A stretch of 64,000 nucleotides of DNA from an uncultured bacterium. GTDB lineage: Bacteria; Verrucomicrobiota; Lentisphaeria; Victivallales; UBA1829. The translations under genes were made by a program, and so were the position numbers. Each line of letters starts with the position of its first letter. Position 1 is the first letter of the stretch. Of this stretch, positions 1 through 64,000 are shown one piece after another. The notes under the pieces are model-generated. The model searched no databases, was not told where the DNA came from, and saw only the letters and a program-made list of their open reading frames with translations. The DNA lies in assembly GCA_949290385.1 (NCBI GenBank), contig CASERY010000030.1, forward strand, positions 4,300 to 68,299, in the 5' to 3' direction.

Positions 1-396
1 TCCCTTCTGCGCATGGGCAGCCAGAACCGCTGCCAGATATACGGCTCCGGGCCTTTCCGTGCCGTTGAATCCCCATACAGCTTTCTGGGTGAGCGGATCC
101 ATATCCATGGTTTCAGATCCATAGCACCAGCACGGGGTGACGGACAATGTGGCTGTAACATTCATGGCCGAAAATTTCGCCGCACACCGGGCAGCTTCCT
201 CTACTCCGCCAATAGTGGTGTCTGCAATGACGCATTCCACGGGTTTCCCGTTAGGGTAGCGCAGTGTAGAGGATATAAGCTCTGCGGCACCTTTTGCCAT
301 ATTCATAGTTTGAATTTCCAATGATTCACGAACACCTTTACGGCGTCCGTCGATAATCGGACGGATTCCGATTCTGGGCATCTGATCAACTGCCAT
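1..396 (-). CDS. fucI: L-fucose isomerase, N-terminal part (3' end lies beyond the left window edge)
   Basis: The reverse strand from ATG 394-396 reads [39 protein letters not shown]...[16 protein letters not shown]...[25 protein letters not shown]. This matches the E. coli FucI N-terminus as I recall it, motif for motif. There is no stop before position 1. It is absent from the ORF track because it is open-ended. Confidence 0.85.
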
Positions 397-855
397 GTTT
401 TTTCTGCTCCTTGTCTTGTCTGCGGACGAAGGGCGGTTTTGCACGGAACTGCAGAGAAAAAAAAGACGTTTGCAGAAACGCTTTTTTCCTTGTCCGGAGA
501 ACAACCGTCTGGATCGCGCTGCAGAATTTTTATGCTGTCATGGAATTCAGACTGGATGATCCTGCGAAAAGAGAGCCGATAAAACAAACAGCAGGAACCA
601 GTCTTTTTTTTAAAATTCAGCTTCAGATTCAAACGGAAGTCCGCCGTTGAATCCGAACTTGAAAAGCCCTCTCTTTCAGGAATGTAGCCGTATTCCAGGA
701 TTTTGCAATGCCGGATCCTTTCAAAGACATGGTTTTTACCAAAAACGTAAACTGTGATTTTTCCGGAAAATATATCTGCATCATTTGAAGAAAAAAGCAT
801 TTGTGCTATTTTATTGAACATTATAGACATGGATTTGATGACCGAGGAGAATATC

Positions 856-2298
856 ATGGCCGCATACGAAGCTGTTATCGGATTGGAATGCCATGTCCAG
901 ATCCGCACTAAAAGCAAAATGTTCTGTAAATGCCCGAGCACGCATGGCGCAGAACCGAATACTGTTTTATGTCCCGTCTGCATGGGCTATCCAGGGGTCC
1001 TTCCGACGCCGAACCGCGAGGCAATCCGCAAGACGGTTGTGGCCGGGCTGATGTGCGGATGCGAAATTGCTCTGAAAAGCAAATTTGACCGCAAAAGCTA
1101 TTTTTATCCGGACCTGGTCAAAAATTACCAGATAACCCAGTATGATCAGCCTCTTTGCAAAAACGGAAAAATTCATATTCATGGAGTTGGTTTTTCCGGG
1201 GAACCTTTGCCGGATAAATATATCGGAATGACCCGCATTCATCTGGAAGAGGATCCGGGAAAATCCAATCATTTCGGGAACTGCACCGGCATGGACTACA
1301 ATCGTTCCGGCATTCCGTTGATCGAGATTGTCAGTGAGCCTGAAATGCACAGCGCAGACGAGGCTTATGCGTATTTGACCGCTTTGAAACAGACAATGCA
1401 GTATGCTGATGTAAGCGACTGTGATATGGAAAAAGGTCAGATGCGCTTTGATGTGAATATTTCCATGCGCCAGCGCGGAGAAACCCGTCTGGGAACCAAA
1501 GTGGAAATCAAGAATCTGAATTCGTTCCGTTCTGCGCACCGCGCCATCCTTTATGAAATGAAGCGCCAGATTTTGGCTCTTGAAAACGGAGAACCCATTA
1601 CTCAGGATACCAGGGGCTGGAACGATGAGGCCGGTGAAACTTATGTAATGCGCACGAAGGAAAATGCAAACGATTACCGGTATTTTCCGGAACCTGATAT
1701 GCTTCCCATTGAATTTACAAATGAAGACATTGAAAAGATTCGGGAATCTCTTCCGGAACACCCGGACCACCTGAGAGTGCGTTTCGCAGAGGAATATGGA
1801 CTGACACCTTATGATGCCTCCGTGTTGGCCTCTGAACGGGAATATGCCTTCTTCTTCGATGCGGCAGCCGGAAAATGCAGTGCTCCGAAGATTCTGGCAA
1901 ACTGGTTTATTTCCGAATTGCTGAGAATGCTTGGAGAAAGTTCTCTGCCTCTGTCAGAGTGCAAAATCACTCCGGAAAACTTTGCTGCCTTTGCGGATCT
2001 GATTGCCAAAGGCACCATTAACAGCAAGGCTGGAAAAGCCGTATTTGAGGAAATGTTTCAAACTGGCAGAAATCCGGATGAAATTGTCAAGGAAAAAGGT
2101 CTGGTTCAAGTTTCCGATGAAAACGCAATTCTTGCTTTTGTAGATCAGGTGATTCAGGCAAATCCTGTTCAGGTTCAGCAGTATCGCGATGGAAAGACGA
2201 ACGTCCTTCAATACCTTGTAGGCCAGCTGATGAAAGCCAGCCGCGGGAAGGCGAATCCTCAAATGGCAATTAAACTTTTTAAGGACCGTCTGGGATAA
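856..2298 (+). CDS. gatB: Asp-tRNA(Asn)/Glu-tRNA(Gln) amidotransferase subunit B
   Basis: ORF 754..2298. YEAVIGLECHVQ, FDRKSYFYPDL and RIHLEEDPGK plus a GatB/YqeY-type C-terminal tail support the call. Start placed at ATG 856 (MAAYEAV); alternatives are 829 and 838. Stop TAA. Confidence 0.93.
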   Translation: MAAYEAVIGLECHVQIRTKSKMFCKCPSTHGAEPNTVLCPVCMGYPGVLPTPNREAIRKTVVAGLMCGCEIALKSKFDRKSYFYPDLVKNYQITQYDQPLCKNGKIHIHGVGFSGEPLPDKYIGMTRIHLEEDPGKSNHFGNCTGMDYNRSGIPLIEIVSEPEMHSADEAYAYLTALKQTMQYADVSDCDMEKGQMRFDVNISMRQRGETRLGTKVEIKNLNSFRSAHRAILYEMKRQILALENGEPITQDTRGWNDEAGETYVMRTKENANDYRYFPEPDMLPIEFTNEDIEKIRESLPEHPDHLRVRFAEEYGLTPYDASVLASEREYAFFFDAAAGKCSAPKILANWFISELLRMLGESSLPLSECKITPENFAAFADLIAKGTINSKAGKAVFEEMFQTGRNPDEIVKEKGLVQVSDENAILAFVDQVIQANPVQVQQYRDGKTNVLQYLVGQLMKASRGKANPQMAIKLFKDRLG

Positions 2299-2319
2299 GG
2301 GTGCGCAGAGTCCCGCATT

Positions 2320-2413
2320 CAGCTGCAACGAACTGGAAGAGAAACTCAAAATATTACCCTGCAGATTTTCCGGAAATCGGTTCCGGGGGGCAGCTGCAAC
2401 GAACTGGAAAAGA
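2320..2413. repeat. Two copies of a 23-bp direct repeat (cagctgcaacgaactggaaRaga), 71 bp apart
   Basis: Copies at 2320-2342 and 2391-2413, 22/23 identical, in the gatB-lipoprotein spacer. Confidence 0.9.
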
Positions 2414-2461
2414 TTTGAATCAAGGAAAATAAAAAATAATTTTGAAACGGGAGTTGTGAAA

Positions 2462-3091
2462 ATGAACAGAATTCTCTGTTTTGCAGTATTCTCGGCTTTT
2501 TTCCTGTGTGCTTGTTCCACGCCTTTCGTAACCAACACAAGCCGTTCCAATGTGGAACAGATGTTGATCAGTTCTGCTATTGAGCATGGCATCGGTAAAA
2601 TTGATTTTTCCAATTATACCGGTAAAAAAGTTTTTATGGATTACAGTCTTCTTGCACCCCAGGTGGATAAAGAGTTTCTTCAGGCCTATATCCAGTATCA
2701 TCTGGCAAATTACAGAATTACAACGGTAAAGGATGAATCTCAAGCCGATTTTATATTTCAGCCATCCTGTGCTGTGCTTGCCACGGATGTGGACAAAATC
2801 CTTGTCGGTACGCCGGCGTTGCCTATTCCGGTGCCGGATACTGATATAAGCATTGTAATTCCGGAACTTCCGCTTTTTATGAAATCAACCCGGTCAGGGC
2901 ATGGACGTTTCTTCTTTACAATTCTGAATGCAAAAACTCTTGCCCCGGTGGAAACAATGCCTGGATCCACAGCGGTTACGAAGTATACCAACTGGGCTAT
3001 TCTGCTGATTCCGTTCAAATCGCATTCATCTCTGCCCAGTGAGGATGACCGGGCTCTGAAGGAAAAATACAATTATTTCTGGGAAGAGTAA
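2462..3091 (+). CDS. Hypothetical lipoprotein
   Basis: ORF 2456..3091. The N-terminus MNRILCFAVFSAFFLCAC has a hydrophobic core and a lipobox-like LCAC. GGGAG lies 9 nt upstream of ATG 2462. No family recognised. Stop TAA. Confidence 0.6.
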   Translation: MNRILCFAVFSAFFLCACSTPFVTNTSRSNVEQMLISSAIEHGIGKIDFSNYTGKKVFMDYSLLAPQVDKEFLQAYIQYHLANYRITTVKDESQADFIFQPSCAVLATDVDKILVGTPALPIPVPDTDISIVIPELPLFMKSTRSGHGRFFFTILNAKTLAPVETMPGSTAVTKYTNWAILLIPFKSHSSLPSEDDRALKEKYNYFWEE

Positions 3092-3228
3092 TTTTATCCC
3101 CGGAGAGAGAATGAACAGAAAAGTGTTATCGGCGAGACGTTGATAGTAGGCCTTTTCGTATTTTTCGTAAACAAATGGAATCTGGAATGCAACCGGGGCG
3201 TTCTGTGGGGGGATATTTTGCGGTTCAA

Positions 3229-3318
3229 AGGGCATGTTTATCGCGCAGAAGAGCACAATAAAGTGATTTTTTCCCGGTACGAGCGGGGGGCAGAGGGCAT
3301 GTTTATCGTGCAGAAGAG
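3229..3318. repeat. Two copies of a 25-bp direct repeat (agggcatgtttatcgYgcagaagag), 65 bp apart
   Basis: Copies at 3229-3253 and 3294-3318, 24/25 identical, in the 825-bp convergent spacer between the lipoprotein gene and argG. Confidence 0.9.
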
Positions 3319-3846
3319 GGAGAGAGAAAAAGTTTTGGATAGGATGCACTTTCTTGCTTGTGTTTCAGCATACAGTGCCTTCTATAAGGAGGGAATCACT
3401 GCTGAATTGCCGCCTTTTCAAGCGTCTTGCCTTTTTTCAGTATGCAAAGTCTGGAGTATATTCTGTTTTTTGGAGAGGTTTTTTTCGAGAAGGGAGGCAT
3501 TATTCCTCCACTCTGGAGAAGAGATTAATAAAAGAAATTGTACTTTATCTGGGATACCAGTTTTTTAAAAAAAGAAAGTTCTATGCATGCCCTTGTAACC
3601 TGGGCTATTTTAATGGAGTCTTCTCTGGTTAGATTTTTTTCTGTTTGAATTGGTTGAAGCCTTCCAATCTGATAAAAAAGGTACTGAACTTTTTGTTGCC
3701 TCTATAAAAATCCGTTTGTTTACATAAATAAAAAGTTTGCATATCATCATAGAATGTACGGTTTTGCTGGACTGGTTTTTCCCCCCTTGTTTATCATAAA
3801 AATCGAATGGATATGTAGACAAAACAGATTGCGGCCAAGGATGTTG

Positions 3847-3880
3847 AAATAAAAAACCGCCGGTGTAAAAACACCGACGG
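3847..3880 (-). terminator. Intrinsic terminator downstream of argG
   Basis: On the minus strand, ccgtcggtg / caccggcgg form a stem (plus-strand arms 3857-3865 and 3872-3880) followed by a TTTTTTATTT run. Confidence 0.6.
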
Positions 3881-3916
3881 CTTGAGAACGGCTTTAAATT
3901 TTTCTGAAAAGAAAAA

Positions 3917-5155
3917 TTATTTGGTCGTATAGCGAGGCTGTTTTGCAGCCAGGACTTTAAGCCGCATTGCATTCTGTGCGATGAATCCGGTAGCCATGGT
4001 GGGATCCTGAAGTCCATTGTCATCTTCAAATGTTGCCAGGGCTTCATCATACAAACTGTAGGGAGAGCGACGGCCATTGACCATGACAGCACCCTTGAAC
4101 AGCTGAAGACGGACATCACCAGTAACGAATTCCTGTGATTTGTCTGCCAGAGCCTGAATCATCTCACGTTCCGGAGCGAACCAGAAGCCGTTATAGACCA
4201 GCTCTGCATATTTGGGCATGAGCATATTTTTCAGTCCGATGGAAACCCCGTCCAGACAGATGGATTCCAGATCACGATGTGCCTCCAGCAGAATGGTTCC
4301 TGCCGGGGTATCATAAACTCCGCGGGATTTCATTCCGGTGAAGCGGGTTTCCACGATATCGATACAGCCGATGGCATGATCGCATCCAAGTTTATTGAGT
4401 ACGCGCATAAGCGCTGCAGGCGAAAGTTTCTTGCCGTCGACTGCCACAGGAACGCCTTTTTCAAAGCTGACGACAACTTCTTCCGGCTGATCCTTTGCCT
4501 GTGAAACGGGTTTTGTCATGACCCACATATGTTCCAGATCCGGAGCTCTCCAAGGATCTTCCAGATCCTGGGATTCAAAGGAGATATGGAGCAGGTTGCG
4601 GTCCATGGAATAGGTTTTCTTGATGGAGGCGGTAATGTTCAGCTTGTTTTCCTTGCAGTAGGCAACCATGTCGGAACGGCTCTTGAACGGCCAGAGATCC
4701 GGACGGCGCCAGGGCGCCAGAACATGCAGAGACGGATCAATGGCATTGATGGCAAGTTCAAAGCGGACCTGGTCATTTCCACGGAATGTCGCAAAATGCA
4801 TGATTGTGTCAGCGCCTTCAGCATGCGCCACCTGAACCAGGTGTTTGGCGATGGCGGGACGTGCCAGAGATGTGCCGAGCAGATATTTATTTTCATACAT
4901 GGCATTCATCTTGAGCGCTTCAAAGTAGTAGTTCTGAATGAAGTCTTCCGCAATGTCATCCACAATGCATTTCTTTGCACCGAGAGCGAGAGCTTTTGCT
5001 TCAAGGCCGTCAGTTTCCTCTTCCATGCCGACATCTGCGCAGTAGGCAATGATTTCGGTTTCCGGATAGTGGGAGGCAAAATAATGCAGTGCCGTTGTTG
5101 TGTCCAGCCCGCCGGAGAAGGCGAGAACGATCTTTTTGTAGTTGAATTCAGACAT
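3917..5155 (-). CDS. argG: Argininosuccinate synthase
   Basis: 412-aa ORF. The KIVLAFSGGLDTT N-type ATP-PPase motif, a length typical of ArgG and conserved blocks throughout support the call. Stop TAA. Confidence 0.93.
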   Translation of the reverse strand: MSEFNYKKIVLAFSGGLDTTTALHYFASHYPETEIIAYCADVGMEEETDGLEAKALALGAKKCIVDDIAEDFIQNYYFEALKMNAMYENKYLLGTSLARPAIAKHLVQVAHAEGADTIMHFATFRGNDQVRFELAINAIDPSLHVLAPWRRPDLWPFKSRSDMVAYCKENKLNITASIKKTYSMDRNLLHISFESQDLEDPWRAPDLEHMWVMTKPVSQAKDQPEEVVVSFEKGVPVAVDGKKLSPAALMRVLNKLGCDHAIGCIDIVETRFTGMKSRGVYDTPAGTILLEAHRDLESICLDGVSIGLKNMLMPKYAELVYNGFWFAPEREMIQALADKSQEFVTGDVRLQLFKGAVMVNGRRSPYSLYDEALATFEDDNGLQDPTMATGFIAQNAMRLKVLAAKQPRYTTK

Positions 5156-5333
5156 GTGACAACTCCTTGGGTTGATATTTTTCTGTCATTAAAATATCGC
5201 TGAATTCATTTTTTTCAAGAAGCTCTGTACTTTTTTCCAACTGGACACAAGATGGTATTGCTGAACTTATGTTTCTTTTTCCTGATAAGTCTTCTGAGGA
5301 ATATGGAATAGAATGCTTAAGTGTTATAAATCT

Positions 5334-6236
5334 TTATTTAGACTGTGTTGAAAAGGGATGTGGAGCAGGTGTCGTTTCGGAGGCTTGAGAGGGAACGGTT
5401 GCGAAAATTCTGCTTTTTTGGGGATTTTGCCTGAGTGCTGATGAGGGTCGTATAATTCTGTTTCCACAGTGTGGACACGATCCGCTGAGAATGATAAAAG
5501 GTACGCTTTTTCTGACATGGGAATATCTCACAGGAAATCCCGTGCAATGATCGTGTTGATACAGACTTTTCCCGCAGAAAGCGCATCGTGTAACGAGACC
5601 ATAATAAGCAGCCAGGCGTTTTTCCACTGTGCTTCTGCCTAAAACACCAGCCCCGGCCAGGAGCAGGGATATTCCCTGCCAAAGAAAAACTGAATGAAAA
5701 GAAAATCCGTACAGAAGGGAGGCAAAAGGCAGCATACATAAAAAAAGAAACCACCCGGAAAGGATTATTCTGGATTCTCTTTCTGCCTTTCGATATTGTA
5801 GATAACTTTTGGGTGAAATCAGGCTTTTCCAGATTTTTTCCTTTTGGGGACCGTCCGGACAGACAAGGTTTTTCCCATCTGTGGAAAGAACAGAAAATTC
5901 GGCGGGAAAGCAAGAGAAGGATTGGTGTCTGTCATAGCGGCCGTGCTGACTCTGTTTCGAGGTCAGCATTAAAGGACTGTATTCCTATTGGTTTCTATTA
6001 TGATAGCCATTATGACCGGAACCTATAGATTGCGAAAGATCTCCACCGCATTCCGGACATTTGGAAAAGGTCTGCAGAATTTCCAATGAATCTCCAAAAT
6101 AGCCGTGGCAGAGCGGACAGCATCTGCTTTTCCTGATCTTTGAGTGATGATAAACTGCTGCAGTCCACCAGATCATTGCAAGAATTTCCAATCCTGGAAG
6201 TGCTGCAAGCAGGATCCAGCTGTGCCAAGGGCTCAT
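5334..6236 (-). CDS. Hypothetical membrane protein with two TM + zinc-ribbon modules (contains in-frame TAG at 5985-5987)
   Basis: ORFs 5985..6236 and 5334..5969 are in the same frame, separated only by a TAG and 5 sense codons. Each half has hydrophobic segment(s) followed by paired CxxC motifs (CPLC...CPEC; CAFC...CPHC). ATG 6234-6236 overlaps the TGA of the extended recN frame. Final stop TAA. Confidence 0.5.
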
Positions 6237-8059
6237 TTCTGAAAGAGATCCTGTTGTTCCGCGTCTTTTCCGGGGAAAGCGGAAACCGCTGTTTTTTTCT
6301 AATGACGATGGCGGGCGTGTGTTTCCATCGTTGGTTTTTCTGTTTCAGAAATGGAAGAGATTCCGGAATCGGAATGCGGATGTTTCCGGCCGGAAGACAC
6401 CTCTTTATTGTCCTCCAACATAGCCCGTGCATGCTCGCGGGCAGCAGAACCGCCGCCAAGCATGCGGCAGAGTTCATCCAGTCGCTCTTCCGGGGACAGG
6501 GATAGAAGCGTGGAACGGGTATCCTGTTCACTGGAACTTTTCATTACCAGAAAGTGGCACTCTGCACAGCTGGCTACCATGGGGGAATGGGAGATGCAGA
6601 TAATTTGTTTATGACGGGAAAGTTTGCGCAGTTCCTGTCCCACTTTCCCGGCTGTCTCTCCTCCGATGTTTGCATCAATTTCGTCAAAAATCAGAGTCGG
6701 GATGCAATCGGCCTCCGCAAGAACCGTTTTGGCGGCCAGCATGACCCTTGAAATTTCTCCGGAGCTTGCCACATCTTTCAGCGGACGCAGGGGAACTCCC
6801 GGATTGGCGCTGAAGAGAATCTGAATTTTATCACAGCCTCCCGGGCCGTATTCGGCCTGAGAGAAGTCCACTTGGAATTCGGCCTGGCGGAATCCCAGTT
6901 TCCGGGTTTCTTCGCTGAGCAGGGAAATCAGTCGGCCTGCGGCTTCACGACGGGCGAGACTGATCTGGTCGGAGATCGACTGCAGTTGATGAAAAAGGGC
7001 ATTTTCCTGATCACGGAAAGTCCGACGTGTTTGTTCGGCATTTTCAAATGCGTCTATCCGGCCGCGAATCTCATCCGCGTATTCCAGGACATTCTCAAGG
7101 GAAGGGCCATAGCGGCGTTTCAGGGTCTGAAGAATGCGCATGCGTTCTTCCATCGCCTGGAATTCCGATTCATCGAGCTCCACAGAGGCCGCATGGTGAT
7201 TGAGACTCGAGGATAGATCGGAAACCGATTCAGAAATATTTTCGAGCATCTGAAGGAAGCCTTCGGCATGTTCGGGATCGATCCGTTCCAGATCCAGCAG
7301 GGAGCGGCGGATTTCTGCGATGCGGTCAAAAAGAGAATCTTCTCCTTCTGTCAGTGCACTGCAAAGTTTCATGGCAATTTCCAGGATTGTGCGGGAATGA
7401 CTGGCAAGTTCATGTTTTTGTTTCAAAGCATCGTCTTCTCCCACCTGAACATCTGCCCGCTCAATTTCCTCCAGATCTCTTCGAAAACCGGATATTTCCT
7501 ATTCGGACGGCATGGATTCCAGAAAATGGGCATGCTTTTCCCGTATTTCCTTCAGCTCATTCCAAACTTCAGCATTTTTCTGAAGAAGCTCTGATATGCC
7601 GGCAAAGCGGTCCAGAGCGTCAAGCTGCTCGGAAGATTTGAGCAGACTTTGATTTTCATTGGCTGCGTGGATGTCCACCAGAAGTTCCCCGAAAGAACGC
7701 AGAAGCTGGAGACTTACAGGTGTGGCATTGATAAAATTGCGTGTTGCACTGGGCGTGATGACTCTGCGGATGCAAAGAATATTCGGAGCATCTTCCAGAT
7801 CCAGGGCATTTTCCTTCAAAAGGGCAGCGGCTCTGGAATCGGTTCGGGACAGTTCAAACTCCGCAGAAATTTCACAGCGGTCCGCACCAATGCGGATTGC
7901 TGATTTATCTGCACGTTCTCCGAGGAGCAATCCCACTCCGCCCATGATAACGCTTTTTCCGGCACCGGTTTCTCCTGTGATGACATTGAAAGCGGGGCCA
8001 AACTGGATTTCCGCCTCTTCCACGAGGGCAAGATTTTTCAGTTTCATCCATTTAAGCAT
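6233..8059 (-). CDS. recN: DNA repair protein RecN (in-frame TAG at 7499-7501; second TAG at 6299-6301, frame closes at TGA 6233-6235)
   Basis: ORFs 7499..8068 (N-terminal Walker A, ITGETGAGKS) and 6299..7444 (coiled coil plus C-terminal ABC signature/Walker B, SGGEISRVMLA...LIFDEIDANIGG) share one frame. Together they have RecN length. Start placed at ATG 8057-8059 (MLKWMKLKNLALV). Under code 11 this is two fragments. Confidence 0.85.
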
Positions 8060-8151
8060 TTGACGCACCTGGCAGATCTGGGAGTTTTATCCGGCATTCC
8101 CGGACAGACTCCTGTTAATATTGACTGATTTTTTTAAATTGCAAATCTCAT

Positions 8152-9249
8152 GTGGTTGAATCTGTTAAAATCATGAATATTTTAGAAGAAGAGTTTGAAG
8201 AATTTTCGCCGGTTCCCCGAATGAGTCCGGGAAATTGGCAGGAATGTTTCCAGCAAATGAATAATGCCAAGAAATCGTTGCAGCAGTCAGATCCTTTGAA
8301 AGAAAATCCCTTCAGGGCCCGCTGGTGGGTTCCTGTGCCAGAAGAAAGAGAGGTTTCCTCTAACTGTTTTTCTGGAGAGACGCCTGGTAGTCCGGGTTCC
8401 CATGAGAAGATTCGGCAGCAGACTGTAGACTCGACGGAATATAAAACTCTGATTCGTTGTCTGCTGTGTCCGCGGCAGTGCCTGATCCCGGATGGAGAAA
8501 GAGGCGCCTGCCGGATGCGTATCCATGAAAACGGATGCCTTTATTCCATAGCTTATGGATTTCCTGCAGAATTGCGTCTGGTGGGAGCGTCGAGCATTCC
8601 ATTCGGAGTTGTCAGACATGACGGAAAGATGCTTTCTGCTGCCTGTTATGGCGGATTTGCTTAGAGTTCATGCTATCCATCTCCGGCGCTTGTGGAGGGT
8701 GATTACCATCCGAGGGCAGTCTACCGCTGGTACAGTGCGGATTCCCTGACAAATCTGTGTGTCCGCTACGGGGCAGACGGACTGGTTTTTTGCGGCGGCG
8801 AACCAGGTACCTGGCTGGAATATGTGCTGGATGTATTTAAGGCTGCTGAAGGGAAAAATCTTCTTCGGGGGACTGTTATTTCCGGCCTTCTGGAGGAGGC
8901 TCCGGCAGGAGAACTGTTTGAGCTGGCCGATAAAGTGACTATATGGATTGACAGTGCATACAATGAACAGGAAATGTCTGCTGCACTCAGAACCGCGGAA
9001 ATAGGAATGAGATTTCCCGGAAAGCTGGAAATTCTTTGGAATATGCCGGCGAAGGAAGGTCCCGACACAATGGCACAGAGTCTGGAATTTCTGCAAAAAC
9101 TTTCAGCGCTTTGTGAAACAAATGGTTGTTCCCGGGAGAAACAGCCTCTGTGGATCGGTGGAGGCGCATCGAGGGAAATACAGTTCAGTCTGAGAGAAAA
9201 AGCCGTCCGGGAAACGGAATTCAAGAACTGCGTAATCTGGACGGAATGA
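8152..9249 (+). CDS. Radical-SAM-activase-like protein with degenerate cluster motif (in-frame TAG at 8662-8664)
   Basis: ORFs 8152..8664 and 8692..9249 are in the same frame. IRCLLCPRQCLIPDGERGACRMRIHENGCLYSIAYG resembles the N-terminal Cys-rich region of PflA/AmmeMemoRadiSam-type radical SAM enzymes as I recall them. The canonical CxxxCxxC is missing where expected (AACYGGFA-TAG-SSCYPSP). The start may be ATG 8173. Stop TGA. Confidence 0.45.
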
Positions 9250-9302
9250 TGCGATTTAGTCTTCTCTGAAGGAACAATATGCTGCATAATCCTGCAGGAA
9301 GA

Positions 9303-9400
9303 GTCAGATAAGCAAAAAGTCAAATTTGAATTCCAGATATAGTCTGTTCTGCAACCAGATTAAAGGCGTCAGACGAACAAAAGCTCAAACTTGAATTTCA
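9303..9400. repeat. Two copies of a 33-bp imperfect direct repeat, 65 bp apart
   Basis: gtcagataagcaaaaagtcaaatttgaattcca (9303-9335) versus gtcagacgaacaaaagctcaaacttgaatttca (9368-9400), 26/33 identical without gaps. It lies in the convergent spacer upstream of 9649. Confidence 0.8.
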
Positions 9401-9648
9401 TACAATCCTGATGCACCGTTTTGCTTTCTTCTGCATCATATCCTTTTTGTAGCAGGAGAAGATAAAACATCAAAACAACGCTGAACACCTCTGAGAACAC
9501 CTAACTTCAGCATTTCAAAAGGGAACATAAAACATAAAGGCAAAGCTGAATACCGGTGAATCGCCCTTTGATTTCGGAGACCTCCTTATGCATCAGCTGC
9601 GGGAAGGTCCGCAGGTATTATCATTCAGATCTCAACTTCAGAGTATGA

Positions 9649-11862
9649 TTAGGATAGCATGAAGTCAAAGTTAAAAGAGGACACCTTTTTTTCATTGACT
9701 TCCGCATGGCGCAGATCATAAAAAGACGCATCGGCTTCCGGAATGGCTGGAATGGACATGACCTTGTCCGACAGAACCTGAGTAAGAATTCCGTTTCGCC
9801 GGATCAGGAATTCGTTTCCACGGGCATCTGACATGCTGTCCCGGACAGAGAGTTTTGCTCTGGTGGACAGCAGAGCCGGTCGTCCATACCGGTAGATTTC
9901 GACAGGAAGGGGTGATTTTTCTGCCAGAAGCTGCAGCTCCTTCTTTTCCAGTTCCAGCCATGCCTGAACGAGTTCGGCATGATGTGCTTTTAATTCGGCA
10001 GCAGCCATGGAATTGCATACAGGAAGCGGCATGCAGGTTTTGATTCGGATGTCTTTCAGTCCTTTCAGGAGTGCAAGATGATGCAGTGAGGTTATCCGGA
10101 ATGTGCGGCCTCCCTTTTCATAAAAAGCACGGATGCTGTTCTTTACTCGGGAGAGCATGGTTTCCGGAACAAAGAACGGCAGCACGAGTTCCTCTCCGGC
10201 AGCGGGCTTATACTCTGCTTCCCGTGCAATGACAAAAGATCCATGAACTCTTCCTGCAGGAGCTTTTCCATCTGTGAGGAGCAGCGTATCCGGAAAAGCA
10301 TGGGGCGTATGATGCAGGTCTTTATAGTCCCGGAGAAAACGCTTCATACATTCCCCGGACTTTCCGCGAAGTGATTCCGGATCCACGTGATCCGACAGCC
10401 ACTGGCGGAATTCTTTTCGGATTCCTTTGAGAACACTGGCGGGAAGAAAGGGATTGTCTTTTATATGGACGGCAATATTTCCTGCTGTGTAGACGTCATT
10501 CGAAGGAAATTGAAATTCCTGACGGATTCTTTCCGGATCCAGAGGATGACTGGCGGCTTCCGCAAGGTCCAGATCTTTGTTCCACATACAGCCGCAGGCG
10601 TTCACGGTTATCCGGGTGCGGCTGACGGTTATTTCCAAGTCAAGGACAGGGTTCTGCAGGGGAAGGGATTCTATACGTCTGGAATAGTCATCTGTGCTTT
10701 CACCGGTTTTATAGACAAAAGCGTTCCTGGGAACTTGCTTGTCTGAATGAATGAAACAAGTCTCGCCTTTCAGCACCCGGCGGATATTCTGCCCGTCACG
10801 ACTCATTCGGGTAATGCAGATTGCCGGTCCTTCATCGCCGCTGGGCGGCTGAATGCGGATGGTATCGCCGAGATGAATCCGGCGGGAAGCCGAAATGGTA
10901 AATCCGTTGTCTGCATGACCAATGACTTTTCCACATAACTGACCGGAAACCCCCATGGCGTCATATTTTACAAGGTTTTCCCGGGATTCAGGTGTATAGT
11001 AGCCAAGAGACCATTTACGTCCGCAGGTCCTGGCCAGATGTTCTTTTGCCTGCGGAAGAACGGCTTTGAATTCTTCCGGATCACGGACTGCATCAAGAGC
11101 CATGCGGTAGGCTGCCACTGCATTGGAGACATAATCCGCTCTCCGGAGACGGCCTTCAATTTTGAAAGAGGCGACCCCGCAGCGGACCAGATCCGGAAGC
11201 AGGTCGATTGCGCAGAGATCCTGGGCGGAGAGGAAAAAACCGTTTCCTTCACGGCTGTGATGGCGTCTGCGGCATGGCTGCTTGCATTTTCCGCGGTTCC
11301 CGCTCCATCCGCCAAGCCAGCTGGACAGCAGACAGGTTCCTGAAATGCAGCAGCATAATGCACCATGGATGAAGACTTCCAGTTCCACTGGTGGCCTGGA
11401 GGCAGTCATCTGTCTGATTTCATCCAGTGTTGTCTGGCGTTCAAGAATGACCCTTTTGGCTCCCAGTTCTCCTGCAAGAACAAGCCCGGCGGAGTTATGG
11501 AGGCCCATCTGGGTGGATGCGTGGATCGTCAAATGGGGAAAATATTCCCGGATCATGCGCAGAACGCCCAGATCCTGAACAATGACTGCATCCGGACGCA
11601 GTTCATTGAGTTCCGCGAGAGCCTCAGCTGCACTGCGACATTCGGATTCCTTGACCAGAGTATTGAATGTAACATATACTTTTCGGCTGTTCCTGTGTGC
11701 ATAGGCAATGAGCTTGCTCATTTCTTCCGCGGTAAAATTTTCTGTGCGTTCGCGGGCGTTGAAGTTTTTCAGCCCTGCGTATACCGCATCTGCACCGGCA
11801 TCATAGGCGGCCAGCGCGCAGGACAGATTTCCGGCAGGAGCCAGCAGTTCAGGAAGATTCAT
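9649..11862 (-). CDS. Peptidase U32 family protein (long form with C-terminal extension)
   Basis: 737-aa ORF. The N-terminus PELLAPAGNLSCALAAYDAGADAVYAG...KVYVTFN and the internal collagenase/U32 core are typical of YhbU/YegQ-like proteins. Stop TAA. Confidence 0.8.
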   Translation of the reverse strand: MNLPELLAPAGNLSCALAAYDAGADAVYAGLKNFNARERTENFTAEEMSKLIAYAHRNSRKVYVTFNTLVKESECRSAAEALAELNELRPDAVIVQDLGVLRMIREYFPHLTIHASTQMGLHNSAGLVLAGELGAKRVILERQTTLDEIRQMTASRPPVELEVFIHGALCCCISGTCLLSSWLGGWSGNRGKCKQPCRRRHHSREGNGFFLSAQDLCAIDLLPDLVRCGVASFKIEGRLRRADYVSNAVAAYRMALDAVRDPEEFKAVLPQAKEHLARTCGRKWSLGYYTPESRENLVKYDAMGVSGQLCGKVIGHADNGFTISASRRIHLGDTIRIQPPSGDEGPAICITRMSRDGQNIRRVLKGETCFIHSDKQVPRNAFVYKTGESTDDYSRRIESLPLQNPVLDLEITVSRTRITVNACGCMWNKDLDLAEAASHPLDPERIRQEFQFPSNDVYTAGNIAVHIKDNPFLPASVLKGIRKEFRQWLSDHVDPESLRGKSGECMKRFLRDYKDLHHTPHAFPDTLLLTDGKAPAGRVHGSFVIAREAEYKPAAGEELVLPFFVPETMLSRVKNSIRAFYEKGGRTFRITSLHHLALLKGLKDIRIKTCMPLPVCNSMAAAELKAHHAELVQAWLELEKKELQLLAEKSPLPVEIYRYGRPALLSTRAKLSVRDSMSDARGNEFLIRRNGILTQVLSDKVMSIPAIPEADASFYDLRHAEVNEKKVSSFNFDFMLS

Positions 11863-11997
11863 AGATATCTCTGCATCCGGGAGTGAATTTTCAATTCAGG
11901 ATTTTTCGATTTTATTTTTCTGGATAATATATCTTAACTTTTCAAAAGGTAAAGGTGAAAAAAAGATCGATCGTGTTATATTACTTTCATTTACAGA

Positions 11998-13341
11998 ATG
12001 CAAAGGGATTTTTTTATGCATATTTCGACAGAACTCTTCCTTGCGTGGAAGTATTTCAAACCAAAGCGCAGTGCCGTTTCCATTATTACGCTGATTTCTG
12101 TGGTCGGGGTGGGGCTGGGTGTTGCTGTGCTGATTGTTGTGCTGGCGGTGATGACAGGTTTTACCGATGAATTGAAGGAGAAACTTCTGGAAACAGGAGC
12201 CCATGCTCAGGTTCAGAAAAATATCGTTTATTCTGTGGACAACCGCAGGGGGCAGGCGGGGACATATACGGAAGATGAAATGCAAGTCCTAGCCGATGAA
12301 GCTTCATCCTTGGGGGCAGATCCCATTCCGGTTCTGACATCTCCGGTTCTTCTGCAGGTGGGGGACAATTTCAACCCAAAGGCTCTGATTGCCTTTGATC
12401 CGCGCTATGCAGAGGCTGCAGACAAGCGCTTCAAGTTCAAGGATGTCATCCTGGCCGGGAGCTACCCACTGAAACGCAATGAAGTTGCAGTAAGCTCCGT
12501 GATTGCAGATGAATTCAAACTGGCTCTGGGGGATAAGATTCTTCTTCATTCCCCCTCTAAACTGGCTCATCTGATCCGCAAGGATGAGAACGGTCGCTAC
12601 ATGGCGGCGGATGATGCCCAGTATTATCTGCCGGGCGAGTATGTGGTGAGTGCTGTTTATAAATTCGGGAAATATGACTTTGACAAGAACATGCTTTTCA
12701 TGAATCTCGATGATGCCGATGAATTGTTCGGTCTTGACTGGGGCACATCCACCCAGCTCTACATCTGGGTGGATGATCCGTTCCATATGGATGACTTTCT
12801 GACTCGCTTCCATGCAAAGCTTCAAAGTATATCCCCTGATTCGAATGTCTATTCGTGGCGCCAGATTCATTCCCAGATCCTGGGGGTACTGAGCATGGAA
12901 AAGAATATGATGTTTTTTCTCCTTATCTTCATTGTTCTGGTGGCGGCCTTCAGCATTACCAATACCCTGATTACCACTGTGATTCAGAAGACACGTGAAA
13001 TCGGTCTTTTAAAGAGCATGGGAGCCACATCCGGGGTGATCTTGAGAATTTTCCTGATGCAGGGTCTGTTCGTAGGCTTGATTGGTACCGCTTTTGGTGT
13101 GATTACCGGGTTCCTGGTGATTCAGTTCCGCATGAATATTCTGGACAGCATGAGAAAAATTTCAGGGCAGAACGTTTTTCCCGCTGAAGTTTATTTCTTT
13201 GACAAGCTGCCAGCGCATATTGTATGGAGTGATGTAGGGTTGATCTGCATTATTTCAATTCTCCTGTGTACTGCCGGCGCACTGGTTCCTGCTTTCCGCG
13301 CCGCAAAACTGGATCCTGCGAGGGCTTTGCGCTATGAGTGA
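11998..13341 (+). CDS. lolE: Lipoprotein-releasing system / MacB-FtsX type ABC permease (LolC/E family)
   Basis: FLAWKYFKPKRSAVSIITLISVVGVGLGVAVL, a large periplasmic domain and a C-terminal FtsX-type 3-TM bundle ending ...[13 protein letters not shown]. The TGA overlaps the start of the downstream ATPase gene. Confidence 0.8.
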   Translation: MQRDFFMHISTELFLAWKYFKPKRSAVSIITLISVVGVGLGVAVLIVVLAVMTGFTDELKEKLLETGAHAQVQKNIVYSVDNRRGQAGTYTEDEMQVLADEASSLGADPIPVLTSPVLLQVGDNFNPKALIAFDPRYAEAADKRFKFKDVILAGSYPLKRNEVAVSSVIADEFKLALGDKILLHSPSKLAHLIRKDENGRYMAADDAQYYLPGEYVVSAVYKFGKYDFDKNMLFMNLDDADELFGLDWGTSTQLYIWVDDPFHMDDFLTRFHAKLQSISPDSNVYSWRQIHSQILGVLSMEKNMMFFLLIFIVLVAAFSITNTLITTVIQKTREIGLLKSMGATSGVILRIFLMQGLFVGLIGTAFGVITGFLVIQFRMNILDSMRKISGQNVFPAEVYFFDKLPAHIVWSDVGLICIISILLCTAGALVPAFRAAKLDPARALRYE

Positions 13342-14104
13342 GAAACAGACTGATTTTTTTGAGAATCCTGACTTGGAAAAGGCTTCTTCCTCTGCTGGAA
13401 AAGAAGTGCCATTTTTTCTTTCTGCGGAAAATATTTATAAGAAATTCAGAATTGGGAAAACATCCATTGAAGTTTTGAAAGGGGTTTCCCTCCAGATTCG
13501 TGAAGGGGTCTGGACTGCTCTTTATGGTGCCTCGGGAAGTGGAAAGACAACTCTTTTGGATATCTTGGGGACTATTTCAAAACCTGACTCCGGCAGTGTT
13601 ACCATTGCAGGTGTTCCAGTGGAAAGTCTGTCCGGAAATGATCTGGTGCATTTCCGTAGAAAAAATATTGGATTTATATTTCAGTCCTATCATATCCTGC
13701 CGGAACTGAATCTGCTGGAGAATGTGATGCTCCCATCCCTGCTGGAGGGCGAAAAGTCGTCAGGTGCCCGTGCGCGGGCAATGGAGCTTCTGGAAATGGT
13801 GGGGCTTAAAGACCGCATCCGGCATCGTTCCAATGAGCTTTCCGGCGGGGAACAGCAGCGGGCCGCTATTGCCCGGTCCCTGATGAACCGTCCGAAACTG
13901 CTTCTGGCCGATGAGCCTACTGGAAATCTGGATCACGAGACAGGAACAGGAATTCTGGAACTGTTTCAGTCCATTCGGCAGCATTCCGAAGCTACCATTC
14001 TGATGGTGACCCATGACCAGTCCATTGCAGGGCTTGCAGACTATACGGTGAAACTTTCCGGGGGACGTCTGGCAGAGGAAAACATTGCATCTAATCCGTT
14101 GTAA
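13334..14104 (+). CDS. lolD: ABC transporter ATP-binding protein, LolD-like
   Basis: Walker [12 protein letters not shown], signature LSGGEQQR and Walker [13 protein letters not shown]. Its start overlaps the end of the permease gene. Stop TAA. Confidence 0.88.
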
Positions 14105-14226
14105 ATCAAAATCCGCAGCTTCTTGACCACAGCAGTAGCCATGTAATGTATCATACCTTCAAGGTGATATTGCCGAGTGGCCCCGGGGGAAAGAGGCATT
14201 GAAAAAACTTGTCAGTTGAAATAACT

Positions 14227-14331
14227 GTTCTTCCGATACGCAGGCAGGTGTTTTTATGCCGCAGTTGCTCTGCAATTTTCATATATTTTCAGACGTAGTT
14301 CTTCCGATACACAGGCGGGAGTTTTATTCCG
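14227..14331. repeat. Two copies of a roughly 34-bp imperfect direct repeat, 71 bp apart
   Basis: gttcttccgatacgcaggcaggtgtttttatgccg (14227-14261) versus gttcttccgatacacaggcgggagttttattccg (14298-14331). It lies in the convergent spacer between lolD and the ceramidase-like gene. Confidence 0.85.
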
Positions 14332-14556
14332 TAATAAATGGTTAAATTTCTGTCTGGAGTCTGTTTTTTTTAAATTGAAGCAACTTTGTCCAATGAAAGA
14401 TGGCGCTGTTTCAGGGATATACCGGCATAGCCGATAGTTTCTCATTGAAGCAATATATAAGAAAAGGACTGACAGTTTTTACTTGTCAGTCCTTTTGCAT
14501 ATGCTGTTGATTTTGATCCTGATTCTGTATCCGCACCGTTTTCAGCTTGTGAACTT

Positions 14557-15885
14557 TCACTTGTTGAGAAGTGCAATACCCTCTTTGCGAAGCTGAATGG
14601 CGGTGTTGTGATCCGGACCTCCGCCTTCCACCGGGAGAATTTCATAGCCTCCGCGGCTGAAACATTCCGGAAGCGGTACATAGCCACAGTCACCCATGGC
14701 CAGTTCAACAACCATGTTCTGGGGAAATCTGGAGGCCTTTTTAATATCCATGCCGATTTCCGTGAAAACTTCACCAGGCAGAGAAACGAGAGCAAACTCG
14801 TTCCCGAATTTCATGGAGAGCATCCGGAAGACTCTGGATTTTCCGGAATGATTTTTTGCATAGGCAAGAAGCTGCTGCGCAAAGAAACGTGCTACAGGGC
14901 CGTCTCCGGAAGCCAGTCCTTCACTGGTCATATTTCCATTGCTTTCACTGTGGCTGGTTCGTTCGAGAAGTTCCTGGGCTTCCTTGCACTGCTCATCGGT
15001 AATGACGCAGAAAGGAATGCGGACACTGGAAGAATCTAACCGGAATTCAGAGATATTCACCTGTTGGAGAGAAGGCAATGCTTTGACCAGGACCTCCGCA
15101 TATCCTTTTCCAATGCGTTTGGCTTCTTCATAGGAGGTCTGAGGATCTGCCCAGTTGATATCAAAATGATTGATGTTGCCGGAACAGCCCAGAAGGGTCA
15201 TGACAGGAACATCATAGCCCAGGGCATTCTGAATCTCACGTTCCATTCTGCCTGGCCAGTCGGCAGAAACGGTTTCTCCGCCGATGGTGTCGGAATGATT
15301 TACAATATTGGCCAGAATTGCCGTAATGACTCCATTCTGCTTCAGTACAGCCATGGGAATGTCATAGTCTACAGGTCCCTCCGGTTTGACAATATCAGCA
15401 TTGAGCTTGCCCGGGTTTGTAACAACTTTTCCATTCTTCATCCAGTAACGGCGATTGAATGCCAAGGTGTCGCAAAATGCTTTGCCGGTAAACATTTCTG
15501 TTTCAGCAAGACTTTTTTCTGCGCGCAGAATGGCATCGACTGTTTTTTCTGCGGTATTTTCCAGATAGTCCTTATCCGGGGGATCTCCGAAAAACGATGA
15601 TGGATAGGGTGCCGTATGGGTGTGTGTCGCACAGAAAATAATATTGTCAAGATAGTCAATGGAGGCCTTCTGGGCAGCTTTGAAAACAGCCTCCAGAAGA
15701 TCTTCACCTGGAAAGCACAGGTCAAAGGACACAATTCCGGCTTTCAGTCCGTCCTTTTCCATGAGCAGTGCTTTGACACACAAGTCGTCATAGACGCCAA
15801 TGTTCGGTCTCGGATTGAAATAGCCGCAGAGAGGAACTCCCCGTGCCGGAGTAATAATATTTTTTGCAAAACCGCTTTTAAACAT
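14557..15885 (-). CDS. Neutral/alkaline ceramidase N-terminal-domain-like hydrolase
   Basis: 442-aa ORF. FAKNIITPARGVPLCGY...DDLCVKALL...FCATHTHTAPY resembles the neutral ceramidase-like bacterial family (recollection). Stop TGA. Confidence 0.6.
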   Translation of the reverse strand: MFKSGFAKNIITPARGVPLCGYFNPRPNIGVYDDLCVKALLMEKDGLKAGIVSFDLCFPGEDLLEAVFKAAQKASIDYLDNIIFCATHTHTAPYPSSFFGDPPDKDYLENTAEKTVDAILRAEKSLAETEMFTGKAFCDTLAFNRRYWMKNGKVVTNPGKLNADIVKPEGPVDYDIPMAVLKQNGVITAILANIVNHSDTIGGETVSADWPGRMEREIQNALGYDVPVMTLLGCSGNINHFDINWADPQTSYEEAKRIGKGYAEVLVKALPSLQQVNISEFRLDSSSVRIPFCVITDEQCKEAQELLERTSHSESNGNMTSEGLASGDGPVARFFAQQLLAYAKNHSGKSRVFRMLSMKFGNEFALVSLPGEVFTEIGMDIKKASRFPQNMVVELAMGDCGYVPLPECFSRGGYEILPVEGGGPDHNTAIQLRKEGIALLNK

Positions 15886-15887
15886 GG

Positions 15888-16955
15888 TTATCTGATTTCC
15901 ACAATTTTGCCGCCGTTCAGAGCTGATTCATGAGAGGCTGCACAGAGTTTCAGGTTATGAAGAGCATCTTCAGCATTAATGAATTTTCCCTGGAGGATGG
16001 AATCCGCATGATGTTCAATCAGGGTTTGGTAGATGTTCTGGATTTTTCCAGGAGCAATTTCAGTAACGTTGCCGCAACGGTCGAGTTCCAGACGGATTTT
16101 CACCGGTTCTCCAGGATGGCCGGACAACTGGAACATGGAGCCGTAACTGCGGAGTGCAGCCTGATCTCCGTAAATTTCAAATCCCAAATTGGTAAGAGTT
16201 CCGCTGAGTCCTCCGCGCAGTTCGCTGAATGCGGCCTTGACGCTTCCCTGGGTGCCGTCTTCCAGGAAGAACTTGATGTAAGCTCCGTCTTCCGCCTTGA
16301 TCGTCATGACTTTGGGCAGATAAACTGCTGCAAGCTTCGTAATTTTCTTTCCAAAAATATATTCTGCCACATAGAAGCAGTGGCTTGCCACATCGCCAAT
16401 AGGACCGCCCATCTCTGCAATATTTGAACAGCGCCAGGTGGCTGCTTCAGCAGGATCGTATCCATAGGCAAATTCCATGTGGAAACAGCTGTCGTTTACT
16501 TTGCCGAGAGCTCCGGCTTCAACTTCCTCTTTTGCCTTGATGTTCCAGGCATTGTAAACCATCATATGGTCGACGGAGAGCGAGAGATGTTTTTCTGCTG
16601 CAGTATCGATCATTTTCTGAGCATCGCTGATGGTGGTGGCAATGGGTTTTTCCACGATTACATGTTTTCCTGCCTGAAGCGCTGCCAGCGCAACAGGTGC
16701 GTGGGAACGGTTGTTCGTGGCTACATAGACCGCCTGAATGGTAGGATCTGCAAAGATTTCTTCCATGTTTTCATACCATTTCAGACCCAGTGCTTCCGCG
16801 GCTGCACGGCGGGCCGGGTTCATGTCAGTGGCTCCTGTGAGTTCTGCCTTTTCCAGTGGCGCGAAACGGGATTTGTCACAGGCAAAACCTTCTTTTGCTA
16901 CACGATTTTCGGCGATGCCGCCGAAGCCGATAACTGCGTATTTTACTTTGCTCAT
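15888..16955 (-). CDS. Gfo/Idh/MocA family oxidoreductase
   Basis: N-terminal Rossmann motif KYAVIGFGGIA and an EKP motif (HVIVEKPIA). It lies 2 nt upstream of the ceramidase-like gene. Stop TAA. Confidence 0.85.
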   Translation of the reverse strand: MSKVKYAVIGFGGIAENRVAKEGFACDKSRFAPLEKAELTGATDMNPARRAAAEALGLKWYENMEEIFADPTIQAVYVATNNRSHAPVALAALQAGKHVIVEKPIATTISDAQKMIDTAAEKHLSLSVDHMMVYNAWNIKAKEEVEAGALGKVNDSCFHMEFAYGYDPAEAATWRCSNIAEMGGPIGDVASHCFYVAEYIFGKKITKLAAVYLPKVMTIKAEDGAYIKFFLEDGTQGSVKAAFSELRGGLSGTLTNLGFEIYGDQAALRSYGSMFQLSGHPGEPVKIRLELDRCGNVTEIAPGKIQNIYQTLIEHHADSILQGKFINAEDALHNLKLCAASHESALNGGKIVEIR

Positions 16956-17342
16956 AACAGTTCACCCTATTGTTGAATGATGATTTTATGATGGAAATAT
17001 TTCCTATACTTCTCGGTTTGTTTTCCGGTTCGGTCTTGCCGGACTTTTTCAGAATGGCGGGTTCCAGAAATCCCTGTATCAACACATGGGCTGCAGGGGG
17101 GTATAGAGGATTCCGATATGGATTTAAATTCCTGCCGGGAACTTTGTACAGACTCCAGATGGAAGAGAATACTTGGATTAAACAGGAATGAAGTACTGCA
17201 CTGGTCCTGTTCAGCTCCAGAAAATTCCTGAGAATATACTGTCCGTCATAGATCCCGTAATCAAAACCGCATTTCTGAAAAAGTGCCGAATCCTTCTGCT
17301 TTCTGTTTTGTCGGTTGATCCGGTTTATTCAAGATGTGCAGA

Positions 17343-17383
17343 CTGGAATGCGGAATACCCGGATTAAAAAATCCGCATTCCAG
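17343..17383. repeat. Perfect 12-bp inverted repeat (ctggaatgcgga ... tccgcattccag) with a 17-nt spacer
   Basis: Arms at 17343-17354 and 17372-17383, read directly. It lies in the 520-bp spacer between the DegT and Gfo genes (both minus strand). The loop contains a nested cggatt/aatccg palindrome. Confidence 0.9.
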
Positions 17384-17476
17384 CCATCTTCAGACCCGTG
17401 CCTGTACCTCCTTTTTCAGAGGCGGACAGTCACGGACAGGCTTTTTCCTGATATAAGCCTGTCTTCAGAGAAAATC

Positions 17477-18760
17477 TTACTTCATATAGGCATTGGCAAC
17501 TTTATTGAAAGCGTCAATATAGGCCTGTATGTGTTCTTCGGTGTAAACCGGATGCGTAAAGAAACTGATGGTTCTGTCTGTCATCCAGTTGGCCTTCTTG
17601 CAATTGAACTTGGAATAGTCAATATCGCGAGCCTTGGGATCCTTGAACGGATAACGGGCTGTACCGAATCCGCGTTTTTCTGTGTAGGCGGCTTCCTTGT
17701 ACATTTCCGGCCAGAGTACAGAATAAACGGGGACTCCTTCAGCAGCCATGGCTGCAATGAACTGTTTGGTATCGATGCCGTCTTTGAGTTTGTCGGTATC
17801 GAGTACAAACGGAGCCCACCAGAAAGCATCCTGACGTTCCTCTGTATCCAGAGGAGCGATTTTGACCAGCGGATGATCTTTCAGAGCCTTGATGAGCATT
17901 TTGCCGTTGCGTTTACGGTTTGCCAGATTCCAGCTGTCGAAGCGTTTGAGTTCGCTCAGTCCAATGGCGGACTGCATTTCGGTCATACGGAAATTGAAAC
18001 CAACGCGTTTGTGAATGTAAAGCTGTTTGCCTTCCATTTCCAGAAGGTTGAGTTTTGCCTGGACATCATAACCGTGGTCACGGAAAGAACGGCATTCCCA
18101 TGCCAGATTATCGTCGTTGGTGACAACCATACCGCCTTCACCGCCGGTGGTGAAGTGCTTGCTCTGGCAGAAGCTGAAGCAGCCGACATCGCCGATGGTT
18201 CCGGCTTTTTTGCCTTTGTAGACACCGCCGAAGCACTGTGCACAGTCTTCAATGACTTTCAGATTGTGCTTGCGGGCAATTTCCATAATGGGATCCATAT
18301 CGGCAACAATACCGTACAGATGGACAACCACAATTGCTTTGGTGCGCTCATTGATCAGCGCTTCAATTTTGGTGGGATCCATGGTGTGGGAGTCGTCCAC
18401 ATCGCAGAACACGGGCAGTGCGCCTGCCTGCAGTGCGCAGAAGGAGGATGCAATGAAACTGTAAGATGTACAGATTACTTCATCACCCGGTCCAATATCC
18501 AGAGCTCCGAGAGCCACGTGCAGAGCTGCGGTTCCGTTTGTTACGCTGATGGCATTCTTGATGCCGAGCCATTTGGCCCATGCATCTTCAAATTCCATAC
18601 CGATTTTGCCGGTCCAGTAATTGACTTTGCCGGACTGGAGGACCCGCACAACGGACATGATGTCTTCATCAGAGAAGACGGGCCAGGAGGGGAAGGATCC
18701 TTCAAAGACTTTTTTGCCGCCATCGATGGCGAGCTTTTCACTGGTAACTGCCATTTTCAA
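17477..18760 (-). CDS. DegT/DnrJ/EryC1/StrS family PLP-dependent sugar aminotransferase
   Basis: 427-aa ORF. LAIDGGKKVF..., NGTAALHVAL and the FSFCQSKHFTTGEGGMV lysine block are typical of the family. Stop TAA. Confidence 0.88.
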   Translation of the reverse strand: MKMAVTSEKLAIDGGKKVFEGSFPSWPVFSDEDIMSVVRVLQSGKVNYWTGKIGMEFEDAWAKWLGIKNAISVTNGTAALHVALGALDIGPGDEVICTSYSFIASSFCALQAGALPVFCDVDDSHTMDPTKIEALINERTKAIVVVHLYGIVADMDPIMEIARKHNLKVIEDCAQCFGGVYKGKKAGTIGDVGCFSFCQSKHFTTGGEGGMVVTNDDNLAWECRSFRDHGYDVQAKLNLLEMEGKQLYIHKRVGFNFRMTEMQSAIGLSELKRFDSWNLANRKRNGKMLIKALKDHPLVKIAPLDTEERQDAFWWAPFVLDTDKLKDGIDTKQFIAAMAAEGVPVYSVLWPEMYKEAAYTEKRGFGTARYPFKDPKARDIDYSKFNCKKANWMTDRTISFFTHPVYTEEHIQAYIDAFNKVANAYMK

Positions 18761-19431
18761 AACTCCTTTTCAAAAGTTGGATGATTTTGCAGGTACATGT
18801 TAATTGCTGCATAGATTTTTCTTTTCATAATAAAGTTACCAGAATCTGAAGGAAACGCAAAAGAGATGGATTGTTTAAACGAACGGATTGATTGTAAAAT
18901 CTTACGATTTTTTAGATTCATATCTGATTTTTGAAGTTGTCTTTTCCCGGAGGAAAAATTTTTTATTGGTCCAGCTTCCTGCAGAGCCGCCGGGTTTTCA
19001 TTCCAGTTTCAGGCAGGAAAAGACATGATTCATAAATTGTAAAATTTTGATGAGTTTGAATTCAAATAAGAAAAGTTACAGTACGAAAAAATGGAAGGAA
19101 ATCGTTTTTCAGGATAATGTGGTCCAAAGAGGACGGAAGAGTGGGATGAAGCAGCAGAAGGCTGCTGAAACACATGACTGGAGGAAGACTCTCTGTTTTT
19201 GGGGCTGAACTGGACCGGAAACAGGAAGAAAGTTTTTCCTCAAGATTCAGATATTCGGTGTTTGTAACGGGAGGTATACCGTGGAGGGATAGGAAGGAGG
19301 AGGGCTTGTCGTATAAGAATAGCGGGATGTTTAAAAAAGAAGATCATGACTGCCGGCAGAGCCTGGCAGAAATGGAACAGACCGTGCAAGGACAGTCTGT
19401 TCCATTCTGAATTCAGACAGGAGTCTGTGTT

Positions 19432-20223
19432 TTATTCAAAAATGAGCTGTCCAAAGTTTTCCGGCAGATGAAAGTCTACAATCGGCAGATCCTGCCAGGA
19501 GAGCCAGTGTGGATTGGAGGTCTTGTCTGCACATTTTGTCACATTGGCGGTCCAGACCTGGCCTGAAAGATCTGCATGGACTTGATCTCCATAGCGAACA
19601 AAAAAGTCAATGGGAATGGCAAAGCCGAGCCGCCAGGTGACTGGTTCGGTGATTTCCGGATCCACCACAGAGGGCAGAGAATGGAAACGTTTGATCTGAA
19701 CGTATTCCGATGGATCGACCGGAGTATATTTTCCGCTGCGCAGTTCGGTAATGTTGTAGAGCAGCATATTTCCGTTTGCACTGAACTCAAAATTGTAGTA
19801 GCGCAGATTGTTCATAGGGCGAATGAAGATTTCCACACAGGAATCGGTGCAGACCTGCTGCGGATATCCGGTGCTGACCGCTTTGACATAACGGTCATTA
19901 ACTAGAAATAAGCCATAGATATACTGTTCATCATACAGGAGCTTCAAGTTGACATCCGAGGTGAATTCCTCTTTCGGAGCGTTTTCATTTTTTTTGCTGC
20001 TTCTGTAGCAATGATCCAGATGCATGAGATTGGCTTTTTCCCACTGGGGATCTGTGTAGAAATCTCCATCGAGGGCAACCGGGCCTGTGGCGTGTCGGAC
20101 AATGTAAGACATGTTTGGTGAATCCTTTGTCTGTTTTGGCGAGTTTAAAGTACATCCAATGAGGACAGTGATACACAGCCCCATGATCAAAAACAGGATT
20201 TTTTTCTTTTTTATAAACATCAT
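19432..20223 (-). CDS. Secreted carbohydrate-binding family 9 (CBM9/DOMON)-like protein
   Basis: Signal/lipoprotein-like N-terminus (KILFLIMGLCITVLIGC). W..A....L......LLYDEQYIYGLF and CVEIFI...YYNFEFSANG blocks resemble CBM9-like proteins (recollection). Stop TAA. Confidence 0.5.
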   Translation of the reverse strand: MMFIKKKKILFLIMGLCITVLIGCTLNSPKQTKDSPNMSYIVRHATGPVALDGDFYTDPQWEKANLMHLDHCYRSSKKNENAPKEEFTSDVNLKLLYDEQYIYGLFLVNDRYVKAVSTGYPQQVCTDSCVEIFIRPMNNLRYYNFEFSANGNMLLYNITELRSGKYTPVDPSEYVQIKRFHSLPSVVDPEITEPVTWRLGFAIPIDFFVRYGDQVHADLSGQVWTANVTKCADKTSNPHWLSWQDLPIVDFHLPENFGQLIFE

Positions 20224-21069
20224 TTACGGGTTCCTTGTGACGGGGTCAACCACTACGATGCCGTCAAAATTGAGGCGGAGACGCCGATTGATCTGAGGAT
20301 TCTACAATCCATGATCCAGTGCCGGAATCAGTCGTCCAGGAATTTCATTGTGAAGTTTCTCCCGGGAAATGTTGGCATCAAGAAAAACCATGAACGGAGC
20401 ATCCTGATGATTTTTGTAAATGAGTTCGCATTGAATATATTTTCCATTGGATACAAAGACTTTTGTCAGCTGAATGGATGGATAGTCAAGTGTAATCATT
20501 TTGATAAAACTTAATACCATCAATGCTGTAGGATCGTCGATGCGTGCGCCCGGCTGGAGCGAAGGCGGCGGCGTGACAAAGGAAAGTTTCGGCAGTTCCA
20601 TGGAAAGATTGGCACAGTAGTCTTTATCCATAATCACGCCGTTTTCATCGATGAGACGCCCCTGGCTCAGTTCGGCTCTGGGAATGCGTTCCAGCATTTC
20701 AACTTCGAGCTTGTCCGGGAGGACGCGGCTTACAGAGACTTTTTCCACTTCCGGAATGTTGTCCATAATGCTTTGTCTGAGCTTTGCCAGATCTATGGAA
20801 AACAGATTGGTATAACCCGGAATCAGCCCAAGTCTGTCGCAGAGGAGGCGGCTTTTGTTTTCACGGTCTTCCGGATTGCTGCCGCTCCAGAAGCCAGCCC
20901 GGCTTTCAATCGAAACATCTTCAAGCGTGAAGCGAGGATTCTTTTCGAAGAGCTGGATCTTTACGAACCAGAGAAGAGCGGCGCTGCCGATCCCGATTAC
21001 GAGAATTATGCAGAGTCCGATCCAGAATTTAGCGGTACCGCTGAGTTTTTCAGCCCATTTGAATGTCAT
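20224..21069 (-). CDS. ftsQ: Cell division protein FtsQ/DivIB-like (POTRA); TAG at 20302-20304 read through to TAA 20224-20226
   Basis: One N-terminal TM segment followed by a POTRA-like block (FTLEDVSIES...NLFSIDLAKLRQSIMDNIPEVEKVSVSRVLPDKLEVEMLERIPRA). The code-11 ORF is 20302..21069. The same frame continues for 25 codons (NPQINRRLRLNFDGIVVVDPVTRNP) to a TAA that directly abuts the next gene's ATG. Confidence 0.6.
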
Positions 21070-21265
21070 GAAGAATCCTTTTTCGATAAAACTTTCTTCT
21101 TTAAAAAACAGAGAATACTCTTGCTTTTCTTCCTATAGAATATATCTTCAAATAGTTTATTTTCCACTTCCCGCAGGATTTTTAAGAAATTTTTACGGGA
21201 CTGGATGAGTTTTTTTCAGATCTCACATTTTTCTATTTAATCGATCAAAATAAGGATTGCCCAAA

Positions 21266-22066
21266 ATGGAACTGCCTCAGGAACAGCCTGTAAATCTCTG
21301 GACGCACGAACCCCCTCTGGCTCATGGAAATGCTCCGGAAGATATTCCCACAATTACTGCCTATTATCCGGCAGAATGGAGAAAAAATAAAAAAGCCGTA
21401 GTTATTCTGCCTGGCGGAGCTTACTAGTGTCTGGCAGATCACGAAGGAGCCGGCTATGCCAGATGGCTGGCTCATCATGGATATTGTGCCTTTGTTGTAA
21501 AATACCGTCTTGGTTCAAATCACTATCATCATCCTGCTGAAATTTCGGATGCGGCCAGAGCTGTGCGGATTGTGCGCACTCATGCGAAGGAACTGGGAAT
21601 TGATCCGCATAAGATCGGAATCATGGGGTCTTCTGCAGGGGGGCATCTTGCAGCTTCCTGTGCGACTTTTCATGAGATGGGAATCCGGGAGGAAGGCGAG
21701 TCCATGGAGAAGAATCTGGGACGGCCGGATTTTACCATCCTGTGTTATCCGGTGATTTCTTCTGATGAGAAAATCGGGCATACCTACTCTTTTGACATGC
21801 TGCTGGGGCCTGATGCTGATCCTAAACTGAGAACATTGCTTTCCATGGAAAAGTCTGCGGACAAGGATACTCCGCCTGCTTTTATCTGGCATACCTGGGA
21901 GGATCTGGCAGTGCCGGTGGAAAACAGCCTTCTGTATGCTTTGAGACTTAGAGAATGCGGTGTGCGGTTTGATATTCATGTGTACGAAAAAGGCGGACAT
22001 GGCATGGGGCTTGGCGATGGTCATCCCTGGGGAGAAGAGTGCCTGCGTTTTCTGGACAGCATCTGA
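21266..22066 (+). CDS. Alpha/beta hydrolase (esterase) with in-frame TAG at 21425-21427
   Basis: ATG 21266 ... VVILPGGAY-TAG-CLADHEGAGYARWLAHHGYCAFVVKYRL ... GIMGSSAGGHLA (GxSxG nucleophile elbow). The track only lists the 3' part, 21563..22066, in the same frame. Stop TGA. Confidence 0.78.
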
Positions 22067-22434
22067 AGGACTTATTGATCTACAAGTTTTGCAAAGAATA
22101 AACGAATGACAGACTTCTCTGCAGAAAAGGGAGAGGAGTCTGCTATTTTTTTCAGATTTTCTCATGTTGCGCATTTTTTGATTGAGAAGGCGTACCATTA
22201 AAATCGGGATCGGAAAAAGAAGAGCGGATCAGCTGTTCTTCCTGAAACAAGATGGACAGAGCCGGCAGCCGGCAAATCATATGCAGCCAGAGTATGGCTG
22301 TTGGAGGAGACTATCGGCAGACTTTCGAGTTTCTGCCTGGAAAATCGGTCATCCAGGAGGATAAAAACAAGCGCCTGTTCTTTGCAGAAAGACTGTCAAC
22401 ATCCTGATATCGAACAAAAGGAAAATAATTCGCC

Positions 22435-23490
22435 ATGGAACAGAAACAGTCTCAGAAAACCGATCGGTTTCAGCTGATGGCAGCCCCACTTCAAGGCTAT
22501 ACCCTGTCTGATTTCCGGAATGCCCATCGAAAAAGCTGTGGAGGGGCAGATGTCTATTTCACCCCGTTTCTGCGCTTGGAAAAAGGGCTTGTCCGGAAGA
22601 AGGAACTGGCGGATCTGCGCAGAGATTTGGAAGTGGAAAGCCGTGGTATTACTGTCCCCCAGCTGATGGTGAAAAGTCCGGAAGAACTGGCTGTTTTCGT
22701 GGAGACAATCCGGCAGGAAAATGTACTGCGGGAATCCTTTCATTTTCCTCCTTTCCAATGGATTGATTTAAACTTTGGCTGTCCGTTTCCGAAAATGACG
22801 GAACATGGATATGGCGCCGGAATTCTGGCAGAAGAGGATTGTGTGAAAAAACTGCTCTGCTCACTGAAAAAATATCCGGACTTTCATTTCTCTGTGAAAA
22901 TGCGTGCAGGAATGCATTGTCGCGATGACTGGAAGAAATTGGTGGGATTTCTCATTGATGCAGATCTGGAGCTGGTTGTTTTTCATGGAAGAACAGGCGA
23001 TCAGGGATATGACGGCGAGGCAGACTGGACTCTCTGTCTGGATTTTGCTGAATGTTATGGCGGGCGTGTCGTGTATAATGGCGACATCCGGACGCTGGAA
23101 CAGGTTCGTTTTCTAAGGGAAAAGATTCCACATTTGTGCGGAATCATGGCAGGTCGCGGTCTTCTGGCCAATCCTCTGCTGTTTCTGGAAATCCGGGAAA
23201 ACGGAAAAAGATACCTGCAGGAAAGAATTCAGCATTTGGAGCAGTATACTACATATTTCCTGGAGGAAGTTTCCCGCAGAACAGATCAGGTTCTTCCGGA
23301 GTAGAAGCGATTATGGGATTTTTTTCTGCCGGAAGCGGATAAGCGTCTGCGTAAAAAAATCCAGAAATCAACAGATCTGGATGAATATCAGTTCTGGGTG
23401 AAGGAACTTTTTTCTCAGATGACGGAATCCGGAAAAGAGGATAGCAGTCCTTCCGGGAATGAGGATGAGCCGGACCTGGAAGATTGTTAA
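22435..23490 (+). CDS. tRNA-dihydrouridine synthase family protein (in-frame TAG at 23302-23304)
   Basis: ORF 22435..23304 has Dus TIM-barrel motifs (MAAPLQGYT, DLNFGCP, VKMR, HGRT). The same frame continues after the TAG as KRLWDFFLPEADKRLRKKIQKSTDLDEYQFWV... to TAA 23488-23490. This resembles the conserved C-terminal tail of this Dus subfamily as I recall it. Confidence 0.82.
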
Positions 23491-23640
23491 ACGTTGCATT
23501 TATCTCTGTGAGAAAAGGAAACCAAACTTGTCTGTGGTCTCCTGCTTAACAGAGAACGGATCCACTTCCAGACTTTGATTTTGAATTTCCATGCAGTACA
23601 ATGGAGGCAGACACTTTTCTATTGTGGGAACGTTTCTGAT

Positions 23641-25026
23641 TTAAAAAATTTCCCGGCAGTCGGCCAGAATGGAAAGACCTTCTCTTAATTTTGCAAAACT
23701 GCCGGCGGAAGAGAGAGAGACTCGGAGAAAAGGGTGTCTGGGATTTTTCCGGACAGCAAAATGGTCTGAATGCTGAACTAAAATCCCCTTTTCGGCAAGA
23801 GTTTGCTCAATGCGTGCACCGCTTTCCCGGGAGGCGATAGGCAGACTCCGGAAAAAGGCATAAGGATGAGCACTGCTGTCATTCATCTCCGGGAAAATTT
23901 GATTGAACAGCTGATTGGCTTTTAAGGCAAGAGATTTCTTTTTTTCGAGAATGGCGGATGCTTTTCCGCTGAGAATGAGTTCCGTGATAATTTCCGCATC
24001 CAGAGAGGAACTTTTAATGTTCATACTGTAAAGTCCGTGAAGAATGCGTTTGCGGAAGGCTTCCGGAAATGCGGCAAAGGCTATGCGTATGCCGGTGCAG
24101 AGATTTTTCGTGGAACCGCAAATAAAAAATGTCTGGTCCGGAAGCATGGAGAAAAGGGAGCGGACGGGACCTTTCCCGGATCCGAGAGTGCCCATGAGGT
24201 CATCTTCAAGGAGGATGAGACGGTGTTTCTGTATGATTTGTGCAAGGGCTTTTTTCCTGTTTTCCGACATGCTGAGAGCTGTTGGATTGGAGCAGGAAGG
24301 CATCAGAAAGATGCCGCTGATTTTTTCACGGGAACATTGTTTGTCCAATGCTTCGGGATCCATGCCTTGCGCATCTCCGGGAATGGGGATGATCTGGAGG
24401 TGAAACAGTTTTGCAGCCTCGATAAAATTGGCATAGGTGAATTCGTCTGCTGCGATGCGGTCCCCCAGACGGAAAAGGGAGACCAGTGCTACAGTCAAAG
24501 CGTTTTGCGCTCCTGAAAAAATGGCGGTGTGATTGCAGTCTGTACGGACATCCATCTGTTCCATCCAGCGGACGCCTGCCGCACGTTGATGCAGATGGCC
24601 TTCCGCATCTGAATAGGCACAGAGCTTTTTCAGATATTCTTTGCTCAGAACAGACTACGCAGTTTCAGGAATGAAATCATTGCATTCATCAAATACATGA
24701 ACAATGCCAAGCTGAATTTTTCCGGATGGATTCAGAAAATCATTTCCGTGGCCGGTATATGGCGCCGTAAAGGTGCCTTTCCCTGCAATGCCGTAGATTA
24801 AATGTTTCTCCCGACAGAGATCATACGCTCGTGTGACGGTTGTAAAATGAATGTCCAGAAAGTCGGCCAGCTCCCGCTGGGGTGGAAGACGTGTGCCGGG
24901 AGCCAGATGGCCGTTTTGAATATCTTCTTCCAGCAGGTTTGCTAGAGAGAGGTAGCAGGGTCTGGATAATTTGGAACGATCGGGTCTCCAGCTCATTTTA
25001 TAATTTTCAAAGGAATTGACCGGCAT
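23641..25026 (-). CDS. pdxR: MocR/GabR-type regulator (GntR wHTH + aminotransferase-like domain), PdxR-like; in-frame TAG at 24655-24657
   Basis: ORFs 24655..25026 (wHTH, LPPQRELADFLDIHFTTVTRAYDLC) and 23641..24564 (fold-type I PLP domain) share one frame with no other stop between them. The gene is divergent from pdxST, the arrangement known for PdxR. Stop TAA. Confidence 0.8.
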
Positions 25027-25156
25027 AAGGATTTGTCTCCTGAAATTTGTAATCCATACAATTTAATCATTTGTATGTATTATATCCTCTGATATAGTAA
25101 ACAGCAAACGTTTTCCGGAAAAAATACATACATATAAAAACAGTCAGGAGAAAGAA

Positions 25157-26032
25157 ATGAACGAAAAACAAGCTGAATTGAACCGCAACCTTGCCCAGAT
25201 GCTCAAGGGTGGCGTAATTATGGATGTTACAACTCCGGAACAGGCTCGTATTGCTGAAGAAGCCGGAGCCTGTGCCGTGATGGCTCTGGAAAGAATTCCT
25301 GCAGATATCCGGGCTGCCGGAGGAGTTTCCCGCATGAGCGACCCGAAAATGATTAAGGGAATCCAGCAAGCTGTTTCGATTCCTGTGATGGCGAAGTGCC
25401 GAATCGGGCATTTCGTGGAAGCTCAGGTTCTGGAGGCAATTGAAATCGATTATATCGACGAAAGCGAAGTGCTTTCGCCTGCCGATGATGTTTACCATAT
25501 TGACAAGACTCAGTTCCGAGTTCCCTTTGTCTGCGGAGCCAGAGATCTGGGAGAGGCGCTCCGGCGCATTCATGAAGGAGCTTCCATGATTCGGACCAAA
25601 GGGGAGCCCGGAACGGGAGACATTGTTCAGGCGGTTCGCCATATGCGGAAGATGAATGCGGAAATCCGCAGACTGGTTTCCATGCGTGAAGACGAACTGT
25701 ATGAAGCCGCCAAGCAGCTTCAGGTGCCTTGCGATCTGGTCTTTTATGTGCACCAGAATGGAAAACTGCCGGTCGTGAACTTTGCCGCAGGCGGAGTGGC
25801 AACTCCCGCAGATGCCGCACTTATGATGCAGTTGGGTGCAGAAGGCGTCTTTGTCGGATCCGGCATTTTCAAATCAGGAAATCCGGCCAAGCGTGCGCAG
25901 GCCATTGTAAAAGCTGTTACCAATTTCAAAGACGCTGGAATGATTGCGGAGCTTTCCGAGGATCTGGGAGAAGCCATGGTCGGCATCAATGAACAGGAGA
26001 TTCAGCTGCTTATGGCGGAAAGAGGCCAGTAA
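25157..26032 (+). CDS. pdxS: Pyridoxal 5'-phosphate synthase lyase subunit PdxS
   Basis: [41 protein letters not shown]... is highly conserved PdxS/SNZ sequence. Stop TAA. Confidence 0.96.
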
Positions 26033-26034
26033 GA

Positions 26035-26631
26035 ATGCGTGAAAGAATTGCGGTCCTGGCTTTGCAGGGGGCGTTCCTGGAACATGAACAGGCTTTGGAA
26101 AGACTCAATATAGACTGGTGTGAAATCCGTCAGGCGAAGGACCTGGAACAGGCTTTTGACGGACTGATTCTGCCTGGAGGAGAAAGCACCGTTCAGGGGA
26201 AGCTGCTTCGGGAGCTTGGACTTTTCCATGCATTGAAAAAGCGCATTGAAGATGGAATGCCAGTCATGGCAACCTGTGCCGGGTTGATTCTGCTGGCAGA
26301 ACATTTGGTGGATGATCCCACTGTGTGGTTCGGAACACTTCCTGTAACCGTGCGCAGAAATGCCTACGGTCGGCAGCTGGGGAGTTTTTTTACTCGGGGG
26401 GCTTTCGGCGACATTGCAGACTGTCCCATGACATTCATCCGTGCGCCGTTCGTGGAGTCATGTCGTCCCGGTGTTGAGGTCCTTTCTCGCTTCGACGGCC
26501 AGATAACAGCAGTCCGCTGGCAGAATCAGCTTGCCATGGCATTCCATCCGGAACTGGACCAGGATATGCGTATTCACCGGAATTTTCTGGAGATGGTCCG
26601 GCATCCTGCTTCTTGTCTCTGTTGCTCATAA
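26035..26631 (+). CDS. pdxT: Pyridoxal 5'-phosphate synthase glutaminase subunit PdxT
   Basis: IAVLALQGAFLEH...LILPGGESTV...GTCAG-like MATCAGLILL...FHPE. It starts 2 nt after pdxS. Stop TAA. Confidence 0.93.
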   Translation: MRERIAVLALQGAFLEHEQALERLNIDWCEIRQAKDLEQAFDGLILPGGESTVQGKLLRELGLFHALKKRIEDGMPVMATCAGLILLAEHLVDDPTVWFGTLPVTVRRNAYGRQLGSFFTRGAFGDIADCPMTFIRAPFVESCRPGVEVLSRFDGQITAVRWQNQLAMAFHPELDQDMRIHRNFLEMVRHPASCLCCS

Positions 26632-26780
26632 TGGAAGAATCGGCGGGATAGCATTTTTCATCCTTACGGGAAGCTGGTGCGCTTATGATCCGACCTTTAT
26701 GGAATAAATGGAAAAAAGCCGCCTGGTTTCCCCATCGTATGAGGGGCTGTTGATGAAATGACTCAGCCGTGAAGTCAGAC

Positions 26781-26850
26781 AAAGTCCTGTATGGCATCAT
26801 TCTCTTGATAACAGAGACCCGTCAGATGCCAGACAGGACTTTTCTTGTTT
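26781..26850 (+). terminator. Long stem-loop downstream of pdxT (possible terminator)
   Basis: aaagtcctgtatggcatc (26781-26798) pairs with gatgccagacaggacttt (26825-26842), 17/18 complementary, followed by a weak T-rich tail tcttgttt. Confidence 0.4.
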
Positions 26851-26975
26851 ATACATTCAAAAAAGCCCTGGTTTTTGATTTGACGGTTTTTTGACGGATC
26901 CAGTGACGGATTTTTTGAAACTGGAAAATTCTGAATTTTTTACGTTCCCGATTCCCTTACGATGGCTGGAATTCC

Positions 26976-27314
26976 TTAAAAAACCGTTTGAATCAGGATC
27001 ATGTAAAAAAGGGTGGAGGAAAGAATGGACAGAAGGGGATTGTGCTTCCAGAGCTGGAGTCCTACGCAGAGCGCCGAAGCCAGAAGTTCCGGAATACCGT
27101 AGGGACTGCTGAAAACAGGCGTATTCTGAAAACAGTAGACAATCAGAAGCTAAATGACGGCAGGACTGATTACCCGTCCGATGTAGAGGATGACTTCCGG
27201 AGGGTTCTTGTCTTTTCTGCCGAATGCGGCAAATGCAAAACCCCGAAGAGCAAATGTGACCGCGAACATAACGGCTGTCGCGCTCAATAAATAGGTTGTA
27301 GAAGGAGTATCCAT
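26976..27314 (-). CDS. azlD: Branched-chain amino acid transport protein AzlD (in-frame TAG at 27150-27152)
   Basis: Not in the ORF track because it is split below 60 aa. The reverse strand reads MDTPSTTYLLSATAVMFAVTFALRGFAFAAFGRKDKNPPEVILYIGRVISPAVI-TAG-LLIVYCFQNTPVFSSPYGIPELLASALCVGLQLWKHNPLLSILSSTLFYMILIQTVF-TAA. The start overlaps the azlC stop (TGATG). Size and hydrophobic pattern are typical of AzlD. Confidence 0.75.
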
Positions 27315-28108
27315 CAGGAAGTGGCTGTGTCCTTTCTGCCGGTCGTGCTACTGCTGCTGGAGATGCACGCCTGGCTGTCTTGCCCTTCAGAAACGGAGGA
27401 TTTGTTTTCTGTGCGGGACGTTCCTTCCAGCTTTTTCCGGAAGCTCAACAGCAGAATCAAAATTAAAACAATGGCGGGGATCAGCATGTTCCCGCGGAAA
27501 ACAGTCAGAGAGATCAATCCGCAAAGTCCTCCGATGACTGCCGGAATGCGGTTTTCTTTTCTGGCAAGCTGATCCGTAAGGATGACCATGAAGAGTCCTT
27601 GCATGGCAAAATCAATGCCTTCGGAATTGAATTCGACAAGACTGCCTGCAATATTGCCGAGGACAACTCCCAGAATCCAGTAGGAATGGTCCAGCGCTGC
27701 AATCAGGAAACAATACGTGACAGAGTCTTCTCCGGGAGGTGTTTTGTTTTCCACTTCCAGGGCAAAGGTTTCGTCTGTGAGCGTAAGAATCATGTAGAGT
27801 TTCAGGGCCGGCTTCAGATTTTTCCAGCGCTGGATAAGGGGCAGTCCATAAAGTGCATAGCGGAAATTCAGGCAGAAGGTGATAAGTGCTACTGAAATGA
27901 GCGCTGTTTGATTGCAGAACATATCTACAAGCAAAAACTGCAATGCTCCGGAAATACTGGTTGCCGAGGTTATCAATGCCCAGAATGCTCCCAGGTGTGC
28001 TTTTCCTGCAAGGAGAATTCCTGCTGCGATCCCCATGGCAAGGTATCCCATGAGAACCGGCAGTGATGCTTTGAACGCGGCGGATGCAACTTTTCGGGTG
28101 AAAACCAT
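27314..28108 (-). CDS. azlC: Branched-chain amino acid permease AzlC
   Basis: 264-aa polytopic ORF with the LPVLMGYLAMGIAAGILL N-terminal motif typical of AzlC. It is followed by azlD. Stop TGA. Confidence 0.82.
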   Translation of the reverse strand: MVFTRKVASAAFKASLPVLMGYLAMGIAAGILLAGKAHLGAFWALITSATSISGALQFLLVDMFCNQTALISVALITFCLNFRYALYGLPLIQRWKNLKPALKLYMILTLTDETFALEVENKTPPGEDSVTYCFLIAALDHSYWILGVVLGNIAGSLVEFNSEGIDFAMQGLFMVILTDQLARKENRIPAVIGGLCGLISLTVFRGNMLIPAIVLILILLLSFRKKLEGTSRTENKSSVSEGQDSQACISSSSSTTGRKDTATS

Positions 28109-28711
28109 GGAACGCCATTCCTTTATGGAGAGAATGCAGAATGATGTGAATAGAAATATGAATAAATACTATACTCCGGAATCAGGAAAACTCAAGAATA
28201 ACAGTGTCTTCCTGCTGTAAAAATAAACCTGGAGAAAAAAAGCTTGAATGAGAGTGGTATTTTCACCGTCTTTTTGAAAATCGTTTTGAAAATCCCGGCT
28301 TACCGTAGTGATCGAGTGAACCGGATAAAGAAAAGCAGATCCGCCACTTCCCGGAGACAGGATCCTTTCCGGAAGCGGAGAAGAAAAAATGTATTTCAGG
28401 ACAGAATTAAAAAAAACAAGGAACAAGATTTTATTTTTATATGTCTGAAAAAAAAGAATCTTTTTTCCCCTTGAATATATAAAATCATAAAATAAAGAAA
28501 AAAGAAAAATAAAGACAATTATTTGTTTTACAGGATCCAAATTGATCAAGAAACATAATTTTCGTCCTGAAAAAAAAGAGGAAATAAAAAAACTGTCTTT
28601 TTACAAATAAAACTTTAAAAATATTTGCATAATAGCTGAGTGATGATAACATAACAATGAAAGGATCCAGAAATACAGACGGAAAAACAAAAATTTTCGG
28701 GAGAAAACTTC

Positions 28712-29470
28712 ATGCCGCCTTCAGAAAAAACAGCCTTGATTACAGGTTGTTCCAGTGGAATTGGAAAAGCTTTATGCCTTTATTTCAAAGAACAGGGCAT
28801 CCGGGTGATTGGTGTGTCCAGACATGCGCCTGATTTTCCGCTGGATCACTGGATTTGCGCAGATCTTGTCAGAAGTGAAGACCGTGAAAAAATTCTCCAG
28901 GAAACCAGCCTTTTCACAGGAGGAAAACTGGATCTGCTGATTAACAATGCCGGAATGGGAAGCTATGCCACCTGGGAGGAATTGAGCGAAGAAGATTTGC
29001 GGAAAGTTTTTGAACTGGATTTTTTCGCAGTGGTGCTGCTTACACGCAAACTCCTGCCGCTTCTGGAAAACAGCGGGAAAGGGACTGTTATCAATATCTC
29101 TTCGTCGGCGTCCAGACTGTGGGTGCCGTGTATGGGAGCCTATTGTGCAGTCAAGAGTGCTGTTAGCATGTTTTCGGATTCTCTTCGTCCGGAGCTGGCT
29201 TCCCGTGGAATTCATGTGATGGATGTCCGGCCGGGACAGATCAGCACTGGTTTTTCCTCCAGAGCCTGCGGATGCAGAAGGCCGCCTGATGCTCCCGGAG
29301 CAAAAAGCAATGCCCGCGGACTTGCACGGGCTGTTTATCGTGGATGGCGGAGTTCCGGAAGAAACGTATTGTACTATCCGTGGTGGATCGGAATGGGTAT
29401 TTTTTTTATCCGGAATGTAATTCCGGGAATTTATGACAGAATCAGCCGGAAACTTTGGAAGCTGAAATAA
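28712..29470 (+). CDS. Short-chain dehydrogenase/reductase (SDR)
   Basis: TGCSSGIGKA cofactor motif, NNAG, and catalytic S...YCAVK. Stop TAA. Confidence 0.85.
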   Translation: MPPSEKTALITGCSSGIGKALCLYFKEQGIRVIGVSRHAPDFPLDHWICADLVRSEDREKILQETSLFTGGKLDLLINNAGMGSYATWEELSEEDLRKVFELDFFAVVLLTRKLLPLLENSGKGTVINISSSASRLWVPCMGAYCAVKSAVSMFSDSLRPELASRGIHVMDVRPGQISTGFSSRACGCRRPPDAPGAKSNARGLARAVYRGWRSSGRNVLYYPWWIGMGIFFIRNVIPGIYDRISRKLWKLK

Positions 29471-29659
29471 CAGGGACATTTGTCCCGACAGTACGGCGTT
29501 TTGCCTGAAAATGGGAAGCGGGGAGAGGAGGGAAGTTTTCACGTTATATTGCCTGCAGAGAAAGATAGATTGCTGCAGAGTGTTGACAGACCGCAGAAAA
29601 ATGTTATATTTATTGAATTATAATTATTGTATTTTTAAAAGTAAATAAGGGAGGACCAG

Positions 29660-30271
29660 ATGTCTGATATCAAAACGATATTTGCCGATGAAGTCCGAAG
29701 ATTGTCCCGGAAAGAAATTAAAGTAGCAACATCATCTTTTGCCGGCCAGATTTAGACTTTGAAAAAAGAAATAGCTGAGCTTTCCCGTGAACTGAAAAAA
29801 TTGAAAAAAGAGGAAGAAGACCTGAAAAAAGTCTCAGAAATGTTCTGTTCAGCGGGTTTTCCCCATGGCAATGGCTCTGAAGAAAGTCATTCAGAATCTC
29901 CTGCACATCCTAAGCAGTTCCGTGTCAGTGGAGCCCGGCTTGCAAAAATTCGGAAGAAACTGGGATTGACCCAGGCAGAATTCGCTGCAATTCTGAATGT
30001 TACAACGCTGACCGTCTCAAATTGGGAACGAGGTAAGAATAAAATCCGCCAATGCCAGAAAAAAGCCATTGCAGAGTTGAGCCGGATGAGCCGCAACGAC
30101 TTGAATGCATTCCTGGCTGAAAAGTTGCCGGCTCACAAAATAGATAAGCCTCATGGCATTCGCCTGCATCATCGAAAGGAAAAGGATTCCAGCATTCAGG
30201 CCTTTCCGGAAGAGGAAATTGAACCGGATACGGAGAATGAAATTCATGAGGTTTCGGTATCTGCAGTATAA
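29660..30271 (+). CDS. XRE-family HTH protein with N-terminal coiled coil (in-frame TAG at 29753-29755)
   Basis: A strong SD (AAGGGAGG) lies upstream of ATG 29660. The sequence reads MSDIKTIFADEVRRLSRKEIKVATSSFAGQI-TAG-TLKKEIAELSRELKKL..., then the HTH LGLTQAEFAAILNVTTLTVSNWERG. The track lists only 29759..30271, in the same frame. Stop TAA. Confidence 0.75.
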
Positions 30272-30387
30272 CTGTAGTATAAGGAATGATGGGAAGTCCC
30301 CCTGAAGAGAAATTCATGTTTTTCTGGGGATGTTCTTGTTCTGGAACTTTTACTGTGTTCACAGAATTCTGAAAATGATTTTTTAGA

Positions 30388-30446
30388 GAAGCTCCTTTTG
30401 GAAAGAACTTTACAAGTCTTTTTCCCAAAGGAGCTTCCTGTTTTTT
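30388..30446 (+). terminator. Intrinsic terminator after the XRE gene
   Basis: gaagctccttttgg (30388-30401) pairs with ccaaaggagcttc (30425-30437), followed by the T-run 30441-30446. Confidence 0.55.
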
Positions 30447-31249
30447 GAATGGCATATCGGATATATATTGGGGGCAGTTACAGGATACTGCATATTTATA
30501 TCATAACAGAGGGGATAGCAAAATGAAGAAAACTGAAGAATGATGATGCCTGAAACGATTGTCCTCTGATTCTGTGGCAAGGAGCAATATTTTGTTTCCG
30601 TCAGTCAGGATGAGGTATCCAGAATGATAGGAGGGTAAAAGGATGGCAGCAAGAAGAGTAAAAGAAGAGAATAAAAAAAGGAGAGATACATTTTCCTTTC
30701 TACCTGATGGAATTCAAGCATGAAAGAATTCTAATTTTTTGAGAACAGCATCTCTTATTCTGCTTGCGGTTGTTTCCTGCCGATTTAGTAAGTCTGCGAA
30801 GATTGAGAAAAAAGAAAATTTCAGGAATAGAGCATGGATAGAAATGAAAATGATGGATAGCTTTTCCTGTCTGCTTGTTTCCTGGCAAATAGCTGGGAGA
30901 AACCGTGGAGTATTCTGCTTCCCGGATTCCGTTTCAAAAACAAAGTGGAAATTCCGCAAGAGCTGAAAAAATTTTTTCAAATGTTTTATCTGCAAAAGCA
31001 AGCGGGACAGGAAAAGACGCGGATTTTCTTAAGTCCGCACTTGAATTTTTGGGAAAAAGAACCATTGTAAAGGATATTCCCCCGAAAGAAATATTTTTCA
31101 GGGTATTTTTTTGTTCGTTTTTTATACACAAAACTAAAGAAAGGATTGGACAAGTGAAATAGTCCAGCATTTTTGTATCTGTTCTGGCAGGAATATAGGC
31201 TCTTCCGGCCTATGCTGCTGCTCCGACAGGGCTCGATGCAATCAACCAG

Positions 31250-33571
31250 GTGGATGCCATTGATATGACTTGGTTTATTGCTCCGTTATGCGCTTTGATT
31301 GCGCTGGCGGCCGCATTGTTCTGCTACAAGCTCATGATCAGGTCTCCCAAAGGCAATGCCCGCATGGAGGAAATTGCCGGTTATGTGCGTGCAGGGGCTA
31401 TGGCCTACTTGAAACAGCAGTATTCCAAAGTCGGTCTTGTTTTTGCAATTCTGTTTGTAATCTTTCTGGTTCTGGCACTTCTGAAACTCCAGAATCCATT
31501 TGTTCCGGTAGCATTCCTGACCGGCGGTTTCTTCTCCGGACTCTGCGGTTTTATTGGAATGAAAACAGCAACTGCCGCTTCCAGCAGAACGGCTCAGGGT
31601 GCGAGCGAAAGTTTGAACCGCGGTCTGCAGGTAGCTTTCCGTTCCGGTGCGGTGATGGGGCTTGTTGTTGTTGGTTTCGGCCTTCTGGACATTACAATCT
31701 GGTATTATATCCTTGACCAGCTTGTGTATACTTATGACCATATGACAAACGGTCTGAGCTTCCTGGGATTCCAGCTGATTGAGCCCGGATTTATCAGCAG
31801 CCATAGCAAGCTGGTTGAAATTACCACAACCATGCTGACATTTGGAATGGGTGCATCCACTCAGGCTCTGTTTGCCCGTGTAGGTGGCGGTATCTATACA
31901 AAAGCCGCTGACGTGGGTGCTGACCTGGTTGGTAAAGTTGAAGCGGGTATTCCGGAAGACGATCCCCGCAACCCGGCTACCATTGCAGACAATGTAGGTG
32001 ACAACGTCGGTGACGTTGCCGGTATGGGTGCTGACCTGTATGAATCCTACTGTGGATCCATTCTGGCAACAGCTGCACTGGGTGCGGCTATTCCGGTAGT
32101 GAGCAATTTTGACCCGGCAAACATGACAATGCGTGTGAATGCACCGATGATTATTGCCGGTATTGGTATTATTCTTTCCATTCTGGGTATTTTTGCTGTC
32201 CGTTGCAAGGAAGGCGCCAGCATGATGACTCTGCTTAAAGCTCTGCGCCTTGGCACTTGGGGCTCTTCCTTCCTGATCATTGTTGCATGCGCTGTCATGG
32301 CGGCTCTCCACATGATTTCCTGGGGTATTTTCGGAGCCGTAGTTGCCGGTCTGATTGCCGGTGTGATCATTGGATACTCTACAGAATACTATACATCTGA
32401 CGAGTACAAACCTACAAAAGAACTGGCAGCTCAGGCTCAGATGGGTCCTGCTACTGCAATTATTGATGGTTTGGCTGTAGGTATGTTGTCTTCCGCTGTT
32501 CCTGTAATTGCAACGGTTCTTGCAATCCTCTGCTCCTTTGCTTTTGCAGGCGGCTTCAAGCCTATCACGGATGCCGGAGGTGGCACAATTTCCGGTCTTT
32601 ACGGAATCGGTTTTGCTGCTGTAGGTATGCTGGCTACTCTGGGGATTACTTTGGCGACAGACGCCTATGGCCCGATTGCGGATAATGCCGGCGGAAATGC
32701 TGAAATGTCGCATCTTCCCCCGCATGTTCGTGAGAGAACAGATGCTCTGGATATGCTGGGCAACACCACTGCAGCTACAGGAAAAGGTTTTGCCATTGGA
32801 TCTGCAGCTCTCACTGCAATGGCTTTGCTGGCTGCTGAAATTCAGGAAATTGAAATTTGGGGCAGAAAATTCAATATCTTTAGTGATTCTGTCCTGGAAC
32901 AGCTGAATACGCCTACTGCAGATAACTTTAAGGTCCTTGTGGAGACTTTCTCCATCAACATTATGAATCCGATGCTGCTTTGCGGTATGTTCATTGGTTC
33001 TATGATGGCCTTCGTATTCTGTGCTCTGACAATGAAAGCTGTTGGACGTGCTGCCGGTCATATGGTGGAAGAAGTCCGCAGACAGTTCCGGGAAATGCCG
33101 GGTATTATGGAAGGCAAAGCCACTCCGGATTATGCTCGTTGTGTAGCGATTTCCACAAAAGGTGCTCAGCACGAAATGATGATCCCGGCTCTGCTGGCTA
33201 TCATTATTCCGGTTGTTACTGGTCTGATCCTGGGGGTTCCGGGAATTATGGGACTGCTGGCTGGCGGTTTGACCACCGGATTTGCTCTGGCCTGTATGCT
33301 GAACAATGCCGGAGGAGCATGGGATAACGCCAAGAAGCATATTGAAAAAGGCAACTTCGGCGGTAAGAAACTGCCGAACGGCGAGAAGAATCCTGTTCAC
33401 GGCGCTGCTGTGATTGGTGATACGGTTGGCGATCCTTGCAAAGATACTTCCGGTCCGTCTCTGAACATTCTGGTGAAACTGATGAGCATGGTTGCGGTGG
33501 TCTTTACTCCGCTTATCATTAAAGTTTCTCCAATCATTCAGCAGTGGCTCGGACTTATTCCGAAATCCTGA
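31250..33571 (+). CDS. hppA: Membrane-integral pyrophosphatase (K+-dependent type)
   Basis: [36 protein letters not shown] and [18 protein letters not shown] are present. The [10 protein letters not shown] motif has Ala rather than Lys, the published signature of K+-dependent M-PPases. The start is GTG 31250 or ATG 31265. Stop TGA. Confidence 0.93.
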
Positions 33572-33604
33572 TAAAGATTCTGTTTCAATAAAAGAATCGA
33601 GAAG

Positions 33605-33647
33605 CCTTCAGTTCGGAAATATTCCGGCTGGAGGTTTTTCTTTTTTT
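33605..33647 (+). terminator. Intrinsic terminator after hppA
   Basis: ccttcagttcgg (33605-33616) and ccggctggagg (33624-33634) form an imperfect stem with G-U pairs, followed by TTTTTCTTTTTTT. Confidence 0.5.
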
Positions 33648-34119
33648 CGCCTGTAGGGAAAAGGAGCGAAAAATTGCAAAAGATTTCAAAACAGATTTTG
33701 ATGTACCTGAAAAAAGATCGGATTATATATTCTCAAGTTGTTTTACAGGAATACGGATTCAAAAAACAGGATTGAAATACTGCCGGTGGTCGGAAGACAT
33801 GGATGGAATATATTGCTGAAAGAGTTTTTCCTGTTCAACTTTTTTATTGCAGGATTCTTTTTAATGCCGATGAAATGCAAGCTGGCGGGGTGGATGAACT
33901 TCTGTCAGCTTGTTTGTTTCTTGGATCAGAAAAGCATCTGTATTTGAGTCTCTGTCACTTTGGGGCTGTTCCGGGACACTGAAAAGAGAAAAATGTCCGG
34001 AAGAGTGGAGGCGGAAACAGTTGAAGAAATTTCCTGGTAATCGTTTATCGGTATAACTTGCTGGCTGTACGCAATAAGGTATAGCGAATAGGGTCGATTG
34101 GCTTTGCCGGTCTCGGGAT

Positions 34120-35007
34120 TCAAGTAAAAGGCTGAATCAGTCGAATGGATGGATCCAGTTTTTCCCGGGCGGTTTTGAAGGCTGCAGTACAGATTTCAAA
34201 ATCGCTGAAAAGAGCAAAAAGCGTTGGACCGCTTCCGGAAATTTGCACCTGAAGAGCTCCGGATTCGAGAAGTACTTTTTGGATGATGTGCAGGACCGGG
34301 AATTTATTCCAGAGAGCATGTGACAGATCATTCCTTAAAAGTTTTGCCGCTTCGGAAAGATTGTTTTCCTGAAGAGCCTGGATCATCTGTTCACAAGTGC
34401 GGGAGTCTCTCCGTATCTGCTGCCAGTCCAGATGTTGATAGGCCCATGCCGCAGATACAGGGAATCCGGGGGCTGCCAGAAGAATGGGAAGACGGGAAGG
34501 AATCTTCTGAAGGGGTTCGAGTTTTTCTCCAATTCCCCGGGCTCTGGATGTTTCAGGATGAAGAAAGAAGGGAACGTCGGCACCAAGCGAGAGAGCCGCT
34601 TCCTTCAGATTGTCTTCGGACAGCAGGTGAAATGTGTTTTGAAGCGCAATGAGAGTCGCTGCAGCGTCCGAAGAACCGCCTCCCATACCTGCCGCCACCG
34701 GAATATTTTTGGTCAGGCTGATCGTACAGGGTGGAACTGGACGGGATGCCAGCTGAAAGTAGGTTTCAACTGCCCGGACACAGAGATTGCGTTGCAGGCT
34801 CCCCAGGGATTCTGCAGGGCAATTTGTACAATGAAGGCTTATCGGATATTCGTGTGTGCCGACGTCAGCGGGTTCCGATTCAAAATGGATATACAATTCA
34901 TCGCTCGGTGTCTGCAAGGGATAAAAGAGCAGATCCAGCTCATGATACTGGTCTGCCCTTTTGCCGGTAACTTGCAGGAAGAGATTGATTTTAGAGAACG
35001 CTTTCAT
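34120..35007 (-). CDS. ispE: 4-diphosphocytidyl-2-C-methyl-D-erythritol kinase
   Basis: KINLFLQVTGKRADQYHEL and the GHMP kinase motif PVAAGMGGGSSDAAA. Stop TGA. Confidence 0.88.
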   Translation of the reverse strand: MKAFSKINLFLQVTGKRADQYHELDLLFYPLQTPSDELYIHFESEPADVGTHEYPISLHCTNCPAESLGSLQRNLCVRAVETYFQLASRPVPPCTISLTKNIPVAAGMGGGSSDAAATLIALQNTFHLLSEDNLKEAALSLGADVPFFLHPETSRARGIGEKLEPLQKIPSRLPILLAAPGFPVSAAWAYQHLDWQQIRRDSRTCEQMIQALQENNLSEAAKLLRNDLSHALWNKFPVLHIIQKVLLESGALQVQISGSGPTLFALFSDFEICTAAFKTAREKLDPSIRLIQPFT

Positions 35008-35034
35008 TCAGCAAAAAAAAGTTGCAGCCCCTTG

Positions 35035-36042
35035 TTAGCGGGCGCTTCTGTAAAGTTCATATTTCTGGTTGTAGGCTTCGATTGCCTGGCAGATCTCCAC
35101 GGCAAGTTCGAGTGCCCTCAGCCCCTGGCGGCCGGGAACTTTAGGCTGGACAAGAGTGCCGGTCCTGCGGGTTTCATTGACCGCTTTGACGAAATCTGCA
35201 ATTTCATCGGCCAGAGCATTTTTCTCACAGAGGTTCAGGGCTTTTTTCCCGATTCCCAGAGCTCCGCGGTGATAAATGGTTCCATCATTTTTTGCATAAT
35301 CCATGGAAAGATAAGAATCTGTCTGGAATACGCGGAATTTGCGCATCGGTTCAGCACTGATGCGGCTGGCTGTAATATTGGCTACAGCACCATTGACAAA
35401 TTTCAGACGTACATTAGCAATATCTTCCGTCTGGCTGAGAATCGGCATGCCGATGGCGTCAAAGGATTCAACAGGCTCGCCAACCATGGTGAGAACAAGG
35501 TCGATATCGTGGATCATGAGATCCAGAACTACGCTGACTTCTGTGCCACGCCGAAGCTGTCCCGGCCGGGGCGGCGGATATTTGGAAAGACGGTGCGCTT
35601 CAATGAACAGGGTTTTTGCCTTATGCTGTTCCAGATAGTCCATGGCGGGATTGAAGCGCTCCACATGGCCCACTGCAAAAACGATCCCTTTTTTTTCTGC
35701 GGCTTCCACCATTTCTTTGGCATCGCTGACTGTGGAGGCAATGGGTTTTTCCACAAGAATATGCTTGCCTTTTGCAATGAGCGGCATGACAGAATTATGA
35801 TGATAAGTTGCAGGAACGGCTACTGTCAGGGCATCGCACTGATCTGCGAGTTCATTCATATCGTGATAAACACGGACTCCGAATTCATCTCCGACTGCTT
35901 TGGCGGCTTTTTCACTGACATCAAAAACCCCAATGAGCTGAACATCCGGGTTGGCTTTATAAAGACGGGTGTGATAGCGTCCGAGAACACCGGTTCCGAT
36001 GACTCCGACCTTCAGTTTTTCACTGCTGGCGCTGCTGGACAT
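35035..36042 (-). CDS. Gfo/Idh/MocA family oxidoreductase
   Basis: KVGVIGTGVLGRYH Rossmann motif and the HILVEKPIA motif. Stop TAA. Confidence 0.85.
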   Translation of the reverse strand: MSSSASSEKLKVGVIGTGVLGRYHTRLYKANPDVQLIGVFDVSEKAAKAVGDEFGVRVYHDMNELADQCDALTVAVPATYHHNSVMPLIAKGKHILVEKPIASTVSDAKEMVEAAEKKGIVFAVGHVERFNPAMDYLEQHKAKTLFIEAHRLSKYPPPRPGQLRRGTEVSVVLDLMIHDIDLVLTMVGEPVESFDAIGMPILSQTEDIANVRLKFVNGAVANITASRISAEPMRKFRVFQTDSYLSMDYAKNDGTIYHRGALGIGKKALNLCEKNALADEIADFVKAVNETRRTGTLVQPKVPGRQGLRALELAVEICQAIEAYNQKYELYRSAR

Positions 36043-36359
36043 GACGAGATCCTTTCTTGTGCCGGCCTGTTTTTAGTCTTGCTTCCCTGCATGGACAATA
36101 TGATTGAAAAAATGTCCCGAGAAGGTTTCAGGAACGGGCCGGGCCCGGTTTCAATCTGTCGGGCTTGATTAAATAGTTTATACCGTCTAGGACAACAGCA
36201 TATAATACAGCAGATCCGCTGGATTTTCAATGATTGTCTCTGAAACATCAGGAAAATGACTGTACTTTGCGTTGAACTTCCCGGGTTTGAGCGGTATCTT
36301 AAAGGCATCGTAAGACTGCACAATAAAAGTGTTGCAAGGACAGAAAGTCAGGAGGAAAT

Positions 36360-37091
36360 TTGATCATGCCGTCTGCACAGAAACTTCTTTACAAGCGTGT
36401 ACTGCTGAAAATCAGCGGTGAATCTTTGAAAGGCGATCAGGAACACGGTTATTCTCAGGATGCCGTGAAAAGCGTTGTCCGACGTATTCGCGAGGCTCTG
36501 GACATGGGTGTTGAAATTGCCCTGGTTGTAGGGGCAGGCAACATCTGGCGCGGAATCAAGGGTGCCGGAGACGGTATGGATCGTGTTACTGCAGACTATA
36601 TGGGAATGCTTGCCACGGTTATGAATGCGCTCTGCCTGAAAGATGCGTTTACACGGGAAGGCGTCCCTGTTGCAGTGCATTGCTCTGTGGATATGCGGCC
36701 TTTCGCTGAAAAATTCGACCGGGATGCAGCTCTGCGGCAGCTTGCAGAAGGAAAACTGGTGATTTTTGCAGGCGGCACAGGTTCCCCCTATTTCACCACA
36801 GATACGACAGCCGTTCTACGCGCACTGGAAATTCAATGTCAGGCCGTGATGAAAGCTACTAAGGTCAATGGCATTTATACAGCGGATCCCATGAAGGATC
36901 CATCCGCAGAGAAGCTGGAGCATCTGAGCTTTGATGAGGCTGTACAGGGACAGTTCAAAGTGATGGATTCCGCGGCATTTTCACTTTGTCGGGATAACAG
37001 TCTTGATATTATTGTGTTTAATTTTTCCGAACCGGGCGCACTTGCCAAAGTCCTTTGCGGAGATTATTCCGTGGGAACGATTGTTTCCTGA
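36360..37091 (+). CDS. pyrH: UMP kinase
   Basis: YKRVLLKISGESL, VVGAGNIWRG, IFAGGTGSPYFTTDT and TKVNGIYTADP. The start is TTG 36360 or ATG 36366. Stop TGA. Confidence 0.93.
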   Translation: MIMPSAQKLLYKRVLLKISGESLKGDQEHGYSQDAVKSVVRRIREALDMGVEIALVVGAGNIWRGIKGAGDGMDRVTADYMGMLATVMNALCLKDAFTREGVPVAVHCSVDMRPFAEKFDRDAALRQLAEGKLVIFAGGTGSPYFTTDTTAVLRALEIQCQAVMKATKVNGIYTADPMKDPSAEKLEHLSFDEAVQGQFKVMDSAAFSLCRDNSLDIIVFNFSEPGALAKVLCGDYSVGTIVS

Positions 37092-37331
37092 GAAACAGAA
37101 TGTCTGTAATGATGAAAAAACTCCCATAGGCAAGAGTATGAAATCTTTTCAGAAATCCTTGATTTCTCCAGAGAAAAATTTGAAAAGACCGGAAGCGCAG
37201 ATATATTATAACCCCGGCAGTACAAACTGGAAAAGTTCCAGTCTCAAACAGCGGGCCGCGGATTTTCTGCCGCAGCAGAAGTGCGGCAAAATATGAAAAA
37301 AAGACTTTTTAATGAATCGTGGAGTGACAAA

Positions 37332-38351
37332 ATGGGAAAATCCTATAATGTTGCAGTTGTCGGCGCCACCGGCGCAGTCGGCATTGAAATGATGGAAACA
37401 CTGGAAAAACGCAATTTCCCGGTTTCCAATCTGAAACTTCTTGCTTCTGCCAGATCCGTGGGGAAAACCTTTAAATTCCACGGAAAAGATATTGCAGTGG
37501 AAGAACTGACTCCCGAATCTTTTAAAGGAGTGGATATTGCATTGTTCAGTGCAGGCGGATCCATTTCCAAGGAATATGCAAAATACTGTGTCGATGCAGG
37601 TGCAGTGATGATTGATAATTCCAGTGCTTTCCGCATGGATCCGGATGTGCCGCTGGTTGTGCCTGAAGTAAATGGTGAGGATGTGTTCAAACACAAAGGC
37701 ATTATTGCAAATCCGAACTGCACTACGGCCATTATGTGTGTGGTTGTGTATCCCCTTCATAAGGCTAAAAAGCTTAAACGTATGGTTGCTTCAACCTATC
37801 AGGCTGCCTCCGGCGGAGGCGCAAAAGCCATGCAGGAACTTCTGGATCAGACCAGAGCTGTTCTTGAAGGAAAGGAACCGGAAGTGAAAGTGATGGCGCA
37901 GCAGATTGCATTCAATCTGTTCCCGCATATCGACGTCTTCCAGGAAAACGGCTATACCAAGGAAGAAATGAAGATGGTCAATGAAACCCGCAAGATCATG
38001 CATCTGCCGGATGTTCAGATTTCCTGTACTTGTGTGCGTGTGCCGGTGCTGCGGGCTCATTCAGAGTCTTTGAACCTGGAATTTGAAAATCCCATTACCC
38101 CGGCGGAAGCCAGAGAGATTCTGGAGAAGTCTCCCGGTGTGGAAGTGATGGACGATGTGGCCAATAAAGTATATCCTATGCCGATTCTGGCAACCCGCAA
38201 GTATGATGTGCTGGCAGGACGTATTCGTCAGGATGTTTCCCGCACGGATGGAAAAGGTTTGGACATCTTTGTCAGTGGCGACCAGCTTTTGAAAGGTGCG
38301 GCTCTGAATGCTGTTCAGATTGCTGAAGTTCTTATCAGCAAAGAACAGTGA
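37332..38351 (+). CDS. asd: Aspartate-semialdehyde dehydrogenase
   Basis: [11 protein letters not shown], the active-site ANPNCTT block and [12 protein letters not shown]. Start placed at MGKSYNV within ORF 37281..38351. Stop TGA. Confidence 0.93.
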
Positions 38352-38399
38352 CTAAGCAGCTTCTACGGATCCGAGCAAGGTGTTTTTGAAAAATCCGAA

Positions 38400-38437
38400 T
38401 CCCCGTCCTCCCGTCAGAGAGGAACGGGGATTTTTTT
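38400..38437 (+). terminator. Intrinsic terminator after asd
   Basis: tccccgtcctc / gaggaacgggga form a stem (one bulge) followed by TTTTTTT at 38431-38437. Confidence 0.7.
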
Positions 38438-38864
38438 AGATTCAGGGGACTATTTTTAAGATGGACAAGTTCCTCTTTCTGCATGCACTCTGCAGAGAAA
38501 CACCAATGATGTAACAACTAAATGGTATTTACTGGAGTTCCTTTTTCAGCTTACACGCTGGAGCGGGGTGGGGACTGTGAACGAAATTCTGGAGCCTCTG
38601 ACAGGATGTTTCTGAAAGTGCAGAAAATGGGGGAGATCCCTTTGAAGGAATGGAACTAAAAAGAGTCTTGAAAAAGAGCAGGGACCAGCCATTTTGAAAG
38701 AATAAGGGGATGGACTGTTTGAGGAGTTTTTTTGTTTTTTGAATGCTGTTTGCATCTCCTCCCGGCGAATACAGTTCGTGCATGATGGGGAAAAGAAAAA
38801 GGACAGTAGACAAACTTTGGGTGTTTTAACGATTCCAATCAGACATTCCGGGAGGACCTGTGAC

Positions 38865-39743
38865 ATGAGAGAAATCATCCATTATGAAGAACCGCTATTT
38901 CGACCTCCGGCGGAGGCAGAATCCTTGATTTTTCAGGTAGCCCGAGGCTGTCCCCATAACAGCTGCCGGTTTTGTGGAATGTATAAAGGTGTTCGCTACC
39001 ATCTGCGTAATGAACAGGAAGTCCTGCATGAAATGGAACAAGCGGGAAAGGCATTCCCGGATGTCCGCCGGATTTTTCTTGCAGACGGGGATGTGATGGC
39101 ACTTCCATTTGATCTTCTGAAAAAATATCTTGAGTTCCTTTTAAAAGTTTTTCCTCAGGTGAGAAGGATTAATCTTTATGCAAATGGCAGTTCCATTGCA
39201 TCCAGAACGGAGGAGGAACTACAGATATTGCGGAATCTGCGTGTCCATACGCTTTACATGGGGCTTGAAAGCGGATGCCAGATTTTGCTGGATCGCTTTA
39301 AAAAGAAGGAGTCTGTGCATGAAATGGTTCAATCTGTTATCCGCACCCAGCAAATGGGATTCAGCTGTTCGGTTATGATTCTGCTTGGGCTTGCAGGGCC
39401 GGACCTTGTTGAAAGGCATTGCCGTGAGACAGTCGATGCCTTAAATCTTATGCAGATGCGCATTCTTTCTGTTTTACGATTTATTCCGGTGCCCGGATTG
39501 AGTCTGCCACAGGAATTTCGCCAGTCTTCAGAATGGGAGGCAGTGCATGAATTGAGGCAGATTCTGCTGGGACTTGATCTGCATCATACTGTTTTCAGAG
39601 CCAATCACAGTTCAAACAGTCTGCCGCTGGCAGGCCGTTTCCCGGCAGACAAAGAACGTTTGCTTCAGGAACTTGACCGGGCGCTTGAAGGAGAAGATTG
39701 CCTGGATAGAAAAGGGCCGGGATGGATGCCTTTTGATCTATAA
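38865..39743 (+). CDS. Radical SAM protein with CX4CX2C cluster motif
   Basis: GGAGG lies upstream of ATG 38865. The sequence reads MREIIHYEEPLFRPPAEAESLIFQVARGCPHNSCRFCGMY, followed by an Elp3-type TIM-barrel-like region. Stop TAA. Confidence 0.7.
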   Translation: MREIIHYEEPLFRPPAEAESLIFQVARGCPHNSCRFCGMYKGVRYHLRNEQEVLHEMEQAGKAFPDVRRIFLADGDVMALPFDLLKKYLEFLLKVFPQVRRINLYANGSSIASRTEEELQILRNLRVHTLYMGLESGCQILLDRFKKKESVHEMVQSVIRTQQMGFSCSVMILLGLAGPDLVERHCRETVDALNLMQMRILSVLRFIPVPGLSLPQEFRQSSEWEAVHELRQILLGLDLHHTVFRANHSSNSLPLAGRFPADKERLLQELDRALEGEDCLDRKGPGWMPFDL

Positions 39744-40164
39744 GCATTCGTGGTTTTAGATGAAGAGGCCTATGGAACAGGGAGGGGACCGGAAAGAAAA
39801 AAACTGTTACCTGCAGAAAAAGAAGGGTGGAAACCACTTTGTATTGAAGAAGAATCTTTTTCCCCAAGGGATTTTGGGGCTGCCGGCAGATTCTTCAAAA
39901 ACGTATTTTCAGCGTAAAAACGGGCGAAGGGTACAGGAAGAGATGGAATTTTATTCGGAGATTGTTCAGTTTTAATCCAAGGAAGAATGAATGTGCCGAA
40001 GGATTGCATCAGAATCAGCGACTATCCTTGCGGGGGAGGAGGGGGCAGCAGGAACAATCACAGTCGGGGAAGAATTGCCATTCATTTAAACCCTTTTTCT
40101 GTTGCAAAACAAAGATTTCGTGGTATGATATAGGACTTTCATTCTGGAAACAGGGATTCAAATA

Positions 40165-41085
40165 ATGGCCGGCATAGTTGCAGAAAAAATGATTGAGATG
40201 TTTGTCATCCTGATTGCAGGAATGATCATCTATAAATGCAAACTGGCAAATGCACAGGCAAGCAAAACACTGTCCAATCTGCTTCTGATGGTGGTTTCCC
40301 CGCTGCTGATTCTTGAGTCCTATCAAATGCCATTTGACTGGGGGCTGTTTTACGGCCTGCTGTGGACTTTTTAGATTTCACTGATCATGTTTGGAATCAT
40401 GATTGTTCTTTCGGAAATTTTTTTCCACGGGACGGGAAAAAGAATTCCGGTGGAAAAACTCTCCTCCGTTTATTCCAATTGCGGATTCATCGGATTCCCT
40501 TTGATTGACGGTATCTTCGGGGCAGAGGGAATTTTCTATATGACTGCCTATACAACGGTTTTCAATCTCCTTTTCTGGACGCACGGAGTCTGGGCAATGG
40601 GCAGTGGGGGAAATGTGAAAAGTACTTTGAAGAGTTTGTTTACTCCGGCTATTGTGGCTGTATTCCTGGGGCTTTTTCTGTTTGTAGCGCAGATTCGTCT
40701 GCCTGAAACGCTTGCTGAGCCGCTGGATATGATTGCGGATATGAATACGCCTCTGGCGATGATTGTGGCCGGAATCAACCTGGCTCAGGCCGACTTCCTG
40801 AAGAGTCTGAAGAAGATCCGAATTTACTGTGTCTGTCTTCTGAGACTTGTTTTTTTCCCGCTTGTCGGAATCCTGATTCTCGCGCAGCTGCCGCTGGATT
40901 TCAAGGTGCTTTTTACGGTTTTTATCGGAATGGCTTGTCCATCGGGGGCCATGGTGATTATGTTTGCGGAACGCTATGGCAAGGATGCGCTGTATGCTTC
41001 TGAAATTTTTACCTTGACAACCATTCTGTGTGCGGGAACGATTCCCGTGCTTTCCATTCTGGCTGTAAAGATGTTTGTCCATTAA
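40165..41085 (+). CDS. AEC (auxin efflux carrier) family transporter (in-frame TAG at 40372-40374)
   Basis: ORFs 40165..40374 and 40387..41085 are in the same frame. Together they give a roughly 300-aa polytopic protein with AEC-like N- and C-terminal halves. Stop TAA. Confidence 0.78.
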
Positions 41086-41191
41086 AAAAATGCGGCAGCT
41101 GAAGAAAAGTCGGAATGCAGATGTTTGCTTTTCCCCAGGGAAGGGATTCTGTCATGGGAAATAAAAATCTCCAGGGAAGGAGTTTTTCTAG

Positions 41192-42031
41192 ATGGATTTT
41201 TCTGGAACAGATATCAGAAAACCTTTATGGATTCTACATGTGGCCTATCATGGAGGCGCCTATCATGGCTGGCAGCGTCAGAAGGCTGACTCGAATACAG
41301 TGCAGGAAACTCTGGAGACAATTCTGCAGAGAATTACGGGAGAAACGGATTTGTGTCTGACGGGTGCAGGCAGAACCGACCGGGGGGTGCATGCGCTGGA
41401 TATGCTGACGTCTTTCAGGTCCGGTACGGAGATTCCAGCAGAAATATTTTTGGAGAAGTTGTCCAGACAGAGTCCGCACAGTCTTCGCATCCTTTCTCTG
41501 GAGAGACAGCCGGATGTGGTTAAAGGGAATGCACACACCATGGCCCTTGGAAAGGCTTATATCTATGTGATTCATACAGGGCCTCATGCTTTGTTTTTGA
41601 AGGATCTGACTTGGAGTTGGCCGGAGGAATCACTGAATTTTCAGAATGTAATGGAAATTCTGTCAATGCTTCGCGGACGCCATGATTTTCAGATGTTCGT
41701 AGGGAAGAAAAAAACAAGCCCGGCAGGAGCTTCCTCGGTACGGACCCTTTACAGAGCCGAATGGATTTCACGGGGACCGGTTCATCTGCTTTACATTTCT
41801 GGAGATGGATTCCTGTATAAGATGGTTCGCAAAATTGCAGGATGCTGTCATGAGGCGGCATGTGGAAGACTGACTCCGGAAATGTTCAGATCCATGCTGG
41901 CAGATCCGGAAACTGCCGGGAAACTTTGTGAAACGGCTGCACCGGCATGCGGGCTTTATTTGAAGAAAGTCTTTGTGAAGGAAAATGAATGGCAGAGGGA
42001 TATGCCTGGAGAGATTCCGTTTTTTCTGTGA
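41192..42031 (+). CDS. truA: tRNA pseudouridine(38-40) synthase
   Basis: YHGGAYHGWQRQ and the catalytic block GAGRTDRGVHA. Stop TGA. Confidence 0.9.
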   Translation: MDFSGTDIRKPLWILHVAYHGGAYHGWQRQKADSNTVQETLETILQRITGETDLCLTGAGRTDRGVHALDMLTSFRSGTEIPAEIFLEKLSRQSPHSLRILSLERQPDVVKGNAHTMALGKAYIYVIHTGPHALFLKDLTWSWPEESLNFQNVMEILSMLRGRHDFQMFVGKKKTSPAGASSVRTLYRAEWISRGPVHLLYISGDGFLYKMVRKIAGCCHEAACGRLTPEMFRSMLADPETAGKLCETAAPACGLYLKKVFVKENEWQRDMPGEIPFFL

Positions 42032-42155
42032 TTTCCAGAAAATAAATTCAAGCTAGAAAACCTTGATCATTTTCCAGGAGGTTTTCTGATTCGGATCTGG
42101 AAAATAGCAGATTTTATGATATGGTTGTCTCAGGGTGCGTCGTGTTTACTCCTGA

Positions 42156-43175
42156 ATGAAAACGTATTTTATGAAAAGATTTACTGAAAATTTCAGAAGA
42201 GTTTTTCCCCGGGGATTCGTTCTGCTGATTGTGCTTCTGCTGTTCGCTTCCGGATGCTCAGACGTCTATTATATGCTGAAGACCTCGGCGGACAGTCGGT
42301 GGGCTGAGGCCAGGGCTTTGCGTATCCAGGCTCAGAAGGAAACGAAGGAGGCGCTGGAGAAAGGAATATCCAAAGGTGAATTCAAAGGGGAAAAATGGAT
42401 TCTTCCTTCCGGGGAGTGCGATGAAATCTGGATAGGTCGCGTAGAGTCATGCGGATTTATGAATGATTCTGGAAACTGCTTTGTGACGCTTTATCATGCG
42501 GTGTGCCTTTATTCCTTTGAAAGAGATGAACCAGGCAAGGAATCTTTTCTGACAATGGAAGGACATATTCTTCAGTTTCCTCATCAGCGTTTCCCGGAAG
42601 AGGGTCAATGGGTGCTTGCCGCAGTAACTCGCTCAAAAGTTCCGGAAGATGATACCGTCTGCATGGAAAATGCCGTGGATGCCCAATTTGACAGCAGCGG
42701 CAATTTAATTTTATTGTCCCGCTGTACACTGCCGAGAAAATTTGTTCAGGCTCTTCTGGATATTGATCCGAAAACGAAGATTCACTTTGCAAAAGACGAT
42801 GCGCGCGGAACTGGATCTCTGCTGGACGGCCGTGTATCGTTTGATTTCCGGGAACTTTTCTTTGCCGATATCGCTGCAGAACCGGTAACCAGATAGACCG
42901 GAGAGGACGGCCGGGAATTTGTAGAATATGCAGGACGTCTTGCCGACAGCGGCCGGATTATTCCTTGCGGCCCGGATTTCTCAAGAGGCTTGACAGACGA
43001 GGAATTTTTTGCCAATCCGTATATCGATGCGGGTTATTTTTTTATACGATTCCGGTTTCCGGCGGAACAGGAGTCCGTATTTTCACAATTTCTTGGGCCG
43101 TATCCTCCGCCGGCAACAAAAGATCAGGGAGAATCAGCCGATGTTGAACATTCAACGGGTCCATATGGACCGTAA
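42156..43175 (+). CDS. Hypothetical lipoprotein (TAG at 42894-42896 read through to TAA 43173-43175)
   Basis: Signal peptide with lipobox (LLLFASGC). The code-11 ORF is 42156..42896. The same frame continues as TGEDGREFVEYAGRLADSGRIIPCGPDFSRGLTDEEFFANPYIDAGYFFIRFRFPAEQ..., which is the same frame as track ORF 42990..43175. The extension is plausible but unverified. Confidence 0.5.
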
Positions 43176-45573
43176 AGATTCCAGAAATGGAAATATTGCA
43201 CTGCGTTATTTTGCAGAACCTGAAAATACATGGATATGGTGCACCGGTTCCGGCGCTGAATCTGAAGAAGTGCTGGAGTTCATGTGTGATTTTGAGGCGC
43301 CGCAGGATATGGAGCTTTGTTTTTCTCTTACTGCGGACCAGCGATATGAGGCCTTCCTGGACGGAGAATTTTTTGGGATGGGGCCGGATCGCTGTGATTT
43401 GAATCACTGGGCCTTTGCCACCTACCGGGTTTCTCTGAAAAAGGGTCATCATGAGTTCCGGGTTTGGTGCTGGCGTTTTCAGCTGGCGAACAGACCTGTT
43501 GCTCAGCTGTCGTTTCAGGGAGGATTCCTTTTCGGAGTGGAAGATCCGGCTTTCCGGAAAATACTCAATACTTCCTCCGGGAACTGGAAATGTCGCCGTC
43601 ACGACGGAGTCAGCTTTGAAGTTTCTCCAGACGATACCTGGTCTGTATGGACCAGTCTTATTTCCAGTGTCAGTGTGATTTCCGGAAGATCCTTTTTTAC
43701 AGAGAAGGCCTGGGAGAAACCTGCTGTTGTGAACGGTCCGAGGTATCAGGTCAATTATGGAGGACGAATTGAAGGATGGGCTTTATGTCCTTCCGATCTT
43801 CCTGAACAGATTCGGGTCGTTCATGAAGACAATATCGGGACGGCTCGGGCATTCTTCTCCGGTTCCAACGGCATGGAACAGATCGTTGCCGAACGTGAAC
43901 TGAATGCTCCTGAGTTAGCTGAATGGAATCATTTTCTGAAACAGGGAGGCATTCTTGAAATAAAGCCTCATCAGAATCTGGCGGTGCTGCTGGATCTGGA
44001 AGAATATCACTGCGGATATCCGTTTGTTGAAGTGGATGGGGGAGATGAAGGCTGTTCAATAAGAATCAGCTGGGCGGAAGCATTGTTCCTTCCGGGCAGT
44101 GCAGAAAAGAAACACCGCGGGGAGATCTCGGGAAAACGCTTCAGTCGCACATGCCAGGGAGACTGTTTCAAAGACTTTGACGGTGAAAAACGCAGATACC
44201 GTTCTTTCTGGTGGCGTGCGGGCCGCTACATGCTTGTCGGAATCCGAACCGGAGAGAAACCATTCCGTTTGCGGAAAATTGGTTTTCTGGAGTCTCGTTA
44301 TCCGCTGGAGATGGAATCGGAAATCCGGACATCGGATGCAGCGCTGGATGGACTTCAGCCCATGATGATCCGTTCGATGCAAATGTGCTGTCATGAAACC
44401 TATATGGATTGTCCGTTTTATGAGCAGCTGATGTATGTGGGGGACTCCAGACTGGAATGTCTGACTGGCTATGTCATGAGCCGAGATTTTCGCCTTCAGC
44501 AGCGGGCTGTGGATTTATTTGACTGGTCCAGGTGTTTGTGGGATAATCTGGTATCAGAGCGTTATCCCAGCGCGGTGGCTCAGTTGAGCGCCACTTTCAG
44601 CATGATCTGGCCGCTGATGGTTCAGGATTTTGTGATGTACCGACGCTGCAATCCGGACTGGTTCTCTGAAATTCGCAGGTCGGCTCGCTGTCTGATTCTG
44701 ACGCTGGAAAAATACTGGTCCGACAGAGGGCATCTTCGTAATTTACCCGGATGGTCATTTGTGGACTGGGTGCCGGGGCATGGATGGAGTGTAAACGGTC
44801 TGCCGCCTCCGGGAGAGAATGGTGGAGATTCTTCCATTTATACGTTGCATTATCTGGGGGCAGTTCGAGCGGCTTCAGCCCTTGAGGAGATTCATCCCGA
44901 TACGGCTTCAGAGGGAATGAAAATATTTTACAGCGGTCTCGCTCAGCAGATACGGACAGCCCTGATCCGCGATTTTTATGTCCCGGAACAGCACCGATTT
45001 GCCGATTCTGCTGAAAAGAATTCTTTCAGTTGTCATGCCCAGGTCCTGGCACTGCTTTATGATGCGCTGCCGGAGGAAGAGCGTCGGGCATGCTACAATG
45101 CCATGATGACAGATCTGTCTGCAGCACAGCCTACAATTTATTTTTCCTATTATCTGCATGAGGTCATGAGCCGTTTCGGGGACGGCGGGCGGATCCCCGA
45201 AAAACTTGGGTTCTGGCATGATATTCAGGCATCCGGAGCATTGACAACCTGGGAACAGCCGGAACCATCCCGTTCCGACTGTCATGCCTGGGGTGCCCAT
45301 CCTCTGTTTCATTTCTTTACGACACTGGCGGGGATCCGTCCGGCTGAACCGGGGTTCCGGAAAGTCCGTGTTTCCCCACAGATGGGGCCGCTGGAATACG
45401 TCCGGGGACACATGGCGCATCCGGATGGAGATATTTCTTTTGATTTTCATTCAGATGCAAAAGAATTTCACGGAAGCCTCATTCTTCCGGAGAATCTTTC
45501 CGGATGTTTTGAGCTGAATGGAATAATTTATGAACTGCATGGCGGGAAAAATACCATCATCGTGAAAAAATGA
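43141..45573 (+). CDS. Alpha-L-rhamnosidase-like (GH78-type six-hairpin) glycoside hydrolase
   Basis: ORF 43009..45573. CHETYMDCPFYEQLMYVGDSR and downstream (alpha/alpha)6-type blocks resemble bacterial rhamnosidases (recollection). Start placed at ATG 43141, which has GGGAG upstream. Stop TGA. Confidence 0.68.
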   Translation: MLNIQRVHMDRKDSRNGNIALRYFAEPENTWIWCTGSGAESEEVLEFMCDFEAPQDMELCFSLTADQRYEAFLDGEFFGMGPDRCDLNHWAFATYRVSLKKGHHEFRVWCWRFQLANRPVAQLSFQGGFLFGVEDPAFRKILNTSSGNWKCRRHDGVSFEVSPDDTWSVWTSLISSVSVISGRSFFTEKAWEKPAVVNGPRYQVNYGGRIEGWALCPSDLPEQIRVVHEDNIGTARAFFSGSNGMEQIVAERELNAPELAEWNHFLKQGGILEIKPHQNLAVLLDLEEYHCGYPFVEVDGGDEGCSIRISWAEALFLPGSAEKKHRGEISGKRFSRTCQGDCFKDFDGEKRRYRSFWWRAGRYMLVGIRTGEKPFRLRKIGFLESRYPLEMESEIRTSDAALDGLQPMMIRSMQMCCHETYMDCPFYEQLMYVGDSRLECLTGYVMSRDFRLQQRAVDLFDWSRCLWDNLVSERYPSAVAQLSATFSMIWPLMVQDFVMYRRCNPDWFSEIRRSARCLILTLEKYWSDRGHLRNLPGWSFVDWVPGHGWSVNGLPPPGENGGDSSIYTLHYLGAVRAASALEEIHPDTASEGMKIFYSGLAQQIRTALIRDFYVPEQHRFADSAEKNSFSCHAQVLALLYDALPEEERRACYNAMMTDLSAAQPTIYFSYYLHEVMSRFGDGGRIPEKLGFWHDIQASGALTTWEQPEPSRSDCHAWGAHPLFHFFTTLAGIRPAEPGFRKVRVSPQMGPLEYVRGHMAHPDGDISFDFHSDAKEFHGSLILPENLSGCFELNGIIYELHGGKNTIIVKK

Positions 45574-46018
45574 AATGCTGTTGATGGCGGAGTATTTTTT
45601 TCAACGAAGTTCGACTGTTTGTTTTTTTTTCTCTCTGGTTTTGTCTGCAGGGAAGTAAATTTCAGGATCTTCATTTTGTCATTGTTATATCAAATTATGA
45701 AGTTTCTGTATATTAGGCCAGAGGGAGGGGAAAGGAGAATTTTTTAGAGAGTGGGGGGAAAAAGAGGAAGCTGATCCGGTACTGCCGGCATCAGACTTTC
45801 TCTGAAAAAAGCCTGGATTATATCTGCTTATATTTTTTTTTATGTATAGAACTGCAGGACACTGCGCCCAAGGGACATCAAAAAAGAAAAGATCAAAAGG
45901 TGGAAACAGAATTTTGGGTGAAAAGGGAGAACGTTATTTCGGAACGATCTCTTGTATTTTCATCGATCTTGCTGCATGAATACGGGAGTGGATGTTGAAT
46001 GTCTGGAAGTAAAAACGT

Positions 46019-46666
46019 TTATTTTTTATGATCCGGGGACATTTCAGCGATGGATTCATTCCTTGAAGCATGTGCTTTTTCCGGTTGCGACATGCTGGAA
46101 TCCTGAACGGAAGTTTCCTGTACAGAAGAAAAGGACTTTTGAGAGATGATTTTTGTCGGTTCCTTCGGTTCCAGCTGTGGCGTGGAATGGCAGGAAATGA
46201 TTCCGTCCCGGAACAGAAGAAAAATAAAAAAGAACAGAAACAGGAAAAAAATAAAAATACGCAGAATCCATCCTTTGCGAAGAAAAAACGGTGTTTGTTT
46301 CCTTTCCGGAGGTGGCAGCGGAAGATTGTCTGGTGGATTCCCTGAGCAGTCCGCAGATTGGGGTTGCATGTTGCTTGCAGGTTCTTCAGAAACAAGTTCA
46401 TTTTTATCATTGAGAAGCATGTGCTTGGTTCTGGTGAGGATAACGTCCGGAATTTCAGGAGAAAGAACATCATCGGCTGTTTTGTTGACTGCGGAATGAA
46501 TCATTTTGCAGACTTCAAGATAAGCACGGCATTCCGGACAGTGTCTGATGTGCTCCAGCTGTTCGGGTGTAAGTTCTGCTTCATGGTCAAAATACGCAGA
46601 GAGTAGCTCGCTGTCCGGACATTGTCCTTTAAGATTCTTCTGATTGTTTCTGGATTCGTCCGCCAT
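46019..46666 (-). CDS. Anti-sigma factor (zf-HC2) with one TM segment
   Basis: The HIRHCPECRAYLEVC putative zinc-finger motif sits near the N-terminus and a hydrophobic FIFFLFLFFFIFLLF segment follows. It lies immediately downstream of the ECF sigma gene. Stop TAA. Confidence 0.72.
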   Translation of the reverse strand: MADESRNNQKNLKGQCPDSELLSAYFDHEAELTPEQLEHIRHCPECRAYLEVCKMIHSAVNKTADDVLSPEIPDVILTRTKHMLLNDKNELVSEEPASNMQPQSADCSGNPPDNLPLPPPERKQTPFFLRKGWILRIFIFFLFLFFFIFLLFRDGIISCHSTPQLEPKEPTKIISQKSFSSVQETSVQDSSMSQPEKAHASRNESIAEMSPDHKK

Positions 46667-46760
46667 GGGTTTCCTTCGGTTGATGGGGTGGTAAAACAGG
46701 AACTGAATCTGTTCTATTCTGTCTCTTGCCTGTCTTTTGTACCTGAATTATTTGTAGACG

Positions 46761-47450
46761 TTATGATTCTGAGGTTTTCCCGTTGAGCCACAGCATTTTT
46801 ATTGCCGTTTTTCTGCGGGATGGAGACTGCGATGGCACTGCATCCAGCTGATGAATATAAGCTTTGATCAGATTGCGTCCGCGGGCCAGTCTGGATTTTA
46901 CCGTGCCGACTTTGCAGTCCAGAAGTTCGGCAATCTCTTCATACGACATGTTTTCAATATGGCGTAGAATCATGACTTCTCGATGGGGTTCCGGAAGATG
47001 CCTGATAGCATCAAAAATGTTCCAGCCGATTTCCTCCTGTTCAAGAAGCTGATCGGGCTGGTGTCCGGCGTCTGGAAGATCCAGATTCCGAAGCGGGGAT
47101 TTGGGCTGATCCGGATTTATCGGACTTGAAAGACTGATGTTGACTCCGCTTCCGCGGCGTCTGTTCCAGTGAAAGCGGTTCCTTGCCAGATTGACTGTGA
47201 TTCGGTGCATCCAGGTTTCAAAACTGGCATCACCTCTGAAGTTTTTCAGAGCCTTATGTGCACGGACAAAGGCATCCTGTACAACTTCTTCAGCATCCTG
47301 GGTGTTCCCGAGAAGTCCGTAAGCAACCCTGAAAAGGCGTGGAGAATACAGAAGAACCAACTGGTCGAAAACGCTTTCATCACCTGCATTGAATTCCTCA
47401 ATGAGTTTCAATTCCTGTTCTTTGTCAAGCGGTCCGGATGAACGGTTCAT
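46761..47450 (-). CDS. ECF-type sigma-70 family RNA polymerase sigma factor
   Basis: Region 2 (LLYSPRLFRVAYGLLGNTQDAEEVVQDAFVRA) and region 4 HTH (SYEEIAELLDCKVGTVKSRLARGR). Stop TAA. Confidence 0.88.
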   Translation of the reverse strand: MNRSSGPLDKEQELKLIEEFNAGDESVFDQLVLLYSPRLFRVAYGLLGNTQDAEEVVQDAFVRAHKALKNFRGDASFETWMHRITVNLARNRFHWNRRRGSGVNISLSSPINPDQPKSPLRNLDLPDAGHQPDQLLEQEEIGWNIFDAIRHLPEPHREVMILRHIENMSYEEIAELLDCKVGTVKSRLARGRNLIKAYIHQLDAVPSQSPSRRKTAIKMLWLNGKTSES

Positions 47451-47898
47451 TGAGTTTCCCCAGGGTTTATTTATGGATGAAAGTCTCTGCTGGAATATTC
47501 CGGCAGAGTGAATTTTTTATACAATGGACTACCATATCAGGATTCCATATAAAATCAAGCAGGTTTCTTGCAAATAAAGCACTAGAGAATAAGGAAATAT
47601 CGAAAATTTGTATGCAAAAGTCAAGCTGAAAATGCAAGATGAAAAAATAGAGAGAATTTTTTATTTTTTTAATCCGCTTTTCCTTCCCGTCAGGCTATCA
47701 GATCAGGTCCGGGGAAAGACCTGATGGACAAAAGACGGGTTCCGGAAAAGGTTAAACTGCATTGTTTTTTGCATGCATATCTCTATAAAATCATGAGGTC
47801 CTTGAATGTTCTTCCCGTTTTACATATATAACTGCATGAAAATCGTGATGGTTGAATGATTTCGAAGACTCGAAGCTGAAAAGGGAAAATAGCTTGGC

Positions 47899-48063
47899 TC
47901 ATAAAGTCCCGGAGACGGATCCCGATCCGTTCATTAAAAAACGTTTGAACAAAAATCCACAGGTTCGTAAATGTCCCGGAGACGGATCCCAATAATTCTT
48001 TAGCCTGAATGCCCATGGATTTGTAGATAGTTCGTGTAAATGTCCCGGAGACGGATCTCAATA
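47899..48063. repeat. Three copies of a roughly 25-30 bp direct repeat (core gtcccggagacggatc) at a 67-69 bp period
   Basis: Cores at 47906-47921, 47973-47988 and 48042-48057. Copies 2 and 3 extend to ttcgt(gt)aaatgtcccggagacggatcYcaata. The repeat lies in the roughly 980-bp divergent spacer between the ECF sigma gene and the bS22-like gene. Confidence 0.9.
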
Positions 48064-48429
48064 CTGCAAAAATAATGGCAGTAGAATAGAAGGTTGCCGT
48101 GCCGGGAGGAGAGAATATGATCTCTTGTTTTTTATCTGTTTCATCTGCGAATTTTTCCTGTTTCAGTTTATCGCACCCGTCGTTTGAACGTTTTGCAAGG
48201 CCCGTTCTGTCCATAGAGACATGAAGGAATCCCGGATGCTGGAAAAAAGGATCCAGTGCAGAGTGTCTGACATGCAGAAGGCCCAGAAGGCGAATCAGAA
48301 GCAGAAAAAAAATAAAAAAAAATGGATTTTCCGGAAAAGCATTTGCCATTTTTAAAAATTGTGCTAATTTTATAACCGTTGTTACCAGTGTTTCATCAAC
48401 TTAACATTAAGCTTTGAGAAAGAATCGTC

Positions 48430-48519
48430 ATGGGAAATCTCAGAAAAAAACGTCGTCGCAAAATTGCTCAGCACAAACGTAAAAAAATGCTGAAGGCAAT
48501 GCGTCATAAGAGCAAATAA
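48430..48519 (+). CDS. Small basic protein, bS22 / AURKAIP1-COX24-like (29 aa)
   Basis: ATG 48430: MGNLRKKRRRKIAQHKRKKMLKAMRHKSK-TAA. The composition and the KKRRxK...KHRKxL pattern resemble the actinobacterial ribosomal protein bS22 as I recall it. It is below the ORF-track size cutoff. Confidence 0.6.
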   Translation: MGNLRKKRRRKIAQHKRKKMLKAMRHKSK

Positions 48520-48615
48520 GGATTCGTGCTGAATTCGCGCGCTGTGCGCAGAAAGAGTCCTGTCAAGGCAAGTGAGATTCTTCTTCAGGGTCCGGTTCAG
48601 ACTGGTCTGGAAAAA

Positions 48616-50481
48616 ATGGAGTCACACATGATGAAGTCGATTTGGAAACAAATGGTTCTCCTGGCGGGATTGTTCTGTTGTTCGGAACTCGCCGCAGACG
48701 ATGTATATTTCGACGCGACGCCGCAGCAGAGTCCAGTGCTTGCAGATGGAATCGGTTCATCTCCGGAAGAACGGGGAAGAATCGATTCTTTGTTTTTATT
48801 CGCAAAGGCGCTTTCTGAAAGTCCCAATGGTCTTCTGACGCCTGAAGCAGCGGATATACAATGTCAGGCATTCTGTGAAATTCTGGCTGCTGATCCGGGT
48901 AATGCAGCCGTGCTTGGACGCTTGTTGTCTCTTTACCAGGAATATCCGGAAACGGTAAAGGTATATGAAAAGCGTATCCGGGAAATTCAGGCTGCCCATC
49001 CGGCAGAACCGGGCCTTGCGTATTTCGTTGCCATTTTCCTGGATTATTTTGAAGGTCGTACCGAAGAGAGTCTGAAGCTGCTGAAAGACTGTATCATTCA
49101 GGCAGAAAGGGCGGAGCCTTTTGCTTCTCTTTCTCCGGAGAGCCCTGATTTCTGGCTCAGACTGGATCTGTTGACTCAGTTGTTTCGCATGGAAGAATCT
49201 GTGAATCCGGAGGCGGAGCCTGTTTTAGTACGGGAAATTCTTTATTCCAGTCCTTATCTGGGACAGAATGTTTCAGCAATGGTGCTGTAGCTGTCTCTTG
49301 CAACAAAAGACATTATAATTTATCCTCCATATTTTGCCACAGGAACTCCGGGAGAAACTGCACTGGAGAATTCGCCTCTGGCTGCGATGGAGTCCTTTTC
49401 AGACTTGGAGGATCTGGCATTGAAGCTTTTGAAGGAAATGCCAGATTTTACATACGAAGGGGATCCCCGCAATCTTATAGAGATTCTGGGTGTTTTTTCT
49501 GTGCGTCCGAAACTGCTGGAAGACTGTCTTCAGGATTTAAAGGAATCTTCCCAGAAAAAGGATTCCTCTGAATACAGTCTGGCACTTGCCGCAGTCTATA
49601 GCTTGCACGGGAATCATGAAAAGGGCGCTGCAGAATATGCTGAGCTTGCAGCCAAAGGCAAAAAAAGACTGTCCGCACAGGAATATGTGCAATGGGCTTC
49701 ATGCCTTTTAAACCTGGAGGATATGACGGGTGCGGCAAAGGTTCTGGAGAATGGGCTGAAGAAATATCCCGAAGAACAGGGTCTGATTCGGAGATTGCTT
49801 GTCTGTTATGCCAGGCTTGGAAATAAGAAAGGCGTTCTGGAGATGCGGAAGCGTCTGCTGGAACAGTATGAGAAACAGTTTTATTTAATGTATATGGCGG
49901 CCTTGTCCGGATATTACCAGCAGGGATATGCCGTGGGACAGAACATTGAGAGAAGTCTGCCCGAAGAAGAACTTTTCCAGCCGGGTATGCTGCCGTTCTG
50001 GGTAACATACCTGTCCTGCATGGGGGAGTCTGCGGATATCGCAGAGTTTCATGAGAAGGCCGAAAAGTGTCTGAAGCATTTTCCCAATGACCCGAATCTC
50101 CTTAATACGGTTGGCTATGTTTATGCGGATCGCAATGTGTACTTGGACCTGGCGGAGAAATACTTGCAGAGAGCTCGCAGAATGCTCCCGGATGCAAGTG
50201 AGATAGCCGACAGTCTGGCCTGGCTTTATTTCCGCCAGGGAAAACTGGACCTGGCAAAAAAGGAGATGTTTGAAAGTCTGGTTCTTGCCGGATCAGAGCC
50301 GGCTCCGGAAATTCTGGATCACGCAGGAGATATTTTTCTAAGTTCCGGCGATCTTCGTGCAGCGTTGAAGTACTGGTAGACAGCATATGAGTTTTCTCCG
50401 GACGGATCTGAAATAAAACAGAAAATCGAAGAAAAAATTCAATCTCATTCCAGTTCAGCCGGAAAACCAGGAGAGATTTGA
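48616..50481 (+). CDS. Secreted TPR-repeat protein (in-frame TAGs at 49288-49290 and 50377-50379)
   Basis: ORFs 48526..49290 and 49387..50379 are in the same frame with no other stop between them. After the second TAG the frame continues as TAYEFSPDGSEIKQKIEEKIQ... to TGA 50479-50481, completing a TPR helix-B pattern. The signal peptide is MMKSIWKQMVLLAGLFCC. Confidence 0.7.
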
Positions 50482-50569
50482 AAAATTTGAAGATTCTTTC
50501 CTTTTAATCATTGGCAATGTTAAAAGCACATGATATATTAAAGGAATCTCGTTTTATGAAGGATTGAGA

Positions 50570-50941
50570 ATGAACAGGATCATGGACATCGTCACAGCGG
50601 TTCCCCCGGTTTACAGAACTGTGGTGCTGCTGATTTGCTCGAATCTGTTTATGACGTTTGCCTGGTATGGTCATCTGAAAAATATGCATGACAAACCGTG
50701 GTATTTAGCGGCAGTGGTAAGCTGGAGCATTGCTTTTTTTGAGTATATGCTGCAGGTGCCTGCAAACAGAATCGGAGCAGATGTACTGACGCTGCCTCAG
50801 CTGAAAATTATGCAGGAGGTCATTACATTGTCGATTTTTGTGCCGTTTACAGTGTTTTATATGAAACAGGGATTGAAGTGGGACTTCCTATGGGCAGGGC
50901 TGTGCCTGTGCGGGGCTGTCTACTTTATGTTCCGCCGGTAA
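50570..50941 (+). CDS. DMT-superfamily small membrane protein (DUF486-like)
   Basis: Four hydrophobic segments; the FMTFAWYGHLK and LKIMQEVITL blocks are typical of this family (recollection). Stop TAA. Confidence 0.7.
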   Translation: MNRIMDIVTAVPPVYRTVVLLICSNLFMTFAWYGHLKNMHDKPWYLAAVVSWSIAFFEYMLQVPANRIGADVLTLPQLKIMQEVITLSIFVPFTVFYMKQGLKWDFLWAGLCLCGAVYFMFRR

Positions 50942-51072
50942 AAGATTCGGAATGATGTGCCTGCGCTTAAAGATCGTGCCGGACCATTTTGCCAGCGCCT
51001 AAAAGAGATCCCGTCGATGGGGAAATACCGCTTCGCTTGGACAACTGTTTTTTTAATCAGGAAAAGGATATT

Positions 51073-51342
51073 ATGGACAAAGCCAAAAAAACTGAAATCA
51101 TGCAGAAATTTGCACGTAAGGCCGGCGACGTGGGCTCTCCGGAAGTGCAGATTGCCGTTCTTACTGAAAAGATCGCGGAATTGACCAATCACCTCCGCAA
51201 CAACAAAAAGGATCACAGCTCAAGACGTGGCCTGATGAGAATGGTTTCCAACAGAAAGCGTCTCTTGAAGTATCTTTCAGAAGAAAATCATGCAAAATAT
51301 CTGGAAATTGCGGAAGTCCTGGGCATCCGCGGCCAGAAGTGA
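51073..51342 (+). CDS. rpsO: 30S ribosomal protein S15
   Basis: [68 protein letters not shown]. Stop TGA. Confidence 0.95.
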
Positions 51343-52327
51343 TTTTTTGACGCAGAAAAGCTGTTTTTACAGACGTTTCGCCGGACTTGGAATCAGAGGT
51401 CCCGGCGGATGATTCAGAATAGACTGCTTTTGCAAGGATTGCTGTTCCGCTGGATGCATTGAATGCGGGGGAGTTGAAAATCCCGCAAAGGCAGTTTGTT
51501 TATTTTTGAAATCTGATTCTTTGACTCAAAGAAGATAAAAAAAGAGTGCCGGAGTTGTCCGGAACGAGAAATACAAAGTGCGGATTCACGCTGGAATTCG
51601 GACGATATCAGCCCCTGAAGATTCTGTTTAGATCAGGTGCGGCAGTCCCCCCCTGCAGGATGATGGCAGGCAGGCTGCGGGACAGAGAATCTGTTCAGCC
51701 AGAATAAAGAGTTTTTTTCAGGAAGAGCTTGAAAACAGGATGGGAACTGAGAGGAATCCGGGAAAATCAGAAAGTCAGTCACGTAGATGTCTGACATCGG
51801 CAATTCCCGAACAAAGAATGAAATGAGTTCTTGAAGATCCTCGCCAGAAAAATACCGGATCAAACTGAATGAAAGGTTTCATTCGTTTGAAATCAGGAAA
51901 AGCAAGGCCTTTTGCCATGCTCTGAAAAAAACTTTCTGGGGGAGATTTTCCGGAATAACCTCAGCTCCTGATAGTTAAAAGCTCAAATAAAGTTCCTTCA
52001 GAGTCTGATACCGCGATTCCAATGGGATTCGCAGATAGACCTTTTTTCTTATTCCGATTCCCCAACCCCGGCAGAGCAGTATCTAAAATTTTAACCGTTT
52101 GCAGAGAGATGCTGCAGGGGAATGAATCCTGCAATCCAGAAAGCTGAATGAGAAAACGGGATTCCAGTCGGATTCAGCAAAAAGCTGACCGGGGGGATCT
52201 CTGTTAGAATGAGAAGGAAAAAACAGATGGAATTTCTATTCTTCTCACACAGGAACAGTCTTGGAGCGGAGAAAATTTTCTTCGGCAGCGGAAGGTCTGC
52301 AAAAGTCTCAAAAGAGGAGACCCATTT

Positions 52328-54442
52328 ATGAAGCCGGAAACATCCGTCACAATCAACATCGGACCGGGGAAGGACATTACTCTTTCTACCGGTAAAATCT
52401 TAGGTCTTGCAAATGGTTCCTGTACAGTGCGCCAGGGGGATACGGTGGTTCTTTCTGCCGTATGTTCCGGAGCGGCCAAAAAAGGACAGGATTTTTTCCC
52501 ACTGCAGGTGGATTATCGTGAAAAATATTCTGCCGCCGGACGGTTCCCCGGGGGATACATTAAACGGGAAGGACGTCCTTCCGATAAAGAAATCCTGATT
52601 ATGCGTATGACAGACCGTCCGCTGCGCCCGCTTTTCCCGGAAGGCTTTTTTGATGAAGTTCAGGTCTATGGAATGCTTCTTGCTGCCGATGGAATCAATG
52701 AAGGAGACACGCTTGGAATGCTGGGAGCATCCTGTTCCCTTTGTCTTTCCGATCTTCCATTCCAGGGACCGATTGGAGCTTTGCGTGTAGGCCTGGTAGA
52801 CGGCAAGTTTATTGCCAATCCCACTTCTGACGAAATCAAGAAGAGTGAAATTGAGCTGATTTATGCGGGACTTCCGGATAAAGTTATCATGATCGAAGGC
52901 GAAGCGAAGGAGTGTTCTGAACAGACCCTGGCAGATGCAATGTATTTTGCCAATGAGATCATTAAGAAAATGTGTGCCGCACAGGTGGAGCTTATGAACA
53001 AGGCCGGAAGACCGAAAAAGACTCCGGAACTGCATTTTGTCCCGGCTGAAATGGCGGCCGATATCGAGAAGTTTGCCGGCGATGAGCTGGAAGATGCTGC
53101 GTTCCTGCTGGGCAAGGAGGAGCGGTCCAAAGCACTGGATGCCGTAAAGACAAAAATTGATGAGGAAATCAAGCCGAAATATTTCGACCTTTATGGTGAA
53201 GAGGACTACAATTTCTATCTGAATATGGGATGGGACAAACTGGTTCAGAAAGTTGTCCGCACTGCGATTCTGGAGAAACACCGCCGCATGGATGGTCGGG
53301 ATATTACGCAGCTGCGTCCGCTTTCTGCGGAAGTCGGAGTTCTTCCTGTTGTTCATGGAAGCGGACTTTTCACCCGTGGTGAAACCCAGGCTCTGGTGGT
53401 GACAACACTGGGTGGTCCGCAGGACGCGCAGGAATCGGATCTGGTTACAGGCGGAACAGAAGTCAAGAAATTCTATCTGCATTATAACTTCCCGAATTAT
53501 TCTGTCGGCGAAGTTGGCAAAATCGGTGGTCTGAGCCGTCGTGAAATCGGCCATGGAAATCTGGCGGAGCGTTCTTTGAAGCAGGTGATTCCGGAAGATT
53601 TCCCGTATACGGTGCGTTGTGTTTCAGAAATCATGTCTTCCAACGGATCCACTTCCATGGCTTCAGTCTGTGGAGGAACTCTTTCTCTGATGGATGCGGG
53701 AGTCCCGATCAAGGCTCCAGTTGTGGGAATTTCCTGCGGACTGGTGACAGATGATACTGGAAAAGAGCTGATTCTTACAGATATTATCGGCGCAGAGGAC
53801 CATTACGGTGATATGGACTTCAAGGTTTGTGGAACCGAGTTTGGCGGAATCACCGGGTTCCAGCTGGATTTGAAGCTTCCGGGTATTCCTATTGATACTC
53901 TGGTTCGTGCCATGGATCAGAATAAGGCTGCGCGCAAGGAGATTCATCAGGTGATCAAGGCCTGTATTGCTTCTCCGCGTCCTGAATTGAGCCCGAGAGC
54001 ACCGCAGATGGTGGTTGTGAAAATCAATCCGGAAAAAATTGGTGCTCTTATTGGAACAGGCGGAAAGAATATCAAGGAAATTACAGAATCTACCGGGGCG
54101 CAGGTGAATATTGAAGATGATGGTTCTGTGACGATTCTTGCCAGAAACAAGGAAGTCCTTGAAGAAGTCAAACGCAAGATTGATTACTATACAGCTGAAC
54201 CGGAAGTCGGCAAGATTTACCGCGGTCTGGTGAAGACGGTCCGTGACTTTGGTGCCTTTGTGGAAATCCTCCCCGGACAGGATGGTCTGCTGCATATCTC
54301 CGAAATGGCAAACTATCGCGTCAATCAGGTTTCGGATATTTGCAAGGAAGGCGATTATATTACTGTAAAAGTAATTGATATTGACCGCAGCGGCAAAATT
54401 CGTCTGAGCCGCAAAGCAGCGCTGGAAGAACTGGATAAGTAA
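52328..54442 (+). CDS. pnp: Polyribonucleotide nucleotidyltransferase (PNPase)
   Basis: 704 aa with two RNase PH domains, then KH (IGALIGTGGKNIK) and S1 (GKIYRGLVKTVRDFGAFVEI). Stop TAA. Confidence 0.96.
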   Translation: MKPETSVTINIGPGKDITLSTGKILGLANGSCTVRQGDTVVLSAVCSGAAKKGQDFFPLQVDYREKYSAAGRFPGGYIKREGRPSDKEILIMRMTDRPLRPLFPEGFFDEVQVYGMLLAADGINEGDTLGMLGASCSLCLSDLPFQGPIGALRVGLVDGKFIANPTSDEIKKSEIELIYAGLPDKVIMIEGEAKECSEQTLADAMYFANEIIKKMCAAQVELMNKAGRPKKTPELHFVPAEMAADIEKFAGDELEDAAFLLGKEERSKALDAVKTKIDEEIKPKYFDLYGEEDYNFYLNMGWDKLVQKVVRTAILEKHRRMDGRDITQLRPLSAEVGVLPVVHGSGLFTRGETQALVVTTLGGPQDAQESDLVTGGTEVKKFYLHYNFPNYSVGEVGKIGGLSRREIGHGNLAERSLKQVIPEDFPYTVRCVSEIMSSNGSTSMASVCGGTLSLMDAGVPIKAPVVGISCGLVTDDTGKELILTDIIGAEDHYGDMDFKVCGTEFGGITGFQLDLKLPGIPIDTLVRAMDQNKAARKEIHQVIKACIASPRPELSPRAPQMVVVKINPEKIGALIGTGGKNIKEITESTGAQVNIEDDGSVTILARNKEVLEEVKRKIDYYTAEPEVGKIYRGLVKTVRDFGAFVEILPGQDGLLHISEMANYRVNQVSDICKEGDYITVKVIDIDRSGKIRLSRKAALEELDK

Positions 54443-54509
54443 GGTTTATTTATTTCTCCCGGAAAGAAATGAAATGTCGGGAGAGCGTATGTATTAAGAA
54501 TGAATTTTT

Positions 54510-54557
54510 CCCCTCTTTCCGGATGGACTATCCGCTGGAAAGAGGGGAGTTTTTTTA
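54510..54557 (+). terminator. Intrinsic terminator after pnp
   Basis: cccctctttcc (54510-54520) pairs perfectly with ggaaagagggg (54537-54547), followed by the T-run 54550-54556. Confidence 0.8.
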
Positions 54558-55130
54558 TTGAAGTGTTATCCCGTGAAAGGGCATGGGAACAATCCATTTC
54601 TTTGTGAAGCAGATTTTTTATGAAGCAGGTCTTGCTGAAGCATATTTCTTTCTACTAGAGATTCTCGGGGGAATGGAAGGAAGGTTTAGCTGTTTTTATA
54701 AGAAATTCTAAGAAGATTTTAAGAACAGGCAGGAGCTTTTTCCGGAAAATATTCGGTACAGATCTATAGAAAAAATCTGGTCACGGACCGGTTTGCTGAT
54801 GGCTTTCCCCGAAAAATATTCAGTATAGACTGTTTCCCCTGTATAGAAGGCTCCTGGCTTCTTTCTGGATTCCAGAAAAAGATTGAACTTTTCCCGAAAG
54901 AAAGACTGGAAATAAAAGTGGGATTCATTATGTTAGAAAGATGGGGTTAGAGTGTTTCTCCCAGTCCTGAAGTGTGAAGGCTGATGATGAAATTTAGACA
55001 GCTGGATGAAGGGGAAGCGCTTTCCTGAAGCATCATGTATTCTGTTTTCTGGTAAATACCGGGAAAGGTGAAGCCGAAACAACTGAATGAAAAAGTGGAT
55101 GTGAATGCCGGCATGGTAGAAAATGGAAGA

Positions 55131-55231
55131 GGCGTTCTGCCTCTATAACAGAATGGAAGTTCTGGAGATTGTGTCCAATATCTGGACATGTGGGGTGGCG
55201 GGCGTTCTGCACAGCTATAACAGAATGGAAG
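55131..55231. repeat. Two copies of a roughly 30-bp direct repeat (ggcgttctgc-N3/5-tataacagaatggaag), 70 bp apart
   Basis: Copies at 55131-55159 and 55201-55231, just upstream of the hydrolase gene start at 55267. Confidence 0.9.
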
Positions 55232-55266
55232 GCATGAATGATAGGCTTGTTTTTGGAGGTTTTATA

Positions 55267-56190
55267 ATGAAAATAAGTTTGAGATAGAGTTTTTTATTTT
55301 TCTTGCTGATACAGTCGCTTGTTTGGACGGTGGGCTGCTATCAGATTGTACCCCGGAACTATGCGCAGAGAATTGAGCCCGGCGGAACGATTGAAGATCA
55401 CTTTTTGAAAATGGGGCCTTATAAAGTCGCGAGAACAGACATTGATTATTCCGGAAAAGAGGAGGAAGTGTATGCAATCTGGTATCCGGAGAATATCGGC
55501 GAACTTGACAGGAAATTTCCATTGATTATTGTCAATGGAGGAAAGGGAGAGAAAGCCTCTCTTTGTGAAAGTTTGTTTGAACATCTGGCCTCCTGGGGAT
55601 TTATCGTTGCCGGCATGGAGCAGGACCTTTCGTGGGAAGCGTCGGAGGCTGGAATGATCTTAAAGAGAATGCGGCAGCTTCATACTGTGCAGGAATGCGA
55701 ATATTTGAGCGCAAATCCGTTTTATGAGAAGGTGGATCTGGACCGGATTGGTATATATGGTCATGCTCAGGGAGGGGCTGGAAGCATCAACAGCATTGCC
55801 GGGGGGGAGAATGGGGCTATGTACAAAGCTGCTTTTATCAGCAGTCCTGCTGAGCCGGAGCGTGTTCATTTCCCTGAATGGGAACATGATTTGTCCAGTA
55901 TCAGTATCCCGATTGTGCTTTGTGCCGGAACAGATACCGCAGAGAAGGAGCAAAAATGTTCTTTGGGAAAAATGAGATTCATGTATGACCAGATTCCATC
56001 CAGAATCAAAGTGATGATGTGCCGGCACGAGAACAGCCATGATGAAATGCTGTACGCTGCGGATGGTTATATGACTGCTTTCTTTATGTGGCAGCTGCAG
56101 GATGATCAATCTGCAGCGGGCGCGTTTACTGTCGAAAATGCTGAAATTCTGAGAAATCCAGCCTATCAGGATGTAAAGAAGAATTTTTGA
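55267..56190 (+). CDS. Secreted alpha/beta hydrolase (dienelactone-hydrolase/cutinase-like) with in-frame TAG at 55285-55287
   Basis: GGAGG lies 7 nt upstream of ATG 55267. The sequence reads MKISLR-TAG-SFLFFLLIQSLVWTVGC..., a signal-peptide-like N-terminus. The track ORF 55303..56190 is in the same frame. GIYGHAQGG is the nucleophile elbow. Stop TGA. Confidence 0.7.
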
Positions 56191-56276
56191 AAACGGCCGA
56201 AGATTTACTCCCATTTCAAAACCACGGTCCGGGCATATTACCGGGCCGTATCCGAAGAAGATTCGTCATCCTGCGA

Positions 56277-56855
56277 TTATTTGGCGCTCTGTTGGGAGGA
56301 AGGCGTGTTATCTAGCGTAATATTATGATCCTCTTGTCTGTTTTCTCCGGGACTGCATTGTGCCCGGAGGATTAGAAAATCTCTCCAGAGAGAAGGATCT
56401 TTTTTCAGAAGTTTAGAAAGTTTTGACGGACTTGTCTGAAGTAGTTCCGCAGATTGATGAAGATCTGCAGAACAGGAAAAAAGAACGTCGAAAAAGTCCG
56501 CAATCCAGCATGGATAACGCGTATTCCCGGCAGAGGGGACAGGCTCCAGATGAAAGAGTCGTTTTTCCAGTGGATACTGATCCAAGGGGATACGGATCTG
56601 CCGTGCGATTTCTCTTCGGAGTTTCTGACAGGCAATTTTTCTGTTGGCAAGCTGGCTTCTGGATTCCATGCAGCGTACAGAAATTCCGCTGGAAAGATGA
56701 AGTGCACGAACGGAGGATGAGGTTTTGTTGATTTTCTGTCCGCCATGGCCGGTCGCTTTCTGAAAGTCCAGATGAATCATTCTGGAAAAATCTTCTTCTG
56801 ATGCAGAGAGGATTCTGCTTCTTTCTTCATAGGTCATATCGGCGACAGTCTTCAT
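56277..56855 (-). CDS. GGQ-domain protein (class-I release-factor domain-3-like, RF-H/ArfB-like) with unrelated C-terminal domain
   Basis: KATGHGGQKINKTSSSVRALHLSSGISVRCMESRSQLANRKIA matches the peptidyl-tRNA hydrolase domain of RF1/RF2/PrfH. No codon-recognition domain is visible. The C-terminal roughly 100 aa has an HTH-like segment (SAELLQTSPSKLSKLLKK). Stop TAA. Confidence 0.7.
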   Translation of the reverse strand: MKTVADMTYEERSRILSASEEDFSRMIHLDFQKATGHGGQKINKTSSSVRALHLSSGISVRCMESRSQLANRKIACQKLRREIARQIRIPLDQYPLEKRLFHLEPVPSAGNTRYPCWIADFFDVLFSCSADLHQSAELLQTSPSKLSKLLKKDPSLWRDFLILRAQCSPGENRQEDHNITLDNTPSSQQSAK

Positions 56856-56858
56856 GGT

Positions 56859-57626
56859 TCAGGCAAGCTCCAGCAGAACAGGACAGTGGTCGGATCCTGC
56901 AATTTCCGGAAGTATTTCTGCCTTGCGGATGCGTTTTTCCAGCCCCGGTGAAACATAAAAATAATCCAGCCGCCAGCCAGTATTCCGGATTCTGGCGTTT
57001 GTCCGCATACTCCACCAGGTGTAGGCGTCGCGCTGATCGGGATGGAGATGGCGGAATGTGTCAATAAAGCCGGCATCCTCCAGTGTGTCCATCCAGTCTC
57101 TTTCAACTTTCAAAAAGCCGGAGACCATTTCATTTTCCTTGGGGCGGGCAATGTCTATTTCCCGATGGGCTGTATTGAAATCTCCGCAGATGACGATTTC
57201 TTTTCCTTCTTGAAGACGTTTTTTCCATAAGCAGAGGGCCGCATCATAGAAGCGCAGTTTATAGTCAAGGCGGATTTCGTCCTTTTGTCCGTTGGGGAAA
57301 TAAATATTGTACAGGAGAAAATCCGGGTGCTCAGTGATGAGAATTCGCCCTTCCGAGTCAAATTCTTCATCGGCTTCGAGACTTCTTCCTACTGTTTTAA
57401 AGGGGATCCGGCAGAGCGTGCCAACGCCGCTGTATCCTTTGCGTTCTCCCAGTTCAAAGACAGACTGATAACCCTCCAGGGAAAGAATTTCCACCGGAAT
57501 TTGATCGGGTGCCGCTTTGGTTTCCTGAAAGCAGATAATATCCGCATTCAGGACCGTGAGGGAAGGTAGAATTTGTTTTTTGACTGCGGCCCGGATTCCA
57601 TTGATATTCCAAGAAACAATGCGCAT
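56859..57626 (-). CDS. xth: Exodeoxyribonuclease III
   Basis: MRIVSWNINGIRA, CFQETK and the C-terminal SDHCPV. Start placed at ATG 57624-57626 within ORF 56859..57683. Stop TGA. Confidence 0.9.
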   Translation of the reverse strand: MRIVSWNINGIRAAVKKQILPSLTVLNADIICFQETKAAPDQIPVEILSLEGYQSVFELGERKGYSGVGTLCRIPFKTVGRSLEADEEFDSEGRILITEHPDFLLYNIYFPNGQKDEIRLDYKLRFYDAALCLWKKRLQEGKEIVICGDFNTAHREIDIARPKENEMVSGFLKVERDWMDTLEDAGFIDTFRHLHPDQRDAYTWWSMRTNARIRNTGWRLDYFYVSPGLEKRIRKAEILPEIAGSDHCPVLLELA

Positions 57627-57630
57627 AGAA

Positions 57631-58086
57631 TCAATAGGGCCTTTCTGCAAGGGCATTTTCAGCCTGGTAAAGAATTTTCCCATCCGGCGAGAGAAGCTGG
57701 ACCTGCCAAATCCAGACAGAATCTTTTTCCTGAAGAGAATCTTTCAGCTCATAAATATTTTCAGCTTCTCCATAAAAGATGACCCGGGCGTTGAGGAGCT
57801 GTTGTACTACAGCAAAATTCAAGGCGTTGTACTGATCCACATGGATGCCGGGCTTGCCATGAGTCAACTCATTGGAGAGAGCCATGGAAATGCCGTTGAC
57901 AACAGAAGCTGTGGCTTCATTGAAGGTCAGTGACGAGACTTGGGGGATTCCCGGAACAATGCCGCTATCCGGTTCAGGACGGTCACTGTACCACCAGTCC
58001 CGGACAGAATCACAGCTGCAGCAAAGCAGTGCAGCGCAGAATAAAAAGGTCATGAGAAGCGTCTGTTTAGAATAGAAATGAAGCAT
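57631..58086 (-). CDS. Hypothetical lipoprotein
   Basis: MLHFYSKQTLLMTFLFCAALLCCSC signal/lipobox. No family recognised. It lies 4 nt upstream of xth. Stop TGA. Confidence 0.55.
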   Translation of the reverse strand: MLHFYSKQTLLMTFLFCAALLCCSCDSVRDWWYSDRPEPDSGIVPGIPQVSSLTFNEATASVVNGISMALSNELTHGKPGIHVDQYNALNFAVVQQLLNARVIFYGEAENIYELKDSLQEKDSVWIWQVQLLSPDGKILYQAENALAERPY

Positions 58087-58330
58087 TTTTTTCCCTTTGA
58101 ATGAAAATGGGTGTTTTTTAGAATGATGGAGTCTGTTCACCTTTTCTTCTTCCTGCCTTTTTCGTGGAAGGAAGACAGAAAAGCACTCTTACAGCACATT
58201 TATACAGAAAAAACAGTACTGTCTTTTCCCGGAAATTGCAAATTCCAGCAAGGAAAATCCGTATTTTGCTTTTCGGGTTTTCCGTCTTTCTGCTGCTAGG
58301 GGATACCCCCCACACACAAAGCATGGTTTT

Positions 58331-59626
58331 TCAGTGCACAGGGAGGTTCAGAAGGTTCAACGCTTCTCCACAGAGATGGAGAGAGCCGCAGAGAACTTTC
58401 CAGTCCCCGTCAGGAAATTCAGAGAAGAGCGAAGATGCCAGCGAAACCTTGGAAGAAGGAATCGCCGGATTAATCCTGCGAAGTTCCATGCAGAGTTCAG
58501 CCCCTGTCTTGCTGGACCTTGATGTGTTCATATGGACAAACTGAAAAGATCGGGCAACAGGAGCAAGTATTTTTAATCCGTCAAATGTATCCTTGTCAGA
58601 AAAGGCTCCGAAGATAAAGTGGAATTTTTTTCCGGGGAAAACTTCTTTCAGTGCATTTGCAAGCGCTTCAACTCCTTCCGGATTGTGAGCTCCATCCAGG
58701 ATCAGATGATGTTCCTGATCCACTTGAAACCGTGCTTCCCATCTTGCTTTCCGAATGCCGTTTGCAGCATTCTCCAGAGAAAAATGAAAATGTCCAGCAA
58801 GATATTCCAATGCAGAAAATGCCAGAGAACCATTGTTTCTCTGGTGCGGTCCGGCCAGGGGAACACAGAGCTCAGGGCCTCCCTCCAGGCGAAATTTCTG
58901 AAGAATGCAGTCTTTCTTTTCTGTCCATTCCAGGACAGGATGAAAGGAGAGATCCACGGGTCTGGACAGCGAAAAAGGTGCATGGATGGATGCCGCTTTT
59001 TCCTGAATGACTTTTAACGCCGCCGGAGGCGTTGTACAGGCACAGATAACAGGAATACCAGACTTGATAATGCCGGCTTTTTCAGAGGCAATTTTTTCCA
59101 GGGTGTCTCCAAGATATTCCGTATGTTCCATGGAAATCCCCGTTATTAGAGAAAGCACCGGCGTGACAATGTTGGTACAATCCAGACGACCGCCCATGCC
59201 GACTTCCCAGATGACAAAATCCGTCTGTGCATCCGCAAAAATCATGGCGGCAATGACCGTGGTTACTTCAAAATAAGTAGCCTTCATACCTTTTTCTGCA
59301 AGGGCTGCGATTGCCGGACGGATTTTTTCGACATATTCCGCAACCGTTTCATCGGAAACGGCAGCGCCGTTGATTCGGAAGCGTTCTCCTGCCCGGCGCA
59401 GATGCGGAGAGGAATAAAATCCGGTTTTAAAACCGGCATTCCGGAGTGCGGATTCAATCATGGCGCAGACAGAACCTTTTCCGTTGCTTCCTGCCACATG
59501 AATAAACTTGAGGTGCTGATGAGGATTTCCTGCTTCTTCGAAAAGAGCACGGGTTTGTTCCATGCCAAGTTTGATGCCGAAGAATTCCAGGGAGCTTAGA
59601 AAAGCAAGTGATTTTTGGATGTTCAT
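58331..59626 (-). CDS. folC: Bifunctional folylpolyglutamate synthase / dihydrofolate synthase
   Basis: HVAGSNGKGSV P-loop with Mur-ligase middle and C-terminal domains. Stop TGA. Confidence 0.9.
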   Translation of the reverse strand: MNIQKSLAFLSSLEFFGIKLGMEQTRALFEEAGNPHQHLKFIHVAGSNGKGSVCAMIESALRNAGFKTGFYSSPHLRRAGERFRINGAAVSDETVAEYVEKIRPAIAALAEKGMKATYFEVTTVIAAMIFADAQTDFVIWEVGMGGRLDCTNIVTPVLSLITGISMEHTEYLGDTLEKIASEKAGIIKSGIPVICACTTPPAALKVIQEKAASIHAPFSLSRPVDLSFHPVLEWTEKKDCILQKFRLEGGPELCVPLAGPHQRNNGSLAFSALEYLAGHFHFSLENAANGIRKARWEARFQVDQEHHLILDGAHNPEGVEALANALKEVFPGKKFHFIFGAFSDKDTFDGLKILAPVARSFQFVHMNTSRSSKTGAELCMELRRINPAIPSSKVSLASSLFSEFPDGDWKVLCGSLHLCGEALNLLNLPVH

Positions 59627-59729
59627 ATATGAAGAAATATCCTTATGAGATGTGATGCTGAAATCAAGAGAAAAATGGAATCCCTATGAAAATCCTGCTG
59701 AAGAATTGAAGAACAACTCTTTTTCGGGT

Positions 59730-60941
59730 TCATGGAAGCAGCGGGGACCAGTCCGGCTGAGCCGTGCGGGAAGATCCGGATACGAGTTTGCGGGTTTTTC
59801 CAAGGAATGTATCCACGACAAGAATTTCTCCGTTATTTTCTATTACCACGTGCCGGTTGTCGGGAGCCCAGGACGGCCCTTCTCCCTGAATGAGGATGCT
59901 TTTCTGGTTCGCGGGACCGATATTGAGCTGAACAGGAGATCCGGATTTCATATCTACAACTGCCAGATAGTATTTTTTGTCGATTCTTGCAGAATAGGCA
60001 ATTTTGTTGTCGGAGGACCAGTCCGGGGCAACTCGTTCACTTCCGGAAATATTGGAGAGCTGACGCGGTTTGCTTCCATCCCATGGATTGACAACATACA
60101 AAGTGGGACGTCCGGTGGCATCAGAAACAAAACAGATTTGTTTGCCGTCAGGCGACCAGCAGGGGCTTGCTTCCACGGAACGATTTTTCGTGATACGCTG
60201 AAGTTTGGAGGATTCTGTTTCACGAACATAAAGATCCACCTGATCATCCCTGGCCAGAATCAGCGCCGTATAACGTCCGTCTGTGGGGGAAAGCGCTCCG
60301 CCTGCATTGAGTCCTCGGTAGGACGTCAGTTTGCGGCTTTTCCCGGATTCCAGATCGTATTGAACCAGACTGGTGTAAGCCGGTCCGTAAAAGGTATAAA
60401 TAATGGTTTTTCCGTCATATCCCCAGACAGGTTCGATGGAATGTGTACCGTTGCGGGTGATCTGTTGAATATTCTGTCCATCAAAATCGCACATGAGCAG
60501 TTCCCGGTTTCCGTTGCGGGTGTTGACTACAAAAACAATTTTGGAGTTGCAGATTCCATCCACCTGGAAGAGCTCTTTTAGAACCGCATCTACGGCTTTA
60601 TGGGCGCATTCCCGGGTGCTCTCTCCTGAACCACGGACCTGTGCCATCGTGAGTCCGGCTGAATTTGCAATATTCAGTGTCAGAGAACGGGTATTTCCAG
60701 ATCCGGAAACAATATAATCGGCATTTTTGTCTTTGGTGAGCTGGAACCATCCACAATTGGCAAAATCCGAGAGCACTTGCTGAGAAAGCTCGTCATTGCC
60801 CGGAATCCCCTGGAAGAACAAGGTCGGATTCCGGATCAGACCTTCTTTGCTGATAGTGATTTGTGCCGCTGCAGGGAACTGAATCAGAATCAGGAATACA
60901 CAGCAGATTGCGAACGAAAAAATTATTTTGATATGTCTCAT
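59730..60941 (-). CDS. tolB: TolB-like periplasmic beta-propeller protein (PD40 repeats)
   Basis: Signal peptide MRHIKIIFSFAICCVFLILIQFPAAA, a TolB-type N-terminal domain, then repeated ...P.WSPDG... PD40 blades. Stop TGA. Confidence 0.78.
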   Translation of the reverse strand: MRHIKIIFSFAICCVFLILIQFPAAAQITISKEGLIRNPTLFFQGIPGNDELSQQVLSDFANCGWFQLTKDKNADYIVSGSGNTRSLTLNIANSAGLTMAQVRGSGESTRECAHKAVDAVLKELFQVDGICNSKIVFVVNTRNGNRELLMCDFDGQNIQQITRNGTHSIEPVWGYDGKTIIYTFYGPAYTSLVQYDLESGKSRKLTSYRGLNAGGALSPTDGRYTALILARDDQVDLYVRETESSKLQRITKNRSVEASPCWSPDGKQICFVSDATGRPTLYVVNPWDGSKPRQLSNISGSERVAPDWSSDNKIAYSARIDKKYYLAVVDMKSGSPVQLNIGPANQKSILIQGEGPSWAPDNRHVVIENNGEILVVDTFLGKTRKLVSGSSRTAQPDWSPLLP

Positions 60942-61278
60942 CTTTTCAAAATCTCCGGGAAAGGGTAAGGAATTACATTTTATAGAATAACAATCCACTA
61001 TAAGATAATGCGGAGGCGCTATTTCGCAAGCAGGGAACGTGATTTTTTTCAGGTCAGAAAAATTCGTTTGAAAGAGCTGGAAGTTTTTCAGCAAATCCGA
61101 TGGCGGAACTGAATCTTTTACTTTGACTTGACTTCAGCGGGATGGTTTCAGAATCCACCGCGAAAAAGTCCTTGAAATCCGCGGATGCCGCAATATGTTA
61201 GCATTTGGCATAGGACATACGAGTATCTGCTGTGCTTAATAGTAAAGAAGACAGTAAAAACAGACGGAGGAATAAGGG

Positions 61279-62778
61279 ATGGTGCCGGATGGGGCCGACT
61301 CGAAATGTTTTTTCAGAAAAATCGGCAGAAATGCAGGGGCCGCATGGTGGATCCCGACTCTTTATTTTGCAGAAGGGGCACCTGCTTCTATTTTTACAGA
61401 AGTCTCAGTTCCGATTTTCATGTCCTTCCAAATGAGTGAAGGGATGATTGCTCTCTGGTCCAATCTGCTGGGACTTGTGCCGATTCTGTTGATTAAAATA
61501 CTATGGGCGCCTTTCGTGGATGCTGTCAGCACAAAGCGCTTCTGGATTATTATGACACAGATTTCCATGGCCGTTGTCTTTTTCTTTTCGGCGGCGGCAT
61601 GCTGTGCGGGCAGTCTTGCTCCGCTTCTTCTGATCAGTACATTTGCCCTGGGGGCCTTTTTTTCCGCAACCCATGATGTGGCGGCAGACGGATATTACAT
61701 TATTGCTCTTTCTGAACGGGAACAGGCGCTGTATTCCGGTTTGCGCAGCGTGTTCTTCCGGGTGGCCATGATCGCGGCAAACGGAGGACTGATTTTGTTC
61801 GCCGGGTTCCTGTCGGATGCGGTCGCAGGTGAGATGAACGATGTTCGTGCGGGATTCGTCTGGATGATCAGTTTGCTGATTCCGGGTATCCTGATGGGCC
61901 TGCTGGCACTTTATCACTGGATGGTTTTGCCGGAGAGAGAAGAAAAACAGAAAAGCAGGATTTCAGGCAGATGCGGGAATGGAGAATGGAGTTCCCGCAA
62001 CGGCTGCGGGGAAAAAAATTCCGTTTCAAAAAAGCTTCAAGAGGAAAGTAGCGAAAAACGAATTGGCATCCGGCAGATTTGGCAGGATTTCAGACAGTCA
62101 GGCGTCCTTTTTTTCAAAAAGCGACAGGTGGGGACAGTCTTGCTGTTCCTGTTGTTTTTCCGTTTATAGGAATCCCAGCTGGGAGCCATGTCCAAACTCT
62201 TTCTCCTGGATTCGCAGAACGGAATGGGCCTGACTCTGAAAAGCTATGGATTCCTGGCTGGGACTGTTTCCCCGGCAATGCTTCTGGCCGGAGGGGTCCT
62301 TGCCGGCTGGGTTGTCACCCGAACAGGCCTGGATAGAATGCTGATGATGATGGCTTGTGCCATCAATCTGCCTGATCTGGTTTATCTGTGGATGGCTTTT
62401 TGCCGGGAAATGCCGTTATGGGGCGTGGGAATTTGCACAGGCATTGAAGCATTCGGATACGGATTTGGATTTACCGGTTATATGCTGGTCATGGTGTGGT
62501 TCGCTGCAGGAAGTGGAAAATGCAAGACCAGTCACTATGCCCTGATGACCGTGTTTATGATTGCAGGTTATCGAATTCCGGCCATGTTTTCCGGAAAAAT
62601 ATTTGAAGGGTTCAAAGCTCTGCTGGATCATGCTTTTATAAAAACAGATCTTTGTGCACTGCCTTATCAGGTTTTCTTTGTCTGGGTGATGATCTGTACA
62701 ATTCCGGGGTTTATAGTCTCCAGACAAATGCTAAAGCATATGACTCCGCATTATGGAATGAAGGATAAGCTGGATTAA
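61279..62778 (+). CDS. ampG: AmpG-family muropeptide MFS transporter (in-frame TAG at 62167-62169)
   Basis: GGAGG lies upstream of ATG 61279. WWIPTLYFAEGAP...ILWAPFVDAVSTKRFW and, after the TAG, ...LFLLDSQNGMGLT...GIEAFGYGFGFTGYML...KTSHYALMT match AmpG blocks. ORFs 61279..62169 and 62188..62778 are in the same frame. Stop TAA. Confidence 0.82.
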
Positions 62779-62867
62779 AAATCCATTAATAAGTAAAATT
62801 TTATCGTTTGGAGAAACTTGACATATTCTGCCATTCCTGTTATATTAAGAGAAAAATAGATAAATAG

Positions 62868-63938
<1,071 letters not shown>

Positions 63939-63967
63939 TCTGCTGAAAGCAGTTTGACCGATTCCTA

Positions 63968-63999
63968 GGGGCGGGCGGCATTACCGCTCGCCCCTTTTT
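63968..63999 (+). terminator. Intrinsic terminator after gap
   Basis: ggggcgggcgg / ccgctcgcccc form a stem with the loop catta, followed by TTTTT. Confidence 0.85.
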
Positions 64000-64000
64000 G

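Follow-up and report, generated by a model that had tools for sequence, protein, structure and literature searches.

Is UAG still a stop codon in the gut Victivallales (Lentisphaeria) bacterium that carries this locus? The stretch of DNA analyzed here, hereafter the window, is a 64,000-nt segment of a bacterial chromosome with 47% GC, and full biosynthetic genes, and neither genome reduction nor extreme AT bias is apparent in it. With TAG read through, we defined 47 CDS in the window totaling 16,760 codons, including the housekeeping genes gatB, argG, pdxST, hppA, asd, pyrH, truA, rpsO, pnp, and gap. About one quarter of the otherwise intact genes had an in-frame TAG, giving 16 TAGs in 14 unrelated genes, or 16/16,760 codons (~0.1%). 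The TAG-bearing genes were scattered among the housekeeping genes over 57 kb. They were mostly accessory, and the highly expressed housekeeping genes of the window (hppA, pnp, gap, rpsO, pdxS) contained no TAG. The 14 genes are as follows.

5334..6236, minus strand: hypothetical Cys-rich membrane protein, TAG at 5985-5987, read-through ORF of 300 codons.
6233..8068, minus strand: recN, TAGs at 7499-7501 (codon 190) and 6299-6301 (codon 590).
8152..9249, plus strand: degenerate radical-SAM-like (AmmeMemoRadiSam-type) gene, TAG at 8662-8664.
20224..21069, minus strand: FtsQ-like POTRA protein with a POTRA_1 match, TAG at 20302-20304, 25 codons ahead of the TAA.
21257..22066, plus strand: BD-FAE/alpha-beta hydrolase esterase, TAG at 21425-21427, two residues past PGGAY.
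22435..23490, plus strand: tRNA-dihydrouridine synthase (Dus), TAG at 23302-23304 (codon 290), before the conserved C-terminal helical domain.
23641..25026, minus strand: MocR/GabR-type regulator (GntR HTH plus aminotransferase), TAG at 24655-24657 in the linker between the two domains.
26976..27314, minus strand: AzlD branched-chain amino-acid exporter subunit, TAG at 27150-27152 within a transmembrane segment.
29660..30271, plus strand: HTH (Xre/MqsA-like) protein, TAG at 29753-29755 (codon 32).
40165..41085, plus strand: auxin-efflux-carrier (AEC) family (Mem_trans) transporter, TAG at 40372-40374 with Mem_trans stretches on both sides.
42156..43175, plus strand: orphan lipoprotein, TAG at 42894-42896 ahead of a protein-like tail of 92 codons.
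48526..50481, plus strand: TPR-repeat protein, TAGs at 49288-49290 and 50377-50379 with TPR matches on both sides.
55267..56190, plus strand: secreted PETase/chlorophyllase-like hydrolase with a PETase match, TAG at 55285-55287 within the signal peptide.
61279..62778, plus strand: AmpG-family MFS muropeptide permease, TAG at 62167-62169.

All 16 codons listed in the original prediction were TAG on the strand given, and reading through them produced single ORFs with homology on both sides. Thirteen were clearly gene-internal, flanked on both sides by domains or homologues in comparisons using Pfam, NCBIfam, PDB, and tblastn. Pfam SMC_N covered residues 13-506 of RecN, which was 57-60% identical over its full length to the intact RecN of relatives, and by this comparison the recN TAG at 7499-7501 is clearly internal. 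The esterase matched BD-FAE over residues 33-223 and aligned with PDB 6a6o across the TAG (residues 7-255), and Dus had the Pfam Dus match and aligned with PDB 1vhn across its TAG at 290 (residues 16-326). The AzlD domain (residues 12-107) and, in AmpG, NCBIfam TIGR00901 (residues 72-479) also spanned the TAG. GntR (residues 25-86) and Aminotran_1_2 (residues 135-452) flanked the TAG of the MocR regulator, and HTH_3 (residues 94-129) lay downstream of that in the HTH protein. The radical-SAM-like gene had lost its catalytic cysteines; its N-terminus matched NCBIfam TIGR04337, and a tblastn match of residues 97-266 to the syntenic radical-SAM gene of L004 spanned the TAG. The hydrolase N-terminus reads MKISLR-TAG-SFLFFLLIQSLVWTVGC, and read-through restored a canonical signal-peptide n-region (MKISLR). 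A family search with the Cys-rich membrane protein returned no match.

The three TAGs near C-termini (6299, 20302, and 42894) could still be terminators, and to that extent the predicted set of 16 interruptions is qualified. The second recN TAG is in a C-terminal tail that is not conserved, ~30 residues past the point where RecN homologues stop, and could be either sense or stop. The FtsQ-like TAG at 20302-20304 and the lipoprotein TAG at 42894-42896 may also be either, and strains had no SNPs in the tail that follows each of them. The lipoprotein tail overlaps the likely start of the next gene (43141) by 35 nt, and an exhaustive HMMER search for lipoprotein homologues recovered nothing beyond the protein itself and one repeat-derived artefact. 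No Pfam- or NCBIfam-annotated gene of the window was interrupted by TAA, TGA, or a frameshift, as had been claimed at the outset. If stop types were equiprobable, the chance of 16 out of 16 being TAG would be ~2e-8.

We compared the window with sibling loci from same-species metagenome assemblies (97.8-99.8% identity; mostly MEGAHIT-style, k87/k141; several ENA and Logan samples). Of the 16 TAGs, 15 were identical in 2-8 independent assemblies, and the same TAGs were found across >10 independent assemblies in all. Sibling L001 retained both recN TAGs as well as those of the Cys-rich membrane protein (5985) and the radical-SAM-like gene (8662). The MocR TAG was kept in six assemblies, those of Dus (23302), AzlD (27150), the HTH protein (29753), and AmpG (62167) in five, those of the FtsQ-like protein (20302) and the esterase (21425) in four, and those of the lipoprotein (42894) and the hydrolase (55285) in three. 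The AEC TAG (40372) was the only one of the 16 outside sibling-locus coverage, and it had indirect support from siblings L036 and L039, where a truncated 162-aa Mem_trans product was called at their edge. One site was polymorphic. The TAG at 50377, position 25 of a TPR motif, was CAG in strains L042 and L043, whose TPR ORF (364 aa) extended to the same TGA.

SNPs among these strains showed that sequence past the TAGs evolves as protein-coding DNA. Downstream of each gene's first TAG there were 53 synonymous and 27 non-synonymous SNPs, where neutrality predicts 30% synonymous (P=2.5e-11); genes without TAG had 171 and 58, respectively. Synonymous to non-synonymous counts for individual genes were 2:0 in the Cys-rich membrane protein, 8:4 in the MocR regulator, 8:1 in AmpG, and 22:9 between the two TAGs of the TPR gene. 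The purifying selection was frame-specific and restricted to the annotated frame, which had a ratio of 14:7 in the first SNP batch, when the two other frames gave 3:18 and 4:17. None of 458 SNPs created an in-frame TAA or TGA. Since the DNA after the TAGs continues to be selected at the protein level, translation of TAG is almost certain in the host.

TAG also occurred in essential genes. Sibling contigs that run past the window end had an in-frame TAG at codon 55 of rpoA and at codon 53 of obg. A sister species, with RpoA 93% identical at the amino acid level and ~81% nucleotide identity (~19% DNA divergence), had TAG at two rpoA codons (55 and 139) and at two positions of an MFS gene, so that the rpoA-55 TAG is common to both species. 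We also compared 80 GTDB Victivallales species and one further relative. RpoA-55 was A, S, or T in 81/81 of these loci. The trait is therefore restricted to one lineage, as the sister species has it and RpoA-55 is a sense codon in the 80 GTDB relatives, which also have genuine TAG stops.

Stop usage gave a weaker signal. The original prediction counted 48 CDS ending in 29 TAA, 19 TGA, and no TAG; our recount gave 47 CDS with 28 TAA and 19 TGA. No gene in the window is demonstrably terminated by TAG, although the three TAGs near C-termini may be terminators. Among the 80 GTDB relatives, TAG made up 68/817 stops (8.3%), with clear true TAG terminators in, for example, L091, L061, and L049. At that rate the probability of no TAG among 47 stops is 0.017; with TAG stops rare across the whole clade, the argument reaches only marginal significance. 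One standard-code ORF that was absent from the earlier list (47783-48349, minus strand) does end in TAG. We rejected it as a TAG-terminated gene; it looks non-coding because it had no codon-position periodicity, no family match, and 3 synonymous to 6 non-synonymous SNPs.

Intact and essential genes hold TAG, the TAGs are fixed across strains with one site common to a sister species, the downstream frame is selected, and no gene demonstrably ends in TAG. We therefore conclude, with a probability of roughly 0.87 and on sequence evidence, that in the host and its sister species UAG is probably no longer a terminator and is decoded as an amino acid chromosome-wide. The normal TAG stops of the relatives fit the same conclusion, and the proposal of reassignment or constitutive amber suppression made from the window itself was thus supported. 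A young, lineage-specific reassignment is the best reading.

The machinery would consist of a tRNA with anticodon CUA that reads UAG and the loss of RF1, or of UAG recognition by RF1, after which RF2 would handle TAA and TGA. There were no tRNA genes in the window or in the scanned sibling loci, and none of the 11 tRNAs in the relatives' loci had a CUA anticodon. The sole RF-1-domain gene in the window encodes a 192-aa stand-alone GGQ protein that is neither RF1 nor RF2. Codon capture is the likely route. The surrounding clade has TAG at only 6-8% of stops, and RF1 loss would thus be tolerable; TAG would then have reappeared at low frequency (~0.1% of codons), largely where constraint is weak.

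Serine (or another small residue) and glutamine are the leading candidates for the amino acid. RpoA-55 is the most constrained column, where ~200 homologues have nothing but A, S, T, or G and none has Q, and a small residue such as serine would fit it. Glutamine would fit the strain polymorphism at 50377 and several variable columns, including those of RecN (E/Q/R) and the esterase (T/Q/L). Homologue columns at RpoA-139 (P) and Obg (N/R/K) differed again, and the columns did not converge on one standard residue. Summed Pfam scores were best for Q, ~1.3 bits ahead of the next residue tried. TAG does not exchange with CAG or TGG as a neutral synonym would, and CAG-to-TAG SNPs among strains numbered 0 versus 5.8 expected. 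Tentatively, the code may lie outside current tables. At least two free-living gut Victivallales species would then have lost RF1 and would read UAG as serine or another small residue, not glutamine, by means of a tRNA with a mutated anticodon and a synthetase that ignores the anticodon.

If RF1 were kept and a suppressor or near-cognate tRNA read TAG part-time, the codon would be both stop and sense and genes containing it would be down-tuned. The three TAGs at plausible terminator positions (the recN and ftsQ tails and the orphan lipoprotein) would then be instances of a dual-use codon. The rarity of TAG and its absence from the window's most highly expressed genes point the same way, as does the strong under-representation of CAG-to-TAG changes, which suggests a cost of TAG. 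We nevertheless consider such leakiness unlikely. The rpoA and obg TAGs are near the 5' end, where partial termination would be costly, and the rpoA TAG has been kept at ~19% DNA divergence. No TAG-terminated gene was demonstrable, and the apparent C-terminal stop at 50377 is CAG in other strains with an ORF that continues to the same TGA. Genome-wide decoding of TAG as pyrrolysine or another non-canonical amino acid would be compatible with the lack of convergence in the aligned columns, with exchanges between TAG and CAG or TGG not being neutral, and with conservation of the rpoA-55 TAG between two species. It is quite improbable nonetheless, as a bulky lysine derivative fits poorly with the restriction of RpoA-55 to A, S, T, or G, the TAGs are spread across 14 unrelated genes and families, and none of the window's 47 annotated genes was a pyl gene or a methylamine methyltransferase gene (mtmB, mtbB, mttB).

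Nonsense mutation in decaying genes has some circumstantial appeal, given the mostly accessory genes, the radical-SAM-like gene without its catalytic cysteines, and CAG-to-TAG being a common nonsense route with one site (50377) that is CAG in other strains. Decay had been expected to leave mixed lesions, but 16/16 were TAG with no frameshifts, and the TAGs are fixed among strains, one of them in two species. The selection test (P=2.5e-11) and the TAGs in essential rpoA and obg effectively refute this reading, which we regard as extremely improbable. An artefact of sequencing, assembly, or binning is vanishingly so, including contamination by phage DNA in which TAG is recoded. TAG-to-Gln recoding is known in gut phages and a public gene caller rendered the sister-species contigs with TAG as Q (table 15), but the recurrence of the same TAGs in >10 independent assemblies and a bacterial chromosome segment with housekeeping genes and TAG genes interspersed over 57 kb effectively refute it.

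The proposed reassignment of UAG in this bacterium can be set beside several known systems. TAG-recoded gut bacteriophages (crAss-like, Lak, and other clades) use table 15, with TAG to Gln, in hosts described as standard-code. They share with our bacterium the same sense codon, an animal gut habitat, and genes split by table-11 calls, and table 15 was also chosen for the sister contigs. The DNA analyzed here is instead a cellular chromosome with housekeeping genes and far lower TAG density (~0.1% of codons), and glutamine is no more than a candidate, with RpoA-55 favoring a small residue and changes from CAG to TAG depleted. Pyrrolysine is inserted at UAG in Methanosarcinales, Methanomassiliicoccales, and some Bacillota and Desulfobacterota, and TAG terminators are depleted in some of these Pyl users. 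UAG is translated there as well, but it is concentrated in methylamine methyltransferase genes, whereas the host TAGs are in recN, dus, ampG, rpoA, obg, and others. A mechanistic model is laboratory E. coli, in which the amber suppressors supD, supE, and supF are tRNA(CUA) derived from tRNA-Ser, tRNA-Gln, or tRNA-Tyr, and the recoded strain C321.deltaA is viable without RF1 after removal of TAG terminators. The host lineage looks like a natural version of these engineered or selected strains, population-fixed and common to two species.

The bacterial reassignments listed in the literature searched involve UGA only (PMC8629427; PMC13462651). There is no report of UAG as sense on a bacterial chromosome in the literature searched up to August 2026, in line with the original statement that no described case was known (PMC8629427; PMC13462651). 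UGA is read as Trp (table 4) in Mycoplasmatales, insect endosymbionts, two Verrucomicrobiota ciliate symbionts, and Eggerthellaceae, and as Gly (table 25) in Absconditabacteria and Gracilibacteria; the expected signature of stop reassignment is loss of the matching release factor and a new tRNA (PMC13462651, PMC8629427). Like these cases, the host shows a stop codon captured as sense in a restricted lineage. Its codon is UAG, however, the factor expected to be lost is RF1 rather than RF2, and its window gives no hint of genome reduction or of extreme AT bias. Eukaryotic nuclear UAR/UAG reassignments in ciliates, some green algae, and trypanosomatids also turn UAG into sense; they arose independently and involve various amino acids (PMC11687900, PMC10553269). 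Those changes involve eRF1, which reads all three stops, whereas the bacterial division of labor between RF1 and RF2 predicts a different and simpler path.

The window is a segment of bacterial chromosome (GC 47%) in which, as far as the sequence evidence reaches, the original prediction that the amber codon is reassigned or constitutively suppressed was supported. The kind of system supported is a genetic-code change, here a putative variant of UAG in a bacterial chromosome. Annotated genes included gatB, argG, recN, a U32 peptidase gene, MacB/FtsX-type ABC transporter genes, pdxS/pdxT, azlCD, hppA (H+-pyrophosphatase), asd, pyrH, truA, an ECF sigma factor gene, rpsO, pnp, a Mur ligase gene, ampG, and gap. 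Homologues of the U32 peptidase and RpoA were labelled Lentisphaeria, Victivallales, and Victivallaceae bacterium, and a gut metagenome was the source named for one sample among the siblings (same-species contigs from other assemblies). Direct sequence checks found TAG at 16/16 predicted sites on the predicted strand, and the same-frame ORF pairs became single genes once TAG was read through, with homology on both sides. In no annotated gene of the window did a TAA, a TGA, or a frameshift break the reading frame. The companion claim that no gene needs TAG as its stop stood in part: the final stops of 47 CDS were 28 TAA, 19 TGA, and 0 TAG, a zero only marginally significant (P = 0.017) because of the clade's low TAG usage, and three TAGs may terminate.

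The siblings, retrieved by exact-protein look-up from many independent assemblies (ENA ERZ17292901-05, ERZ943862, ERZ28564245, ERZ28564513, ERZ27250291, and ERZ27249966, plus Logan runs), were 97.8-99.8% identical to the window. They covered 15 of the 16 TAGs (40372 was the uncovered one) and had TAG in every strain, with one exception: the two strains that diverge most have CAG at 50377. The TAGs are not an artefact. For a test of selection, strain SNPs in TAG-bearing genes were sorted by their position relative to the gene's first TAG. Downstream segments contained 53 synonymous and 27 non-synonymous SNPs (P = 2.5e-11 against a neutral model with the observed transition bias, which gave an expectation of 30% synonymous), with ratios of 33:23 upstream of the first TAG and 171:58 in genes without TAG. 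In the first SNP batch the annotated frame gave 14:7, and the two shifted frames 3:18 and 4:17. No SNP out of 458 made an in-frame TAA or TGA. Judged by these substitution patterns, translation runs on beyond TAG.

Homology across individual TAGs pointed the same way. SMC_N covered RecN residues 13-506, and RecN matched the intact RecN of relatives from end to end at 57-60% identity. The TAG of the esterase lay within the BD-FAE domain, and PDB 6a6o also aligned across it; the AzlD domain covered the AzlD TAG, and TIGR00901 (NCBIfam) covered that of AmpG, a region with no PDB relative. The MocR TAG was flanked by GntR on one side and the aminotransferase on the other, and Mem_trans matched either side of the TAG in the AEC transporter. 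For Dus, the alignment to PDB 1vhn passed the TAG into conserved C-terminal helices; a scan of its N-terminus against genome contigs found no close relative, the species being absent or masked in that set. A chimeric query joining 140-aa windows, each around one of eight TAGs, matched almost nothing but RecN, the word prefilter having swamped the other fragments. An alignment between the radical-SAM-like gene and its syntenic homologue in a relative (L004) continued through the TAG, and the window's gene had a further peculiarity:

8152-9249 (+), radical-SAM-like gene; compared with L004 2471-3367, all three CxxxCxxC cysteines are lost, and the homologue keeps them.

The cysteine region reads GCNLACRFCQN in L004 and YGGFA-TAG-SSCYPS in the window. 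Identity was 30%, against 60% for the neighbouring recN, and the ORF is still open; by this comparison the gene has either degenerated or taken on a new function.

Three TAGs could be either internal or terminal. The one at 6299 is in the recN tail, past the end of homologues; that at 20302 is 25 codons upstream of the TAA of an ftsQ-like gene; and that at 42894 is in an orphan lipoprotein, for which an exhaustive HMMER search matched the protein itself and one repeat-derived artefact and nothing else. Several other ORFs bear on how the window's genes are called:

47783-48349 (-), ORF of 188 aa ending in TAG, accepted by gene callers and absent from the original prediction
47451-48525, gap of ~1 kb between the ECF sigma factor gene and the TPR gene, containing that ORF
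17315-18784 (+), very long antisense ORF opposite a real gene
31286-33400 (-), very long antisense ORF opposite a real gene
34432-36168 (+), very long antisense ORF opposite a real gene

The 188-aa ORF had no codon-position periodicity and 3 synonymous vs 6 non-synonymous SNPs, and is probably non-coding. The long antisense ORFs, these three and others, lie opposite degT, hppA, and ghmp/gfo. They had no family matches and the wrong codon-position GC pattern; they could misguide ORF-based annotation.

Essential genes carried TAG as well. In siblings running past the window's right end, rpoA has TAG at codon 55, which divides it into 54-aa and 263-aa products, and obg is split by TAG at codon 53. 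The closest database RpoA, P0158, was 93% identical and comes from a sister species (~81% DNA identity). The DNA of that species carries two TAGs in rpoA, at codons 55 and 139, and two more in an adjacent MFS gene. Since the sister species carries in-frame TAGs too, the trait is older than the split of the two species. Translation of the P0158 locus with table 11 does not give the query protein; P0158 has Q at the TAG positions because of the gene caller's TAG=Gln table, not the DNA. Two features of these contigs are listed here:

L025-L032, sister-species contigs; the public pipeline read TAG as Q, and the deposited RpoA has Q at two TAG positions
L012 7869-9875 / L018 5900-7906 (siblings), 668-aa phosphoglycerate kinase-triose-phosphate isomerase fusion, ~100 nt past the window end, adjoining gap

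Bacterial contigs translated with TAG as Q could pass for recoded phage, and the Q residues in their proteins for amino-acid evidence.

The next relative (RpoA 89% identical) had 20 intact genes, with 11 TGA and 9 TAA stops and no in-frame TAG. Across loci around rpoA from 80 GTDB Victivallales and Lentisphaeria species (1.2 Mb), ORFs of at least 150 aa ended in 417 TGA, 332 TAA, and 68 TAG (8.3%), with 5.8% TAG in the closest group; the inspected cases included genuine TAG terminators. In nine relatives the frame stays open for a long stretch after TAG; on inspection these extensions were rejected as recoding, being antisense junk or adjacent genes. Judged by these stops, the relatives keep the standard code, and the clade's low TAG usage supplies the precondition for codon capture. 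One JGI metagenome contig from a relative (L005; U32 peptidase 67% identical) held two likely in-frame TAGs:

L005 46-1218 (-), same-frame ORFs joined across TAG, GNAT_C-family protein
L005 5575-6123 (+), same-frame ORFs joined across TAG, small protein beside an AAA ATPase

A family matched on only one side of each TAG, and the contig had no other TAG stops. L005 may be part of the recoded clade.

Taken with the homology, these data show TAG to be, on sequence criteria, a decoded codon. The decoding route we infer draws on established knowledge: UAA is recognised by both release factors, UAG by RF1, and UGA by RF2, and one anticodon change is enough to make an amber suppressor (supD Ser, supE Gln, supF Tyr). 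ARAGORN found no tRNA(CUA) in the window, 11 sibling or relative loci, and 80 GTDB loci, and the window and sibling loci scanned contained no tRNA genes of any kind. One protein of related function was present:

56277-56855 (-), 192-aa stand-alone GGQ / RF-1-domain protein, GHGGQ motif intact, kept in all sibling contigs

Its best NCBIfam match was prfH (66 bits, far under the cut-off), with weak ArfB similarity, and it is not RF1 or RF2. It might hydrolyse peptidyl-tRNA independently of the codon or rescue ribosomes, and this would be relevant if RF1 is absent.

In a rough split among candidate residues, serine leads with a probability near 0.35. Several columns point to a small residue of this kind. 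At RpoA-55, ~200 homologues had only A, S, T, or G, with no Q among them, and 81/81 relative loci (80 GTDB and one further relative) had A, S, or T; close relatives have TCG, TCC, or TCT there, and TCG to TAG is one step. The AzlD column favoured A, G, or S by ~1.5 bits, and at RpoA-139, where the sister species' TAG replaces a conserved Pro, Ser occurred in 3/118 and 4/81 homologues and Gln in 0 and 1. Glutamine follows closely, only slightly less probable than serine. The strains with CAG at 50377 are consistent with it, as are the RecN (E4, Q3, R4, S1) and esterase (T, T, L, Q, Q) columns; Q at RpoA-55 in P0158 was rejected as evidence, the DNA there being TAG and the Q the caller's assumption. 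Against TAG as a neutral CAG synonym, 388 covered CAG codons predicted 5.8 CAG-to-TAG polymorphisms and 0 were seen (P = 0.003). In a Codetta-like test, X was replaced by ten candidate residues at five sites and Pfam bit scores were compared; Gln had the highest sum (Q 220.1, A 218.8, K 218.6, E 218.4, S 218.3, L 216.5), ~1.3 bits above the next residue tried, but differences were ≤2 bits at 4/5 sites and ~4 bits at TPR_2, and the test was non-discriminating because TAG sites fall in weakly conserved columns. When all TAG-bearing proteins were run by tblastn against the 80 relatives' 1.2 Mb, RpoA alone yielded columns, since synteny around rpoA was not conserved. Another standard amino acid seems unlikely; that the residue is non-canonical or the decoding ambiguous seems more unlikely still.

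Amber recoding is known in gut phages and in eukaryotes, and TAG-recoded phages are common in guts; a host already reading TAG would alter the picture of phage-host code conflict. According to a 2021 screen of >250,000 genomes (PMC8629427), every known bacterial code change reassigns UGA, and UGA cases are again the only ones listed by the GTDB team in August 2026 (PMC13462651). Full-text literature searches returned nothing relevant on Lentisphaerae stop-codon reassignment, a bacterial UAG sense codon, or code 15 bacteria. Chromosome-wide UAG reassignment, if true, would supply the missing case that the RF1/RF2 split predicts and provide a natural parallel to RF1-free recoded E. coli. The codon-capture route would be directly testable, since near relatives that keep the standard code and seldom use TAG are available. 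Under table 11, pipelines break up roughly one in four of the organism's genes, including rpoA, and so inflate pseudogene counts and lower apparent MAG quality, while code-aware callers may take such contigs for phage.

Two further strain polymorphisms were recorded:

57647, CAG in the window and TAG in several siblings, in the frame of a long version of an Exo_endo_phos gene
32203-32986, within hppA, dense and mostly synonymous SNP block in several siblings, part of it common to three

The 57647 SNP was discounted, as it probably falls upstream of the phosphatase gene's true start (57626) and within the neighbouring gene (57631-58140), which is read in another frame. SNPs in hppA were 58 synonymous and 16 non-synonymous, and the block looks like a recombination tract from a diverged strain.

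Follow-up and report, generated by a model that had tools for sequence, protein, structure and literature searches.

The recN gene of an uncultured gut Victivallales bacterium (Lentisphaerota) contains two in-frame TAG codons, which raises the question of whether it is a broken gene or an intact gene in an organism that translates UAG. We consider it very likely that UAG has changed genome-wide from a stop to a sense codon and that recN is intact. The locus lies on a bacterial chromosome (rpoA, ribosomal protein genes, argG, gatB, pnp and gap are present) with a GC content of ~47% and metabolic genes that look ordinary, and the host sequence is neither AT-rich nor obviously reduced. Below, the window is the whole 64,000-nucleotide stretch of DNA that was analyzed.

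The recN reading frame and its first TAG

On the minus strand, recN starts at ATG 8059 (MLKWMKLKNL...) and comprises 608 codons and a TGA if TAG is sense. Its main features are:

6233..8059, minus strand: full recN reading frame (translation; TIGR00634 match; Pfam SMC_N)
6413..8059, minus strand: conserved RecN core, residues 1-549 (RecN model and alignment with ~35 orthologues)
7499..7501, minus strand: first TAG (TAG1), codon 187, within the RecN coiled coil (orthologue column; kept in assemblies L081 and L082)
6299..6301, minus strand: second TAG (TAG2), codon 587 (translation; kept in L081 and L082)

The Walker A motif (GETGAGKS, 7952-7975, residues 29-36) is upstream of TAG1. Downstream are the signature-like motif (SSGEISR, 6746-6766, residues 432-438), Walker B (LIFDEIDA, 6671-6694, residues 456-463) and the ISHSP motif (6581-6595), which share one frame with it. 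The Walker A and signature/Walker B halves would be in one polypeptide only if TAG 187 is decoded. The first-pass annotation had described this arrangement, with both halves in one frame and TAG2 followed by 21 codons, TGA 6233-6235 and an ATGA overlap; its coordinates are correct, and the motifs were located on both sides of TAG1. It had also proposed aligning the joined protein, with X at the TAGs, against RecN profiles. The NCBIfam recN equivalog TIGR00634 matched that protein in a single stretch across TAG1 at 444.5 bits, above the cutoff of 407.85, with residues 1-549 corresponding to model positions 1-562 of 563, and Pfam SMC_N matched residues 13-506.

The TAG1 column has a sense codon in every orthologue examined (~40 Victivallales), most often Glu (GAG/GAA; 32 of 41), the rest being Asp, Arg, Ser, Gln, Ile and Ala. 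The stop-free run after TAG1 is 399 codons, which is more than chance given a median of 30 after the terminal TAA and TGA codons of the window, and all RecN motifs are intact over these ~400 codons. The model match, the orthologue column and the retention of TAG1 across assemblies support the claim that read-through of the first TAG restores RecN, which is predicted to be a single full-length protein. The 189-aa fragment named in the first-pass annotation does exist as an ORF from GTG 8068, but with ATG 8059 as the start the match to the RecN model begins at position 1. The outcome for recN is an ordinary one, an intact gene.

TAG codons in other genes and other assemblies

At least 13 genes in the window have an in-frame TAG. 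Outside the window, homology also bridges an in-frame TAG in rpoA, obg and a GH1 gene just beyond its ends, and in the essential rpoA and obg the TAG comes early (codons 55 and 53, respectively). In addition to recN and the gene 3' of it, the following sites were found in the window:

8662..8664, plus strand: TAG in a degenerate radical-SAM-like gene (8125-9249); bridged in orthologue alignments, with G (4) or A (2) in the column, and kept in L081 and L082
20302..20304, minus strand: TAG near the 3' end of an FtsQ-like gene (POTRA_1 domain); 25 open codons after, sense use putative
21425..21427, plus strand: TAG in a BD-FAE esterase, in the motif PGGAY-X-CLADHEG; Pfam BD-FAE, residues 33-223, spans it
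23302..23304, plus strand: TAG in a tRNA-dihydrouridine synthase (Dus) gene; an alignment of residues 16-326 to PDB 1vhn crosses it at residue 290
24655..24657, minus strand: TAG in the interdomain linker of a MocR-type regulator; its GntR and aminotransferase domains are in one frame, 337 open codons after
29753..29755, plus strand: TAG in an unannotated ORF (29645-30271); 171 open codons after
40372..40374, plus strand: TAG in an AEC/Mem_trans transporter gene; Pfam Mem_trans in two stretches, 236 open codons after, flagged by the coding model
42894..42896, plus strand: TAG in the ORF 42156-43175; coding on both sides by the coding model, 92 open codons after
49288..49290, plus strand: first TAG in a TPR protein gene; 362 open codons after
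50377..50379, plus strand: second TAG in the TPR protein gene, directly after the TPR_2 match; 33 open codons after
62167..62169, plus strand: TAG in an AmpG-like MFS gene, in the motif FRL-X-ESQL; homologue P0368 matches residues 20-497 in one stretch

Residues 7-255 of the BD-FAE esterase also align to PDB 6a6o. With 60-codon flanks and recalibrated thresholds (an initial stricter set gave zero sites), the coding model predicted in-frame continuation of coding past 6 of 9 TAG codons, 1 of 21 TAA codons and 0 of 13 TGA codons. The median open frame was 198 codons after TAG vs 30 after terminal TAA or TGA (p = 3.5e-5), a comparison that includes some bias because the 14 TAG sites were chosen inside TAA/TGA-delimited frames. 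For the FtsQ TAG and the second TPR TAG, as for TAG2 of recN, the open-frame length is not separable from that after a true stop. Counts of ORFs under alternative stop sets, and of same-frame ORF pairs split by one stop, were swamped by shadow frames and were dropped. No TAA or TGA was bridged by homology as TAG is, no frameshifts were found, and no gene in the window was demonstrated to end at TAG, which accounts for ~9% of stops in relatives. As judged from homology, these comparisons demonstrate that many conserved and essential genes are interrupted by TAG where their homologues encode an amino acid, and that no such interruption is by TAA or TGA.

Every covered TAG was kept in independent same-species ENA assemblies, which have 99.5-99.7% nucleotide identity and their own SNPs. 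A sister species (~78-81% nucleotide identity) shares the TAG at rpoA-55 and at obg-53 and carries further TAGs of its own, in at least eight assemblies. Among the next relatives, genes are intact under code 11, the standard code; the Obg TAG column is a true CAG in relatives L106 and L107, and in L107, 2 of 19 genes terminate with TAG. The TAGs are genuine and inherited, and the trait is common to two species and absent from their next relatives. A metagenome scan with a single Dus protein gave no matches, and a scan with the BD-FAE alignment succeeded, at loci too little syntenic to yield columns for neighboring genes.

Comparison of 22 TAG sites identified no common motif around them, only a purine preference at +4, and signal-dependent (programmed) read-through was rejected on this basis. 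The read-through described for recN is supported at TAG1, but not as an event specific to that gene, since TAG appears to be sense genome-wide. An alternative is that the TAGs are nonsense mutations in a decaying genome or assembly or sequencing errors, or that they reflect signal-dependent read-through or RNA editing particular to recN. Nonsense mutations tend to start from GAG and CAG, the codons that outgroups have at the RecN and Obg columns, and the Codetta paper cautions about pseudogene nonsense mutations. However, the interruptions here are by TAG only, with no TGA, TAA or frameshift; essential rpoA and obg are hit at the same columns in two species; the codons 3' of TAG1 keep every RecN motif; and independent assemblies agree at sites with no local motif in common. 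We regard this group of explanations as exceedingly improbable.

The recN tail and the junction with the downstream gene

The 3' part of recN and the gene that follows it comprise:

6302..6412, minus strand: lineage-specific RecN C-terminal tail, residues 550-586, past the ends of most relatives; codon score +0.075 per codon in frame
6236..6298, minus strand: 21-codon extension after TAG2, KKTAVSAFPGKDAEQQDLFQK; codon score +0.113 per codon in frame
6233..6236, minus strand: ATGA, formed by TGA 6233-6235 of the extended recN over ATG 6234-6236 of the next gene (sequence)
5334..6236, minus strand: gene 3' of recN, 300 codons if TAG 5985-5987 is sense; 216 open codons after its TAG

The RecN proteins of relatives end at 529-565 aa, a few of them extending up to ~10 residues into the tail, and the TIGR00634 match stops at residue 549, before it. 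Neither the orthologue alignment nor the RecN model gave a counterpart of the tail holding TAG2 in any relative, and the sense codons sought in orthologues are accordingly found at TAG1 (in all examined) but not at TAG2. In four of four strain variants, the C-terminal recN fragment ends at the TAG2 codon. The first-pass annotation took a clean stop in related genomes at the equivalent of position 6299 as grounds against read-through. The recN genes of relatives do end cleanly, but they do so 20-40 residues earlier and under the standard code, and for these reasons the comparison does not apply as worded.

The extension after TAG2 scores -0.11 and -0.07 per codon in the other two sense frames, and 21-codon windows average 0.172 (sd 0.110) in the true frame and -0.156 (sd 0.127) in the +1 frame. 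No homologue of the extension was found, and its translation is putative; by length alone, 21 open codons are within chance and not separable from a true stop. No other pair of long real genes in the window is joined by an ATGA like that at 6233-6236, which itself counts as a junction only if codon 587 is read as sense. Such 4-nucleotide stop/start overlaps are common in relatives. By chance, an in-frame ATGA is expected in an estimated ~5% of cases (about 1 in 20), from 1/3 for the frame, ~0.27 for an A after ATG and ~0.56 for no TAA or TGA in 21 codons. If TAG2 is decoded, the ATGA would be a plausible termination-reinitiation junction, and the translational coupling named in the first-pass annotation is putative. 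No terminator was found on the recN strand near TAG2, and a hairpin at 6278-6290 was rejected as a recN terminator, being on the opposite strand and having no T-run on the recN strand.

The arrangement at 6299 is thus present as described, and we infer that TAG2 is decoded and read through to the ATGA mainly because UAG appears to be recoded genome-wide, the independent support being weak to modest. The size of the downstream zinc-ribbon gene, as first annotated, does not stand: its own TAG and the open codons after it extend the product to 300 aa. This product would be built of two modules, both of which contain hydrophobic segment(s) and CxxC...CxxC; it matched no Pfam family, and no homologue of the gene was found in the recN loci of relatives.

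The short open frames after TAG2, the FtsQ TAG and the second TPR TAG (only 21-33 codons each) are in the range of true stops, as would be expected of an ambiguous code with an efficient amber-suppressor tRNA and a working RF1. Codon 587 would then often terminate, the main RecN would be 586 aa with a 608-aa minor form, and the ATGA would be incidental, which its ~5% chance allows. Archaeal code-34 lineages are also reported to keep a release factor, termed RF1 there (bioRxiv 10.1101/2024.09.30.615893). Nevertheless, the early TAGs of rpoA (55) and obg (53), conserved in two species, imply that efficient decoding is needed; the 21 codons after TAG2 score coding-like in the recN frame; and no window gene was demonstrated to end at TAG. 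We consider an ambiguous code unlikely. Under the preferred reading, full reassignment of UAG, a putative tRNA with anticodon CUA would read codon 187 and place both RecN halves in one polypeptide. If RF1 no longer terminates at UAG, codon 587 would be decoded too, and translation would halt only at UGA 6233-6235 to give a 608-aa RecN whose stop overlaps the start of the next gene.

The proposed residue at UAG and comparison with known codes

ARAGORN and Rfam searches of ~92 kb of the species (the window and both flanks) identified no tRNA of any kind, hence no tRNA-CUA, and no other RNA genes. No prfA (RF1) was present in the region available, nor was it expected there. The sole RF-like gene, at 56277-56858, encodes a GGQ-domain PrfH/ArfB-like protein, and relatives carry such genes too.

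Homologues have mostly small residues (Ala, Gly, Ser, Pro) rather than Gln at the TAG columns, which argues against phage code 15. Four of seven columns are nearly all small (A/S/T/G; G/A/P/S; G/A; and G/A/S with some W). The MFS column is G74, A44, P17, S10 and D1 in 146 homologues, and the BD-FAE column is G22, A12, W8 and S6, with others, in 55. Ala is the best single residue across the columns, with a summed log-odds of only +0.17; no one standard amino acid suits all of them, Obg pointing to Gln/Leu and RecN to Glu/Arg. At rpoA-55 and rpoA-139, the outgroup codons have no base in common with TAG at any position. From these columns the residue inserted at UAG is probably small and most likely Ala or Ser, with the column frequencies favoring Ala and the shortest mutational paths favoring Ser. 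AlaRS and SerRS ignore the anticodon, and capture of UAG by Ala or Ser would be mechanistically easy for that reason.

Decoding of TAG as Gln, the phage code 15 used by at least one public gene-calling pipeline for rpoA of the sister species, finds its best case in Obg. The ~20 closest standard-code Obg relatives have Gln, and both for which DNA was read have CAG, one transition from TAG; Gln suppressors of the supE type are classical. Against this, Gln is absent from all 118 sequences at both rpoA columns and from all 146 at the MFS column, and ~1 of 59 has it at the BD-FAE column, compared to 21 of 118 at the Obg column. Its likelihood is roughly 1000-fold below that of Ala. The closest relative, P0124, has a 'Q' at rpoA column 55, which was rejected as evidence for Gln, as the DNA has TAG, not CAG, and the 'Q' is an artifact of a table-15 gene caller. 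We consider Gln highly improbable. Code 15 is otherwise similar in its codon, its occurrence in gut metagenomes (crAss-like, Lak and other gut phages) and the presence of TAG in many genes, and table-15 gene callers translate the genes of the sister species in this way. The known cases, however, are phages, whereas here a bacterial chromosome has TAG columns that are not Gln-like.

Accepted natural stop reassignments in bacteria so far all concern UGA, namely code 4, in which Mycoplasmatota, some endosymbionts and Eggerthellaceae read UGA as Trp, and code 25, in which Gracilibacteria and Absconditabacteria read it as Gly, and the bacterial code changes in 2021, 2024 and 2026 sources, including the Codetta paper, are of UGA only. 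As in those lineages, one stop appears as sense genome-wide in conserved genes of a bacterial clade and not in its sister groups, and the expected signature would be a new tRNA and loss of the matching release factor. The codon and factor differ, being UGA and RF2 there and UAG and RF1 here, and the host here, at ~47% GC, is not AT-rich or obviously reduced. In our literature search for a bacterial UAG reassignment, the only cases were from phages, archaea, eukaryotes and engineered strains.

Among the engineered cases, RF1 is dispensable once UAG ends no genes, and classical suppressors are tRNAs with the anticodon changed to CUA. Amber suppressors (supD Ser, supE Gln, supF Tyr) and RF1-less recoded E. 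coli resemble what is proposed here in both respects; they are laboratory or engineered strains, whereas this trait is natural and fixed in two species. UAG encodes Ala or Leu in the mitochondria of green algae (Sphaeropleales). There too UAG went to an amino acid with a synthetase that does not depend on the anticodon, although in an organelle genome with a handful of genes rather than in a free-living bacterium. Work on green-algal mitochondrial codes is cited in the Codetta paper.

The closest cellular parallel in which TAG is sense genome-wide, including in essential genes, is code 34, in which all TAG codons of some archaea encode pyrrolysine, and that study likewise judged split-gene read-through by homology on both sides of the TAG (bioRxiv 10.1101/2024.09.30.615893). 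The boldest version of our reading, a non-canonical residue at UAG and thus a bacterial counterpart of code 34, is conceivable, though we rate it distinctly unlikely; it is a rival on residue identity, not on read-through. It would account for the lack of a standard residue that suits all columns, for the two TAG columns conserved across ~20% nucleotide divergence, as expected for a codon without synonyms, and for the rpoA-55 and rpoA-139 outgroup codons unlike TAG at every position. However, the four small columns are a poor setting for a bulky lysine derivative. Code 34 is archaeal, tied to Pyl machinery and methylamine metabolism, and stated as not observed in bacteria (bioRxiv 10.1101/2024.09.30.615893). 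Here, no Pyl genes (pylT, pylS, pylBCD) were found in the window or seen in the ~92 kb of the species, and no methylamine methyltransferases were found among the scanned proteins.

We conclude that this Victivallales clade, with at least two gut species, probably has the first natural bacterial code in which UAG is sense, with UAG termination lost and a small residue (Ala or Ser) inserted by an anticodon-mutated tRNA. Standard pipelines split about a quarter of the genes of this organism, and others apply the phage table (Gln), apparently wrongly. If true, this would add to the known bacterial codes and give recoded strains without RF1 a counterpart in nature. It would bear on phage-host code compatibility, with TAG-recoded phages in the same habitat, and the organism may be a source of a natural, efficient amber-decoding tRNA/synthetase.

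The recN reading frame and its orthologues

Re-reading of the window sequence bore out the coordinates and sequences that the first-pass annotation had given for the recN TAGs, the TGA and the ATGA overlap:

8059 (ATG) to 6233-6235 (TGA), minus strand: recN frame, beginning MLKWMKLKNLALV
7499-7501, minus strand: in-frame TAG at codon 187 (TAG 187)
6299-6301, minus strand: in-frame TAG at codon 587 (TAG 587), followed by 21 codons to the TGA
6236-6233, minus strand: ATGA, formed where the recN-frame TGA runs into the ATG that opens the following ORF on this strand

Walker A (GETGAGKS) lies 5' of TAG 187; 3' of it, in the same frame, come the signature-like motif, Walker B and ISHSP. When the TAGs are translated as X, the joined protein reaches 444.5 bits on the NCBIfam recN equivalog model TIGR00634, above its cutoff of 407.85, and one unbroken alignment spanning TAG 187 pairs residues 1-549 with model positions 1-562 of 563; Pfam SMC_N matches residues 13-506. 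Scanning GTDB at one genome per species recovered ~40 Victivallales/Lentisphaeria recN loci, at best 66% identical, in addition to Akkermansia loci. In all of them recN is uninterrupted, with 529-565 codons and a TGA or TAA stop (TAG once). The TAG 187 column holds Glu (GAG or GAA) in 32 of 41 orthologues, and Asp, Arg, Ser, Gln, Ile or Ala in the rest. The model match across TAG 187 and the sense codons in that column uphold the proposal that the first TAG is decoded. We conclude that recN is predicted to encode an intact RecN and is ordinary as a gene.

Public data contain the C-terminal RecN fragment (381 aa under the standard code) in four nearly identical versions, clustered together and drawn from several assemblies; all four stop at the same codon, directly before TAG 587. 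Two ENA contigs from different samples (99.5-99.7% nucleotide identity to the window, each with its own SNPs) both retain TAG 7499, TAG 6299, TAG 5985, TAG 8662 and TGA 6233. The TAGs are not errors.

TAG codons in other genes and in related lineages

When only TAA and TGA are read as stops, many window genes contain in-frame TAGs. The TAG is bridged by direct homology in a BD-FAE esterase (Pfam domain at residues 33-223, PDB 6a6o at residues 7-255, 55 homologues across), in Dus (PDB 1vhn aligned to residues 16-326), in an AmpG-like MFS protein (homologue covering residues 20-497 in a single stretch) and in a radical-SAM-like gene, and the GntR and aminotransferase domains of a MocR-type regulator share one frame. 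Three genes beyond the window's right end, read from further assemblies of this species, are interrupted by TAG only, and public gene calls cut each of them into two proteins:

L097 9767-10792: rpoA, TAG at codon 55, within the motif LLSSLEG-X-AISAVRIDG
L097 16372-17406: obg, TAG at codon 53
L110 5330-6634: GH1 glycosidase, one in-frame TAG

With 60-codon flanks, same-frame coding continues after 6 of 9 TAG codons, 1 of 21 TAA and 0 of 13 TGA; the lone TAA case, and one TGA case that shows up when the flanks are 40 codons, resemble neighboring genes that lie in one frame. After in-frame TAGs the frame stays open for a median of 198 codons, versus 30 after terminal TAA/TGA (Mann-Whitney p = 3.5e-5), a result somewhat favored by the selection of TAG sites as lying inside open frames. 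No shared sequence motif was found around 22 TAG sites.

Several other features were observed in this species. The radical-SAM-like gene at 8125-9249 (plus strand) shares only ~30% identity with its orthologues and retains none of the three cysteines of their CNLGCxFC cluster motif. Its match to AmmeMemoRadiSam is limited to a short N-terminal stretch (37 bits versus a cutoff of 220), and the gene may encode a degenerate paralogue without catalytic activity. A 502-codon open frame at 17279-18784 (plus strand), with odd composition in translation and no obvious similarity, may be the shadow of an opposite-strand gene. Gene calls right of the window give a single 668-aa fusion of phosphoglycerate kinase with triose-phosphate isomerase (L083 7869-9875). 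A stretch of ~2 kb (L110 3191-5016; L097 19053-20792) contains just short called ORFs of 38-129 aa, with no Pfam hits, tRNA or Rfam match.

The closest database RpoA (P0124, 93% identical) has Q at the TAG column. A genuine Gln was considered and rejected: eight independent assemblies all read TAG at this codon in the corresponding DNA, with another TAG at codon 139, and the Q is the product of a gene caller with a TAG = Gln table. P0124 is the public full-length RpoA of a sister species (L089-L096, L166), and both of these TAG codons appear in it as Q; at least one pipeline applies phage table 15 to this species, and Gln at those positions is probably wrong.

The sister species is ~78-81% identical at the nucleotide level, has two TAGs in a neighboring MFS gene, and shares the TAG at the Obg column with the window species. 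Its TAG density is the higher of the two, at 5 in ~1,400 codons of the sequence sampled. In the next relatives (RpoA 87%, Obg 74-76%) the genes are intact under the standard code, and the Obg column is a true CAG in the two checked, L106 and L107. In L107, 2 of 19 genes end in TAG, as do ~9% of long ORFs in 42 more distant Victivallales/Lentisphaeria loci. Since the sister species shares the TAGs and the next relatives use the standard code, the trait looks confined to a small clade.

The second recN TAG and the downstream gene

The RecN model and most orthologues end around residue 549-565, placing TAG 587 inside a low-complexity, lineage-specific tail with no homologues. By open-frame length alone it is indistinguishable from a true stop. 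The 21 codons that follow score +0.113 per codon in the recN frame (true-frame mean 0.172, sd 0.110; +1-frame mean -0.156, sd 0.127), and -0.11 and -0.07 in the other two sense frames. No terminator was found on the recN strand after TAG 587. A GC-rich hairpin (AGCGG-AAA-CCGCT, 6278-6290) starts 9 nt past TAG 587 with its T-run on the opposite strand; it resembles a plus-strand terminator, yet no plus-strand gene stops there. An in-frame ATGA is estimated to arise by chance in ~5% of cases, and 4-base stop/start overlaps are common in relatives (e.g., 4 of ~17 same-strand junctions in L107). Genome-wide recoding, with weak local support, makes it probable that TAG 587 is decoded. The ATGA overlap described in the first-pass annotation is present; the decoding and translational coupling proposed with it are plausible, though unproven.

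The downstream gene had been taken for an 83-aa zinc-ribbon ORF, a reading that does not hold:

5334-6236, minus strand: gene downstream of recN, with TAG at 5985-5987

Beyond this TAG are 216 open in-frame codons, which enter a 211-aa ORF that public pipelines call separately and would yield a 300-aa protein. This protein falls into two modules, both of which contain hydrophobic segment(s) and CxxC...CxxC. Neither a Pfam match nor a homologue at relatives' recN loci was found for it.

The residue at TAG and known genetic codes

Seven readable columns bear on the residue inserted:

rpoA-55: A91, S23, T3, G1
rpoA-139 (TAG in the sister species only; Pro in the window species): other relatives P105, then A, S, N
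MFS: G74, A44, P17, S10, D1
BD-FAE: G22, A12, W8, S6 and others; closest relatives Ala (GCG) or Ser (TCC)
Radical-SAM-like: G4, A2
Obg: L97, Q21
RecN: Glu in Victivallales, Arg in Akkermansia

Applied to all seven columns, a BLOSUM-smoothed likelihood assigns ~0.87 to Ala, 0.10 to Gly and 0.03 to Ser and places Gln roughly 1000-fold below Ala, in a run that took G4/C2 for the radical-SAM-like column (the corrected G4/A2 could only favor Ala more); the summed log-odds for Ala are only +0.17. The columns suggest a small residue, not Gln, and name no one amino acid. At the rpoA columns the outgroup codons (GCT; CCT/CCC) match TAG at none of their three positions, and the shortest single-step, mostly neutral path runs through Ser (TCT to TCG to TAG), so mutational parsimony would favor Ser; column frequencies would favor Ala. 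Capture by either is mechanistically simple, as neither AlaRS nor SerRS relies on the anticodon, and supD is the classical Ser amber suppressor. The residue may also be non-canonical.

No tRNA or other Rfam family was detected in ~92 kb of the window species, and no pyl genes or class-I release factors in the window. UAG decoding in this lineage would work as in known bacterial UGA reassignments and as in laboratory amber suppression in RF1-free strains. According to the Codetta survey, all known bacterial stop-codon changes involve UGA. Reassignment of UAG in bacteria is not discussed in a paper from 2026 on UGA-to-Trp in Actinomycetota, nor is a bacterial case for TAG reported by a k-mer screen of bacterial and archaeal assemblies from the same year. 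Archaeal code 34 (TAG as pyrrolysine) was not observed in bacteria (2024 preprint, bioRxiv 10.1101/2024.09.30.615893), the code-15 literature found concerns phages only, and no source was found that connects a code change with Victivallales or Lentisphaerota. For a natural bacterial lineage, a code with UAG as sense appears unreported.

One window gene touches on termination:

56277-56858, minus strand: GGQ (RF-1) domain-only protein, 192 aa, weakly similar to PrfH and ArfB

Standard-code relatives also have such genes (two in L107). Such a PrfH/ArfB-like protein is noteworthy where termination is altered. The interpretation in the first-pass annotation is borne out in part: it holds for TAG 187 and was too narrow in scope, as many other genes carry in-frame TAGs; TAG decoding is not specific to recN, and what makes the case interesting is the organism's genetic code.

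Follow-up and report, generated by a model that had tools for sequence, protein, structure and literature searches.

An in-frame TAG before the conserved tail of a tRNA-dihydrouridine synthase gene, and probable genome-wide translation of UAG, most likely as alanine, in an uncultured gut bacterium

A gene of the tRNA-dihydrouridine synthase (Dus) family occupies positions 22435–23490 (+) of a 64,000-nucleotide stretch of DNA from an uncultured gut bacterium, hereafter the window. Its frame begins with an ATG at 22435 and runs for 289 codons to a TAG at 23302–23304; past this TAG it stays open for 61 further codons, KRLWDFFLPEADKRLRKKIQKSTDLDEYQFWVKELFSQMTESGKEDSSPSGNEDEPDLEDC, until a TAA at 23488–23490. 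A preliminary description of the locus had claimed that the sequence beyond the TAG is the conserved Dus C-terminus, so that the TAG is not a real stop, a claim that would fail if homologues lacked such a tail or if the tail aligned no better than shuffled sequence. The question is whether this TAG ends the gene and, if not, how it is read. Our answer, to which we give a probability of about 0.8, is that the Dus TAG is one case of a genome-wide stop-to-sense reassignment of UAG in this bacterium, with alanine the most likely amino acid.

The Dus reading frame beyond the TAG

The frame opens 12 nt after an AAGGA resembling a Shine–Dalgarno motif (22418–22422, +), which we inferred only by reading it off the sequence. 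Residues 1–289 (22435–23301, +) comprise the TIM-barrel FMN domain and the beginning of the helical domain, and residues 16–296 match the Dus family profile PF01207 with 100.3 bits, above the cut-off of 20.4. In an alignment of 23 sequences, made up of this gene and 22 homologues of 293–389 amino acids, the residues C116 (in NFGCPFP), K155, R157, H184, R186 and N215-G216-D217 are invariant and all are kept here, leaving the catalytic Cys116 and the other invariant catalytic and FMN-binding residues of the barrel intact. The C-terminal helical (tRNA-binding) domain is complete only when the TAG is read through. The protein misses the equivalog cut-offs for DusB (TIGR00737, 96.8 against 293), DusA (49 against 269) and DusC (40 against 395), and its closest database homologues, Victivallales metagenome-assembled genomes (MAGs) among the named ones, share merely 34–46% identity with it. 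A related-locus search of genome contigs returned only a distant Dus from Hydrogenedentota, and the 77% (1.93 Mb) of the nearest relative's genome that was fetched yielded no orthologue, only a 23%-identical paralogue. This Dus may be patchily distributed or fast-evolving within the bacterium's family.

When the 351-residue read-through product is used as query, the homologues cover 86–95% of it, extending well beyond position 290. The first 40 of the 61 codons past the TAG (residues 291–330, 23305–23424, +) align with the block that closes the helical domain throughout the subfamily, with the consensus ..KLKTxWDYxLPxAxxKxRKKIxKSxTLxxYxxAV, which the tail reproduces and which agrees with the motif given in the preliminary description. 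Four alignment-invariant residues, W294, K307, K311 and Y318, all lie downstream of the TAG. At the junction itself, QVLPE-TAG-KRLWDFFLPEADKRLRKKIQKSTDLDEY stands here against QPLPKLKTVWDYFLPNAEPHLRKKLLKSRTMDDY in one homologue, and the column of the TAG (codon 290, 23302–23304, +) holds leucine in 15, isoleucine in 5 and methionine in 2 of the 22 homologues. Scored with a hidden Markov model (HMM) of the homologues' C-terminal block, the tail reaches 57.0 bits, whereas 2000 shuffled versions of it reach at best 7.9 bits (mean −5.5) and the two other frames of the same region at most −0.9 bits. Profile and structure comparisons likewise run straight across the TAG: the alignment to TIGR00737 extends over residues 13–323, that to PDB 1VHN over residues 16–326 and that to the Thermus thermophilus Dus (3B0P/3B0V) over residues 107–333. 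The two outcomes that would have overturned the earlier claim are both absent, since the homologues carry the tail and the tail far outscores its shuffles, and the claim of a conserved, homologous C-terminus beyond the TAG stands.

The TAG recurs outside this assembly. The database cluster of this protein comprises 9 variants, and the full-length ones were called at 289 amino acids in 8 of 8 cases. Seven gut-metagenome contigs, from seven separate ENA assemblies, all have the TAG followed by the tail without interruption and show no more than 6 differences over the 1056 nt of the gene; because TAG and intact tail recur in this way, the TAG is not an assembly error. Gut samples containing this organism underlie the ENA assemblies ERZ17292901-05, ERZ945771 and ERZ28564513. 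The last 21 residues (331–351, QMTESGKEDSSPSGNEDEPDLEDC, 23425–23487, +) form a lineage-specific acidic extension rich in Ser, Glu and Asp, which has no counterpart in the 22 homologues and is unchanged in the seven other assemblies. The frame then closes at what we take as the true stop codon, the TAA at 23488–23490 (+). On the alignment, the recurrence and the tRNA described below, the best reading is a full-length tRNA-dihydrouridine synthase of 351 residues in which the TAG is translated, giving Ala290, although there is no protein-level evidence for it.

In-frame TAG codons and a tRNA(CUA)

The window belongs to a MAG of 2.68 Mb in 168 contigs, with 46% GC and an estimated completeness of 78%. 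Its nearest relative (G011; PNPase 81% identical) uses the standard code, and we aligned the open reading frames of that genome, as far as fetched, to the frames of this genome delimited by TAA and TGA, retaining confident alignments only. This count gives 152 in-frame TAGs in 186,744 aligned codons, distributed over 118 ORFs on 71 contigs, or ~0.8 per 1000 codons within genes. The reverse control, run with the same pipeline, finds no in-frame TAG in 180,722 codons of the relative. As control codons in this genome, the pipeline returns 7 in-frame TAA and 12 in-frame TGA, a background that in-frame TAG exceeds 13 to 20 times. Beyond a terminal TAG, the frame of ORFs of at least 200 residues stays open for a median of 76 codons, as against 19 after TAA and 21 after TGA. 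Genes with in-frame TAGs, named by recognised motifs, include rpoA-, prfB-, dnaJ-, uvrC-, frr- and fba-like ones.

Two further examples lie in the window. A recN-like gene with in-frame TAGs (6233–8068, −) yields a single SMC_N stretch over residues 16–509 if TAG is sense, and its TAG at 7499–7501 falls within the alignment to the orthologue in the nearest relative. Beside the Dus gene, a regulator of the MocR type (23641–25026, −) forms one frame only through a TAG: reading it as sense merges a 123-residue GntR ORF and a 307-residue aminotransferase ORF into the standard MocR architecture of a GntR helix-turn-helix domain followed by an aminotransferase domain.

Among the background codons in conserved alignments, 6 of the 12 TGA sites lie opposite Trp and 2 opposite Cys; TAA accounts for 7 sites. 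Pseudogenes, strain or assembly errors, or a slight leakiness of UGA could account for these sites. Coding density, computed with each stop codon in turn as sense, did not discriminate between codes. Apparent in-frame TAGs in one genus (g7) and in other relatives came from an unfiltered search that had matched wrong frames, and were discarded.

A tRNA able to read UAG was missing from the initial gene lists. Scans of the assembled genome with ARAGORN and Infernal found 46–48 tRNAs, none with a CUA anticodon, and low-threshold ARAGORN hits labelled 'Pyl(cta)' were junk structures. The tRNA had been missed because a contig break cuts its gene in two. Contig C91 opens with the final 30 nt of an unassigned tRNA, and its neighbour gene there, encoding a 480-residue Na+/alanine symporter, was used to locate the complete gene in other assemblies: four independent gut-metagenome contigs encode the identical symporter protein and carry a complete 76-nt tRNA(CUA), GGGGCCTTAGTTCAGTTGGTAGAACACCGGACTCTAAATTCGGCTGTCGAGGGTTCGAGTCCCTTAGGCTCCACCA, ~240 nt downstream. 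In this genome, nucleotides 1–42, including the anticodon, are at C156:4126–4167 and nucleotides 47–76 at C91:1–30; contig L135 joins the two pieces with 4 nt between them and holds the full gene at L135:2440–2515 (−). A tRNA-Leu(UAA) gene lies ~720 nt from the tRNA(CUA) gene. C91 itself has genes with in-frame TAGs, 41–67% identical to their orthologues in the nearest relative, from which we infer that the tRNA(CUA) belongs to this lineage. The tRNA(CUA) had no exact match among the JGI metagenome contigs scanned.

The tRNA(CUA) is canonical (RF00005, 68.6 bits). Its acceptor stem, GGGGCCU...AGGCUCC-A-CCA, has G3:U70, A73, G2:C71 and G4:C69. These are the identity set of alanyl-tRNA synthetase (AlaRS), which does not read the anticodon. 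The best matches in relatives are all tRNA-Ala genes, mostly tRNA-Ala(UGC) adjoining tRNA-Ile(GAU), and two relatives (G023 and G031) have a tRNA-Ala(UGC) with exactly the same acceptor stem and T arm. Divergence from the tRNA-Ala genes of the family is seen in the D arm and the anticodon arm, and no CUA copy of the tRNA was found in the relatives. Near-cognate decoding of UAG by altered Gln, Tyr, Trp or Lys tRNAs was also considered and is unlikely, the anticodon arms being identical to those of the standard-code relative; this comparison was limited to the tRNAs available in both genomes, namely Gln, Tyr, Trp and Lys-UUU.

Amino acid identity and termination

The residues of the nearest relative opposite the 152 TAGs are A 35, Q 19, K 18, E 12, L 11, S 10, T 7, R 6, G 6 and V 6, with fewer of the others. 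Alanine is the commonest, at 2.4 times its background (p ~1e-6), and its count is 4 to 5 times that of comparable two-step classes such as Gly and Val. The profile is flat, with a peak of 23% for Ala, whereas ordinary codons show their own residue at 49% or more. In our reading TAG is a young codon, most of whose sites are one mutation away from CAG, AAG, GAG, TTG or TCG, and such single-step mutations account for the counts of Q, K, E, L and S.

The same counts leave some room for a genome-wide translation of UAG into a different residue, such as Gln, Lys or Ser, or into a mixture of several, which we consider unlikely. Gln and Lys exceed their background at the TAG sites 4.4 and 2.1 times, a plain likelihood model of the aligned residues ranks Gln first by a slight preference, and CUA anticodons attract glutaminyl-tRNA synthetase (GlnRS) in Escherichia coli; a mixture model of the same residues prefers the off-diagonal profile of Pro, so that neither model singles out the amino acid. 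If TAG encoded Gln, Lys or Glu, however, synonymous changes from CAG, AAG or GAG should have made that residue dominate, at an expected ~60%, and 12% is seen. Alanine, in contrast, is the only enriched residue that a single mutation from its own codons to TAG cannot explain. The only tRNA(CUA) has G3:U70, A73 and the acceptor stem and T arm of tRNA-Ala. The GlnRS set is a weak 1:72 pair, G73 and G3:C70; the tRNA(CUA) has G1:C72 and A73 instead. GlnRS or LysRS could still mischarge the CUA anticodon in part. Given the excess of Ala, the identity elements of the tRNA and the absence of a dominant Gln, Lys or Glu, alanine is the best call: UAG most likely encodes Ala, with charging by AlaRS inferred from the identity elements, the Ala excess in support and no aminoacylation data at hand. 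In the Dus protein, Ala290 would replace the conserved hydrophobic residue (L, I or M) of the homologues.

A codon in use for alanine should no longer stop translation, and the release factors and gene ends bear on this. The gene for release factor 1 (RF1), prfA, was not found in the 78%-complete MAG, where the top match to the RF1 model (268 bits) is RF2. By comparison, 55 of 61 genomes of relatives exceed the prfA cut-off and 2 more have near-cut-off or truncated copies. In the nearest relative prfA sits between two genes; both are present here, neither with prfA beside it. Contig C99 ends with the upstream neighbour, which no prfA start follows; ahead of the downstream neighbour (C43:1547–3352), rpmE and two tRNA-Glu genes stand in place of prfA. 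We take this as a sign of local rearrangement at the ancestral prfA site, where RF1 was lost, and it points to a real loss of RF1, inferred here from a MAG that is 78% complete. The two tRNA genes at the C43:1–3352 site are tRNA-Glu(UUC), and a third, partial tRNA-Glu opens contig C154.

The gene for RF2, prfB (C8:4407–5441, −), has the usual in-frame TGA frameshift site and, in addition, one in-frame TAG, which aligns with a Lys in the nearest relative; the remaining release factor therefore itself depends on the new code. Gene ends agree with the loss of a UAG-specific factor. Among 629 orthologue-anchored ends, 622 are TAA or TGA with no earlier TAG and the remaining 7 are ambiguous: at orthologue-defined gene ends, TAG essentially never serves as terminator here any longer. 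Unexpectedly, the nearest relative, which still has RF1, uses TAG at only 2 of the 629 orthologue-anchored ends, and a cruder ORF count finds TAG ends in 7 of 182 cases on 17 other loci of the family but in 7 of 45 for three further families of the order. We conclude that, by the time the code changed, hardly any genes still ended in TAG, a near-disuse within the family that looks like a precondition of codon capture.

Elsewhere in the window, a 192-residue protein (ORF 56277–56855, −) matches a release-factor profile at 56604–56777, with 48.9 bits and over model positions 224–281, which are the GGQ peptidyl-tRNA hydrolase part only. It looks like a rescue factor of the ArfB or RF-H kind. Similar short matches occur in many relatives, so that this protein is probably not specific to the recoding.

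The incompleteness of the MAG means that RF1 could lie in unassembled sequence. It is accordingly conceivable, if quite improbable, that RF1 is encoded in the missing 22%, that UAG has a dual use and acts mostly as a stop, and that the Dus protein is made in both a truncated and a read-through form; in laboratory E. coli, natural amber suppressors and RF1 do occur together. Yet prfA is missing at both flanks of its ancestral locus, at least 152 in-frame TAGs, some of them in essential single-copy genes, would be strongly harmful with an active RF1, and essentially no orthologue-defined gene end is a TAG. That the Dus gene alone is at fault, a pseudogene made by a nonsense mutation or an assembly error and with a decaying tail, is very hard to sustain. 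A single TTG-to-TAG change would suffice, and the few in-frame TAA and TGA codons show that such a background exists in this genome, but the tail keeps every invariant residue and an open frame, the identical TAG and tail are found in the seven other assemblies, and TAG stands far above the TAA and TGA background with a cognate tRNA present. Pyrrolysine (Pyl), for which UAG would be read as in the archaea that read all TAG as Pyl, is scarcely credible: the codon is the same and ARAGORN labels the tRNA 'Pyl', solely from its cta anticodon, but the tRNA is a canonical cloverleaf of tRNA-Ala ancestry unlike pylT, and neither PylS (TIGR02367, best 20 bits against a cut-off of 178) nor PylB (TIGR03910, best 80 against 348) was found in this genome with profiles whose cut-offs the control genome of Methanosarcina acetivorans exceeds.

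Proposed origin and comparison with known codes

Translation of UAG as alanine would work as follows. A dedicated tRNA with the anticodon CUA, apparently derived from the tRNA-Ala(UGC) of the family, would decode UAG; AlaRS being indifferent to the anticodon, this tRNA is expected to carry alanine. The gene for RF1, the sole factor that recognises UAG, would have been lost, leaving RF2 to terminate at UAA and UGA. Efficient decoding of UAG, the charging of the tRNA with Ala and the true absence of RF1 are all inferred. At the Dus locus, the TAG is probably one substitution away from a Leu TTG, and the outcome would be Ala at a hydrophobic position. As to the order of events, the stop codon would first have become near-unused in the family, a tRNA-Ala gene would then have been duplicated and acquired a CUA anticodon, and RF1 would have been lost last. 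We regard this organism, which the named Dus homologues suggest is a member of Victivallales, as probably the first known bacterium with a genome-wide code in which UAG is alanine, and as a codon capture caught early.

In bacteria, stop reassignment is known for UGA only; UAG is reassigned in phages, organelles, eukaryotes and, to pyrrolysine, archaea. If our reading is true, RF1 is dispensable in nature, in a gut bacterium with a genome of free-living size, and the young start of a code change can be traced. Annotation with the standard code cuts short or divides hundreds of genes of this organism, and a code of this kind would escape code-prediction tools whose training covered tables 4, 11 and 25. 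Such a code also has a bearing on phages and their hosts, since guts commonly harbour TAG-recoded phages, and on the horizontal exchange of genes between the lineage and others.

Bacterial UGA stop-to-sense codes are genome-wide, have a tRNA with the matching anticodon and have lost the codon-specific release factor (PMC13462651, PMC13695967). The reassignment proposed here is of the same kind as table 4, with UGA as Trp in Mycoplasmatales, some endosymbionts and Eggerthellaceae, and table 25, with UGA as Gly in Gracilibacteria/Absconditabacteria. Here, however, UAG is the codon concerned, Ala the amino acid, and RF1 takes the place of RF2 as the factor lost; and, unlike the genomes with bacterial UGA codes, the present one is neither tiny nor AT-rich, with 2.7 Mb or more and 46% GC. 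A search of the full-text literature found no report of a genome-wide UAG reassignment in any bacterium.

An archaeal code in which all TAG is pyrrolysine has been described (Kivenson et al. 2025, cited in PMC13695967). It is likewise a genome-wide prokaryotic UAG stop-to-sense change and hard to detect by coding density; it requires pylTSBCD, whereas in the present genome PylS and PylB were not found and the tRNA is of the alanine type. TAG-recoded gut phages (table 15, TAG as Gln; crAss-like and Lak phages) bring their own suppressor tRNAs, and thus share with this system a tRNA(CUA) and the gut as habitat. These phages, however, oppose a host with the standard code, whereas here the TAGs lie on 71 contigs of a cellular genome and in genes such as rpoA, prfB and dnaJ; the phage code, moreover, gives Gln, whereas the identity of the tRNA(CUA) here is Ala.

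Closest in mechanism are laboratory systems. An amber-suppressor tRNA-Ala(CUA) was reportedly made in the laboratory by Hou and Schimmel in 1988 and by McClain and Foss in 1988. The G3:U70 pair makes AlaRS charge a tRNA with a CUA anticodon, and deletion of RF1 in recoded E. coli frees UAG. On such systems see also PMC4434889 and PMC11903333. The mechanism proposed here is the same as in these two settings, but they are engineered, whereas the present one is apparently natural and reuses TAG at ~0.8 per 1000 codons. Closest in the codon itself are the mitochondria of some chlorophycean green algae, in which Hayashi-Ishimaru et al. are said to have found in 1996 that UAG is Ala (and also Leu). 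The pairing of codon and amino acid is the same, but it resides there in a small organellar genome and not, as here, in a free-living bacterial one. The Dus protein, for its part, shares with Thermotoga maritima TM0096 (PDB 1VHN) and the T. thermophilus Dus (3B0P/3B0V) a TIM-barrel FMN domain followed by a C-terminal helical domain, together with the catalytic Cys and conserved basic residues, and differs from both in the extra 21-residue acidic tail that it bears.

Follow-up and report, generated by a model that had tools for sequence, protein, structure and literature searches.

We analysed a window of 64,000 nucleotides of chromosomal DNA from an uncultured Lentisphaeria bacterium of the animal gut, together with about 15 kb of flanking DNA to its right, and found that TAG is very probably a sense codon throughout this genome. 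We conclude that TAG is sense in this lineage from three findings: it stands in frame within genes, terminates none of the complete genes in the window, and is kept in rpoA of a sister species. The fuller reading is probable: that TAG is translated wherever it is found on this chromosome, with TAA and TGA as the sole terminators, and specifies a small residue, most likely alanine. At least 13 genes in the window are interrupted in frame by TAG, and by no TAA, TGA, or frameshift. One of them encodes a MocR-type regulator (described below); the others are:

6233-8059, minus strand: recN, with an in-frame TAG at 7499-7501 and a second at 6299-6301 in the C-terminal tail, past the end of the RecN profile
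8173-9249, plus strand: degenerate AmmeMemoRadiSam-like protein, in-frame TAG at 8662-8664
20224-21069, minus strand: FtsQ-like POTRA protein, in-frame TAG at 20302-20304, near the C-terminus
21266-22066, plus strand: BD-FAE/Abhydrolase_3 esterase, in-frame TAG at 21425-21427, after PGGAY
22435-23490, plus strand: DusB-like tRNA dihydrouridine synthase, in-frame TAG at 23302-23304 (codon 290)
26976-27314, minus strand: azlD, in-frame TAG at 27150-27152, within a membrane helix
29660-30271, plus strand: HTH_3 protein, in-frame TAG at 29753-29755
40165-41085, plus strand: AEC/Mem_trans transporter, in-frame TAG at 40372-40374
42156-43175, plus strand: hypothetical lipoprotein-like gene, in-frame TAG at 42894-42896
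48616-50481, plus strand: TPR protein, in-frame TAGs at 49288-49290 and at 50377-50379 (residue 588)
55267-56190, plus strand: gene with a TAG at 55285-55287, codon 7 of a putative signal peptide (MKISLR-TAG-SFLFF...); the choice of start is uncertain
61279-62778, plus strand: ampG, in-frame TAG at 62167-62169, in the motif FRL-TAG-ESQ

The TAG sites in the Dus, AmpG, AzlD, and TPR genes, which the first-pass annotation had listed, were thus all present. With X placed at the TAG, three proteins score above the cut-offs of NCBIfam equivalogs in single full-length stretches: RecN, end to end (444.5 bits against 407.85), and, encoded just past the window with one in-frame TAG each, RpoA (393.5 against 302) and Obg (472 against 406). 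The DusB profile match spans its TAG (residues 13-323), the TPR_2 match in the TPR protein (564-596) runs on beyond the second TAG, and the BD-FAE and AzlD profile matches likewise cross theirs. In addition, the TAG of the POTRA protein is followed by what we take to be an FtsQ-like ...RLRLNFDGIVVV motif.

The complete genes of the window end in TAA (25) or TGA (19), and TAG terminates 0 of the 44; in related Lentisphaeria, TAG makes up 20 of 335 stops. A single TAG in the window, at 6299-6301 in the recN tail, might yet be a true terminator. It is scarcely credible that the TAGs are inactivating mutations, leaving pseudogenes or split genes, or artefacts of assembly or sequencing. Standard-code gene callers do split every TAG-bearing gene, but the interruptions are TAG only, never TAA, TGA, or a frameshift. 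The share of TAG expected among random nonsense mutations in these genes is 35-45%, and finding at least 13 in-frame stops that are all TAG has p < 1e-4. Essential genes are among those affected, the splits would fall within membrane helices, and conserved residues after the TAG precede any codon at which translation could restart. Eleven of the 22 TAG sites examined are covered by a second assembly, and the TAG is identical in every one of them; this identity extends to up to seven assemblies from several different studies (the ampG TAG, for example, is unchanged in six other assemblies).

The sister species extends the pattern beyond a single genome. Its RpoA is 93% identical, and it keeps the rpoA TAG although 140 of 342 codons differ synonymously; its rpoA carries another TAG besides, and an MFS gene carries two. 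Relatives beyond the sister species (RpoA identity of 89% and below) have rpoA without TAG, and the codon of close relatives at the first RpoA site is TCG. Scans of metagenomes and viral sequences with RpoA returned no further members of the recoded clade. A crude screen of all loci for TAG-joined pairs of open reading frames gave mostly off-frame noise, and we set it aside.

The regulator and its neighbours, around which the analysis began, are arranged as follows:

23641-25026, minus strand: MocR-type (PdxR-like) regulator gene, 461 codons and a stop, read through one TAG
24655-24657, minus strand: in-frame TAG of the regulator, codon 124 of 462, in the interdomain linker
25027-25156: region between the divergently oriented pdxR and pdxS, in which a TGTAT/ATACA-type motif occurs several times
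25157-26032, plus strand: pdxS (PF01680, SOR_SNZ), divergent from the regulator
26035-26631, plus strand: pdxT (PF01174, SNO), divergent from the regulator

The minus-strand frame from 25026 to 23641 reads MPVNSF...DFIPETA-TAG-SVLSKEYLKKLCAYSDAEGHLHQRAAGVRWMEQMDV..., exactly as the first-pass annotation had quoted it, and is terminated by TAA at 23641-23643. The TAG is its sole in-frame stop, and residues 1 to 461 align with full-length MocR-type proteins; the NCBIfam matches are single stretches (residues 13-457). The codons that follow the TAG and precede the next ATG include orthologue-invariant columns (G143, H144, H146, Q147, R148, and A150), so translation must cover this stretch. An assembly made independently from a different sample (L001), 99.5% identical, has this TAG too. 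As in the MocR/GabR/PdxR family, the protein combines a GntR winged helix-turn-helix (PF00392, residues 25-86, E 5e-11) with a class-I aminotransferase-like domain (PF00155, residues 135-452). Its PLP lysine context is GSTK, the segment GSTKNL being aligned to the SFSKVL lysine motif of LysN (2egy). The MocR part of the proposed PdxR-like MocR identity therefore stands. The label PdxR rests on gene context only, because the score against the NCBIfam PdxR equivalog (NF052282) is 142.8 bits, under the cut-off of 320; the best NCBIfam model, EhuR-like, scores 293, also under its cut-off (480). That context is the divergent pdxS-pdxT pair, 130 bp away on the opposite strand, an arrangement shared with PdxR genes, and the pdxS/T linkage recurs in 31-33 of 80 homologue loci. 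In a contig profile search with the regulator alignment, the best match was 58% identical among the matches listed, and the flanks of the homologues among those matches showed synteny for pdxST and azlCD only. The intergenic region, with a direct ATTTGTA repeat (two copies) and the inverted pair TAATCCATACAA/TTGTATGTATTA, is a candidate operator by its sequence pattern.

The first-pass annotation had placed this TAG on a conserved tryptophan within an FP-x3-W motif and taken that as the best clue to the decoded residue. On this reading, TAG would encode tryptophan through, for example, a tRNA-Trp whose anticodon is CUA, or through A-to-I editing that turns UAG into UIG. TGG and TAG are indeed one transition apart, and the local F-I-P-E-T-A-TAG superficially resembles the motif. 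However, the MAFFT alignment of 120 homologues, which is ungapped around the TAG (the homologues being 51-58% identical, except for one same-species fragment), has no tryptophan at the TAG column; it is dominated by glutamate, lysine, and arginine (E63 K27 R13 A4 Q4 S3 G2, with single H, V, and D), and the two closest homologues have serine. The orthologues read ..VIEAT-[E/K/R]-xVLKKGYL.. at this site and lack F-x-P, and the site falls in the linker between the GntR domain and the aminotransferase domain from residue 135. This alignment, which had been named beforehand as the check on the clue, puts the TAG outside any FP-x3-W motif, and the tryptophan clue is refuted. The subfamily to which the regulator belongs, found in Lentisphaeria and Bacillota, differs from the family pattern in having no FP-x3-W at this position. 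PDB alignment of the linker gave helix-turn-helix matches only, with no usable GabR alignment at the TAG. No tryptophan stands at the AzlD, AmpG, RpoA, or AEC columns either, and only 3 of 94 sequences have it at the esterase column. With a summed log-odds of about -17 over eight columns, the reading is refuted at the level of alignment, and we regard it as virtually out of the question. The regulator TAG is an ordinary instance of the codon, at a linker site that is variable and exposed to solvent; as a guide to the residue inserted it is poor, and it lends tryptophan no support.

Eight TAG columns were scored in all: PdxR, AzlD, AmpG, RpoA-1, AEC, esterase, RecN, and RpoA-2 of the sister species. 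A chimeric query joining the AmpG, AEC, esterase, and Dus segments was dominated by AmpG matches (two for the esterase, none for AEC or Dus). A chimeric query run against the representative library was usable for AEC, the esterase, and RecN; for Dus and the radical-SAM-like protein it yielded nothing beyond self-fragments. At AmpG, the TAG lies opposite glycine, as had been proposed, and opposite alanine too (G57 A55 S4 P2 in 118 homologues); at AzlD, it lies opposite the expected small residue (G39 A2 in 41 loci). The AEC column is G12 A9 L9 V5 F4 I4 S1, with alanine in the closest homologue (60%), and the RpoA-1 column is A91 S23 T3 G1. The esterase column (94 library representatives) is G34 S11 A10 R6 Q6 V5 plus others, with H and A in two further homologues. 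RecN has A3 E3 G1 in seven library representatives, or A3 E4 G1 with one genome-locus match, and RpoA-2 of the sister species has P106 A3 S3. Three homologues beyond the library counts entered the log-odds tally: two for the esterase (A and H) and one for RecN (E). The second TAG of the TPR protein, at position 25 of the TPR_2 repeat, is at a polar helix site, as had been proposed.

Summed over the eight columns, only alanine (+3.8) and glycine (+1.2) are above background; serine (-4.9), lysine (-13.8), glutamine (-14.8), and tryptophan (-17.3) are below it, and leucine is far below. The first-pass annotation had left several residues as candidates; these eight columns favour a small one and place tryptophan, glutamine, leucine, and lysine far below. 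Alanine was favoured at 0.74-0.99 with all eight columns and at 0.5-0.67 with the columns of the species itself; with the latter alone, alanine and glycine were near even. The columns disagree among themselves: AzlD is almost pure glycine, RpoA-1 almost pure alanine and serine, and the sister RpoA-2 is proline. To judge from the conserved columns outside the regulator, alanine appears most likely and glycine second. It is quite likely that the residue is one of the two, and the chance that it is alanine is about even.

The alternatives that have precedents elsewhere fare poorly against the same columns. Glutamine, inserted by a tRNA-Gln(CUA) as in code 15 and the TAG-recoded gut phages, is the commonest fate of UAG elsewhere; CAG and TAG are one transition apart, and glutamine is found in 4 of 120 sequences at the PdxR column and 6 of 94 at the esterase column. 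The database also shows Q at the TAGs of the sister species (P0241, the closest RpoA homologue), which we tried as evidence for glutamine and rejected, as it proved to be an artefact of translation under code 15. Glutamine is absent from six of the eight columns (AzlD, AmpG, RpoA-1, RpoA-2, AEC, and RecN), has a log-odds of about -15, and is highly improbable. The code 15 gut phages (Lak and crAss-like) read TAG as glutamine and carry suppressor tRNAs in standard-code hosts. The present case resembles theirs in showing in-frame TAGs in contigs from animal-gut metagenomes, for which gene callers switch to code 15, but the TAG-bearing genes here are chromosomal housekeeping genes (rpoA, obg, recN, pnp, gap, and gatB), not phage genes, and their columns reject glutamine.

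Equally improbable is a genome-wide use of TAG for pyrrolysine, as in some archaea. It is the sole known natural decoding of UAG in prokaryotic cells, and the PdxR column is rich in lysine, arginine, and glutamate; but so bulky a residue is implausible at conserved glycine or alanine positions in membrane helices (AzlD, AmpG, and AEC) and at alanine or serine in RpoA. Pfam revealed no pyl-like domain among the products of the same-species loci and the TAG-bearing genes, and the literature search gave no paper tying a pyrrolysine system to Lentisphaerae. Neither a shared sequence context nor a downstream structure (PYLIS- or SECIS-like) was found at the 22 TAG sites; position-independent decoding leads one to expect no common context or structure around them. 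Serine, by way of a tRNA-Ser(CUA), is somewhat less improbable, though still unlikely by a wide measure. SerRS also ignores the anticodon, TCG becomes TAG in a single step, and close relatives have TCG at RpoA site 1; serine is a minority residue in most of the small-residue columns (23 of 119 at RpoA-1, 11 of 94 at the esterase, 4 of 118 at AmpG) and stands at the TAG column of the two closest PdxR homologues. Yet it is found in 0 of 41 sequences at AzlD and 1 of 45 at AEC, and its summed log-odds is about 8.7 nats under that of alanine.

Returning to alanine or glycine, a dedicated tRNA with the anticodon CUA would decode TAG, and RF1 would have disappeared or narrowed in specificity, with TAA and TGA recognized by RF2. 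An alanine-type tRNA would be the easiest route to TAG decoding, because AlaRS recognizes G3:U70 and does not read the anticodon. ARAGORN found no tRNA genes in 79 kb (the window and same-species loci), nor in nine related loci scanned from a set that included seven same-species and three sister-species contigs; a GGQ-domain protein of 192 aa in the window scored under all release factor cut-offs. That this uncultured gut Lentisphaeria clade has reassigned UAG to alanine and lost RF1 is our tentative proposal, with a chance a little short of even. TAG might also be read in the absence of RF1 with no dedicated tRNA, near-cognate tRNAs (Gln, Tyr, Lys, and Trp) slowly decoding it into mixed products. 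Such reading occurs in RF1-deleted E. coli and needs no new parts, and TAG is rare in these genes (about 1 per 1000 codons); nevertheless it is, like serine, unlikely by a wide measure, since in the essential rpoA and obg the TAGs occupy conserved positions of small residues, at which insertion of Gln, Tyr, Lys, or Trp would do harm, and one TAG is kept in two species despite heavy synonymous divergence. To become TAG, a glycine, alanine, or proline codon needs two mutations or more, which makes the route of a reassignment conjectural; we conjecture that it probably passed through the serine codon TCG.

To our knowledge of the literature searched, UAG is otherwise a sense codon only for pyrrolysine and in phages, organelles, and eukaryotes. 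Among bacteria, UGA encodes tryptophan in the Mycoplasmatales, some endosymbionts, and Eggerthellaceae (table 4), and glycine in Absconditabacteria/Gracilibacteria (table 25). As in those lineages, one stop has apparently been captured genome-wide with the other two retained, and one would expect a tRNA for the captured codon and the disappearance of the release factor that recognized it; the differences are that the codon is UAG, that the expected loss is of RF1 and not RF2, that the lineage belongs to Lentisphaeria (PVC group), and that the residue is apparently alanine or glycine. The known bacterial code changes all involve UGA (PMC8629427; 2026 gTranslate preprint), and no report of a change from TAG to a small amino acid in bacteria was found in the literature searched. 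UAG is reported to be alanine in the mitochondria of Hydrodictyaceae green algae, with release factor changes (PMC6821328). The assignment to alanine is the likeness (here by statistical inference from eight columns); that case concerns an organelle with a handful of genes, and ours a bacterium, free-living or of the gut, whose chromosome is of full size. Some archaea use UAG for pyrrolysine across the whole genome (Kivenson et al. 2025, cited by the gTranslate preprint), a similar case in that every UAG of a prokaryotic cell is sense. Both codes are difficult to detect, since they barely alter coding density; the archaeal code involves pyl machinery and a bulky lysine derivative, in contrast to the conserved glycine and alanine positions found here.

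The recoding has practical consequences. About a quarter of the organism's genes are split by standard gene callers, and the quality scores of metagenome-assembled genomes will be lowered by it; phage-aware callers mislabel such contigs as code 15 and put Q at TAG, and the wrong residues then contaminate protein databases, as with P0241. If true, this would be the first bacterial cell in which UAG has passed from stop to sense for a standard amino acid, and it would parallel in nature the engineered RF1-free, TAG-free E. coli. A lineage in which UAG specifies alanine or glycine would mean an additional genetic code table. It would also show that RF1 is dispensable in nature, as in the engineered E. 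coli, supply a natural orthogonal tRNA(CUA), and offer a test case for the codon-capture and ambiguous-intermediate models.

The regulator and its surroundings read as follows:

25026-23641, minus strand: MocR-type regulator, 461 residues, with a single TAG within, at 24655-24657
25157-26032: pdxS, divergent from the regulator
26035-26631: pdxT, divergent from the regulator
26976-28111, minus strand: azlC-azlD

The in-frame TAG and the neighbouring residues quoted in the first-pass annotation match the minus-strand frame exactly. With X placed at the TAG, the homologue search returned 1340 matches to full-length PLP-dependent MocR-type regulators; the best full-length ones show 51-58% identity, cover 97-100% of the query, and belong mostly to Bacillota and to MAGs of Lentisphaeria, Oligosphaeraceae, and Victivallales. 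NCBIfam MocR-like models align residues 13-457 as one stretch. Pfam assigns residues 25-86 to a GntR HTH and 135-452 to an aminotransferase class I/II domain, which puts the TAG, at residue 124, in the linker between the two. The model scores (EhuR-like, 293 bits; PdxR, 142.8 bits) are both below curated cut-offs, so the name “PdxR-like” is reasonable by context (the divergent pdxST), not by score. The 130 bp gap between regulator and pdxS (25027-25156) contains repeated TGTAT/ATACA-type motifs, two ATTTGTA direct repeats and an inverted pair (TAATCCATACAA/TTGTATGTATTA), which could be a candidate MocR operator. The azlC-azlD genes adjoin the regulator and pdxST, and this linkage recurs in 41 of 80 homologue loci among the matches listed (L024-L081); because every one of these is from Bacillota and Lentisphaeria supplies none, there is a hint of horizontal transfer of the block.

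The TAG had been taken as the conserved Trp of an FP-x3-W motif. We aligned the query and 120 homologues using MAFFT (ungapped near the site), and the column contains E63 K27 R13 A4 Q4 S3 G2 H1 V1 D1, plus one gap from a truncated same-species fragment; Trp never occurs, and the orthologues lack the motif, because the regulator's F-I-P aligns with V-I-E (consensus GFDxVRxPVIEAT-[E/K/R]-xVLKKGYLxxLYSY). We therefore reject the Trp reading. Ser stands in this column in the two closest homologues (57%), Ala or Gly in others; this site in the linker is not informative about the residue. Even so, what follows the TAG must be translated, since invariant columns (G143, H144, H146, Q147, R148, and A150) lie before the next ATG, where standard gene callers restart (protein P0001, 307 aa), removing those residues.

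Gene calling with TAG set as sense and a self-trained codon model gave 45 genes in the window, of which 44 are complete, 25 ending in TAA and 19 in TGA. Their in-frame TAGs are:

6301: recN tail (ambiguous)
7501: recN
8662: radical-SAM-like gene
20304: ftsQ-like gene
21425: BD-FAE esterase
23302: dusB-like gene
24657: regulator
27152: azlD
29753: HTH_3 gene
40372: AEC transporter
42894: hypothetical gene
49288 and 50377: TPR protein
55285: signal peptide (ambiguous)
62167: ampG

Same-species contigs lengthen the readable sequence by ~15 kb past the window, adding TAGs in rpoA (LEG-TAG-AIS), obg (DPGE-TAG-TLATF), and two hypothetical proteins (five between them). No in-frame TAA, TGA, or frameshift was found in the TAG-bearing genes of the window and these ~15 kb, and random nonsense mutations in these genes would be expected to give TAG in only 35-45% of cases. 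RecN, Obg, and RpoA, with X standing for the TAG, give single end-to-end matches above NCBIfam equivalog cut-offs; the DusB match (NCBIfam, 13-323) spans its TAG at residue 290, as do the Pfam matches of BD-FAE, AzlD, and TPR_2. A second assembly covers 11 of the 22 TAG sites examined, with an identical codon every time, and sites are identical in up to seven independent same-species assemblies (99.5-99.8% identity) from several studies.

Among the neighbouring sequences, a secreted hypothetical protein right of the window (same-species contig L089, 19589-20792) has four in-frame TAGs in ~270 codons, a density much higher than the ~1 per 1000 codons that the genome averages. At 5900-7906 of the same contig, just right of the window, the gap gene is followed by one for a phosphoglycerate kinase-triosephosphate isomerase fusion of 668 aa. 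Two regions of ~0.9-1.1 kb (5334-6232 and 47517-48615) contain no confident gene and only low-scoring ORFs, one of which has a TAG at 5987. The protein at 8173-9249 (plus strand) resembles AmmeMemoRadiSam radical SAM enzymes only in its N-terminal Cys-rich stretch (36.9 bits; cut-off, 220), with CYGGFA-TAG-SSCYPSP where presumably a CxxxCxxC cluster motif would stand; perhaps it is a degenerate relative that is not catalytic. Several very long ORFs free of stops run opposite real genes (DegT-type aminotransferase, H+-pyrophosphatase, PNPase, and GAPDH), at 17279-18784 (plus strand, against 17477-18769, minus strand) and at 31286-33607, 52400-53623, and 62880-63980 (these three minus strand), probably because the sense codons CTA (1.4 per 1000), TTA (3.5 per 1000), and TCA are rare.

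The closest database RpoA (P0241, 93% identity), from a sister species, has Q at the TAG column, and its eight contigs (L095-L102) are flagged as not translating to the query. That Q does not stand for a Gln codon: the contig DNA reads TAG there, translated by code 15 in the database. In the sister species rpoA carries one more TAG and the adjacent MFS gene two, and the two species are well separated, since 140 of 342 rpoA codons differ synonymously. In the next-closest RpoA relatives (89% and below), site 1 (the TAG column common to both species) is GCC, TCG, or similar and site 2 (the second rpoA TAG) is CCN, with no stop codon within rpoA. One relative ends 1 of its 27 called genes in TAG, and across 26 Lentisphaeria loci the codon closes 20 of 335 long ORFs; since relatives seldom end genes in TAG, this fits a codon already rare before its capture as sense.

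Residues in homologues at the TAG columns

AzlD: G39 A2
AmpG: G57 A55 S4 P2
RpoA site 1 (code-15 Q left out): A91 S23 T3 G1
AEC: G12 A9 L9 V5 F4 I4 S1
Esterase: G34 S11 A10 R6 Q6 V5 and others
RecN: A3 E3 G1
PdxR-like: E63 K27 R13 A4 Q4 S3 G2
RpoA site 2 (sister species): P106 A3 S3 N3

Log-odds against background (pseudocount 5; three homologues added, esterase A and H and RecN E), summed over columns, were +3.8 for Ala, +1.2 for Gly, -4.9 for Ser, -11.2 for Glu, -13.8 for Lys, -14.8 for Gln, -16.1 for Leu, and -17.3 for Trp. Under a uniform prior the posterior of Ala is 0.74-0.99 using all columns, and 0.51-0.67 (Gly, 0.33-0.49) using own-species columns alone. Ala fits better than Gly at helical sites, read by eye from the sequences (the RecN coiled coil, TPR helix B, membrane helices, and Ala-rich helices of a hypothetical protein). 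AlaRS recognises G3:U70 and is indifferent to the anticodon, whereas bacterial GlyRS requires C35 and C36, so the identity rules also favour Ala. From column log-odds, helix fit, and synthetase rules together, we therefore give Ala about an even chance; Gly is a possible but rather unlikely reading and Ser a very improbable one, the remainder falling to other or mixed decoding.

Decoding would involve a tRNA with a CUA anticodon, with RF1 lost or narrowed and RF2 handling TAA and TGA; the 79 kb readable (window and same-species contigs) contain no tRNA genes. The TAG sites share only a weak purine preference after the TAG and no detected downstream structure, which speaks against signals of the Sec or Pyl kind. 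The protein encoded at 56277-56858 (minus strand), 192 aa long, contains an RF-1/GGQ domain (ATGHGGQKINKTSS) and falls below every release-factor-type cut-off (best, PrfH, 66 bits vs. 166), also weakly matching RF1, RF2, and ArfB; it seems to be a factor of the peptidyl-tRNA hydrolase type, and an unusual one, in a genome whose stop-codon set has seemingly changed.

According to an eLife screen of 250,000 genomes, every known bacterial code change reassigns UGA (PMC8629427), and the 2026 gTranslate preprint lists no bacterial tables besides 4, 11, and 25; it cites UAG=Pyl as the first case in archaea of a stop codon reassigned genome-wide, and PMC6821328 documents UAG=Ala in Hydrodictyaceae mitochondria. 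The open literature searched on Lentisphaerae, UAG, RF1 loss, and code 15 yielded nothing beyond papers on phages, organelles, eukaryotes, and engineering. A public protein collection holds code-15 translations of this clade, with TAG shown as Q, suggesting that these bacterial contigs were handled like phage; such entries can lead astray any attempt to infer the decoded residue from homologues. The present case shares its workings with tables 4 and 25 but involves the other stop codon, and the sequence evidence supports well the view that this Lentisphaeria lineage translates TAG, most likely as alanine.
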